Shown: piece after piece, positions 1 through 56,569 of the stretch
Layout of the letters: every line of letters begins with the position of its first letter
Position numbering within the stretch: the stretch's first letter is position 1
Source: Moniliella sp. 'wahieum'
Lineage: Eukaryota
Length of the DNA: 56,569 bases
NCBI GenBank assembly: GCA_003971905.1
Contig: RSEE01000096.1
Location: 186,001 to 242,569, forward strand
Direction of reading: 5' to 3'
Notes under the pieces: model-generated
What the model was told of the DNA's origin: nothing
What the model saw: only the letters and a program-made list of their open reading frames with translations
Databases searched by the model: none
Translations under genes and position numbers: made by a program

Positions 1-2414
1 GCGACGCACGATACGGAAAGGGAAACGTACAATGACATGATCCACAAGTGCCTCTTTTTTGCCATCGGCGATCTCAACAACAAAGGTCTACCAGAACAAT
101 CTCTCATCTTTGCTGGTCGCCTCTTGGCCCTGTGCTTTTTCCGCATCCTGGTGTGGGAGGAAAGCTGCTAGCAGCTCTGCCGATCAAAAACCTACGCTTG
201 AGCTCGTTGCCAGGGAGGCCCGATGGAACGAGATGGTTCCCGTCAAAGGGGGTTGGGACTCGTACCTGGCATGTTTTCCTGACCATCTACAAGGGCTATG
301 TTGCCGTGATCCCAGATCCTACCTCGAAGCGCTGACCTCCTACAAGTGTCCCGATGCTCAATTTTCGACTTCCAACACGTCAACTTACCTAGTCGAACAC
401 AAAGGCGAACAAATCAAGATGGGCGGATACTGGCTTCGTCGCTGGCAAAGCGACGATTCTGAGGTGGTCTTTTCCTTCTACACTAACTTCCACCGTAATT
501 TGGACCATCTTATCCATGTCAGTCTTCCACCCCATGCCCACCACCTCTTCTTTGGAGCACCAGGCTACGCCCGTTGCTGGTTTGATCCAGAGCAAGTGTT
601 TATCTTTGGTGCATCGTTCCCTCAAGTCAATCACAGCCCAGTACCGGTCCGCTCCCTTGTACGTCTCTCACCTTCTCCTTCTCCTCCCGCATCCATCTTG
701 TTGAAGCACATGTCTATAACTCTGTTTGTCACTGTTACCGTCCAAACAGTTCTCCCGGAGTGGGCGCCAACGTTCTACTGGACAGCCTAACGGACAAACC
801 CGCCGAGCTCCATACAGCCACGGTGCATTGCACTTCGGCCGTGGTAAACTGTGCTACTTACGGGAGGTGTTTGCCCTACATCGCCCCCCTTATTTGCACT
901 AGTATCCAGGTGCATCTAGTCTGTCTTATCAAGCGCACCTCTCTCTATGATGTGCAAGGTATCTTCTGCATGTGGGACTGGGTCGATATGTTGTTGGAAC
1001 GGATGGAAGAAGCAGGTCTGGAGATTGCTCAAGTCATTGACCTTGAGTTCCTGGTGGACGTTGTGCATAAGATCTTGTCGGAAGCAGACCACACGATCGC
1101 ATTGATGCGGACGATTGCGTTTTGCTACTCTCACTTTGGTCTTCTCACGTCAAGTGTGGCACTTCGTCGGGCATTGGTAGAGGACACCTTGCTCAACTCG
1201 GAGATCTTTGTCAAACTCTTTCTCTCTTGGTCCTTCAGCCTGCGCATGTACTTTTTCAACACCCTTGTTTTCCGTCTCGGCCACCTCTCCGACTTTTCAG
1301 CCCCACCAGAGGACGAGAACAATGAGTCGGCGCACCGGATTGCCAACCTGTTCAGCAGCGTCTTGGCCGTGTTCGAAGCGAGTACTCCCGCTTCCTGTCC
1401 GATCCGAACCAGGCTTACCGCAAAGATTCATCTCTGCCTTCTGCATCGCCTTTCTCTGGCATGAACACCACTGCACATCCAACCCAGGCTTCACCAGAGA
1501 GGAAGAGGGAAGCACTGCCGTACATTTCTATCTCGCACAATTCGCTCCTGCATCCATTCTCTCCTTCCTCGTCTTCTTTCTCTCTTCGGTCTCTGTCAAA
1601 GGAGAACATGATTCCCACTTCGCAAGCACCGGTCAAAACTACAGATTTGTCCTCCCCATCTTCCACTTTACCTTTGATTTCTTTGCCCAAACGAAGGCGT
1701 TTCCGGCTGGGGAAAAGGAAGGAAAGAAGTCTGGAGGCCTTCGTTAAAAATGAGAAGTCTCTTCATGACACAATTTTGCATCAATTCGAGTCGAAGGACG
1801 CTTCACCACAGTGGAGTCCTCCTCCCCCACTTCCAAAGGCCAATTCTACGCCTACGCAGCTCCTTGAGCCTGATGCCGCGTTCGATCCGCAATCCACTGT
1901 TCATCTTAAACCCACCGTTGTGGAGGGTGGAGAGGGATCCACTTCTTCTCCGGGCACATCATCAGTGGGTTGGCAATTCCGTACCCCATCTTCTGCAAGC
2001 ACCGAGATGGTCCATCGCACCATCAGCCTTGCTCCCGGCTCTAGGGGGGACCCTCCAGCACTCAAGTTGCCCCACCTCGGCGGAGGAAACGTCTAACGCA
2101 CCTTTCCATTGCTCGTTACGAGTCTTTGTGATCCAAAGCATGCGCGAATACGAGCAAATCGTCCAGGTACGTTTTTCCCTGCTCCTTATTTGTCAAGATG
2201 ATTATTCTGTCTGACCTGTTTCACCCCTATTATACAGGATCACGACAACTCCACTCACCCTCTCGGTCATCATACAGACGTGCCCCATCTGTCTGTGGCT
2301 TGGCCAGCGGTGTGGCAAATGGAGAACGGGTTGGGCCAGGAAACTCTTCTACTGTATTTGCTCCGTATCCAACAAACAAGTTCTCCTTCACGATGCACTA
2401 AATGCACTCACTGA
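1..2414 (+). CDS. DUF1765-family-like fungal protein, 5'-truncated, frameshifted; 3' end approximate
   Basis: Overlapping ORFs 59-790, 760-1464 and 1461-2096 give WDWVDMLL..IDLEFLVDVVHKILSEADHTIALMRTIAFCYSHF..FVKLFLSWSFSLRMYFFNTLVFRL, which resembles the DUF1765 region; intron 2167-2237 (GTACGT..CTGAC..TACAG). Confidence 0.55.
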
Positions 2415-2645
2415 CGATGAACAGCATTTTGTTCTCTTCTTTATCTTTTGCAATATCGCCCACTTTTCTTGGCTCCTCTCCTTTTGCTGGCAAAGCAAAG
2501 CGCCAATAGATTATCCATTAACAGTCGTGTGCGTGGCAGAGATCTTGGGTGCCATAGCAGACACAGGGCCGGTAATATAGAGCCGCAGAGGCTGAGCCTC
2601 TCTGCCCCTCTGCATGGCGTAGCAAAGGGCGCGGGCAGTGGCATC

Positions 2646-2673
2646 ACTCAGTACTCAGTACCCAGTACTCACT
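2646..2673. repeat. Quasi-palindromic heptamer array (ACTCAGT)~4
   Basis: actcagt actcagt acccagt actcact read directly. Confidence 0.8.
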
Positions 2674-4870
2674 AGAGATCGAGGCGTAACTTGGAAGCGA
2701 CCTTGCCGGTCAACTTTTTTAGGTGGGGATGCCGACGACGATGAATGGGTTGAGCGAGGACTTGGAGTCGGACGAGTCGTGGAACTGGGACATGCTGCTG
2801 TGGTGATGCGATGGGGTAGCACTCGGGTCAGGAGAATCATTGGACCGGCTCAGACTGCTGGTATCTTGGGACGGACGGGTACTGCTATCGGCCTCGGCCT
2901 TGGGTTCGCTTTCATGCACCACCACCTTTGGCGTAGAAGGCGGATCGACGGTAAATGCTGTCGCACCTTTCTCGCCGGCGGAGGCGCCGTGCTGAACTCG
3001 GACGCGGCGGAGAGGAAGGTATCGTACGAGCGGTTGGGCGAGTCCGAGTTGACCCGTACAAAGTATGCAGACCTTCACTATCCTTAGGTGGCCCCTTGGT
3101 CTTGGCCCGAGCATAGGCGGCCCCAGTGGCAGCAGCACCGCCTGCGGCTGCCTCGGATTTAGCACGCGAGTGCTTGGGTTTGGAAGACGGAGGTGCAGTC
3201 GTCTGTACGCCTTCTACTTCAGCTGCGACGTTTTCCGAGCCATACAGCGCCACCCAATCTTGTGCCACGAGGGCCTTGCGCGTGCGCTCCTCCGCTTGCG
3301 AGACGGAGAGGTTGCCTTGTTCCACATCCTGGATTTCACGCAGATGGTAGGCACCGCATAGCCGCGACCAATAACGTGCCGCCAAGTTGTTCCTCCGTTG
3401 ATCGGCTCGTAGTACCATGTGACACGCCCGTTGCGGTTCAAAACGTGCGAACGGTCAAACAGCGTCGAGCCACGGACATAAGGTTCCAATTCCAAGTGGG
3501 CCACCGAATCTTTTTGGCCAACAAGCGACGTTGCTCAGCCACCTTCTTGTCCCCGCTCTTGGCCCATGTTTGGCTCGCCTTCTCCAGCTCCAACCACAGA
3601 TCGTCCCGCTTCTTCAACCGTTCGTCCCGCTCCGCCGTATCCTTCAGCAAGGCATTGTCGTCCTTGTGTGATTGCGGATAGTGGTACTCGTACTTGGAGG
3701 TTCCCTCAAAGCACTTTGGTACCCGAATCGCAGGCAAGTTGGGCATGGCATCGTCAATGCGCTTGATAAACTGCACTTTGGCCCGCACCACCGGGTCCAA
3801 CATGGGCGCCAACGTTTTCCAAATCCCGTTAAAGATCCAGGGCGCATGGAAAACATAAACCTTGCCCAAGCACTCAGGGTAGTACTTCTCCAGTGCACCC
3901 ACCACATACATGAGCGTGTGCCAGTCCATATTCCTGTTTTTTGTTTGTGTTTTGTTGTTGTTTGATTGAGCAAACCGGTCAGTAATCCAAGGCAGCACCA
4001 CAACAGGAACAGGGACGCACTTAAGCCCAAACCCGTCTAGGTTAAACACGAGGGACACGGTGCCGGCTGGGGCTGCATCAGGTAGCGGTAGGTCTCCATG
4101 GCGTAGAGTACAAAGCGCTCCATCGAAGCGTCGGCTGACCGTTGGTAAGGTGCAGGCGAACGGTAATGTAAATCATCAGCTCCTCCTTCTGAGTCCCACC
4201 ATAAGCAAACACTTTGCCCGAGGTTTGCTGGTCAATCAAGTGGGGGATGGACGCGTTGCCCTCATCACCGGCAAGGATCAAAGACTGCGGCGAGGAGGGG
4301 AATAAGATGTCAGCGATGGCTCACACAGAGAGACTGAGTGACAAATGGGGAGGGTGGGGGGGGGGGACGTACTTCGAGATCGTTGTCCATGCGCCACTTG
4401 AGTGCCGCCGCAAACATGCCGAGCGCTCGGCCCAGGTTCCATTTGCGCGCCCGGAGAAGCGGCAAAACACACTGTCAGCCGTTTCAAACTTGGCCATGTC
4501 CCACAAGCCGCGTTGAATGGCCGTTCCAGAGTAAGCCGTGAGCAGCTCGTTGATGACGGCCGTCGGCCTTGGTCAGTTCCCGTCCCGGCCGTCGCGGTCG
4601 GTAGAAGAACGCGGTGGCTTGGTCTGCGGGCTGGTGGGGGACCCCGGGGACGCGTCGGGACCAGTCCCGTTCTGGATCCAGTCGAACCACTCGGACCAGA
4701 ACTCACGCAGCATCTTCTCCTGGCTCTCATCCAGGTTGCCTGACCGGCCACACAGAAGGGTTAACAGCGGGCCACGGAGGCAAGAGGGAAGAGGCGCAGG
4801 GCAACGTACCAGGATGGCCGGACGGCAGGGGGTCAATCAGGTTGGGAACCTCCTTGAAAGGCGGCGGCAT
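2655..4870 (-). CDS. CRAL-TRIO (Sec14/Csr1-like) phosphatidylinositol transfer protein; spliced, frameshifted, 3' end uncertain
   Basis: GNLDESQEKMLREFW, ADSVFCRF.RARKW, VFNLDGFGLK/NMDWHTLMYVVGALEKYYPECLGKVYVFHAPWIFNGIWKTLAPMLDPVVRAKVQF; ATG at 4870; introns near 3932-4020 and 4280-4372. Confidence 0.9.
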
Positions 4871-6009
4871 GACGATTGCGAGCTCGGAGATGCGGCGGCC
4901 GGCGCTGCAGATGGGCTGCGAGTGGTGGTGGAGGAGGTGGAGGAGGTGTCGTGGCGTGTGCCGTGGTGTGCTGCCAGCACACCAAGAGAAAAACACTTGG
5001 CAGTCGAGTCGTCGGCGGTCCGGCTGTCCGTGGAGCTCAGGCTGAGCAGCGCTCAGCTGAGCGCGCGAGAGTGCTGAGCTGCACAAACCAAAGACGATGG
5101 GGTGACCACTGACCAGTGACCCCGTGCGGCGCAGTGGCTAGTGACGTCGTCAAGGCTTGGATTCCTGTCCGAACCGGCGGGAAGGCAGGCGCAGTCGCAT
5201 GGGACGTGTGACATGCGACGGCCATTCCGTCACCGCGTCGCTCGTTCTCACGTGCGGCGAGGCCAGTTTCACCAGCGACCGCAAGCCTGCGCTGGTTCTG
5301 TTGGGGCACGCGTTGTTTCAACGCACGGCACACGAGTCGCCCCGTGTCACCTGTCCACCGCAGGAGAAGCCGAGTCTGGCCCAGCTGGAGCTACGCTGGC
5401 ATCGCAGACTGAGATCTCACCCTTTCCCCGCCTTGTGCATGAGCGGTTTCAATACTGTTTACGCGTTACGTCGTGAGAAAACGTCTTTCTTCAATTTTAG
5501 CAGAGGGTAGTGAGCATTCCATCCACAGGCGCGGGGGGGGGGAGGAGAGGGCATGTAGGGCTTGGGTGGGTCTGGGAGGGCAGGGAACGGAAGGGGTTGG
5601 GCTACGCAAGCACCGCTTACGGCGCTTACGCTTGGCACTGTTTATCGCTCAACAGCAGCTCCTCCATCTGTACATCAGCTTGCTTAGTGCTTGAAGCGTC
5701 AAAGCCCAATCTTCAATCTTCAGTCTGTAATCAACACAGGGGGAGAAGGCGGCTTCCCAATGACCGTCATGGACTGGACGATGCGACGGTGCTGGTGTTG
5801 AATGTGGGGTAGGTGTTAGAGCGTGGCATTTCCCATGACGCGCGTGACGTGGAGCTCGTGGAGATCCTGCCCCCTCCGCCCATACGAGGACAGCAGGCGG
5901 GCCAACAATTGTGCCAATCAATTGCAGTTTTTTTTGTCTTTGAAATGGTGTTTGTTTTTTTTCCTATCCGACGCCATTCCAGCCTTTCCGCCTGGCGACT
6001 TGAAGCTTG

Positions 6010-6024
6010 AGGGTTAGGGTTAGG
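6010..6024 (+). repeat. Interstitial telomere-type repeat AGGGTTAGGGTTAGG (2.5 x TTAGGG)
   Basis: Read directly; lies in a long stretch without a recognisable protein. Confidence 0.8.
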
Positions 6025-6737
6025 TGTTCAGCGTCAACACATTCAACCTGTTCTTGCTGGTCGGGGTAGTAAAGTGTAAGACCGGAGGAACCCAAGGGAT
6101 TGGGTGAAGAACCTCTGGAAATGTAGAGCAATGCAATCGCGATGGTGGTGGTTCCGGTCTAAGCCTTGTGCCACACCTAGAGACAGGGGTTCAGACAAGC
6201 CTGAGTATACACGTGGAGGCTTCGGAGGACAAATCAGGGGTGAAGGGTGATGAGGCGCCTTGGCCTAAGTACGGGACCACGGGTCCCAACATAAAGCCGT
6301 CCGGCATTTCCCAAGGAGACAAGACGGAATGAGTGGTGGGAGGAGGAGACAGTGTCAACATGCTGACTACCTCCCGAGTCGAACCAGTGACCAACCGAAC
6401 AAGACCAGAGGTCCCCAAGCTAGGCAACCAATGGCGATAACATGTGCACCGATGCCGTTTCAAAACCCAACTTGAAACTTGCAACAAATTCTGGGACGGG
6501 GGAATCGAGTCATCGCGTTTTAGACGTTTCCCTACACAGAGTGCTGAGGTAGTGAGCGCTGAGGGGATCACACATTAATCACATGGAGGCGGTCGGTTCA
6601 ACTGAACGTTCAGCGGCTTAGCGCTTATGCCCGTCTTCTGTTGCCGGTACCCGGTGTGTTACAGGCACCTGGCAGGCACGGGCGCACTGCGTGCTGCTGA
6701 ATTAGTAATGCATGGGATGGTCGGTGAGCGGTGGATG

Positions 6738-6791
6738 ATCGATCGATAATCGATAATCGATAGCCGGATAGCGCTACTCGATACTCGATAC
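6738..6791. repeat. Degenerate heptamer array around ATCGAT (GATAATC / GATACTC)
   Basis: atcgatcgataatcgataatcgatag...tactcgatactcgatac. Confidence 0.7.
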
Positions 6792-8133
6792 CCGCCAGCA
6801 GATGGCGTGCGACAGACATGTGCCACCATTTGAAAGGAAGCTCCCTGGGACGCCCGAGGTACATACAGTGCCCCTGTCACACTCACGCCATGCCGGGTTG
6901 GCGCCGCGCAGAGCGTCCGTGTCGGTTGGGCGGGCTCTGGCGTGGGCTTGCGGTCCGCGGGCGGACACTGCGCTGTTACGGGCGAGCTCAGCTAGCACAG
7001 CCAGCACACCCAGCACATGCAATTTCACATTCGCCCTTCGCACTGCAGACGCACTGCGCTGGGTTGCGGCCCAGTGCCTGGGCGTTCGCTACGTACGCAT
7101 TCAGCGTCTGCCGATACCACCGAACGTGGCGTTGATAAACTTTGCGATGCTGCCCCCGTGCTTCTTCGGCCACACTGCTCCTCTTCGTCCGTTTCCATCA
7201 ACGTCCGCCCTCCTGGCAGCCCTGCCGGATAGCGGCGGTACCTGCCGCAGGTGCCTGCAGGTGCCTGCAAGTGCCTGCCGAGGCTGACTCCCCCCCCCCA
7301 GCCACCAGCCCAGTGTACCCCCTGCTCGGACCAGGCCGCAGCTCTGAATCGGAAAGGAGTACAGTGCGCTGGTGCGCCATGCTGGCCCGACAGCGCAGCG
7401 CGCGCATTTGGGGCCGAACGGAGTGAATTGCGGCGGCCTGGGGCGTGCTGCGGCCGCCCGCCCCAGCGCACCCAGGCACTGTCTGCGCACTGCGGGTGCG
7501 TTGGGGGTTGGGGCGCACAGGCGCAGTGTCCGGCTGCTGCGCTCGGGCAGCGTACCCGCCCCCTGCTGGCTGCGGCCAACCGGCCCCGCTGCTGCTGCTG
7601 CACCCGGAGGCACACCGGCGCCAGTCCAGCCCCTGCCGCCCGTTTGCGTCGTCCACACGCCGCCTCTCCCCCTCCCTTCCTCACCACCAGCTCGTGAGTA
7701 GCCCCCCCCCCCCACGGTGCTTGGTGGCGTTGGCGGTGCACCGGACGCCCTTGCTGCTCTTGCTGCCCGTCGTCCCCACGCTACTGCGGTGGAGGTCGTG
7801 CGTGGCAGCATGGATGGCCATGGCGGCTGTTCGCCACTGCCACAGCCACTGCCCAATCCGTCGTGCGACGCTGCATGCTAACTCTCCTCCCTTGCTCTCG
7901 CAGCCCTCGCCTCGCAGACGACTTTCCCCAAAGTACGGCTCGGCGCCTCCCCCTTCCCTCTTCCCCAACCCTCGTCACCTTGAAGACTGCAAGATTGATC
8001 TCCCCCTTGGGCGCGACGATCTCTTGACTGGCTCGGTGTACTCCTCGACTCTCCAGCGACCCCTTGTGAACCTCTCCTCTCCACCCAACCCACTCTTCCT
8101 CCTTTCCCCCTCCTCTTGCCTTCTCTCCCCACC

Positions 8134-9295
8134 ATGGCTGTTCTCCCCACTTCCCCCACTTTTTTGCTGCTCCGCAGCAGCCGCAGTCGAAGAAGATGAT
8201 GCAGGCTCCTTCGACGGCCACCGTGGCGGCCATTGCCGCGGGCCGCAACCCTTCTCCCCCGGCGGCCGGCCGTCCGAAGCAGCCGCCGCGCCGCGTTAGC
8301 AGTGCCACCGCTGCCGTGATGCACGCAAGGGCAACCCGGAGAAGCGCGCCAACCACAATGCCATTGAGCGTGCTCGCCGTGAAAGCTTGAACCAGCGTTT
8401 CTTGGTACGTTGGTTTTTCCTGTCTGCCTCGATTTGCACACTAACCTCCCTCGTTCCTACCCCCCAGGTTCTGGCATCCAAGATTCCTGCCATCTCGGAG
8501 GTCCGTCGTCCTTCCAAGTCGTTGATTGTCAACCGCTCGCTTCAGTTTGTCGCCGATTCACTGGCCCGGGAGGCAATGTACCGCAAGATGCTCGTCGAGC
8601 TGCACGACCGCACGCGTGTGTTGACGGAGCAGTTGAACGAGTACCGTATGGCCAATGGCCTGCAAAACTATGTCGAGACGGTTCCCGACCTTGTTCTGCC
8701 TGTCGCGCTGGCGGACGTTCCGAAGGACAAGCCCACCGCCCGCATTGTCGGACGCAAGAGCAGTGGCACCCTTGCCGGTCTCGACGGATTTGACCTGGCC
8801 GGAGACGAGTTTGGTCTGGATGAGTACGACGAAGGTGCGTTTGCTGTTGACGAAGTGAGCTCGGCAGCGGACGAGCGCGCTTCGTTGTTCTCCCCGTCCA
8901 TGTTTACCAAGTCGGAGAGCATGCCGATCCCGGCCGCGAACGCGAACGCGTTCGGCACCGTGCCGACCGGCTCGTTTTCCTCCTCGGCTGCCATGCCCAC
9001 GGACGTGAATGGGGCCATGTTTTTCCAGCAGATGCCCGTGTGTGCTTCGCCCGTCACGTCGTCGCCCGTTAGTCAGACGGAGCTTTCGACGGGATCGCCC
9101 TTGTCGGGCTCGCCTGTGGTCACCACAACGTTTAGCCCGACGGCGATGGCCCCGAGTCCCTCGGTTCCGCTCAGCACCAACTTTGACATGTTCCACGCAT
9201 TTACCTTGCCCGACGCGGGTCATGCGTACCATGCCACTCCGGATTCGTTGGCCGACTTGGCCTCGTTCCTGGGCACTACGTATTCCTCCGCTTAG
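8134..9295 (+). CDS. bHLH transcription factor
   Basis: EKRANHNAIERARRESLNQRFL | intron 8405-8467 (GTACGT..CTAAC..CAG) | VLASKIPAISEVRRPSKSLIVNRSLQFV followed by a coiled coil; frameshifts near 8160 and 8330. Confidence 0.9.
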
Positions 9296-11514
9296 ACGTG
9301 GCATTCGTTTAGGTTGTCCGATGGTCCCTGTCAATTTTGTTCCTGCCCGCCGCTCCCGTCTCGCTACTCGCTACTGGTTCCGTCTTTCCGATTTGGGCTC
9401 CGCGCCCTGTTTCGTCTCTTTGCGCCCGTTGGTCTCTCTGATGCGTCGGGGAGGGTTGTAATGATCCTCCCTCGGTGCCTGCTCCGCTCTTGTCCGCTTC
9501 TGCGACCTGTTCTCGCCCGCCTCGTTCTTCCTCCCCTCTCTGGCTTGGATCGTTGGGTCCTCTGGGTTCTCTGGCATCTATGGGATCTCTGGGTTCCGTC
9601 TGATCCGATCCGATCTGATCTGATCCGCCCTTGTGGCCTGTTTGTCTCCCTCTTTGCGCGTCTCGTTGCGACGAGCCATCTTTCTCTTTTAGCCCGACAT
9701 TACGATGCATGCATGGCAAGTGCTCCTTTGTAGTCTAGGCCCGGCCTGGGCCTAGCTTCCCTCTCTCACCACTCTCACTCTCGCACCCCACACGTAGGCT
9801 GAGTCGTCTCTGACCCTGCCCCACACACTCCTTATTCCCTCCCCCCCTTTCGCCCTTTTCCCTCCTATCCTCACGTCCTCTCTTGCCACGCAGCGTCGCA
9901 TGTCTGCCTTGGAGGCAAGATGCTTGTTGTACTTCTCTGTCCTAAGCTGTGCTTTGACCTCATCTGGTTCCGTATATGTAGTGGGCTGTATGCTAGTCTT
10001 TTTCCTTTGATGCGTAGGCTTGCTACGGGCTGCCACTCGCCCAGGCATGTCGTATGTGTCGTGTGCGACCCAGGGGAGCTACCGTGGCGCGTGACGACCG
10101 TGGCAGGCGCCACGGACCACGGTGCACATGTCGGCGTCACCGCGTACGAGCTAACGACGTAGGACAGTACTGGGTCAGTCCTCAGGCCTCAGCCCTCTGT
10201 CGTACTGAACCCTGTATTCGGTCCTCAGTCTGAGGACTCAGTACTGAATACCCTGAGTACCTCAGGACTCAGCACGGCCGAGTACACAGGAACCGTCGCC
10301 CCGACCACCCGTTCTCTCCCCGGCCGTGAGCGTGCCGGTGCGTTGCGGCTGTCACGATGAGAGGGAGTGGGGTAACTGCGTTCCCACGGTCCCCATCGTC
10401 CGTGGCTCGGCTCGGCGGCTAGGTCAGTATTCAATGTCAATGATGTGGCCCTCTGGGCGTGGGCATGAGCGTGGGCGGGCCAGGCTCGACCTGGCACCAG
10501 GGAGGCATTCGACGGTTGAGGTTCGACGTTCGAGCCTTCCGCGGCCCAGACCACCATCCCATGTTGCTGGCTGGCAAACGTCAAACTGGCACTGACACAC
10601 GTCCCATGACACGAGGCGGGCACAGAAGGCGGCAGTGTCGACACCATGAAGCATCGGCTACATCCTTGTGGAGGGAGACAGAACCTGAGAGCGCGTGAGG
10701 ATGATTCGAGCATGTCGGACCGATCGGTGGGTTCTACGGTTGCGATATGTGCCGATACCCCGGCGCGTACCGGATGGGGCCAGGGCAGGCAATGCGATGC
10801 TGCGATGCATTTCGAGCGGGATGGGAGATGGGAGATGGGACACGACGGTATACGTGGTTACAGAAGCGGGTAGGAATCGAATGTCAAGCATGTCAAGGGT
10901 CGATATGCGATAGGGATATCGACAGGGGGGGAACGTTGCTGGTCTGACACTGGCCCCATGTTGTTCGCCTAGAGTAGCCCATATGGGTTGGGCTGAGGGC
11001 CTGGGTTGGCCAGCTGAGGCGGTGGGTGAGAAAGATGGAGAGGGTGGCCGGTGATATAGGTGATAGGTGATGCATGATGCATGGTGTCAAGTATGCATGA
11101 TGCATGATAGCGCAGGGGGGCTGCCGTGGGCTGGGCTGGCCATGTGACATGTGGCATGGCACGTGACATGCGAAGACAGTGACGCCGTGGGGGTGGATGT
11201 GTTGGTCGGGCGGGCTGCCGGTGGGCGCAGAAGCGGTGTGGCACGGGGCTAGTGTACTGTGCCGGCAGTGCGCTGCTGTGCCTGCCTTGTCTGGTGCTCC
11301 CCCGCCCCTGCTCTGGCCAGAGGCAGCGGCGACAAGGCAGGTTACCGGTTAGGCTAGGCCTTAGGCCCTAGGCTAGGCTGGTGCTCCACTGGAAATTTCT
11401 CACACCCAGCACGACTTGCTGCCGCCTTCCGCTTCCGTCTTCCCCCTTTCCCTTTCCCTTTCCCACCGTCTTCCCTCGGCTGCTGGGCCTTTCCGCCTCG
11501 CCGCCTGCCCGCCC

Positions 11515-13416
11515 GATGCCGCCCTGCCCCTCCCAGCCAGACTGGTGCGGCCGCCGTATCGGACGTTGGGCCACAAGCTGCGCTTTGTCGCAGCCCAACT
11601 GGCCGCCACCTGGTCTCCTCCCTGTTTCTCATCCTTGTTGTCGTCTGGGCCCTGCTGGCGCGCACGGTCGAACGCTTCGCTGCGGCGTGGGATGTGCGTG
11701 GCCTACTTCCCTTCTCGCTTTCCACCCCGTCCACGCCTTCCTCCTCCTCTTCGCCCGTCTACTCCCCACCTGCCAGCCCGGATCTGGACAGGACAGCGCG
11801 CCAGTCAGATCACCTGCCGGCCGGCAAGGTGGACGGCCCCCCGGCGTGGGAACAACCGGCGCGCTGGGAAAGACGAAAAGTTGTGAAAGATGTGAGGTAC
11901 TATGCCCGCTCGTGCGGGTTTGATATTGTCAACGAGACGGTCACCACCAGGATGGATTCCACCTGCGCCTGCACCGCGTCATTGACCCCACCCAAGTGGG
12001 GGAAAAACAGGCGGGTGGCAAGGGCCAAGGTACGTTGACCTTCTCTGTCCTATTCTCATTCTTGTTCTTGTTCTTGTTCTCGTTCTCGTTCGCATTCGCG
12101 TTCGCGTTCTCTCCCGGGGGATGGCGGCTAAGATGCCCATGCAGTTGGTTCATGATGGCTTACGTTGTGTGTTTGTGCTATGCTATGCTATGCTATCCGA
12201 GGCTAGGCGGCTACCCGGTCCTGATGCATGCACGGTCTTCCAATCGTCCGGATCGTTCGTGACGAGCGAAGAGCGGAGCATTGCGTTCTGGCTTGCGCGG
12301 CAGGGTGGGTACAAGTGTTTTGGGCACAACCGCGCGGTGTTTGGGATGGGCATGAACGCTATTCTCGTTCCGACCCGCAGTTCTGGGCCTGGCCAGTAGA
12401 AGATCTAGCGCGGTACGACCTGCCAGCGCTGGTGGATTGGATCCGGGCCGATACGGGGTACGACCATCTTGCCTACATTGGCCATTCGCAGGGCAACATG
12501 ACCATGTTCTTAGCGCTGAGCCGGACGTTTGTCCGAGCCTAGGCCGGCATCTGTCCAGTTTCACCGCTCTGGCACCGGCGCTGTACGCGGCCCCTTGACG
12601 CAATCGTTCCCGCTCTCGTTGCTGCAACGGGTTGGGCCAGCGACATGGGGCAAGCTGTTTGGCTGGCTGGACTACATCCCACTGATGCGCATCTCGTACG
12701 ATTGGACGCCCGCGCTACCGTATGCGCTGCTAGGGTACGAAATGTTTGCCTTCCTATTCGAATGGACCGATGCCAATTGGCTCCCGCGACGCAAGGCTAA
12801 AATGTTCCGCTTTGCCCCGCAGCCCGTGAGCAGTGCGAGCATTTACTGGTGGACTGGGCGGGGCGGGTTTGCCGCGCGGGGGTGTGCGCTCCCCCCCACC
12901 TCTGAGCCTTGGTGGACACCCGACTTCCCCCCGCTCTCCATATTTTCTGGCGGCATGGACTTTTTGGTGCTGACCCAGCCTGTCATCCATCGTATCCACC
13001 ACCACGAACCTCACGTTCGCCTCGTCCGCTGGAAACGCCAGCCCGAGGCAGAACATTGCGATCACTTTTGGGCCGCCGACGCGGTCGAGTGGTGCTTCCA
13101 AGATATCCTCCATGACATTGAACATGCTCGTCAACTTCGTTCAACCAGTTCCACTTCCACGAGCTGCACCCACCCGACCTCCACCCCGACCCCGACCCCT
13201 ACCCCGCCCCCCGCTCTGGCTCCCAACCTCACTCCGCCCCCGCCCTCACCTCCACCTCCACATCCACATCCCCCCCACTTGCCCGAATCGCTCGACGGCC
13301 GCGGCTCCGAGGGAGTCCCTGACCCGGCGTCCGAGCACACCCACACCCACACCCACGACCCCTTGCCCCTGCCCGCACCTTCCCTCGCCTCGGAAGCCCA
13401 TACGGTCCCGGCGTAG
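11515..13416 (+). CDS. AB-hydrolase lipase / steryl ester hydrolase (Tgl1/Yeh-like); start approximate
   Basis: YYARSCGFDIVNETVTT, HG.FQSSGSFVTSEERSIAFWL, DLARYDLPALVDWI..YIGHSQG nucleophile motif, GGMDFLV and EHCDHFWA; intron from 12030 to about 12201-12206. Confidence 0.88.
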
Positions 13417-14156
13417 CCAAGACTGGACGAGAGCGCGTGGGTAGAGTTGGCTTGAGCTGGTGGAGCGGTATGGGATGGGATGGGACGGCCTACCCCCGCG
13501 ATGCGCTTGTTTGCTTGTTTGTTTGTTTGCTTGCTTGCTGCGCTACCTACCCCCGACCCGCCCCACCATCTCTTGTGTTCCTTCGTCCCTGTCGGAGCCC
13601 GATCCCAGCCCCAGTCTGTCTCCCTGTTTCCCCCCCTTCCGTTATCGTTATTCTAATCGCCTGGGCGGCGCACTGCCTTACTGCCTCGCCGGGCTCGCTG
13701 GACGGTGGGTGCGACTGGGTCGGCCCTGAGGCTCAGCCCTGAGGCTCAGGGGCTGAGGTCAAGGCTCAAGGCTCAGACTCAGACTCAGGCTCAGGCTCAA
13801 GCTTGAGCTCAAGGCTCTTGTGCCACCTGGCACCCTGCTGCCCTGGTCCCTGGTCCCCTGCTTCCCTCTTTTGTGCAGCCTTGCTTAGCTTCCCTTTGCC
13901 TGGGCTTGGCTTACCGCGTCGCTGGAACGAATTGAATCGTGGTACGCATGATCCATCCTGTCTGCCCTGGCCTGGCCTGGCCTGGCCTGGCCTGTCTTCC
14001 CCCCCTCTCTCCATGTGCTCCCTCGTGCGTTTGTTCTCGTTGCATGCCTGTTGCTCCTTGCCGCACCCCTCTCAACTAATGTACTCGTGTCGTTTCCTGC
14101 TCGCTTGGCCCTGGTAGCTTGGATGGGAAGACTGGAACGTGAAATGAGGCCTGAGG

Positions 14157-14178
14157 TGAGTACTGAGTACTGAGTACT
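14157..14178. repeat. Quasi-palindromic heptamer array (TGAGTAC)3
   Basis: tgagtac tgagtac tgagtac t. Confidence 0.85.
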
Positions 14179-15024
14179 TGAGGTGAGCACTCAGACAGAG
14201 TGGTGAATGGTGCCAAGATGCAAGATGGGAGATTGATTGCGGATGGCCGCGGCGCCAGCCTGGGTGATGGAGGTGCGCGTGACGCGTTGTGTTGTGTTGT
14301 GTTGTGCTGTGTTGCCGTCCGGACAGTGTTGGAGCGTGACGCGTTCAACCTGCCTCGGGGGACTACGGACGAGGGACTGGGGGTTGGATCGTCGATAGGC
14401 GTCGAGTGAGAGAGTGGGGGGCAGCCCACACGCCGATCCTGGTTCTGCGTACTCAGTACAGTCGGAGTACTCAGATGCAGGGGGATGCCCATGCATCCGC
14501 GGACGCAGAAGGGGGGACCGCACCATGCTGGCGCGGCGGCGCTGTGGGGCGGGGCGACCGGTGACGCTGGCCAGGTGCGCTGGTGGGGGGATCTGTATCC
14601 AGGAGCACAGAGACAAGGGTGCGCCCCCCCTTCCCCCGTGCAGCTTGCAGGGCGCAGGCCAGGCACGCGCACACTCAGGCACACGGGCGCTGCGCAGGCG
14701 GTTGAACGTTGAAATGTGACATGTGACATGGGCTAGCACGCCGGTGCTCGGAGGCGACGCGTGGGCTGCGCAGAGCACTGCCCCCTGCGCCGTGGGCGCT
14801 GCAGCGGCGGTCCCCCGGTTTTCGGGTGTCCGCGTGACGCGTAGGTGGCAGGCGGAGGGCCGAGAGTGGCCAGGTGCGCCTCGATCCCATGTCACACGCC
14901 AGTCGTCTGTTTTTCCCGCCCCTCGAGTGGTTTGTTTTTGTTGGTTGGTGGTTGGCGGCCGCCGGCGCTGCTTCCCCCCCCACCGCCTCCGCTGCTTCTC
15001 CTTCTCCTTTGCCCCCGCACGCCC

Positions 15025-17039
15025 ATGGCTGTCCTTGCGCGCGCCACCCCGCCCCGCCCGCGCGCCCACTCCGCCCCCGCCAGGCCCGCTCCTCCGACGC
15101 TGCCTCTGGCCACGCCTCCCCCACCACCAGCAACCAGGGCGGCAGTGGCGACGACCCCTCCACCTCCGCTTCCACCCCCGGCGACAACGGCGGCCAAACC
15201 ACCTCCCATTCCAACCCCGGCGGCAGTGGCGGCACCACCACCGGTGGCAACGGCGGCAACGGCGGCGGCGGTACCACCTCCACCAACCAGGGTGGCACCA
15301 CTACCAATGGTGGTGCCGGCAATGGCGGTACCACCTCCGATCCCTCGCCCACCTCCCGTCCTACATCGGGCAATGGCAGCGGAAACGGCGGAGGCAACAC
15401 CTCGGCCAATCCCACTTCGACGGGCAACCCCAATACGCCTACGTCTACGCCTACGCCTACGCCTACGCCTACGCCTACGCCTACGCCTACGCCCTCCACC
15501 TCGCCACCCTCGAGCCCTACGCCAACCACGTCCCCGTCCAACGGGGGCGGCGGAGGCGTTACGCGCAGCACAGTCACCACCCAGGTGATCATTACCCCCT
15601 CTGAGACCAGCGCCGCTCCTACCCAAACCACCGTCGTTATCTCCACCAGCACGCCGGCGGCACCGACGTCCACCCAGCAGTCCCTATCCACCTTGTTTGA
15701 AACCAGCTCCAGTTCTTCCTTTGTCACGGACACGGTCACTTCCACCTCCCACTCCTCTGAGTACGTTTTCTTTTCTTTTTTTCTTTTTTTCGTTTCTTTG
15801 TTTCTTTCTTGCCTCCTTCGCAGCCCTCTCATCCCTCTGACTTGTCCCATTCCTAGCAGCAGCCCAGCGAGCACAGGCAAGAGCGTGGTGACCTCAGTCA
15901 AACAGGTCACCATTACCTCTTCGCTCGACAATGGCGGCACGACGCTCATCACGTCATCCAGCACGCTTTACACGCAGAGCACCGCGACTGGCTCCTCGTC
16001 CAACGGCTTCTTCTCCAACCACGGCGCTGTGGGCGGAACGTTTGCCGCGGTGGGCGTAGTGGCGTGCGTGCTGCTCGGTCTGCTGGTGTGGCTCTTGGTG
16101 CGCAAACGCCGGCAGCACCGTATGGACGCAGACATTGTAGCTGCGACAACTGCCGGTGCCGCGGCGACCCGCCAACCATTTGACGACGACGACGACGATG
16201 ACTTTGCATTGGAAGATCCTGAGATGAGCGGGCCCGGTGGCGCAAGTACGTCCGACCCACGGTTCGCCTCGGGCAGCTTGCTCCCGCAACTCGGACCTGG
16301 ACCCCACGGCGCATACAGCGACTATGGCGCATACACTTCCCCGGGCCGCACGTCCCCTGGCAACCCGCTCGGCTCGATGACCTACTCCGACTCCCCCGCC
16401 GCTCCGTACGGGTACGATCCCTATGCGCTGTACGATCCTGCCGGCGGGCACGGCCCAGGAGGCGCCGCGACGGCGGCGGGTGCCGGTCTTGCGGCTGGCG
16501 TGGGCGCAGCAGGCGCAACGGGGGTTACGGCCGCAGGATCAGGATCAGGTTCGCAGAGCCATAGCTACCACACGCTTTCTGCCGAGGGGGGGTACGCGAC
16601 GCCAAGTGGGTACCCTGAGCTCGGCGGGGCTTACGGCGCCGCCGCCCCGCACCCACCACCACAAGCGTATTACCCTTACCCGTCTCGGGACGGGTACGGT
16701 GTGCCGGGCGATACGGCTGCGGGCCAAGCGGCCGGACAGGCGTATGCCGAGCCTCAGGCGTCCTATTCCACCCACAGCACCCATGTCGGTCCCACGGCGC
16801 CTAGCACGCCTGGCCCACACGCTGCCGGTCTGCCCGTGTCCGTCTCTGTGCCTGGGACTGGGCTCACGCAGCCCGAGACGGAACTGGCGCCAGGTACGAT
16901 GTCCTCGATCCCCCCTGATGCGAGGCACATGTACGCCTCGCCGTCGCCTGAGATGGGCTCGGGTCCGACCACGCTCGATGCGGCCCATGTCATGTACGAA
17001 GATGGAGACTCGTTCACCAAGACGCACGTGTCGGGCTAA
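15025..17039 (+). CDS. Ser/Thr/Gly-rich single-pass membrane protein, Mid2/Wsc-like cell-wall sensor architecture; start uncertain
   Basis: ORF 14874-17039: long S/T-rich ectodomain with (TP)n, TM segment GGTFAAVGVVACVLLGLLVWLLV followed by RKRR, Tyr/Pro-rich tail; intron 15761-15856. Confidence 0.75.
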
Positions 17040-17130
17040 CGTGCCCCCCCCACCGTGCCCCTTTCTTTTGTTTGACTTGTTTGTTTCGTTCGGGTTCTTT
17101 TCGTTTCCTTTCATTTCGTCTGGGTTCGTC

Positions 17131-17426
17131 GCGTTGCGTTGCGTTGCGTTGCGTTGCGTTGCGTTGCGTTGCGTTGCGTTGCGTTGCGTTGCGTTGCGTT
17201 GCGTTGCGTTGCGTTGCGTTGCGTTGCGTTGCGTTGCGTTCGTTGCGTTGCGTTGCGTTGCGTTGCGTTGCGTTGCGTTGCGTTGCGTTGCGTTGCGTTG
17301 CGTTGCGTTGCGTTGCGTTGCGTTGCGTTGCGTTGCGTTGCGTTGCGTTGCGTTGCGTTGCGTTGCGTTGCGTTGCGTTGCGTTGCGTTGCGTTGCGTTG
17401 CGTTGCGTTGCGTTGCGTTGCGTTGC
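17131..17426. repeat. (GCGTT)n microsatellite, about 59 copies
   Basis: Near-perfect pentamer run with one 1-nt deletion near 17240. Confidence 0.98.
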
Positions 17427-18297
17427 ATTGGGCGCGACGCACGGTGAACGTTGAAGCTTTGAAGACGCTTGCCGCTCCCCCTTGGACCACTTGGTTGATC
17501 CCGTTACGCTTCTCTTCTGGAACCCGGTGCCGGTGGGTCCCCCGGTACCCCCATCTACCCCCCATCGACCCCCCATCGACCTTAAGCCTTACCCTTCCTG
17601 GTGCATCTTATGTATTTTCTCTCACCCCCCCCTGCTCTGCTCTCCCCTCCTCCCCATCGCCTACCCCACCCTTGCTCATCCACGTCTTTTTTGCGCTGCT
17701 GCACTTGCGCTCTTTTTAGTTGGACGGTTGCTCGTGTCACATGTCACATGCCATTCTCTTCTCATTCTCTCATTCTCCTTTGTCCCATTGTCCCATTGTC
17801 CCATCCTCCCATGCTCGGAGCGGCCTGCGTCGGATTGGGTCTGGTCAGTCGGGTCAGGCCCAGGTGGAGCCCCCAGATGCCGGTGTGGCACGGCGTCCGA
17901 CGTGGCCAAAGGAGGGTGGACAGACGTAGCAGGCGCAGGGCGCGCTGGCCAGTCCCCCGTTGCATTCAGCATTCAGCCACTAGCCGCCAAAGCAGGCCGA
18001 AACAAACACCTACTTGCTGGGCTGGAGATGCTTACGTACAGGCTGTAGGGGTAGCACACGATGGGCTATGCGATGCAGAACATCAAATTTCAAACGACGG
18101 CCCCAGGCAGTTTGCCATTTTTACTCGCTAGGATTGGGCAGGCAGGCAGTAGCAGTAGGGTTCGACGCACCGCCCTGCACGTCCAGCCTGCAGACGGGAG
18201 CCCAGGCCAGCGCCCGAATCACCAGCCCATCCCATCCGCCGTTCCTACTCTTGGCCTCCCGCCTCACACCCGCCCTTCCCGTCTCGCCTTTGTCCCC

Positions 18298-19400
18298 ATG
18301 TCGGCCCACCCGGATGTAGCCATGCCCGATGCGCCCCCCGCCGCTGCTGCTCCCCCCCGCCCCCCCCGCCGAGCACGCGCGGCAGATTCCTGTGCAACTG
18401 CGTGTGCTGCTGCCCTGCTCGGACGCGGCGGCGGTGCTAGGCAAGGGCGGGAGCCAGATCAGTGCGATTCGGCACGAGAGCGGGGCGCGATTGCGTCTGT
18501 CGGCATCGGTACCGGGCAACCCGGACCGGGTGTTGACCGTTTCAGGTATGCTGGACTCGGTGAGTCGCGCGTTGGGTCTGCTGGTTCGGCAGGTGCATGG
18601 CGAGCCGCTCGACACGGCATCTCAGCCTACCTCGCGCGCGTACACGGTGCGCTTGGTGTTGCCCAGTACGCGCATGGGTTCGGTCGTAGGCAAGGCGGGG
18701 TCCAAGATCAAGTCGATTCAAGATGCTTCAGGAGCACGCGTGCAGGCTTCCGAAACGCCCTTGGCCGGGAATCAACGTATCTCCATCACGGGTGTTGGCG
18801 ACGCAGTGCACATTGCCACGTACTACATTGGTCTCCTGCTCGCCGAGACGCACATCGCATCCGCGTCTGGCCTCCCTACCTCCACTCTTACCCCCAATTC
18901 GAACCACGCCAGTACCAATCCCAATCCCAATAGCCCCTACCCCCTTGCGCCGCGGTGGGAGTGCCAACGGGACAGGGACGGTTGGTGCGCCTGGTGCGTT
19001 GGCCCAGCCGCCGCCGGGCGGCCCGCCTCCGCCACACGCGTTCCCACCTCCGTTCCCCGCCTCCACCGGGCGCGCCGGGCGGAATGGGAATGGGAATGGG
19101 AGTCGGGATGCCATTCGGCATGCCGCCACAGCGCGTCAACCTTGCTGTGCCCCCGCCCACGCTGGCCCAGCAGACGCAGCAACTGTACATCCCCGATGAC
19201 CTCGTCGGCTCCGTGATCGGCAAGGGCGGAGCGAAGATTAATGAGATTCGGCAAACGTCGGGCACGCACATCAAAATCACCGATCCCTCTGGCGACGCCG
19301 AACGCTTGGTCACCGTCACGGGCCCCCATGCCGCGATCCAGATCGCTGTCAATATGCTCCACCAGCGCGTCGAGGGGAACGCCGCAGGCTCCAGGGATAG
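18298..19400 (+). CDS. Triple KH-domain RNA-binding protein (Pbp2/Hek2/Rnc1, hnRNP K/PCBP-like)
   Basis: Three GxxG KH motifs: AVLGKGGSQI, SVVGKAGSKI, SVIGKGGAKINEIRQTSG; frameshifts between ORFs 18329-19216 and 18955-19560. Confidence 0.92.
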
Positions 19401-19933
19401 GTGTAAGGGCCGGCGTAAGCTTGCGCTTGGCGTCTGTGGGCTTGCCCCAGCGCTCCTAGGTGCAATTAAAGCGAGACAGCGCCCCCAAAAATGGATATAC
19501 TCGTATTGTAAACGTCCACCCGGTCGGAGGGTCGGGGGGTCTGATGGTCTCGCGGTCTGATAGTCTGATGGTCTGAGAATCTGACCGTCTCTATACCGGT
19601 GGTGGTGTGGGCCTGCGGCCAGGAGAGGGAGGCGGTGTAAGATGGTTCGTACCGCTAATCTGAGCCGTCGAGTGTGGGACGGCGGAGGCGGCCTCACAGT
19701 GGCGAGGAAAAGGCAGTTTTCGTCGGACGCAGTACGCAGGGCAGACGCGCCAACTCCGCCGCGGGGCGGAACGGCTGGGCAGCCCGCCCGGGCAGGAGGC
19801 TGACCTAAGCCCCAGATTTTCGTAGCAGCCGGCTTTTTTTTTTTTTCCGACGGGCCCAAGTCGGACACTTGGCTCTGTTCCCAGTTCCCAGCCTAGCACC
19901 CTCCGTTACCGCCCGAGGGGACCTGCGACGACG

Positions 19934-21495
19934 ATGAGCGCCCTCACGCCCACCCACCTCCTCTTTGAGACGGCCACCGGGCTCGCCATCTTCAAAACGG
20001 CCCAGGGGAGGAGATTGGCAACAAGACGCGGGAGGTGCAGGCGCAAATTGCCGATCTGCACACCTTTTCCAAAATGGTGACGCTCGTCTCGTTTGCGCCG
20101 TTCAAATCGGCCGTCGAGGCATTGCAAGCCTGTCTCGATATCTCCGAGGGCATCGTCGATGACAACCTCAAGCAGCTGCTCCAGGTCAACTTTGAGAGTG
20201 CCAAGGGCGCTGTTGGGCGTATCGGAACGCAACTTGGCCAGCTCGATCGTCGCGGCCACAGGACTGCAGTGCGACACGGGGGAACGGACGATGGAGCTGC
20301 TCCGTGGGATCCGGCTGCACGCCGAGAAGTTGCTCAAGGGGTTGTCGGAGGGCGACCTTGCCAAGGCGCAGTTGGGCCTCGGCCACTCCTACTCCCGCTC
20401 CAAGGTCAAGTTCAACGTCAACCGGTCCGACAACATGATCATCCAGGCGATTGCACTGGTAGACACCCTGGACAAGGACGTGAATACATTTGCGATGCGT
20501 GCGCGCGAGTGGTACGGATGGCATTTCCCCGAGCTGAGCAAGATGGCCCCGGACACGGTCACGTACGCCAAGTTGGCGCGCTACATTAAGAACAAGGAGG
20601 ACTTGACCGAGGCCGACCTGGAGCCCTTGGCCGACCTCCTCGGCGGCGACGATACCCTAGCACGAAACATTCTCGATGCGTCGCGTGCGTCGATGGGCAC
20701 CCAATTGTCCCCGATCGACATGAGCACATTTGAAACGTTTGCCGAGCGCGTGGTGACGCTGGGCGAGAGAGGAAACACATGCACCAGTACTTGGTGGAAA
20801 AAATGCACCTTGTCGCCCCCAACTTGTCTGCCCTGCTGGGCGAAGTGATTGGCGCACGGCTCATCTCCCACGCCGGATCGTTGACCAACCTGGCCAAGTA
20901 CCCTGCTTCCACCGTGCAGATTCTCGGCGCGGAAAAGGCCCTGTTCCGTGCACTCAAGACCAAGGGCAACACGCCCAAGTATGGCTTGATCTACCATGCT
21001 TCCGCCATCCAGCGCGCAGCTCCCAAGAACAAAGGTCGCATGTCCCGTTTCTTGGCCAACAAGATCAGCATTGCCTGTCATCGACTGCTTTTCCGACTCG
21101 ACCACCCTGGCCAACGGCCAGCCGAACGATAAGTTTGGTGCGGTCATGGCCCAGCAGGTGGAAGAGCGTCTGGAGTTTTACGAGACGGGCAAGCCGCCCG
21201 GCAAGAACTCGGACGCCATGCGGCGTGCGATTGATGCGCTCGAGGGCGAAGCGGGGGATCTGTTGATGGACGTGGACGAGGAGGAGGAGGAGAGGAGAAG
21301 GAGGAGACGGACAAGTCCACCGAGAAGAAGGACAAGAAAGACAAGAAGGAAAAGAAGGAAAAGAAAGAGAAGAAGGACAAGAAGGACAAGTCCTCCTCCT
21401 CGGACAAGAAAAAGTCGAAGGACAAGGAGGCCAAGCTGGACAAGGACAAGAAGAAGGCAGAGAAGAAGGCTGCCAAGAAGGCCAAGAAGGCGTAG
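19934..21495 (+). CDS. NOP56: Nucleolar protein 56, box C/D snoRNP core protein
   Basis: [95 protein letters not shown] and a KKE/KKD tail; several frameshifts. Confidence 0.96.
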
Positions 21496-22047
21496 GGGCT
21501 GTGTGTGCTGACCGAGGGCGGCGCAGAGGAGCGGAGGCTGCTCTTGTCTCTGCCACGCACCGATGAGGCCGGTTGTAATCTGTACCATACCTGCCATCTC
21601 ATGTGCTTGGCTGGGTGGGGGTGGGTTATCCGCAACGGGGCAAGGGAAGGGTAGGAGCGTGGAGCGGGGTAAACGGTAGACGCGTGCTCTCGGAGAGGTT
21701 GGCTGTACATGTTACAGCGGACAGACAAGCGGCTGGGTCGCAACGCGAGCAGTCGGAGCAACGCGTAGCGATTGCCAATGGCACCAGCGAGCAGTGGCGC
21801 CGTGCCCCGCCGCTGAGCTTATCCAGCCGTCGGCTAAGGCGGCGGAGCAGCGGAGAGAACAGTGGCCCTGCGCCTCACGCCTCCCCCAGCAGCGGCCCCC
21901 CACCAGACAGTGGCGCCGTGCCTCCGCGGGGGCAAGCGCTGTGCGCTGCAATTTCATTTCCTCCCGCTTCCGCCGCGGGACGGCTGGACGACGCCCCGCC
22001 CGCCCCGCCAAGCATCTGCCGCGCCAACCCCGCCGCACCCGCCCCCG

Positions 22048-22105
22048 CCATCGCCATCGCCATCGCCATCGCCACCACCACCACCACCACCACCACCACC
22101 ACCAC
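22048..22105. repeat. (CCATCG)4 followed by (CCA)~11 just upstream of the second CRAL-TRIO start
   Basis: Read directly. Confidence 0.85.
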
Positions 22106-22112
22106 CCCCTCC

Positions 22113-24074
22113 ATGCCTGCCCGCACGCCTGCCTATGTCCGGCGAGGTATGTCCCCCCTCTGCCGCGTCCACGCTCACCGCTGCCGGTTGCTGACCCCCC
22201 CCCCCCTCCCCCAGAGAACCTCGCGCCCGAGCAGGCCTCTCTTCTCGCCGACCTATGGCGCCTCTTCTTCGCGGTATGTGCCGTGCCCGCCGACCCCAAC
22301 GCCCATCCCGCCCCGCCCGGCGGCCCCCCGCCCAAGCCTGGCACCCTCGATGAGCCCGACGGCTTTGTCCATGGCGACCTGCTTCTCGCCGGGGACAGCC
22401 GCGACTTGCGCCTGATCCTCAAGCAGCACGGCGGTCCCAGCTGCGCCGCTTGTTTTGGACTGGCATGGTGCGTGGCGACCATCCCGATGCCGTCATGCTT
22501 CGCTACCTGCGTGCGCGCAAATGGGATGTACACGCGGCGCTCAACTCGATTGGTTCGACAGCACGCTATCGCTTGGAGAAGAACGTTGACCAGCTCGTGC
22601 GTGAGGGCGAGGAAGGCCTAACTGCCACTGTTGGCGGTCGCAACTTGCTCCAAAAGGGCGTGAGCTTTACGCTGGGAAACGCGACGGGTGGCCAACCGAT
22701 TATTTGGTTCCAAGTAGGCGCTCACTTGGCCTCGTCCCAGACCCAAGCCGAACTCGAGCGTGGCATCATCCTCACCCAAGAATGGCTCAACTTGGCCATG
22801 CCTCCCGGCTCACCGGAGACGCTTCCCCCCAAGTCCGGATTTCGTGCCGGCAGTGGAACGCAAGGTGGTCGTCTTCTCCATGTCCTCCTTCACGTTGCGC
22901 AACATGGACTGGTGGGCTGTCTTTTTCCTCTGCAACTCGTTGGAGCGATGGTACCCAGAGACCTTGGAGCGTGTCTACGTCCACAACCCTCCTTGGATTT
23001 TCCGTCCGATTTGGGCCATCCTCCGGCCCTTGCTCGATCCCAACATTCGCGACAAGGTCCGCTTGACAAGTAGCGTCGAGGAAATGGACCTGATTCCTGC
23101 CGACCAGGTGCCAGCGGCGTACGTCGAGGGGGGCAAACTGGATGGCTGGAGCTGGAACTGGGACCCTCCCGCCGTTGCTGCGAGAACACGAGTCGGCGCG
23201 AGGCCCTAGGAGGCGACGAGACCGAGGCTCGGTTGCAAGCTGCCTTTGACGAGGCGGTCGTCGCGTTCGAAGCCGTGACGCGCAAGTGGATCCATCATGT
23301 AAAGGAAGCGAGACACGCGCCAGCATCATCTGCTTCCGCCCTGCCTGCCCCGCTCAATCCGACCCAGGTCGCCGATGGACACAGCAGCGCGGACGATGCC
23401 GATGCCGAATCCGAATCTGATCTGGCCGAGACGAGGGAGAACCTGGCCAATGTCACGCTCACCAACACCGAGCCGCATCCCGCCTCGACACAATCCCAAT
23501 CCCAATCCCAATCCCAATCTCACACTCCATCCCAATCTCAATCCCAGCCCCACCCCCGCTCCTCTTCGTCACATGGCCCTGCTTCTACGCTAGCTAAACC
23601 TCCAGGGGCGGAAGTGGGCCACCGCGCCAGCACCGGAAGCTTGACGTCGCGCGCGTCCCGCGTCTCGCGTACCTCACGTACCTCTCGTACCTCCCCGCCT
23701 CCCACGCTTCCGCTCAACGCAAACGCAAACGAAAACTAACTGCGCCCGAGGCGTTGGAACGAGCTGCGTCGCAGCGCGCTCTCGCCGCAACTCAATTGCG
23801 CCTCGCATGGCTCCAACTCAAACCGTTCGTAACTGGCATCACCCTCCTCGATCGCACCCACATCATGCGCGACGATGGTACACTCTCTTGGGCACCCCTC
23901 TTTGGCAAGTACTTCCCCGCCCCACCCGCCACACCCGAAACTGGCCCCGAAACCGGCCCTGAAACTACCCCCGATCCATGCCCCGATTTGAAGTTCAAAG
24001 TGTGGGGCCGCCAAGTTTCCCTCCCGGCGCTTCAGCGTCTCTTGCGCCCACGTTCCCCCGCCGAGTCGGACTGA
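22113..24074 (+). CDS. Second CRAL-TRIO (Csr1-like) lipid transfer protein
   Basis: Intron 22147-22214; DHPDAVMLRYLRARKWDV, VVFSMSSFTLRNMDWWAVFFLCNSLERWYPETLERVYVHNPPWIFRPIWAILRPLLDPNIRDKV, LKPFVTGITLLDR..DGTLSW. Confidence 0.9.
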
Positions 24075-24939
24075 GCCCGCCGCAGCCGGACGTAACCTGA
24101 CGCAGCCGGACACAGCAATAAGTCTGGCCTTGGGTATGTGTCTGTGCCTGCGCCTGTGCCTGTGCCTGCGCCTGTGCCTGTGGCTATGGGCTATGCCTGT
24201 GCCTGTGCCTTGTGCCTTGTGCCTTGGCATCCATCCCATCTCTAGTTCCCCGGTCCCCCGCCGCCGGCGCTATGGCATTGGCTCTGGGCTTTGGCTCTCC
24301 CGCTGGCCCAACTCGGGTCTCAGCCCGCTGTCCTCTGTCCACTGTCCTCTGCCCTTTGTCCTCTGCCCTTTGTCCTCCGTCCAGGGCAGTGGTAGTGGTT
24401 TGACCCAGCCCTTGTCGGCCTGCCCCCCCCCCCTCTCCTGGCGATCCATCCCCCTTTTAACATCGGATCCGGTCCTACTGCACCACCCGCGCCACGCAGG
24501 TTGCGTGCATGGTCTGGTGCACGGGGAGGACCGCTTGCTAGGCATACCCTCTGCTTTGTTTCCCCCCTGGTTTGGTTGATATGTTGACTACGTTGGCTTG
24601 GCCAAGCGTACCCACCCGCTCGTTTTCACTTGTTTTCACCCGCTTTCCCTCGTTTTCCTACCTTTCTTGCTACTATCCACATGCTATTCTCCAGGGCCAA
24701 GCCAGGGCGGCGATAGACGTGTTGGTGGGGCGGCAGAGGCGCGTATAGCATCGGCGATAATCGATAAGGGGTCGCTAGGTCGCTGGGCAAGCGGGAGTCC
24801 AGGAGTGTCACGTGACGGCCACGTAACGAGGCAGCGCAGGAGAGCACTCGGTCCGTCTGCGCCCCCGCACCACCATCTCGTGTCGGCGTCTTGTGGTTGC
24901 GTCGCGTGTCTTCCCCATCCTCGTCTGCTGCGGGGTGCC

Positions 24940-27263
24940 ATGATCGCGCTCCTCCCCGCCGCGCTGGCGCTGGCCGCCGCCCTCGTCCGCGTGCGCGCTG
25001 TCCCCGTCGCCAACGCCCCGCCCACGCCGTGGGTCCAGCTCAGCACGGCCTCCTTCCACTCGACGCTTGCGCAGGGAGCATGGTGCGTTTCCTTCCCCCC
25101 TCCTTGTCTTCTCGGTCCCTTAGGTCCCTTGCGCCGCTGACCTTTTCCGTTTCGTTAGGCTGGTCGAGTTTGTGGACGCCAAGCAAAAGAGCGAGCAGTT
25201 TGCGCCGACCTGGGCCGAGCTGGCGCGCAACAAACTCTTTCTGCGCACCGAGTACCCCGCTGCGCCCTTTGGTCTGGCCCAGGTGGACTGTAAAGCGTTT
25301 GCCCAGGTATGCGTCGACGAGCAAATCAAAGGCACCCCGTTTCTCATTGCGTACCACGACGGAGTCAAGGCCCCCACGCCCTACATGGGGCCGCGCGATT
25401 ACGTCTCGCTCGCCGCGTGGGTAGATGAGCAGGCCTCTGCGTATCGTCAGGCCAAGGGCGTTGCCGATCCGCCACCACCGGCGCCACCGTCTTTGTCTTC
25501 CTCTTCCCCTTCCTCTTCCTCTTTGTCTTCCTCTTTGTCCTCGTCTTCCTCTTCCTATTTGCTTTCGGCATCGCCCTCTCCTTCATCCTCCTCGTCTTTG
25601 TCCCTGTCCCCACCTGCATCTACTTCCGCAGAGCCCTCTGCCGAGCCCTCGCCCCACCGCCCCCAGCGCGGCCGCAGGAACCACCTATGGACTCCGCTGG
25701 TTCTGCTGTCCCCTCCTCTGATCCATCCTCCCAGCTCATTGGCCCTCTTGGGCCCAACCCCGATGGGGTCATGCTGCACTATGGCCAGGAACCGATTGCG
25801 GACGAAAAGGCATTTGCTGCCTGGCTCTCGGCCGATGGCGGGCACGGACCGAGCTTTGTCAAGTTCATGGCGCCCTGGTGCCCGCATTGCCGTCACATGG
25901 GACCTGCGTTCCTCAAGGCAAGTGCGTCGCTCAAGAGCCAAGTGAACGCGATCGAGGTGGACTGTGAGGCGAACCAGGCGCTGTGTCGCACTTACCGCAT
26001 TAACAGTTTCCCCACCCTCCGCATGTACAAGGATGGCGTTGCTACCGAGTACAACGGGGCCGCTCGCACGACGCCATGGTCAAGTGGGCGCTCAAGGCCG
26101 GCGGCTCGGCACTGCATCCTATTACTGCCTCCGAATTGGCCGTCTTGGCTCCTCACCACGACGTTTTCTTCTATCTCTATCTCTTCTCGCCTGGAACGAG
26201 GGACGATGAACGGGTACGTATGCCCCCCCCCCCCCCCTCGCCTCCCAGTTTCCCACTTGCGCAACAGCCGTCGGGACCTGCTATCGGTCGTACTAACTCT
26301 ACGTACCTCTTCTCTCGTAGGCCCTAGTCAGCAACGCCACCTCCGTCTTGCTGGGGAAAGATACGTTTGCATTTGAGTCTTCAGACCCTGCGCTGCTGAC
26401 CCAGTACAGCGCCTACCTGCACCCTGGGCAAGGCAGCGAAGTGGCGCGTCACTCGCTCTCCGGTCTGCTCGTGTTCAAAGACCACAACACCCAAACGCCC
26501 TATGCCCAGCTCAACCTAGCTGCCTTGTCGGCACCCGATGCCGTGGCCCAGATCCAATCCTGGGTGCATAGTCAACGCTTCCCCCCTTGTCGAGCTCACC
26601 TCGACCACGTTTGCCGACGTGATGTTCAACGAGGCAGGAATCAAAGTCGTCCTTGCCGCCCTGTCGCAGGCGCATCACGGAGGCAACCTGGTCGAGTCTG
26701 GACCGGGATCCCATCAGCGGGACTACGAACTGTCCATCTTGGGCCAGCTCGCGTCCAAGTGGCACGTCACGCCGCACCAAGAGCCACTCTTGTTCGCTTG
26801 GATCGACGCGGACCAGTGGGCCGCCCAGCTGGCGTCGTACTTTAGCCTGCACGCCAACGAGTTGCCCCACCTGCTTCTGGTCGACGGGCAGAAGATGGTG
26901 TATTACGACATGCCGAGCGACCTGCCTGCCGCTGCCCGCGGCCGGCCGTGGATCCACACCAGCACCGTGCTCGCCCGCCTCGATGCCGTTCGCACAGGCA
27001 AAGTCAAGCCCATCCACATGGAAACGTACATCGACCGCAGTATGCATGCCGCCTCCTCCTTCCTCGTCGTCTTGGCCCGCACCTACTTCCACCACCCGTT
27101 CCTCGGTACCATCGTCTTGGTTGTCTTGCTGTACGGCACGGTGCGCTTCACCAAGCGCGTCAAGCGAGGTCGCTATGCCCGCCATGGGTCCCGGAGGTTG
27201 ACCTCGCACAGCGTGCTGCCCTTGACCAACGTGATGGTGCCAGGCAAGGCCAAGGCAGGGTAA
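24940..27263 (+). CDS. Membrane-anchored PDI/thioredoxin-family ER protein (Eps1-like)
   Basis: Signal peptide MIALLPAALALAAALVRVRA, FVKFMAPWCPHC active site, EVDCE..LCR.YRINSFPTL, C-terminal TM helix and basic tail; introns about 25083-25159 and 26214-26320. Confidence 0.88.
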
Positions 27264-27496
27264 AAACAAAAGGAGGGCGCAGGTTCCTGCTGCCCTGCTG
27301 CTTTGTCCGATTCCGATCGATGGCGGGGGGGGGGGTAGATGCAGAGGCAAAGCGTAGCGTAAAAGAGCGTAGATCTTACGCTCTGATCCTCCCTGCTTGG
27401 TGTCATTCATTCCATCATCTTCCAACGCCGCTTGGATGTCAGGTCTACCTCCACCTCGGTGTTCCACCTCTTGGGCGCACCTGCACCAGATAGAAT

Positions 27497-29206
27497 TCAA
27501 ACGAGGTTAGTACTAGCGGGACGGTACCGCCACCCCACCGGTAGGATACCGGACCAATTGACGTACTGCGTCGGTAGTCCAGGCCAAATGCCTTGCCCGA
27601 ATAGTGATCTGCCACACGGTAGTATTGGTGGGGGTGCAGGCGCAGAGCCATGCGGGTCAGCACAAAGTACCGCTCCGAACCATCGCGCCGGGAGATCCAA
27701 CTCGTAGATCGAGTCGGAATTGTGGGGCGGAGGTGGGAGTGTATCGGGCTTAGGCGGGGAGTCAGCGAGGACAGGCTTCGAGGTCTTGTGGCTGCGAGCG
27801 GGATGCTGGCCAAGGCAGCTATTTCTTCCACAGCCCGTTCGGCAGCCGGCGATCCCACAGGAACTTGGCCCAGCGCATACAGATCTTCTTGGTGCAAATC
27901 CTTGTCGTCCTGGCTGATCTCCGCCTCGTCCTCCACGTCGTCCTCGTCGGCTCGGTCCTCTGCCTCGTGCTTCTCCAGCTCGGCATACTCCTCCTTCTCA
28001 CCTTGGGACAGACCCAGCTCCTGGAGCAAGTCCCCATCCAGTCCACGGTCAATGTCCGACTGAGCTAGCACTTCGGCCCACAGGGTCAACTTCTCGGTCC
28101 AGATCTTGGTTTCGACGTGCTGGCTGTTGTGCTGGCGTGCGGCGGCGAGCTGGTCGTGCAAGCGTGCCTTGGACGGCACGTCGGCCAACTGCAATCGATG
28201 CGAACGCGAGAGATAATGTTTGAGGTAAAACGTTTGCCACTGCAACCGAAACGCACACCGGCGCGCATGCCTTGTTACCCGCAGCAGCTTGTGGCGGAAC
28301 TTGCGCTTAGCTTCATCCATGGTAGGTGGACGAGTGCGGGTCTGGGCGGCCTGCTGAACGAGCCACTGTGCGTACCGATGTTCCTGGTACACCTGCGTCG
28401 CCGACGTAGCCTCAAAGGCGCGATGGACATCGTAGTACTGGCTCATGGTCTTGCGTCCAATCAACTGCATGCTCCGGTTCGTCGGCCAGCACGCCTTGTC
28501 CTCCGGCTCGAACGAGGTGCGGGCAGCCGCTTGTCCCAGCGCAAGCGCCTTGCTGTACAGCTTGGCACGGCGGTCGTAAAGCCGAGAAAGTAGGGCTGGA
28601 ACACGTACTGCCGCGACGCCGAGTTGCGGCGCACCTTGAGCCCGACGCCATCCAGAGGCAGCGTGCTGCACAGCCGAAACAAGTTGGGCACAGGCCAGTC
28701 GGGTCGCGCAAGATGCCGGCCCAGCCATTGCCCATGGCGCGCTGGCCAGCCTTGGTGGCCGCCGCACGCTCCGTGTCAATCGACAGCGCCGAGGGATCGA
28801 TGCCGCGGAGGAGAGCACGCGCCGCAAAGGGCACCAAGCGGTGGGCCTGCGACCTGGCCTGGCGCATATGGTCGATGCCGGGGCCCAGCACTTGGGCCTC
28901 GGCGTCGCGCAGCGCAAACGACCGCTGCGTGTCGGCCCAGAGCGCCAGCTGCTGCTCCTCGTTCAGCACCACCTCCCGGTACGCCTGCCGCGCCACCGAC
29001 ACGACCCATCTCTCGCTCCTCCGAGCGCGCATCCACATCGCCCCCGCCGCGCCGCGCCCGCACACACGCCGAGGTGGAGTACCCGTGCCTCGCGCGCAGC
29101 GTGCTGTCCGAGCCCAGCGCAACAGCATCGGGGACGACAACCAAGGCGGCCCACGCTGCCTCCCACCCGCGCCCTCCTTGCCGGGCGCCCCGTCCAGCGG
29201 CTTCAT
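27497..29206 (-). CDS. Uncharacterised protein with basic helical and acidic segments; boundaries uncertain
   Basis: Protein-like text across ORFs 28412-29206, 27445-28917 and 27497-27700; no domain recognised. Confidence 0.55.
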
Positions 29207-30448
29207 TAGGCACTAGCCACTAGGCACCAGCAGCGGGGCGGCGGAAATGCACACAGCAATTCCGCTGTCATTTAACCAGCCTTCTTCATTCGCGGCGGAG
29301 CGCAGCAGTGCCTTGCGCGTGTTGGCCTTGAGGGTGGGCGGGAACGCTGATGCTCAACCAAAGCAAAGCGGCTTGGAAACCAGACTCCTCTCAACTGTTG
29401 GGGACTATTTGTGTGGGTCATCAGCCCCACATTTTCCCACAGTAAACTGATTACATGCGAGCTATTACACCCCAACCGCATATACTCTCACAGTGTGGTA
29501 CTCCCTCTCCGACCTGCATCGAATACATCCCCCCCTGCCCATCTGGAAATCCCTTCTCTTCCCCCGCACTACGATGACAGGGTAGAATCATGTTGGTGCA
29601 TTGGAACCATCGATCAGTTCTCCCTTGGACATGAATTCTCAGCAAGTATAGATATCCTTTTTATATGACGGTTGGTATATATCTCGCTTCTTTCCCTTCA
29701 AATAAGCCAATGCGAGAGACAGCAGCCCAGCTTCCTTTTCCTTGTACGGCGCTTACCAGTTACTGCTCGAACCTTTGTGACACGCTTCATCCCCTCTTGC
29801 GACGGCTGGCTCTCTTACTTTGCCTCTGTATGATGTGTCCTTCTCTCTTCCGTGGAATTCAACCTAGAACGGCACCCCGAACTATAGGCAAGCACTGCAG
29901 GTCGGACGTCGGTGTTCTTCATGAGACGGACGGGGCGTGGGGAGAGCGCCGTGATGGATCTTTGGGTGGTGGTCGGTTACCGTTACGAATTACCGGCTGG
30001 TTAGGTTGGAGGTGGATCCCTGCTGGACAATTACGAGAGTGGATCCAGCTGGAGACGTTCGTACGTCCGAGACCAGCAGGCCACCGAAGTGGGGCAGAAT
30101 AGTGATTCAATGCTCGATGGGTTCGATTCGTGAACACGAAAAAGGTGTGGGGGCGGCAGACGAAACTCTATGTAATCTCGTATACGGGTGTCCTATTCGG
30201 CTCGTGCCAGAGGCCCATCAGCCACTGGGGCCGTCCGCTTGGCTATGCTTCGCTTGGGGTTGTTGTTGTTGGGGGGGGGGAGGGTGCGAACGATTGGAGG
30301 GCCTGGCTTAGACGCGATCTGTGCCTGACTGTGTATTATTGCTCTGTCGACAAGCAAGATGGTCGAGGTCAATGATCGATGATCGAACTGGACTGATGTG
30401 CATGATGCATGCTGCTTCGGACATTTGAATGGAAAGGATAGAGTGAAC

Positions 30449-30467
30449 CTTGAAGCTTGAAGCTTGA
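30449..30467. repeat. Quasi-palindromic heptamer array (CTTGAAG)~2.7
   Basis: cttgaag cttgaag cttga. Confidence 0.8.
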
Positions 30468-32807
30468 TATTGATTGACATGTGATGTGTGATATGTGACC
30501 TGTGACATGTTGCATTCGACAAACGACACATGACAGGTGTGTGACACACATGTGACAAGGAACAAGACACAAGACAAAGGACACGGCGCAAGGGACAGTG
30601 GCAGTGCGAGCGACGCATTGCTGGCAGGTGGCAAACCCAGATCGGTCCGGCTTGGTTACGCGGTGTTACGCATGTTGCGATACGCCTTGGGCAGTCGGCT
30701 ATCTAACCCGTTCCAACGTGCCACGACATCTCAGGTAGGCCCTAGGGATCTGCGATCTCCACCACGCCACGAGGGAACCAACCGCGGCAGCCGGGGGGCC
30801 GGTGCACCGATCAGTTCGATCGATGCTCGACAGTCGGTAGTCGGTAGTCGATAGTCGGTAGGTTGATGGCCGATGGTCGCGTGGACGAGTCGATGGAGCG
30901 TACAGTGTACACTCGCCTACACACGTACCTCCTCGTTTTGGCTTGCTCGCTAGCACAGAAGGCTGGGGTGGTTGAGGAGCGTCGAGGCGTATAGCTGCTG
31001 GGCCGCTGAGCCTATGCGTCTTACGTGCAGGATAGAGAGAGTTACCCATTACTACTTCGGTGCGCACCGGTTCCCGTACCACGTTATGCGTGGCTGTATC
31101 GCTCTGGTGGCCAGGCATGGGTACGCGGTTACGCGTGACGCGTGACGTGGCTAGCGTGGCCAGCGTGGCCGGTGGCCGATGGCCGGGTGGGCACAACTCA
31201 ACTCAGTACTCATTGTGTACTGAGTCCCCACACTTCCAGGTCGAAGGGACAAGCGATGGCCCGATGGGTGGGTGGAGCAGGTATGGAGTGTGCATCGTGA
31301 GCGGCAGAGTGCCGATCTGGGCCGACCCCACGCTTCAAAGCTTCAAGCTTCCAAAGCTTCCCAAAGCTCAAATCGCTCAAGGGCGGTGGATGCAAAGCTT
31401 GCAGCAAAGCTTCTGCGTCTCGCTGAGAAGAAACTGTCGTGGCGGATTTGGCGAAGCATGGGCTAAGGGGACAGGCATGGTCGGATACGCATGGTGTATG
31501 GGCTTGGCTTGGAAGCTGGGGGGGGGGGGCAGAATGGGGGGGGGGCTGGGGCTTGGGGAGGTGAGGAAGACGCTCAGTACAGCCACAGTACCCAATTACT
31601 CTCAGGGCGGGTAAGCTGTGGTGAGCCGCGCTGGGCGCCCAGGCTGAGCCCCTCGCTGGCCTTACCGGCTCACCCGAGTCCTGAGGCCTGAGGCTCAAGC
31701 CTGAGGAAGACGGGCACGGGGGTGACCGGTGATCACATCACTTGCTGGCCTGATTCAATATTCATCCTCGTGCAATGACTGATGCAGATGATTGATGATT
31801 TCCATTTGGGGGTCGGGTGGAATAGCCGGGCACGGCGCACGACGCCTGGGCTGGTTGGATGGAAGGATGGGGACGTAGGGGGCCAGGGCGGGCAGGGGCG
31901 GGCACCGGGCTCCTGGTTCATCTTGTGTCAGAACTCAGATCTCAGTCTGAGATCTCAGAGCCCGATGCACGGCCCAGGCGTGGCACAGTGGGGCAGGACG
32001 CCGCACTGGCCCTGCCTGGCGCTGCTTCGGTTGGGCTGCGCACCCGCAGCTAAGTACCGGCAGCAAGTGCCTGTCAGTGGCTGCGAGGCAGTGTCTGCAA
32101 GTGCCTAGAAGTATCTCGGGGCCACCTGGAAGTGCCTGTACCATGTAAGTACTTGCACGAGCCATCTCCATCGTTGAACGTTGAACATTGACGGTGGGGC
32201 CAGGGCCCAGATCTCAGAAGCTGCCACCAATGGGTGTGGTGGCGTCAGGCGTCAGATCTCACATCGCCCGTCTCACATCTGCCCTGCGGCCTCCAGCCTC
32301 CGCGTGTCCCCAGCGACCGTCGCACTTCCACATCCCACACCTCCGGGCTTGCGCCCCCCATGGCCCGAAGCGGGAAATTACACGCCACTGCCCCCGTGCC
32401 TGACCTGCCCCGCCACTCGCCACTGGCGTTTGCCACAGCGGCACTGTGCCTGCCTCTGTGGCTCTGCTGCGCTGGCTGCCCTGCTGCCTGTGTCTGTGGG
32501 CGGGGGGTTAGTACTTAGTGGGGTCGTGCTATCCCGCAGCCAGAGCGCAGCCCCTCCGATTCCATCCCCTTCCAGCCCCCTCCCTCCCCGCCCATCCCGT
32601 CTCCTCCTTCCCCTCCCCTCCCCTCCCACCCTCCCCTCCGCTGTATGCGCGTTGCGCCCGCTGTGCCCCGCCCTCTCGACACACGCCTGCCCCCGCCGCC
32701 CCCACCACATCCCCGTCTCCCCCGTCCCCTCCAACCAACAGCAGCCGCAGTCCAGCTCCCTGCTCCGTCTGCCCATATATATCCCACCCACCAGCCCCAT
32801 CGCCCCC

Positions 32808-34850
32808 ATGCCCTTCTCCCGTCCCAGCGATGACCACCCGACCCCCCCCCGCAACCTGCCCAGTGGCTCCTCCACCTCTTCCCCTGTCTCGGCCGCCGCC
32901 GCCCCCCCCCCCCATCCCAGAGCTTCGAAATCGAGTCTTCTCCGTCGGACCGCGTGCCGGAGGAGCCCCATGAGCGCACCCCCCTTATTGCGCCTCCTTC
33001 TCCTTCTTCTTCGCCCTCTTCCTCTCCTTGTCCTCCCCCATTGCGCGTGCGAGCAACGACCACCCCTTCTGTATTTGCCCCTCCCCGAGGCATGCCCGCC
33101 GAGGTGCTGAGCCAGACGATGCCAAACTGTCAGGGTACGTCGGAGCTTCTGTTGCGGTGCCAGTGTGCAGTGTGGAGTGGTGCATGTGCTAGATCTGCAC
33201 CCGCCACCCACCCGTCTCTTCTCTGACCCCATCTTGCCTGTTTGGGTTGCAGGGCGTACATTTGTCTCCCCAAGGGCCACCCTGCCGGCTCCTCTCGCTC
33301 CCCGCACATGGGGCGCAGCAGGAGCAGCACCACCAATCTTTGGCTCCCGCCCACACCGGTACGCCCGTCGAACCCCGATCGGAAATTGCTGGGATGCGGC
33401 GGATGCACGGTGTACGGCCCGGAGGGCGGGACATGATTATGTCGGCCGCCAATGCTGCCGTCTTGGATCCCAGTTTCTCACCTACAGCCTCCCCAGGGGT
33501 GGACCAACAGTTGAGCAGTTACACTTTTGGACGGGCGTCCCAGGCGCACATTGCGTCGGCGCCCACTACGGCGGGGTTTCATTTGACGGCCCCGTCCACT
33601 CGGCGGCCCGGCCATCGCCGTGGGATTCCTTCATGGCCGAGCCCCTTAAACCCGATCCAAGATGTCCGTCCGTCCACAGCAGCCTCCTTCCGCTCTCGGC
33701 CGGGCTGGCAATGCAGCCGTCCAGGAGCGACAGCAAGTGGGTACCACCAGCACCCACCAGCACCGCCCTGTCAGGCTCGCCTTCGGTCTCCTCGATTCCA
33801 GCTACGGATCCAGCTCCGCGCCGCCGCTCCGGATCCAGTCTCGGGCCGCTCAAACTTGACCCGGCACGTGCACTGGTCCCCGTGACGCCCGATGCCATGG
33901 CGCGCTTACGCTCGAGCACGATGGGCGAATCGACGCACCGCGCCTCGCTCGGTTCCCTCCCGGGCCTCAGCGCCGGCTCGAGCGCATCCATGTCGGACCA
34001 CGCGGCTCCCGTCGCACCCGCCTCGGTCTCCCATCGCAACAGCGCCCAGTCCCTTCACGTGCCTGTACCCCTGTCCGAGTCGGACGCCGGAAGCGCCCTC
34101 CCACCGCTCTAACCAGTCTCGCCTTGTCCCACTCGACTTTCGCGCCCCCGTCGGCCCCGTCGAGCCGGCCCAGTCGTCCTATAGCCCCTTCTCCCGCTCG
34201 GGTACCCGAAACCAAAGGACCCCGGCCTCTCTACCACCAAGGGTCGCACCAGGGACCGCTCCCACGACCGCTCCCACGACCGTGCCCAGGACCGCACCAC
34301 GACCCACTCGCCTCTCGAACCGGCGCGGAGCCATAGCACTACGCCGACGTTGCGTCGCGATCCTCACCGACCTCCCCTCGCCCTTGACGGCACGATCACC
34401 GCTACTGCCACGCCCACCGCTCGTCTCGGCCTTAGCTCCAGCACGCTCCGTTCGCCCTCGGAAACAAGCAGCGGAATGACCTCTACGCCTACGGCCGCTT
34501 CGTCCCGCATGCCCCGGCCGGCTCCCACGTCCCCCATGTCCCCCACTACCTACCAGGATTCCACGGTTGGGATGGCCGTCGCCCCCGAGCCCAAGTGGAT
34601 GTGCTCGGGTGTCCCCCAGTTCGCCAGGATCGGGAGCGGGCGGGGAGCGGGGGCGGCCGCGTCCACCCTCACGTCGCCAGTAGGGCCAGTGTGTTCCTAT
34701 GTGCATTCCAGTTCCCGACTCTCGCCTCCGGCTACGCGCGCTTCCGTCTCCTCGTTTCGCTCCACTCGCTCCACTCGCTCTACTCGCTCCAATGCCGCTT
34801 CGTCCGAGACAGAGTTGTTTGCCTTGGCACCCCTCGCTGGGCTTTGGTAG
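32808..34850 (+). CDS. Uncharacterised Pro/Ser-rich, probably disordered protein
   Basis: Chain of frameshifted S/P-rich ORFs from MPFSRPSDD to SETELFALAPLAGLW*; TATATA about 30 nt upstream. Confidence 0.55.
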
Positions 34851-35214
34851 CGACCCGGTCTTTGTAGGTTCGGCTGGCTCCGAGATCGACGATAGGACGA
34901 TGTTGCACTCTGAGGGTTTGATTTTTTTTTCATGTCGGCCGGACCAAGATGTATACCTCTCTTCTTCTTCTTCTTTCCCTTTTTGCTCTTCTTTCTCGAT
35001 CTTGTGTCTTGTCTCTCTCTCTCCTCTGGGACAAGGACTTAGCTTCGTTTTGTTTTGTCCTTTTCTTGGTCCTGCCCTGTCCTACTCTTACCTTGCCTTC
35101 CTTTCCGTACGATTTGCCTTCGACCCCCCACGCCCCTGATTGCTCTCTCGGCTGTGTCTATGCACACGGCCGTTCCCCACGCTCTTTCTCTATCGGCTAT
35201 GCTACTCCTTTGGT

Positions 35215-35258
35215 GTGATGCCTCTAGCTCTCTATCGTGATGCCTCTAGCTCTCTATC
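35215..35258. repeat. 22-bp tandem duplication GTGATGCCTCTAGCTCTCTATC x2
   Basis: Read directly. Confidence 0.85.
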
Positions 35259-35322
35259 GATCTTGGATCTCCCATCTCAGATCCCCAACCTCGGCTCTCC
35301 AACCTCGGATCTCGGCTGATCA

Positions 35323-35349
35323 ATCTGAGATCTGAGATCTGAGATCTGA
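35323..35349. repeat. Quasi-palindromic heptamer array (ATCTGAG)~3.9
   Basis: atctgag atctgag atctgag atctga. Confidence 0.88.
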
Positions 35350-35507
35350 TCCCGATGCAACCACCTCCCCTGGCTATCCTGCCTTGCTGATGCTATCTTC
35401 TTTGCCTCTATAACGCTCCACCCGTCCCTCGTACGACTCACAGTTGGGGCAACCAACTTTCCCGTTTGTTTCGTTGTTGCTCTCTCCAAACTCTTCAAAC
35501 CCTTCAA

Positions 35508-35563
35508 TTCAAGCTTCAAGCTTCAAGCTTCACGCTTTCGCTTCAAGCTTCAAGCTTCAAGCT
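35508..35563. repeat. Two adjacent (AAGCTTC)3 heptamer arrays
   Basis: ttc aagcttc aagcttc aagcttc acgctttc gcttc aagcttc aagcttc aagct. Confidence 0.88.
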
Positions 35564-38130
35564 CCACACTTCACCGACTACACCCATTTTTTTACCCTAC
35601 CCTATACCTTGTCCATGTACATGTACATGTATGCACCGTGGGTCGTCTATGCACCCTGGGTCTCGCTTTTCCCCTCCTCTCTTCCGTTTTGCCCTTTTCC
35701 AATTCCCTTTTGGCCCCCCGCTTTCCCAGCGCCTGTTGCTCGACTCCTCTCTGCTGCCTCCCCTCGCTTTGAGGCAGATCTACCTTGCTCTGTCCTTTTT
35801 CTTCTCCCTACTACCCCCCCCCCCTCCGCTCTCCGTGCTTCAGCTTCATTCAGCTTCTGAACTTCTGAGTTTCAGCCCCTTTCTTTCTTCCCTCCCGCTT
35901 TGCCCCACTCTTCCATGTCTTGACCTAGTATCCTGCTGGCCTGCTAGCCTGCTAGCCTGCTGCGCGCTGCCTGGATCGGGGATCGCAGATCGAATGAGAT
36001 CAAGATCGGGTTCTGAGATCGGATGATCCAGCCCCTCATCCTTCTTCTCTCCTTTGGGAGGGGGGGGAGCCATAGGCCATATACCACGTACCGCCATCTC
36101 TACATCATCGCAGCCGCACCTTGCCGGACGGCGTTACGCGTAACTAGTGACTATTAGGGACTGCTACGACTCGTGTGGCTAATAATGCAAATAATGTGCC
36201 TCCTGCCTCCTTCTCGTCCTCGAGTGCTCAGCCTGCGCTCAGACTGAGCTCTCAGCTCTCAGCGCGCTGAGCCTCAGGCTTCAGAGCTTCAGGGTCTGAG
36301 TGCGGAGATCGGAGATCCACGGGCCACGGCAGTCTATCGATCCGCGACACGGACGCAAAGGGACTGTCGATTGTCGATTGCATAAATCCCTGGGGGTGGG
36401 GTACATACACAATCGTTCACATACACATACGCTTACACATACGCATACACATACGCATACACATACCATGCACATACACACACTCTCTCGAACTCTTCTT
36501 TCTCTCCAGTACTTGCCGAACAAATAACACTGCTGCGAAGAGGGGGTGGTCTTCGGCCTGCTTCGGCCCAGGGACTAGGGACTAGGGAGTAGGGGCCGGT
36601 GATCGGTGGCTCGTGGCTCGTCTGTTTTGCCTTGTTTTGGCCTGTTTAGCCCCTCCCCCACTTGAGCCGGTGGTGGACCAGTTGACTCTCTTGTCTGGCC
36701 CTTAGGCCTTATTGCAGCTTGAAGCTTGAAGCCTGACCGGTGACCCCAAGGGCGGCTAAACGGTAGAAGCTTAGCGCTCAGCATATTCATACGTTCCTGC
36801 AGCTGGTGGGTAACTTTAGCTTTATGCGTGACGCTTTAAGCTCCTTGCATGTTACACCAGCGGTACGCATTCCGTGTGGCATGGCAGGCCGAAGATAAAC
36901 GCCTGCACGTGCACACACACAGCACGCCCGATGCAAAAATACAACACACACATGTGCCCGCTGGCATCCATGCGCCCACCCTGCTCCCCAATCCACCCAC
37001 GGCAGCCAGGAGAGCAGACAGGGAGACGAAGCGATGGGAGGGGACGGTGTAGTCGGTCGCTGTCTGAGATGTGCTGACTATAGTGACTTGGGGTAGGATG
37101 GCGTGGTGGGTGCGGAGAGTGTGTAACCGGTAACTGGGAAGAAAAGGCCACAGGGCAGTGGATGGACCATGCAGCGTGCGGTTGGATCGTCCCGGCTGAT
37201 GGGTGCGACCGAGGATGGGGCGTGCATGGATGGGGTATGTATGTCTCGCCTTGACAGGGGGAAGCGAGGGGTGCAAGTGCCATGTGCCATGAGCCATGTG
37301 TCAGCATGCCATGTGCCATGCTGGCCTCCTGCATCCTCCCCCCCATGCGCCATACTCCTTAGGACACAGGCCCCACGCCCCACGCCAGCCCCTCGTCCAT
37401 CGGCTTGACATTTCAACTTGCACCATCCCCACCTAACACTTTCAATCTCAGATCTCACCGTTCACCTCACCGTCCACCTTGGTTCGACAGAGCATCCGCC
37501 ATCGACGTCTGAATCCGACCGCTGGTCTCATCTTCTCTCTCTCGGCCACCCAGATCATCGCAGGAAACGCACCACCCCATACCCCTGCAGGAACACGCAC
37601 TTTTTTTTGCGCCTTCCCTTCCATGTCCCCAATCCAGGGGCAGGTACGCTCCTGCCCCGCTCCCCTCCCGCCGCTCCCTAGCAACCTAGTATCCACTTCC
37701 CTCCCAAATGGTTTCTAATGGGCTGTGCTCATCCAGACGAGCTCCGCATCCATTGCACATTATCTCGGCCCGAAAACTTCATCCGCCACCAAAGACAGCT
37801 AACACCGTCGAACCGTGGCAAAGGCGCCGTTGTTCTTTCCTCTGCGCCCGATACCAGCGCCAACTATGAAAGAAGAATGAGAACCTGAAAGTGTGCAGTG
37901 CGCGCTTCGCACTCACGATGGATGCATGAGAGAGGCTTATTCTTTCTCGCCTAGGATACATGTATAGTGCGGCGCTGTGCGCTGACAGCGCTGACAAGAC
38001 AAGAGACAAGAGTCCAGGAGTGTATTAGCTACAGAGAAAAGATGTCATCGGCCCATGGGCGTGCTGCGGAAGAACAAACTGCATCATCGCATTTCTTGAA
38101 TTGAGACGCCAAGCTACTACACTATGTAGA

Positions 38131-41100
38131 CTAGTGACGGTTTGTCGCGTCCGTCTCAATGTCGTAAGCCAACGCACGAACGTCCAGGGCAGGGTGGCAG
38201 CGGAGCGTGCGCACCAATTGGAGCGCGGCCGGGGACCAGAGGCAGAGCCGGCGTCGCCCGATGGCCCGCTTGACAACTTGCACAACCAAAGTACCATGGG
38301 TAGCGGACCGGGCCTGGAGCCAAGTGAGCACGGCGAGGAGACCGGGTGCGTCGGTGCGCATCTGGGCCGAGCGCAGCTGAGGGTCCCATGCTGGGAGCAC
38401 ATGGCCCATCAAGCCTGGCAGGCGAGCCAAGACGGTGGTCAGCGTGACTAGGACCACGGTAGGCTCCGGCGGCGTGGGTCCCGCGCGGCACAAAGAGACC
38501 AGAGCGTGGTCGGCGCCGGCTGCTCGGGCACCCCAGCCGAATCCAGGAGACCACGCCAGTCAACCAAGTGGGCCAGCAAGACGATCGTGTTACGCCCACG
38601 TATTCGCTGCCACTGGCCCAGGCCCGGATCCGCGTCCAGAGAGAGCCGCGAGGTTCTTGCTCCCACCGAACCATGGTCTTGAGGCAGGCCCAGCAGCCCC
38701 GTGTAGACTTCTCGGTCCTGCTCCAACTGCTGGCACAGGTGGTGCGTCAGAGCCTGCATCCTCCGCACCGCAGGCAAGTCGCACTCGGGCCCGGCGTTGT
38801 GCTCGGGATGTGCGGGACGGTGAGCAGCTGGGCCATTGTGGCACACAGTGTCTCTTGGCCTTGGGGCGACTTGGACAGGATCACCAGTGCCTTGATCGCC
38901 TCCTGCCAGACAAAGTGGCTCCGGCAGGAGAAGTTGGTGGCCGCGGTGCGCAAGACGGGGAAGGCCGGATTGAACGGCGCCCAGTGCTGCAGCGCGCGCA
39001 AGCCAGGAACCGCTACCCAGGTGTGCGTCGAGGCAGCGAGGGCGACCACGAGGGCGCCAAAGCGCTCCGCTGCTGCGTCATGGGCACGTGCGAGGGACGG
39101 GTGTGGGCGATCTGGCTGCGGATGGACAAGTGACGAGTCAACCGCTCTTGGCATCCACCTCTAGCTTTTGGCCGGCATTGGCCTCAATTTCCTCGGCAGA
39201 AGGAACGAGGGTCTGCTCTAGCATCGCCCATCCCTCCGGCAGTCCCAGAAGCTTCGTTCGGGCCATTCCGATGATCACTGCATGCACGTGGGGGTGCAGG
39301 TCCGACTTGGCCACCTGAGCCTGCAGCACCGCTGCCGCCTCCTGAAGGGGCAAGTACCGCGCTCCGATCCGCACGGCCGTCTTGCGACTGGATACCTTTG
39401 CGTTGCCCTCCAAGAGGGAGAGGACGAGGGGCTGGAGTTGCGAGATGGGAACGTGCTTCGCTGCTCGCTGGACAGCTGGCATGGCCGCCCGCGCTTGCTG
39501 ATCCGACGCATACGGCAGAAGGAGGTGCAGGTAGGACGGAGGAGAGCGCTGCTAGCGTCTGCTCAAAGAACGAACATGCTCTGGGCCCTTCAAGCCCTGC
39601 TGGACCAAAGACGCAACCAGCGCCAACCCCCCTGGGACGCGGCGGTGCGATGCAGCACTTGGTCCCGGTTGCGGTTGGGCTCGAGACTGGCCAGCGCGCG
39701 TTGGACCTGTGCCAGGAAAGAGTGGTTGTCTCGGGCGCCACGGCCCGGAGGGCACGGACAGTGCAGGGAAAGACCCATTCTGCCTTGTCCTTTTCTTCAG
39801 GTACAGCCCACAAGGCGCGGACCGAAGCACGCTGACCAAGAGCTCGGGATGAGCACGCGCCACCATATTGGCTACCGAGTCAATGGCGACAATCGACGGG
39901 TCATGCTCCACCAGTTCCGCAAGCCGAACTTGTCGCGTCTTCTTTGGCTTGAGGTAGAGATGAACGAGCCGCTGCGCATCCACTTTGTTGTCGTGCGAAT
40001 GGCACGGGAAAGCAAGTTCGAAAGCGTGTCGCACGCATTCGCACGGGCACCCAACCTCGTTACCAAAGTGATCAGAATGGTATATTCCCCTGGTCGACCA
40101 GCGTCTGTAGGTACGGCCCCAAGACCCGTCCGATCAATCCTTCCTTGCCTCGAGGAAAGGTTTGCGCGAGGTCGCGCGGATCGAAGTATTTCCTGGGCGC
40201 GCAATTTCTACCAGTTCCCTCGCCCACGTGATGACTTCTTCGTCCTCCCCGAACCAACCGACGATCCATAAGGCCAGATATAACAGCTCGTAGTACACGC
40301 CAGGCATGGCATCGGGGGCTTGAACGCGTCGATGGTCATCTGTTTGAGTGGGGACAAGGCTGCCTTTGACCATAGGTACGGTCGGAACGGACGGCGCGCG
40401 ATATCATGGATGGCCATAAAGCGCAGGGATGCCGCTCGTTCTGGATATGCTTGGCTCGAACATCGAGCATGGCAGCCCACCGTGCGGGATCGCCATCCGT
40501 CACAGCTGGGCACAGAGCCGGGCGTAACCTGAGCGGCGAACGGCCGGATCGGCTTCCGAAGAGCCAAGAGGACTTCTTGCTGCGCTCGGGAATCATGCGG
40601 AAGATAGCCGTAGGCTTAAACCGTTCCTTCGGATCCGTGGCGTGTTGCAGGACTTGCTGGGCCACTGGGTCCTCTCCCACGGGAAAAGAACTAAGGTCCC
40701 AGTCGGAGGGCATCGCGGTACAGGGCGGGGGATGAAGTGCTTCAACATAGCAAGGCGGACAGGGTGGGGCACGCTGTAAATCTCCGCCAAGGGCCGCAAT
40801 CTCTTGAGGGATGGGCCATTGTAGGTGAGAATAAGCCCGCGAGATCAACGGCACGGATCACACTAGTAGCCGCTTGCTTGGAGGCAAGGTGACCAGCCCT
40901 GCATCATATAGTGCACCATCCCCCAGGCTCGGCCCGGAAGAGCTCCGACAGGCAGCCTCGTAGGCTCGAGGGGAAATCCCAGGGGTCAAGTCGACCAGGT
41001 CGAGAACTTTGGCGGCCACGTCGGGGGGCGATAGGATTGCTTGACGAGCGCCGTCAAACTCGGACCAAAGAGTTTCCACCAGGCGCGGAAGATATGTCTT

Positions 41101-41669
41101 GACTGGTAAGATGGACCCGGTTCTGGGCCAGCACTTCAAGGAAAACGGTGGGGTGCAATGTGGAAAGGGGCGCCAGTGGGAATCCTCACAGGCGATGGTG
41201 AGCAGTTCAGGGAGGTAGCGACTCACCACAGGGGCACTGCAGTGGGGGAACAGTGAGCGCGGCCGAGTTGCCCCATGTGGCGCGTACGCTGGGGAAAAGC
41301 TGTTCAGCAAGACGCGGACGGTGGGAAAGACCGGTGTGCCAAAGAGCATGGCGTGTACGCCAGGACAGGTCGCCCTGAAGCGCCGTGGCAATGGCCTGGT
41401 CGGACACGCGCGGCGGCGTAGCAGCGCGAGAGCAAGGCGCTGGATGTGGGGGTCGGGGTGGGAAAGATGGGCGTGGATCCAGGCTGTGTTGTGCACGGCG
41501 CAAGCGCGATGGCGGCCATGTATTGCTGGTCCGCATCGCCGTCTTGGAGCTGATCGATGAATGCCTGTTGCTGGCCTGGTGCGAGGGCGGACGGTGCGGA
41601 CGGCGTGAGCGATACGCTCGGCGGGGTGCAGTTGGGGAGGGGGGAGAGAGGGGGGACGGCAGCGGACAT
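38131..41669 (-). CDS. Large (~1,180 codon) uncharacterised alpha-helical (HEAT/ARM-like) protein, many frameshifts
   Basis: Protein-like ORF fragments from MSAAVPPLSP (41669) through NAKVSSRKTAVRIGARYL..DLHPHVHAVII to WSPAALQLVRTLRCHPALDVRALAYDI..* (38131). Confidence 0.7.
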
Positions 41670-41989
41670 GGCGGTGGCGCGGCGCGGCGGAGAGGATGGG
41701 GTGGAGGGTGGAGACGGCGGGACAGCCGCCGGAGAAAGAGCGACGGTGGATATAACACCCTCGTGGGCGTCGCAGCCAGCCGGTCGCGGCCACATGGAGG
41801 GACAGGCGGGAGGGGGATTGGAAGAACGTCGCGACTGTGACGACTCGGATGATTAGGATGGCTATAGAATGGCTAGGATGATCGATGACAAGGGATCACG
41901 CCCTGGGTCGATCCAGTTCAGTGGAGCACGCGGAGGACTGGATGACCGAATGACGTCGAGAGTGACTAGAGTGACTCGATGAAGGTGGG

Positions 41990-42010
41990 GTTCAACGTTC
42001 AACGTTCAAC
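41990..42010. repeat. Quasi-palindromic heptamer array (GTTCAAC)3
   Basis: gttcaac gttcaac gttcaac. Confidence 0.9.
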
Positions 42011-42930
42011 CTGTATTGGATACTCGATCGCTGCGCTCCGCCTGAGCCCTTTTCCTTTTCCCTGGCTTTGCATTTGCATTTGCGTTTGCCTTTGTTACTC
42101 GCCCGTCTGGCTTTTGGCCCAATAACGTCAGCCAGTCGACCTAAGATCATCGAGTCTGCATCATCACCTTGTGTTAGGCCTGAGGCTCAGGACGAACACT
42201 TTTTGCCACTCTACCTTTTTTGCCACCGCAGTGGCAAAAAGATCCGGATCACCCAGGCACAGGAATGCCTTTGGGGTGGACTGCACTGGAGTGCGCCTCC
42301 TCTGCTGCCGCGAACCACAGCCGGGCAGACTGCGGGGCAATCTGCAAGGTCTCGGCCTGAACGCCAAGATCATCACCATACCCTACGATTCAAGAGCTTC
42401 CCTTTCGGCCCTTTCCCCCCCCGGTTTGTCGTCCCCTATGATTGCATCCAGGGTACAATATGCTGCCGAGAAGATAACTGGATGTTCCCAGCCGATTCCA
42501 TCACTCTCCCCTGTGTTAATTTCGCTGTTAATTCACTGGGCCACACTCAGGTGGCTCCCCCAGCTATATGAAATGACAGTCCTATTCTCACACGATGTAT
42601 CGCAGCCATGGTTCTCATCCTTGTGACGAAGGATTTTCCTCGCTCCATGGAGACTGTAGTGCCCAAGTACCACTAGTGTGACTACGCAAAAAAAGATCCG
42701 AAGCAGCGAGGAATGACCATTGCTTCCGATCGTGCAAGGCATAGGGACCGCACATGGACACCAAAGCGGAATATGGGCATAGTATGCGCTGGCTGGGCCA
42801 GCGATTTTGGGAACGAGAGAGATACACGCCTCCCCAACCAGACAGGGACCAAAAGCAACCGAAGCAGAAAAACGAGCAGGCGACGTGGCGCTCGTTTTCG
42901 GTTTGGTCCAAGCACCACGACAGCCAGAGC

Positions 42931-43955
42931 TTAGTTGGCAGCCTCGCGCTGAGCACGGCGCTGGTCACGCTCCTCGGTGATGGTGAGCTTGATGCCGCCG
43001 CCGCGGGGGAGGGAGATCAAGTGCTGGCCGTCGTTGCCAGTGATGAAGATGTTGCCAATGCGGGTGGAGAACTCACGGCCGATCGGGTCGCGGACATGGA
43101 CAATGTCAAAGCCACCAGGGTGCGAGTCGCGACCAAGATCACGCCGACACGACCTTGGTTACGTCCGCCAGTGGCCATGACCGAGGCACCCTGCTGGAAC
43201 TTGACATCTCCTCCAGCTTGTTTCTCAACCAGGTTGAACTTGATCGAGTCACCAGCCTTGACGTCCGGGTCCGGGTAGCGGATGGTGCGGCCGTCGTGGG
43301 TGACAATGTGGGGCACGCCGCGCGGGCCGAGCTCTGCACGCTTGACCTTGAGCAGCTTGTAGGCAGCCTCCTCGGGAGCAATGCGGTGGACCACAAAGCG
43401 GCCCTTGACGTCGTAGAGGATGCGGAAGTACTCGCCCGACTTTTCAATGCTAATCACGTCCTAAAGCCCGTGGGGTAGGTAATGTCGGTGCGCACCTTGT
43501 TGTCCACCTTGATCAGGCGCTGTTGGACAATCGTGTTGACCTCCCGGCCGTTCAGCGCGTACTTCAACCGGTTCCGCAGCAGAACCTACATCCCAGCCAA
43601 TCGCGTCAGTATTCCACGTGTGCCAAAGAAGTTGCCAGAGAAGTGAAGGTGGGAGGGGGGAGCAAAGAGGAGCATGCAAGGCCAGGAGGAGGCTCAGACA
43701 AGACATCGAAAGAAGTGCGCCACGAGGATCGGAAAGCCATGCATGATGTGGTAGAAAATCGCATCACCGTCCCTCCTGGGGCCAAGCAGCGCGGGTGGGA
43801 GAAGGCAGGGAGGAAAGACGTACAACCATGGGCAGGCTCTCGCGCAGCTTGTGGGGGCCGTGCTGGGGCGCGGGCGTACACGCCGCCGAGCTTGTCGAGC
43901 ATCCATCTCGAGGCGCTGCGAGGCGCTTGAGGTGCTTGCGGGGGCCACGGACCAT
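42931..43955 (-). CDS. RPS4: 40S ribosomal protein S4 (eS4)
   Basis: [39 protein letters not shown] across intron 43823-43586, [42 protein letters not shown]. Confidence 0.97.
43682..43779 (-). ncRNA. Intronic box C/D snoRNA, predicted guide for 18S rRNA C49 (S. cerevisiae numbering)
   Basis: C box GTGATGC (43767-43761), D' CCGA (43732-43729), D box CTGA (43697-43694), 8-bp terminal stem CCAGGAGG/CCTCCTGG, and 12-nt guide CATGCATGGCTT (43745-43734) complementary to 18S AAGCCAUGCAUG. Confidence 0.85.
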
Positions 43956-43974
43956 GGTGGGCTACAGTCGACAG

Positions 43975-44050
43975 CTGGAGGCGTGGGTGGGGGCGGGGGG
44001 GGCAGGCAGCGTCAGCACCGACGGTCGGGGCAGCAGGACAGGAGACGCAC
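43975..44050 (-). other. Probable 5'-UTR intron of RPS4
   Basis: GTGCGT donor at 44050, GCTGAC branch site, pyrimidine tract and CAG acceptor at 43975, 19 nt before the ATG. Confidence 0.7.
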
Positions 44051-44120
44051 TTGCTGGTGGGTGGGCAGCAGACGCGCCAGCACGGCCCGCAGCGGGGGCG
44101 CTGTGCTGGGGGCGCACCCA

Positions 44121-44201
44121 CACTAGGGTTGCCCGCTGGGTCGCACTGCGCAGGCAGGCACCTGCCGCAGCTGGCGTGCGCAATAATCCCCCACTAGGGT
44201 T
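44121..44201 (-). promoter_or_regulatory. Two AACCCTAGTG (telo-box/Tbf1-like) sites upstream of RPS4
   Basis: CACTAGGGTT on + strand at 44121-44130 and 44192-44201. Confidence 0.6.
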
Positions 44202-44680
44202 CGCCTCTGTGTGTTTGTGTGGAAAGATGCCCGTTTGAACAATAGGGATGCAGGGGGCCCAGTTGCAAGTTTCCATTCCTGCGGCGGCCGATTACACACA
44301 CCTCACATGTGATGACCCTTGCCACATGTTGCCACTCGTCACAGCGGTCTGCGCCTGATGGGGTGACGTCATCCGCCTTAATTTTTCAGCAGCCAGGGTC
44401 GTGCCAAGCAGCGGAGGGGTGCGCACGGGGGCAGCCATTGTGACGGCCGCTGCCCGGACTTACCTTTTTGGGGGGAGGCTGGGATATGGCAGGATATGGC
44501 CCCACTATCGTCTCTGGCCCCCGGCGATCCGGCCTGCTGCTACGGGGCCAGTGGGCGGTGGGAGTGTGTGGCACCAGGGGGCAGCAGCACGTGCGGACCA
44601 GCAGGCCTGGCCCTGGTGTCGCTGGCTGCCTGGCCAGTCTGGCGCTTGCGCGGCCGCTGCGCGAGGCATGCGTCATGGTG

Positions 44681-44701
44681 AGTCACTAGTCACTAGTCAC
44701 T
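44681..44701. repeat. Quasi-palindromic heptamer array (AGTCACT)3
   Basis: agtcact agtcact agtcact. Confidence 0.9.
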
Positions 44702-45765
44702 GGTGGCGAGGAGCCGCGTGGTGGCCGTCTGTGGCCAACCCACCCGGCCCCTTCCTCCATTCCCCCGCCCTCGTATCGGGTGAGGGAAATTTGGAATGGA
44801 GCGGGCTGGGGCCGAGGGGCTGAGGCTCGGGCTGGCTCGACTGGGGCGGCCGGTGGCGGGCGATGGCGGGTGCTGACGCTGACGCGCTGAACGTTGCGAT
44901 TGCTATTGCATGTTGAACCGGGACGCCGATGGCGATGGCGATGGCGGCGGATTCGATGGGGCAGCGGGCAGAGGCGGGCAGCGGGCAGCGGGGCGCGGAG
45001 CAGTGTGGGCGGCAGGGAGCGGTGCGAGACCGGGTGGTGGTTGCGCACAGTGGCGCCCGGCGGGCCTGGCGGGGGCTGAGCTGGGCCGGCTGGCTCGGCT
45101 GGCTCGGCTGGTGCTGGCCAGGCGCGGCAACGGCCTGGGCCGGGCCGCAGCCGCACACGGCTGCTTTGCCGCGCTGTCTGAGAGACGCCGATGCGGGTGC
45201 ACACCCAGCCAGTGTCCGTGCCAGCACGCTGCCCGCCCCCCCGCGTGCTGTGATTCACCGCTTAGACACCCCCAGCCCCATCGCAGCCGTCGCACAGCAC
45301 CGCACCGCAGCCCCCCGCCGCCCGAGATTCGATCCCGAGCACAAGAGCCGATCCTCCTGCCTCCCAACCACCATCTGCTGTTGGGGTAGCCGCCACCGCC
45401 ACCACCGCCGCTCCCAGCGCCACCGCCGCCCACCCCACCTTCCCCCGCCTGCTGCGCCGTCTGCCCCTGCCTCTCTGCGCGCTGGCCATGGGCTTGCCCG
45501 CTGCCCCCCCACCACCGCCCGCCACCAGCCCCCTCGATCGCCGTCTGCTCGGCATCATGTGTCCCGCCTTGTCCGCCTGACGCCCCCGCGTCCCTCCCCA
45601 CACCTCCCCGCGGCTCCGTTTGCGTGGCCCAGACTGCATTTCATCCCCGCCGGCCTCGCCATCGCCCCCGTCTTCCTCTCGGCCCCGACTCGGAGGCTCC
45701 TCACCCGCGCTTACCCCCCACACCACCTTACACTTGCCTCTCCTACCCACCCGCCCTCACCCAAT

Positions 45766-48700
45766 ATGCCCCCCGCTCACCTTAGCATGGAAGATCTTGC
45801 GTCCGACGACGACATTCTTTCCGACATTCTCATCGAGTGCGTCGCCCCCCCCCCCTTGCTCTGCACGGCAGACATTGGTGCTGACGTTTACTCCAGCCAT
45901 CTCGAGTGGGAAACCCCCATTTCAACCCTAAGATGAGCCCAACCTACCGCTCGGCCCGCGTCGATAGCAAAGAGGTCTCGGTCATCGTCCGCAAATGGTG
46001 TGTCGAGAAGCAGGACGTCAAGGGTGCTGTGGATCAGTGTCCCAGTATGTATATCTTTCTTGCTCCTACCCGCGCTCTTGCGTTCTGTTGATTGCAGCGT
46101 CCACTAACCTCATTTCCCATTAGGCTCAAGGTCGTTCAGCGCTACCTCGCTTCCAAGTCCCTCAAACAGAAGTGCGCCTTTCGTGCCCACATGGAGCGGT
46201 ATCTTGAATGCTACCTCCCCAACAGCGGAATCGAATTTGCCTTGACGATGCGGTACAACAGTCACCCAGTGCGCCCCTCCGTTCGCGTCGCCACAAAGCG
46301 ATCGCTCACCTCCAGGCCATTCATGCTGGCACCTCCCCATTAGAGAATGGAAATCAGGCCCTGTCGGATGGAGAGTCCCACATCCACCACCGGATGCACC
46401 TCCCTCCCCTCATCACTCGGACACACACCGAATCGCCTGGCATGCTTCTCTCCAAGGCGGATCTCTGTGTCCTGGCCACACACGAGTTTAGCCCCGGAGA
46501 GATCCTGCATGCCTGCCGGGGTGGCATTGCCGACTTATCCAAGGATGAAGAACAATTGCGGGGCGATGCAGCCAGCAACGTTCCATTAAGCACCCTGTCG
46601 CCTCTTCCAAGCCCCCCTCAACCCGTTCCTCTGCATCGAGCTCAGGTGGAGCTTATCGCACCCAAGGCCTTCTTGGGGCCGGCCGGGACTTTTCCGTGAT
46701 CCGATCGGCCCGCAAGGGCTGTTCGCAACTCTTCTTGGGGCCCGCTCGCTTTGTCAATCACGATTGCGAGCCCAACGTTGAGTTTTACCGAATAGGCAAC
46801 CAAATGGCCTTTCGTTGTATTCGCCCCATTCGCGTCAACGAGGAGATTGTTACCTATTATGGCGACAATTACTTTGACGGGCAATGCAGAGTGCTTGTGC
46901 GCCAGTTGCGAAGCACACCAACGAGGTGCATTTGCTCCTGCCGAGGCCGGCAACGCTGTCCCATAAAGGATGACTCCCTCGACATGTCCAGCAAGGAAGA
47001 GGATGCCTCGAACCACGAGTCCATTGCCGAGAGGGCGTCCCGGCGGCATTCAGCCGCACAACTTTCTCCTCCCCCCCCCAGTACTTCGACTCAATGCGTC
47101 GAGTGGGAACAAGTCAAGTACGCTCCTGAGAATAGCAACACCAAGGACGGCCACATCACGCGTAAACTGCTGGATGAGCCCGAAGCTTTAATGGAAAGCG
47201 CTGGAGGCGGCAATACCGGCCCCGAACGCGTATGCCTGACTTGCCGCGCTCACTTTTGGTCCAAGAGTCGTGGTGGACGCAAGAGGAATGCACAAGGTGC
47301 GAACGCCACTACAAGATTTTCAAGGCTGATTGGCCTGGACGAATACCGACTGAGGGATTGATTGCGCGGTCCAGGGGAAAGAAGCCCCTGCAGCGGCCAG
47401 ATCAGGTGCGCGCGTCTCGGCTCGACTCTACGTCTGCGACCACTGTTCGCCAAATTGGGAGCACGAAGCCCCAGCTCTCCTCTCGTTCTCGGACTTCCCT
47501 CTCGTCTCGTGGCACCCATTTGCCCTCCGATGGGCCGACGCTGCGCGTTCAGATAGTAGTGCCGCCTCGCGGGACGGGACCCCCGTTGTGCTCACACCTC
47601 TCCGTAGCTTGGAGAACCCTGACTACGAACCAGATGAGCTTCCTCAGTCCACGAAGCGAAGGAAAGTAAGCCCGAGGCCCACGGAAACCACCGAAACGTC
47701 GCCTCACCCTGCTGCTCCCTTGGTCTCTCTCGCTCTCCCCACCATCCTCCTTCTCGAACCCCTACCCCGCATGCTGCTTCCACCAGTAGCACTGTCAGCA
47801 CAGGCTCCACTACCTCGGCTACCACTGCTCATTTCACACCGCCGCAGCTCCACTCCCGACACGCTCGCCGTGGTCGCGCGTCTGAGGCCACCGGCAGTAC
47901 CTCGCATGACAAGTCGGCCCGCCCACCACCCCCCAAGTCGAAGCGGACTTTGGACGCTCCCGACCTCTCCTTTCTCCCTCCCACACTGGGCCCTGAACAG
48001 GCGTCTACGTCAGCCGTAACATTGCCCCCCACAATGCCGGCCGACAGTCCAAGGTTGGAGAGGGCGAACGAGTCGGAAGATTCTGACCCGGCGTGGGAAG
48101 CTTCAGAGTTGGGCTCCTCTGAGGAGGAGGCCGGCCTGAGGCGAGAAACCTGCACCGCATGCCAACCCAAGAAGAGTCGGTCTATTCCTTCCTCTTCGCG
48201 TCGAGGCCGGCGTTCGCAGGCCGGCGTTGGACGAAAGTAGAAGCTGGTGCCGATGTTGATGTCGATGCCGAAATGGAAGCGGAGGAGCGAAATCTGATGC
48301 CAGGTCCGACGCTTCCCTTTCGGCCGGATCTTTTTTCCGATTCATCCGACACCAATCTCGGTCCCAAGATGCTGGGCAAACAGGCCACGACCGATGCCTT
48401 GGCCCAGCATTGGGGTGCGCCTGAGGAGACGGGCCGATTGCGGAGGCGAGCTGCGATGCCGCCTCACCGCCCCAGGCGCTGTACACTTACGCCTCTGGTC
48501 CGACCGACCTACCGCGTAGATCCAAAGGATTCCCCTGGTCCGCCTTCCCAGCCCAAAGCGCGCAGCTCTCTCCCTCCTGGCCATCGACGCACGCCCTCTG
48601 CGTCGGTAGGGCGCCACCGGCGGACGCTCCTCGGCTGCCGCGTCGGATCGCAGTGTAGGCGGCCAGACGAGGCGCTTGGCTAGCGAGGTGGTGCGTGTGA

Positions 48701-50118
48701 AGCAAGAAGACGAGGAGGTTCAGGAGGACGTGGCTCTTGGCCCCACGCGACCGCGCAAGAAACTTCGGATTTCCGAGAGCCAAGAGTCGGACGCAGCGGC
48801 GTCTGCGGCTGTTGTCGCACATGCGTCCCATTCCCCCAAGCCCACGCCTGGCAGTCGCGAACCTGGTTCGCCTATCGCCGTCCAGGGGGACCGACGCAAT
48901 GGCCCTCTGCCTTCTTCTCACTTGCCTGCCATTGCGAGAAGAGAAGACGAAGGCGCACGTGCCCGAGTCCTTGACGGCATCTTCCTTTGCCCTGTCCGAC
49001 TCGGACTCGGACTCGGGCCCAATCTCGTCCTCTGCATCGTCCTCGACCGAGGCGTCAGAGGCAAGGGCAAGCGTCGTGTGTGCGTCGTAGTCGTTCGACC
49101 GCCGTCGACGCGGTCAATCCCGAGATTGAGACTAAGGGCTCAGCACGAACCAGTTTCAATAACCTCTCCCTCGCCTGGACCGCCGGCATGGGCTCCAAAC
49201 GCGCCCGCAAGACCGCTCGCTTGGATCCCGTCTTGCTCGCTTCCCCGCAGCTGGGACCACGCAAGCCCCGTACGTCCCGCGTCATTCTCGCTCCGCCTCG
49301 GCCTCGGCTTTCAAGGATAAGGACAGTCCAGCTCCGTCCCCTGCTTCTCGCCTGGCGAATGCTAATACCAAAGCCAATGCCAATGGGAATGGGACCCCTG
49401 GTCCCCAAGGATCCCAGGGACCCCAGGAACCGCACCCGCAGGGACGCGACAGCCCATCGGTTCCCCCCCGCTTTGGCGGGGTGGAAGCTGAGTCCAAGCC
49501 CAGTAGGGTCAAGGGGAGACGGTGTCTCCTGCGTCGTGGCTGCGCCAACGCCCGCACCGGTGTCTGCTGCCCCGCCACGGACACTGAACATCAAGGACGA
49601 ATTGCCGGACGGCCCTCCTCCCCCACTTGTGCCCAACTCGATTTCGCGCGCCTCGCTTCGCCGTCGATTGCTTCCTCCTGTACTTCCGGTGCAGGTCGGC
49701 ATGATTCACCCACCTCTGTACCTGATCCCACCCCTCCTCCTCTTACTCTCCCTCCTGCCCCTTCCTCTACCTCGTCCACTGCGGGCGCTACGGGCACTAC
49801 GGGCGCTACGGTGCGTATTCGGCGCAACCTACGCTGGGGCCGGAAAAAGAGCTCGTTCGCACGTCCTTTGCCTGCTTGCACGCCCCTGCCTCCCACCCAC
49901 TTGCCCCATATGCCTCACCCGGACGTGACGTGTCCGCCGGACGTGCAGGCGCGCCTCAGCACGCTCGTCGAGAGACAAGAGCGGCGCTTGGCTTCCCCAG
50001 CTTCGGTCTCGGTCTCGGTCGACCCCGCCAAGGACGCCGAGGCAGGCGAGACGCGCGTCGTCGGCCCCCCGCTTCCCTGCCTCTCTCGGCCCAGGCCTCG
50101 CCGTCGGCCCGGGCGTAG
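45766..50118 (+). CDS. SET9: Histone H4-K20 methyltransferase (Set9/Suv4-20 family) with long low-complexity C-terminus; 3' end approximate
   Basis: MEDLASDDDILSDILI, HMERYLECYLPNSGIEF, DFSVIRSARKGCSQLFLGPARFVNHDCEPN, EEIVTYYGDNYF, ECLCASCE post-SET; introns 45837-45896 and 46045-46123. Confidence 0.9.
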
Positions 50119-50542
50119 TGGCAAACCAGTTGCGCTGTCGTTTCCCATTGTCTGTTTGCCTGTTGCACTGCCCGTCGCGCCAGCATGTTCGGGTGAGCTG
50201 TTTCTCTCTCGTTCGCCCTGTCTCCCTCTCGTGGCGGTGGATGGGAGGCGCAGGTGCGATCCCCGCAATTCCACAGATGTGCATGCTTGCTGCGTTGGTT
50301 GGTTCGGGGCGTGGTAGCTTGGATAGGCCGCTGGGCTGGCTGTGACGTGTGGCATCACACGCACACGACACGTGACAGGTGTGAAAGGCGCGGGCGGGTG
50401 ACGTCAGGGCACGGCGGGGGCTAGGGTTGGGCGGGGTGCTGTCCCGAGGCGCAGGCTGGCTGAGCCTCCATCTGAGCTCAAGCTGAGCCAGCGTCGCCAC
50501 GGCTGCCCACACCGCCTGCCCCCATTAACCCCCCCACGCCCC

Positions 50543-53482
50543 ATGCGCCCCGCGCACCCGCCCGGTGCTGCCCCTCCCCCATGGACGCTGCCCACCTCCG
50601 CGATCTCCTCGATGCTCTCCGCCTCACCAGCCCCCCCTCCCAGGCCCTCGGCCCCTACCCGGCCCCCCACCCCGACCTCTTTGCCCCCCCCCGCCGACAA
50701 CCGCACCGCCCCCGCCACCGGCAACGACGACGACGAGGGCTACTACTCGGATGGCAGCTCCTATGTCCTCTCCAGCGGCCACGAGGACGGCCAGGAGGAC
50801 CAGAACCAGTCCCTGACCCGCCAGCTCGCCGAGACGGCCGTGGGCGTGCGCGAGATGAGCAAGCATGGGCCGTGCGCGGGTCAAGAGCAAGATCGAGAGC
50901 GTGCTGATCATCACCAAGGCGCGCGACAACCAGCTCATCACCTACACGCGCGACCTTGCGCTCTGGCTCATGCTGAGCCAACGTCCGCGTGGACGCGGCC
51001 TGATCGTGTATGTGGACCAGCAACTGCAGCGCTCCAAACGGTTTGACTCGGCTGGCATTCAGCGCGACTACCCGCACGTGTTTGAGCCGATTGCGCATCG
51101 TGCCGAGCGCCGCTCCTCGGCTGGCACGCCCACCGAGGCCGATGCGTTCCCGTACGAAGGCCAGCTGCGTTACTGGACGCCCGACCTGTGCACCGAACTC
51201 CCGAGCTGGTGGACTTTGTCGTCACGCTGGGCGGGGATGGAACGGTGTTGTTTGCCTCGTGGCTGTTCCAGCGGATCGTGCCGCCCGTGTTGCCCTTCTC
51301 GCTGGGCTCGCTCGGCTTTTTGACCAACTTTGAGTTTGGCCAGTTCAAAAAGGTCATGGAATCCGTCTTGGACGAAGGGATTCGGGTCAATATGCGGATG
51401 CGCTTTACGGCCACTGTTTATGTAGGTTGCCCCTCCCTTGCCCCTTGTGCTTTGCTCCTACCCCGTTTTCCCCCGGGGCTGAACCGCTGACTCGTGTGCG
51501 TGTGCCGTTCGTTTGGCTGGTAGCGCGTGGTACGGGAGGACACGGAGGATGCCGAACGGCAATATGCAATCAAGAGCGGCAAGACGGTGCCATCTACATG
51601 AAGGAGATGTCACGCGGGGCATGGCAGACCATCGAAAACAGCGAGCACGAAGAGTGTACTTCCGACCAGTGCAACGATCCGGATTCGCACCAAGGCGACG
51701 GGTGTCCCGCGATGGACAAGGAGGTCAAATGCTTTACCACCCGTCCGCACGAGACGTTCGAGGTACTCAACGACCTGGTCATTGACCGTGGCCCCAGTCC
51801 GTTTGTCACCCTGCTTGAGATTTTCGGTAACGAACATCACATGACAACGGTCCAGGGCGACGGGATTTGCATTGCGACGCCAACGGGCTCGACTGCGTAT
51901 TCGCTTGCCGCCGGTGGCTCCTCCCTCGCTCATCCCGAGATCCCAGCGATTCTCATCACGCCCATTTGCCCGCACACGCTCTCCTTCCGACCTATGCTCT
52001 TGCCCGACAGCATTGACGTACGCATTGTAGTCCCTTACAATTCGCGCAGTACGGCCTGGGCTAGTTTTGATGGACGTGGCCGGGTGGAGCTCAAGCAAGG
52101 CGACCACATTAAAGTCACTGCGTCCCGCTACCCGTTCCCTAGTGTTTGTCGCGACAATCAATCCGTCGACTGGTTCCGTGCCATCTCCTCCACGCTCAAA
52201 TGGAACGAACGGCAACGCCAAAAGTCCTTTGTTGTCCTCGAGGACGACCCGAGGAAGACGAGCTGCAGGAGGATGACACACCATCGGGACCTGCAGATGC
52301 ACCCCCTCCACTTGCGTCGGCCGCACAACCCGCGGCCTCGTCCCAGTCCCTTGGACCGGGCCAGGAATCTGCGCCTGCGCCTGCACCGCTACCCGCTACG
52401 AAGAATCCGGTGGCAGCCCCACCCCATCTGCTCCCGGCTCCCATCCAACTCGCGAATCAACCATGTCCATGCCTCCATCCCCTGACCAAGGCAGGAAAAC
52501 GGGCACCCCACCGCGTTCGAACAGCGAAGCGTCGTATGATATTGAAGAGCGCCCATCCCACTACGCCTAGCGAAGGTGTGACCCCATCGGGTCGTTGGGC
52601 CCAGGGGCTGGTGGCGGTACGGCTGGTGGCGGTACCCTCTACTCCCCGCGGAGACATGCGACGGTCGCAATCGGGCAAGCGCAAGACCGAAGCGCTTCCT
52701 CGTCTGCCTCTGTCCCATTTGACCCGTACCCATGCGCCCAAGGGAATGCGAATGAGTTCCTTGCGCTCGCCCCCGTCTCGTACTCGTTTGGCCTCCCGCT
52801 CTATGCCGGGCAGCGGTGCGCACACGCCGGCCGGGCCCTCGGTTGGCGCCTCGCCCATCTCGCACTCTACCAACCACACCCGCCCTCCCTCTCCCACCAT
52901 GTCCCTCGACCCGCACCGCGCGCCACCCGAAGGGAAGAGTGTGCCTGCCGAGCTGTCCTCGGAGAAGGCGTGGCCGACCCCGTGCCAGCGGGGAAGCGGT
53001 GCCGGTGCCGGTGCCAGGTGGGCCAATGACGTGCCTGGCTCCTCTGCCACCGAGGGGACGATGGAAAGAGCGAGAGTCCTCCGCTCTCCTACAGTCCCGA
53101 CCGGTACGGCAGTCCCGGTCCACCCAAGCCGCCTACCGCCGTCTCGCGCCGGCACATGACTGCCGCTGGCTTCCGCCAGCCGGGGCCAACACACCGCTTG
53201 TGCCTGTGGGCGGGCGTACGCGCGGGCGACAGGGCAGTGTCGCGGCGGAACTGGCGGCGAGTGCGCATGCCGCGCGGCAGAGCGTGGCGGACCGACGGGC
53301 GTCGTTGGTGGCGGGCAACTTGGCGGACCATCTGGTGGCCAGCCGCGCACCCCGCCCCCAGCCCCGCGCGCTGCGCCCCAGCAAGACGGCGCTCGTCGTC
53401 TATGGCGATGACGACTCGGATTCGGACGTGGAGGAGGAGCCTCGGGGGGGCATGTGCACTACGCCCGCATCCCCCGCACTAA
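50543..53482 (+). CDS. ATP-NAD kinase (Utr1/Yef1-like); 3' end approximate
   Basis: LAETAVGVREMSK, VLIITKARD, DFVVTLGGDGTVLFASWLFQ, VLNDLVIDRG, TPTGSTAYSLAAGG, ITPICPHTLSFRP; intron about 51422-51523. Confidence 0.93.
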
Positions 53483-53743
53483 GCCGCTTGCGCCTACCAG
53501 CCCCGTTACCAATGCATGCATCACGTACTCCCTCCAGGCGTCCATCCGACGATGGGGCGTTGCGGCCATGCGGGGCAGCCGCCGTCAGAATATATATAGG
53601 GATGCATCATCCCGCGTGCGCAGTCATAGCAGCCCGAGGGCGGAATGGGCCGCCGCACGCGATTCCGCCTGCGCCACGCCCCCGCCACGTCGCCGCTCGG
53701 AGCGCAGCGTCGCGCCGCTCGTTTCCCGCCATCGCCCCCCGCC

Positions 53744-55177
53744 ATGTCCATCCTCGCCCCCACCGCGCCGCCGGCCACGGACGATGCGAGCGAGAGCTTC
53801 ACCTTCACCGTCGGCAAGCTCGATGCGGGCATGGCCATCCTCATTGGTCCGCGTGCGTCGCTGATCGAGTTCCCCAGCCTCTTGCTCCCGCCCGGCGTCG
53901 GCGGCGGCGCGTCGTCAACATCCGCGTCACGCGCAACGAGACCGAGGAGGAACGCACACGCAAGGCGTTGTCGACCTGCAGGAGAAGATCCTCAATGCCT
54001 ATGGCTCCACCAAGCCGCGCGTGCCCGTGCTGCGCGAGCGCAACGTCACCCAAACCTCCGTCACGCTCGAGTGGGACAAGTCGAGCTCGCCTCGGCGCGC
54101 ATCTTGGCCTCGACATTTACCGCACGGCGCCCGCTTGGCCGCCATCCCCAATCCGCTCGTCAACACCAGTACCAAACTCAGTGGTCTCGACGTCGATGCC
54201 GACTACACCTTCCACCTTGTCCTGCGCACCTCGGCCGTGCCTTGCCTCCAACATTATCCGCCTCCGCACCCACACCATCCAGACACCTCGGGCATCGCCG
54301 TCGTCTCGGTCACATTGAGGACCCAACATTGAGCGTGCGGCCGTGGCGGCGCTGCGCAAGATGAACGCCCATACGCCCCACAAGATCCAATCGAGACGAC
54401 TCACTACGTCTGCTCCGACCCGCGCAATCGCGGCGACCCCGTCAAGGGCGGCATGGGCTCCATGTACAACCGCGGCCCAACTCAGCCTGCCCATCGTTCA
54501 ACCCGCCTGGATCTTTGCCTGCTACGCAGAGAAAAAAGTACGTGTGACTGTTCCCCTCTGTTTGTCTGACCACCACCACCGACCAACGACCAACCACACC
54601 CGACATCCGACAAGCACTGAACTTGATACTTGAGACTTGAGACTGACCCCGCATGGCCGACAGATGGTCCCCATTTCTGCCTACTACCTTGGCCAGAACC
54701 ACCGACCTGGCCCAACTGCGCAAAACGATTGGTGCGCTGCTGCATGAGGAGGATGCGAAGGGCAAGGAGGGGCAGCGCTGCGCACGACGCATCGGCCGAT
54801 CCCGACGCGGACGCAACCTCAGACGCGACGGGGGGGCGCGGCCGGGTCCGTTGGAGCCCTTGGCATTCGTCCTGACGCGCCCCACCTTTCGTCCGACACG
54901 ATCGTGCCGCCGAAAGAGAGCGAGACCGAGGGCGAGGCTGAGGCTGAGGCCGAGACGGGCCGGACAGGCCAAGGCTTGGCTTCTACCCCCTCGACTCGGA
55001 GCACACCCCATCGCTGCGCACCAAGGCCAAGGCTTGGCCGCCCACGTGCCGGCCTACGCTTCGGCCACCACCCACCTCACCGAAAGCATGGAAGAGGTCA
55101 ACCTTGCCTCCTCCCCGGGCTTCCATGGCCGTGGCGATTCCCAAGACTTGCCAACGGAGGAAATTGACTTGTCGTGA
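53744..55177 (+). CDS. CHS5: Exomer subunit / chitin biosynthesis protein Chs5 (FN3 + BRCT)
   Basis: [66 protein letters not shown] end [22 protein letters not shown]; intron 54538-54663. Confidence 0.92.
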
Positions 55178-55558
55178 TAGATATCAGGATCGGGATCGCT
55201 GGCCTGCCGCATCGGGATCGTACTGTACGTATCGTATTGTATCGTATCCCATTGTGCGAATGGTCGCAGCCAATCGAATCGAGTTCTGTCGCTGGCCAGC
55301 TGCTGCGTTCACTGCGTCGCGTGGGCCGGCCCCATTGCAGGCGGGTGGGAACGCAGCTCGGTAGATACGCTGCGTGGTGCGTCTAGTCTATAGAGCCAGG
55401 CGGGGAGGAAGCAGAGCAGCAGGATCGACGATGGACGGGCGGGAAGTGACGGGATATCAAGTTCACACTAAACCAAGCAGGAACAGGCCAGGGGAAAATG
55501 AAAGGCGTCACAGGTGAGGCCACACGCCAGCCGAGCGCAGCGAAACAGGCTCCAGCCC

Positions 55559-56198
55559 CTACTCGGCCGGCTCGTTGGGGCAGTCACGTGCGATCTGCAA
55601 AGGCCCGAGGGTAGGTTAGCCACGTCCGACGGGATTGGGGGACAAGAGAAGCAAAAAAAGAGCAAACACAGCCCAGAAGGGGGAGGCAAGGTGGGGGGGG
55701 GGGGGGACGTACGTGGCCAATGCCCTGGCAGCGGTAGCATTTCTTGCCGTTGGGGCAGTCGCGGGCAAAGTGGCCGCGCTCAGAGCAGTTGCGGCAGCGC
55801 ACGCGGGAGGTGTTGGGCGCCGGGGCGTCGGCCGAGGGCGGCTGGGTGCAGTCGCGCGCCAAGTGGTCCTGGGAGCCGCAGTTGTAGCATGCCTTGGTCT
55901 TGGGCGGCGCGGTGCGGGCGCCGACGTAGGCGCGGGCTTGTCGCCGTCGACGGGGGCCTTGGTAGCGGCCGCCGGGGTCTCGGGAGGTCGATGGGCTCGT
56001 TGGGGCAGTCGGCCTTGATGTGGCCCGACTGGCCACAGCGGTAGCATTGGCGCTGGGTGGCCGAGTGGGGCTCGGGGCAGGCGTTGCTCTCGTGGCCCGT
56101 GTTGCCACAGTTGAAGCACACGCGCTCGGGGCTGGTGACCTCGACGCGAGGTGGCCGAGCTTTCCACACACAAAGCAGCTGCGCGCACGACGGGCCAT
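55559..56198 (-). CDS. CCHC zinc-knuckle nucleic-acid-binding protein (Gis2/Byr3/CNBP-like)
   Basis: Six CX2CX4HX4C knuckles (CFVC, CFNC, CYRC, CYNC, CRNC, CYRC); intron 55712-55595 joins GIGH|IARDCPNEPAE*. Confidence 0.9.
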
Positions 56199-56569
56199 GG
56201 CGGAGGCGGGGGCGAGGATGGGGGGGGGTGGGGGGCGGGGGGAGGCGCCGATGTCGCTCGACACGACGCCCGGGCAAACGGCGGGCGTGGCGGCGCGCAT
56301 GGCAGCAGCAGGCAGCAGCAGCAGGCACAGCGGGCGGGCACAGCGCGGTGGGGCGCCCGGCGAGCCCAATTCTTCGCAGCCGAAACGAGTCGAAGCCAGC
56401 GCTGGCGCAGGGGAGCCCCGCCGGCCCCCCGCACGCCGCAGTGTCCACGCGTCCACCGCGCATTTGGCCAGCGCCTCCACACTCGCCTCGTGCCAGGCCC
56501 GGCAGCCGCAGGACACGTGACGCCCCTTGGCTTGGCTCCTGTGTGGACCGTGGCATGATCCATCCGTCG

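Follow-up and report, generated by a model that had tools for sequence, protein, structure and literature searches.

Palindrome-bearing 7-bp repeats at TNA anchors in Moniliella as probable excision scars of a DNA transposon

Introduction

The closest known systems to the repeats described here are the footprints of hAT (including Ac/Ds), MULE and Transib transposons, together with the coding joints of V(D)J recombination. Also comparable are Tc1/mariner elements, whose canonical footprint is TA, element-end nucleotides and a second TA, and the PIF/Harbinger and IS5 family, whose target is centred on T-N-A (TNA/TWA). In hAT, Transib, RAG and MULE reactions hairpins form at the ends of the flanking DNA; once host enzymes have opened them, end joining leaves footprints (PMC5499845). 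In Ac/Ds footprints, which carry P-nucleotides in yeasts, the centre of the palindrome is the complement of the element-adjacent base (PMC5873905). Target-site duplications of 7 bp are reported for two basidiomycete elements, hAT7 of Pucciniales and Kyakuja (KDZ), the latter reported from five Agaricomycotina orders, and the PIF/Harbinger duplication is 3 bp (PMC12730594).

Here we analyze a stretch of 56,569 nucleotides from Moniliella sp. 'wahieum' (the window). An earlier note, made from the letters alone, had reported many intergenic repeats of the form TSA-palindromic tetramer-TSA (S, C or G) with a period of 7.

Results

Across the whole 56-kb window, 49 of 90 TSA-N4-TSA sites carry a palindromic N4, compared with means of 1.63–4.33 and a maximum of 8 in Markov simulations of orders 1–5 (30 simulations per order). 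The earlier note's hand count was about 45 and its expectation of about 2 was fair; every 10-mer it listed was located, although the ATAT site, itself real, starts at 31755 rather than 31756, and TCGA at 41551 and 41879 and several copies within arrays had been overlooked. All but 2 of the 16 possible 4-bp palindromes occur with TSA anchors. Palindromic spacers occupy 25/39 TGA..TGA and 18/30 TCA..TCA pairs but also 5/11 TTA..TTA and 3/4 TAA..TAA pairs, which makes TNA the anchor instead of TSA. Direct trinucleotide pairs of all kinds pooled give 147/2025 at the same spacing, and no enrichment was found in the window at trinucleotide anchors other than TNA. The middle base merely tracks availability: it is S in 78% of TNA sites overall and in 69% of the targets inferred. 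Among TNA pairs sharing the same N, the four-nucleotide spacer alone is enriched (51/84 palindromic, vs 4/19 for N2 and 2/27 for N6).

Units of TNA plus a palindrome make up 18/45 perfect period-7 runs of at least 15 nt and 8/13 of at least 19 nt, where an arithmetic estimate for random heptamers is 2.7%. Dyad-symmetric heptamer runs with any other core are not enriched in the window, and none exceeds 13 nt. By a further arithmetic estimate, about 11 of the 54 TNA-plus-palindrome runs of at least 11 nt could be due to chance; for the 11-nt runs chance is expected to supply about half.

In all, 63 sites were identified, about one per 220 bp inside array-bearing stretches. The arrays, all perfect period-7 runs, are led by TGAGATC, the longest at 3.9 copies (35323–35349), followed by TCAAGCT with 3.6 (35508–35532), 3.4 (35540–35563) and 2.0 copies (31338–31351); TGAGTAC with 3.1 (14157–14178); TAATCGA (6742–6762), TCAACGT (41990–42010) and TCACTAG (44681–44701) with 3.0; TGAAGCT with 2.7 (30449–30467) and 2.4 (36716–36732); TGACATG (14714–14730) and TGACGCG (31131–31147) with 2.4; TGATGCA (11068–11083 and 11093–11108) and TCACATG (17735–17750) with 2.3; and TGATCGA (30372–30386), TGAGGCC (31680–31694) and TGAACGT (32172–32186) with 2.1. 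A run of TCAGTAC with 2.3 copies (2646–2661) may be called either scar or array.

Shorter perfect period-7 runs, the candidate scars, comprise TGACATG (11141–11153), TTAGGCC (11355–11367) and TGATGCA (30399–30411) at 1.9 copies; TGACGCG (14276–14287 and 14831–14842), TCAGATC (31934–31945) and TAACCGG (37123–37134) at 1.7; and, at 1.6, TGAGCGC (6553–6563), TGACGCG (14334–14344), TCAGTAC (14449–14459), TGAACGT (17445–17455), TCAGATC (32208–32218), TTACGCG (36131–36141), TGACTAG (36143–36153) and TGAGGCC (42176–42186), along with TCAGCGC (5047–5057, an 11-nt run of a class about half expected by chance) and TTACATG (21706–21716) and TCACGCG (53923–53933), both possibly chance. Others were supported by both the run and the isolated-site flank analysis: at 1.9 copies TCAGGCC (10180–10192), TGAACGT (14701–14713), TAATCGA (24755–24767) and TCAGATC (37445–37457), and at 1.7 copies TTACGCG (5459–5470), TGAAGCT (5999–6010), TTAGCGC (6616–6627), TTACCGG (11340–11351), TGAGGCC (14145–14156), TCAAATT (18083–18094), TCAGTAC (31201–31212), TGACCGG (31721–31732 and 36734–36745), TCAATAT (31753–31764), TTAGTAC (32508–32519), TTAGGCC (36700–36711) and TGATCGA (41877–41888).

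The anatomy of these products and their specificity can be read directly from the DNA. The basic period-7 product is abTNA-[cd.d'c']-TNAcd or abTNA-[b'a'.ab]-TNAcd, in which the palindrome is one flanking dinucleotide joined to its own reverse complement. At isolated TNA-palindrome-TNA sites the palindrome half matches the adjacent flank in 28/35 cases (left 13, right 7, both 8), where chance would give about 12% (binomial P = 6e-20). Of the 54 runs, 13 take the form of the 12-mer TNAxy-y'x'-TNAxy, more than any other form; the next class has 4. Repeats of TNAxy favour a spacer of 2 (37 cases, vs 2–10 at the remaining spacers in the range 0–8), and this spacer is the reverse complement of xy in 28/37 and of TN in only 1/37. 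When both strands are counted, the two N of a TNA pair agree in 63 cases, are complements in 4 and differ in some other way in 6, which is what duplication predicts. Array borders are sharp, with flank similarity to the repeat at background level, and the phase of the array ends is non-random.

A second class consists of a 7-bp repeat nnTNAnn, two nucleotides and the repeat again, giving a period of 9. The 7-mer/2-nt-spacer test finds six (GCTTACG+GC, 5615–5630; TGTCAAG+CA, 10882–10897; GGTGATA+TA, 11050–11065; AATAATG+CA, 36181–36196; GCTGACA+GC, 37981–37996; AGTGACT+AG, 41961–41976), and the spacer is of P-nucleotide type in 6/6, compared with 11/132 for other 7-mers with a 2-nt spacer. The signature is absent at the other duplication lengths from 5 to 11. 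Three sites of period 8 emerged from a test of a model in which self-complementary overhangs are joined: a 4-nt palindrome plus one nucleotide of the other flank at 17450–17464, and one nucleotide of one flank plus a 4-nt palindrome at 31333–31347 and 36279–36293. This model fits 44/84 sites at spacer 4 (0.66 expected by chance), 3/24 at spacer 5 (0.05) and 6/27 at spacer 6 (0.013).

As an indirect test of the earlier note's placement of the repeats outside coding sequence, codon-periodicity chi-square values were computed without gene models; they have a median of 5.3 and a maximum of 12.4 at 60 repeat sites, and range over 11.5–34.2 in 11 Pfam-domain stretches. Short tandem repeats with a wide range of periods abound in the window as well (241 listed rows). 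A search of the window and the compared related loci turned up no element, no transposase domain and no TIR pair with TNA or a 7-bp nnTNAnn repeat on its flanks. Thelephora-like metagenome contigs (47,336 bp) show the signature too: 22/57 sites are palindromic, 7/9 isolated sites match a flank and 20/57 fit the overhang model. In TGA-NGCN heptamer arrays from metagenomes, most units are non-palindromic.

Discussion

We consider it probable (about 0.72) that a cut-and-paste DNA transposon, itself absent from the window, left these repeats as scars at its donor sites. A 7-bp duplication with two palindromic nucleotides, or a single 4-nt palindromic overhang, is the usual mark of hairpins opened where a transposon has excised, and the period-7 class and the class with a 7-bp repeat plus two nucleotides both fit one hairpin-excision model. 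From these products we infer a transposon as the maker, the 2-nt nicking position and the mode of array growth. Insertion would create a 7-bp target-site duplication abTNAcd at a symmetric nnTNAnn target whose middle base is free, and the period would be 7 because this duplication is 7 bp. On excision, the transposase would leave both flanks hairpin-capped by chemistry of the RAG/Transib/MULE type, with the tip exactly at the border between duplication and element. Host enzymes would then nick each hairpin 2 nt 3' of the tip, leaving duplex that ends at TNA on both sides and 4-nt self-complementary 3' overhangs (cd.d'c' on the left, b'a'.ab on the right). End joining with the overhangs overlapping in full would yield TNA-(4-bp palindrome)-TNA, the strand determining whether the left or right flank is copied, and overlaps of 3 or 2 nt would account for the less frequent scars of period 8 and 9. 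The scar itself would make a new target, d'c'TNAcd, a perfect odd palindrome, at which re-insertion and excision would leave two overhangs of the same sequence, each complementary to the other, and would lengthen the repeat by one 7-bp unit. Repeated rounds, together with ordinary slippage, could build the arrays of 3–4 copies.

The proposed scars resemble the footprints of hairpin-forming transposons and V(D)J joints, as far as the available portions of the sources describe these, in retaining the target duplication on both sides, in carrying P-nucleotides templated by a flank end, in small deletions on the other flank, and in relying on host enzymes to open hairpins and join ends (PMC5499845; PMC5873905). 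Their duplication, by contrast, spans 7 bp around a strictly central TNA. They are also unusually uniform, with exactly two P-nucleotides, and are spread densely over the genome instead of being seen at a reporter locus. Unlike that of Ac/Ds, the palindrome is even and centred exactly at the flank end; a typical hAT would yield base-centred palindromes. Tc1/mariner also leaves a fixed-length scar, a short duplication around a small symmetric insert, but its insert is a single sequence because the element's fixed ends supply it, whereas the inserts here are flank-templated and include 14 of 16 palindromes. PIF/Harbinger shares the T-N-A-centred target but duplicates 3 bp, whereas the directly repeated segment here is the 7-bp abTNAcd; a duplication of the PIF/Harbinger type cannot account for a palindrome that copies the flanking dinucleotide. 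Kyakuja and hAT7 share the 7-bp duplication, a comparison of length and not of sequence that draws on the available portions of their description, and neither element was found in the window.

Several observations count against excision scars. First, a density of 63 sites is very high for footprints. Second, 7/35 isolated sites lack a flank match, and spacer-8 scars bearing both palindromes number 0/16. Third, the element is missing from the window and the related loci. Finally, the available portions of the cited transposon papers yielded no documentation of so strong a dominance of the fully overlapped join.

The missing element would be explained by an unlikely alternative, in which a nuclease or integrase, domesticated or encoded by the host, cuts open intergenic DNA in a 'hit and run' manner. 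Fill-in of staggered 7-nt breaks centred on TNA would duplicate 7 bp; two palindromic nucleotides would be added, by turn-around synthesis or by hairpin capping, before rejoining. The products would be identical to those of the transposon model, and the lack of an element in 56 kb and the related loci would follow, as would the signature in two distant basidiomycete lineages. However, we know of no enzyme that makes such breaks. The scheme also requires two unusual steps where insertion and excision require none, and intact paired 7-bp copies with P-nucleotides (6/6) are the textbook outcome of excision.

Slightly less probable still are structure-driven microsatellites, dyad-symmetric heptamers whose hairpins, formed in replication, would lead to expansion through slippage or template switching, so that the palindromes would mirror the best-expanding units and not the mode of origin. 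The abundance of tandem repeats of many periods (the 241 rows above) and the arrays of 3–4 identical units suit this explanation, and slippage is plausible as a lengthener once two copies stand; under the transposon model, too, it may have lengthened arrays. Yet non-TNA dyad-symmetric heptamers are unenriched and never exceed 13 nt, dyad symmetry is near chance level at other periods, array ends are not random in phase, and non-palindromic units dominate the metagenome TGA-NGCN arrays. Slippage of heptamers is, moreover, unable to yield products of period 8 or 9.

Arrays of binding sites selected in promoters, where a dimeric protein would read TGA/TCA half-sites every 7 bp across any symmetric spacer, are very unlikely: the repeats probably sit in non-coding stretches between genes, by the indirect codon-periodicity test, and TGA/TCA presumably resemble bZIP-type half-sites, but an unconstrained middle base that tracks base availability, a spacer copied from whichever dinucleotide flanks the site, mostly 1.6–2 copies with sharp edges, and identical grammar at unrelated loci of a distant fungus are none of them predicted by binding selection. 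The earlier note had offered protein binding or a mutational process, and the latter is favoured because the palindrome is templated by the TNA-adjacent dinucleotide (28/35), which a binding model does not predict. The particular process it named, template switching plus slippage, does not match what is seen: the products are a 7-bp direct duplication with exactly two palindromic nucleotides or one 4-nt palindromic overhang, and microhomology that would permit return of a switched strand is absent from the scar products. If the repeats are indeed excision scars, this tidy-looking intergenic DNA would be a record of heavy past transposon traffic.

Repeats Anchored on TNA

The rule proposed in an earlier note, that many short intergenic repeats alternate the trinucleotide TSA (S = C or G) with a 4-bp palindrome at period 7, is confirmed and sharpened. 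All the 10-mers cited there are present in the window, the ATAT example starting at 31755, one base from the position first given, and the original count of about 45 compares with a palindromic 4-nt spacer (N4) in 49 of the 90 TSA-N4-TSA sites. Markov models of orders 1–5 (30 simulations each) gave means of 1.63–4.33 palindromic sites and never more than 8. Broken down by anchor, the spacer is palindromic in 25/39 TGA..TGA, 18/30 TCA..TCA, 5/11 TTA..TTA, and 3/4 TAA..TAA pairs, and in 147/2025 direct trinucleotide pairs when all are pooled. The T and A of the proposed anchor hold, but the restriction to S does not, since TTA and TAA pairs are also enriched; the anchor is TNA. Sites often carry S because 78% of all TNA sites do so, compared with 69% of inferred targets.

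The rule is specific to spacing as well as to anchor. Among TNA..TNA pairs with equal N, the spacer is palindromic in 51/84 cases at length 4 vs 4/19 at length 2 and 2/27 at length 6, and directly abutting TNATNA shows no excess (19 observed, 15.5–22 in Markov models). Dyad symmetry is near chance at periods other than 7, and dyad-symmetric heptamer runs with a non-TNA core reach 13 nt at most. Among perfect period-7 runs, the share built of TNA plus palindrome is 19/663 at 10 nt, about the 2.7% computed for random heptamers, and rises with length to 17/102 at 12 nt, 19/58 at 14 nt or more, and 8/13 at 19 nt or more.

The window (56,569 bp, 61.7% G+C) contains ORFs with CHS5, Nop, NAD kinase, CRAL-TRIO, KH, and SET domains in a domain scan. 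It is G+C-rich basidiomycete DNA without a close relative on record, an assignment based on the NAD-kinase ORF, whose nearest matches are Ustilaginomycotina proteins (Tilletia, 75%; Tilletiaria and Jaminaea, 71%; one further match, 79%). The repeats were originally described as lying outside coding sequence, which agrees with the lack of codon periodicity at 60 sites (chi-square median 5.3, maximum 12.4, vs 11.5–34.2 for 11 Pfam-domain stretches), "non-coding" here being defined by this periodicity test. Coding calls from GC3 proved too weak, and codon periodicity took their place. An ORF on the minus strand that runs past the window end (55587–56567) encodes several CCHC zinc knuckles and could be either a GIS2-like protein of the cell or the Gag of a retroelement.

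Anatomy of the Putative Scars

The ends of the runs are non-random in phase. Of the 54 runs of at least 11 nt, about 11 of which may be due to chance, 13 are the 12-mer TNAxy-y'x'-TNAxy or its reverse complement (primes denote complements), and the next class holds 4. Direct repeats of the form TNAxy..TNAxy favor a spacer of 2 nt (37 cases vs 2–10 at each remaining length from 0 to 8), which reads as the reverse complement of xy in 28/37 and of TN in 1/37. The A of the anchor is needed (72 cases vs 2–4 for other bases) and is preceded by T in 63/72, and N on the two sides is identical in 63/73, complementary in 4/73, and otherwise different in 6/73. Edges are sharp, since the sequence flanking the runs resembles the repeat only at background level.

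The palindromes copy their surroundings. At 28 of 35 isolated TNA-palindrome-TNA sites a palindrome half is identical to the dinucleotide beside it in the flank (left 13, right 7, both 8, neither 7), with a chance expectation of about 12% (P = 6e-20). An independent second class has period 9, in which a 7-mer nnTNAnn is followed by exactly 2 nt and the identical 7-mer. In all six such cases in the window the 2-nt insert is the reverse complement of the adjoining 7-mer end, vs 11/132 for 7-mers with other centers; the class is a 7-bp duplication plus two P-nucleotides, that is, palindromic nucleotides templated by the flank. Three sites have a 5-nt spacer composed of a 4-nt palindrome and one base of the opposite flank. 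No P signature was found in the window for duplication lengths from 5 to 11 other than 7. Two further sites of period 9, TGA + 6-bp palindrome + TGA at 5836–5849 (CGCGCG) and 37075–37088 (CTATAG), fall outside the simple model described below and may be scars with extra nucleotides.

A Proposed Hairpin-Type Excision Model

The best explanation, to which we assign a probability of about 0.7, is that a cut-and-paste transposon left these repeats as excision scars, a known kind of scar whose form here is new, very regular, and very abundant. Two features that a hairpin-type footprint requires are present: the target is duplicated on both sides of the scar, and flank-templated P-nucleotides lie at the joint. 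Beginning from a 7-bp target abTNAcd (a–d being flank bases), insertion followed by excision would leave a left flank ...TNAcd and a right flank abTNA..., both capped at those ends by a hairpin. A nick 2 nt 3' of each hairpin tip, the position at which Artemis-type nucleases cut, would then produce the 3' overhangs cd.d'c' and b'a'.ab on duplexes ending at TNA. Overhangs that overlap fully would give a 4-nt spacer with one palindrome on each strand, to be resolved at the next replication, while overlaps of 3 or 2 nt would give spacers of 5 or 6.

The fit to this model is 44/84 at spacer 4 (0.66 expected), 3/24 at spacer 5 (0.05 expected), and 6/27 at spacer 6 (0.013 expected); at spacers 7 and 8, where P-nucleotides of both sides would be retained, 0/18 and 0/16 match. 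The minority of sites with complementary N (TGA..TCA) would be expected from longer P tracts, and in-phase switches of palindrome (36716–36745 in the window; 3651–3678 in L049, a metagenome contig carrying heptamer arrays) could arise from left-type and right-type events at adjacent TNAs. The transposon reading has weak points: no element was found in the window or the metagenome loci, about 11 of the 54 runs may reflect chance, the dominance of full-overlap joins has no explanation in the cited literature, and scar density is very high. The 63 sites amount to about 1 per 220 bp across blocks totalling 13.9 kb, which were drawn by hand, post hoc. Clustering is weakly above random, a neighbor lying within 60 bp in 34/63 cases vs 25.8 ± 4.7.

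Several other geometries were considered and rejected. A 3-bp TNA duplication with 2 + 2 nt from the inverted ends of an element is contradicted by 14 different palindromes, each copying its flank. The reverse assignment, in which the duplication is the palindrome and the footprint is TNA, fails because the end phase it requires occurs in only 2 runs and flanking palindromes are absent from most single sites. If a double hairpin were cut at TN^A, the spacer should read rc(ab) + rc(cd) (rc, reverse complement), contrary to the spacers observed, and a 5-bp duplication is asymmetric and leaves the period-9 scars unexplained. With an Ac-like hairpin of 1-nt offset and an 8-bp duplication, palindromes should be base-centered, and none of the mappings fits. 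Under quasi-palindrome correction N should be complementary, as it is in only 4 of the 73 pairs. Scars with both palindromes were found in 0/16.

A host nuclease acting without a resident element would account for the same data, and the two explanations are not separable here. If no mobile element exists, the alternative would be a basidiomycete-wide nuclease making RAG-like hairpin breaks at intergenic TNA, which we regard as unlikely. Slippage of hairpin-forming units, which would make the repeats an ordinary microsatellite, is quite unlikely as their origin: it should act on arbitrary units, end runs in random phase, and change length by whole units, whereas only TNA + palindrome units are enriched, run ends are phased, period-8 and period-9 variants exist, and the palindrome is templated by the flank. 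Slippage may still contribute to array growth. An array of protein-binding (transcription-factor) sites is very improbable, as N tracks base availability where a constrained recognition sequence would be expected, the spacer takes its sequence from the flank, and TNA specificity and the period-8 and period-9 products are unaccounted for. Both slippage and binding arrays thus fail on TNA specificity, flank templating, and the period-8 and period-9 products. The mutational origin offered as an option in the earlier note fits in kind, but its mechanism of template switching plus slippage does not.

Returning to transposon excision, arrays probably grew either through further rounds of insertion and excision at the newly formed palindrome d'c'TNAcd or through slippage. 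The site d'c'TNAcd would be an ideal symmetric target, and excision from it would leave two overhangs of the same sequence, each complementary to the other. It is conceivable, though we consider it rather doubtful, that scars are self-reinforcing landing pads, in which excision makes a plain nnTNAnn a perfect odd palindrome and repeated insertion and excision write heptamer arrays into promoters.

Comparison With Known Transposons

No transposase domain was detected among the 132 window ORFs scanned, no terminal inverted repeat (TIR) pairs flanked by TNA were found, and none flanked by a 7-bp nnTNAnn repeat were found in the window or the metagenome loci. Canonical hAT elements generate an 8-bp duplication with the consensus nTnnnnAn. 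The duplication in the window is instead 7 bp, with T at position 3 and A at position 5, and period-8 duplications carry no P signature. Flank hairpins that are opened by the host and end-joined with footprints are described for hAT, Transib, RAG, and MULE systems (PMC5499845). Ac/Ds footprints in yeasts carry P-nucleotides, with a role for Pso2, and the palindrome center is the complement of the element-adjacent base (PMC5873905). Judged against that account, canonical hAT/Ac-Ds palindromes are base-centered, whereas those of the period-7 and period-9 scars are even (cd|d'c'). Because of this difference from Ac/Ds, the scar chemistry looks, by analogy, more like the RAG/Transib/MULE type.

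Duplications of 7 bp are reported in basidiomycetes in hAT7 (Pucciniales) and Kyakuja (five orders of Agaricomycotina), and duplications are 3 bp for Harbinger and 8 bp for Zisupton and Dileera (PMC12730594). The likeness of Kyakuja and hAT7 to the window scars is one of duplication length only; Kyakuja termini are CA..TG. The 3 bp of PIF/Harbinger differ from the window repeat, which reaches 2 nt past TNA on each side. Cryptococcus KDZ elements have duplications of 8 bp, or of 4–8 bp, in two preprints (bioRxiv 10.1101/2024.08.15.608186; 10.1101/2025.05.19.654958). A further literature search yielded no target sequences for known elements with 7-bp duplications, and no earlier description of the TNA + palindrome pattern was found in the limited collection searched.

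Related Arrays in Metagenomes

Searching metagenomes for three successive copies of TGA-NGCN gave at least 123 stretches, and 120 loci (547,923 bp) were analyzed. Among the matches listed, most TGA-NGCN arrays are built of units that are not palindromes (TGCG, GGCG, and others), so heptamer arrays are not palindromic as a rule. Also among the matches listed, five contigs (L019, L021, L049, L058, and L062; 47,336 bp) each carry several different TNA + palindrome units; the seed arrays were picked by the search pattern, and the remaining units in those contigs are independent of that choice. Across the five, 22/57 TNA-N4-TNA sites are palindromic, 7 of 9 isolated sites match the flank, and the excision model fits 20/57 sites at spacer 4 and 2/44 at spacer 5. 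Contigs L008 and L033 behave similarly. A kinase ORF on L049 shares 67% identity with Thelephora ganbajun.

Long arrays of TGATGCG and similar non-palindromic heptamers occur in many unrelated, mostly bacteria-like contigs (e.g., L005, L037, L039, L077, and L107), and non-palindromic arrays sometimes form inverted pairs. The 62% G+C contig L061, which bears a (TCACGCG) array, also contains a PhoH-like ATPase ORF split by a LAGLIDADG-domain intein (2474–4876).

Other Repeats in the Window

Short tandem repeats of many periods are very dense, Tandem Repeats Finder giving 241 rows across the 56.6 kb, and at each of the periods 5, 6, 7, 10, and 12 five-base direct repeats exceed the expected number, roughly 55, several-fold. 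Of these tandem repeats, the proposed model accounts for the period-7 TNA class only. A pentanucleotide microsatellite, (CGTTG) x 61 with 98% identity (17127–17430), lies just upstream of the scar at 17445 and the KH-domain gene, and 2.5 copies of a telomere-like repeat, (GGGTTA), adjoin the scar at 5999–6010 in mid-window (6010–6024). Hexamer arrays include (TGTGCC) x 14 at 24137–24224 and (TACGCC) x 10 at 15434–15493, the latter within or beside a long ORF (14838–17036) that has no Pfam match.

Implications

If the excision reading is true, a fungal region that is dense in genes, and in which no transposon is visible, holds about one excision scar per 220–500 bp of non-coding DNA, and repeat annotation is blind to such transposon activity. 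The pattern abTNA[cd.d'c' or b'a'.ab]TNAcd would serve as a simple search pattern in any genome, able to date and map such activity, and the scars would represent a large natural sample of hairpin opening (2 nt from the tip) and of incompatible-end joining in basidiomycetes. They would also point to a transposon family with a TNA-centered 7-bp target and supply an origin for one class of heptanucleotide microsatellites; should scars act as landing pads, this would be a transposon-driven route to microsatellites. Each scar would insert 7–9 bp, often with stop triplets in three frames, into promoters and untranslated regions, and such insertions would therefore be a source of regulatory variation too.
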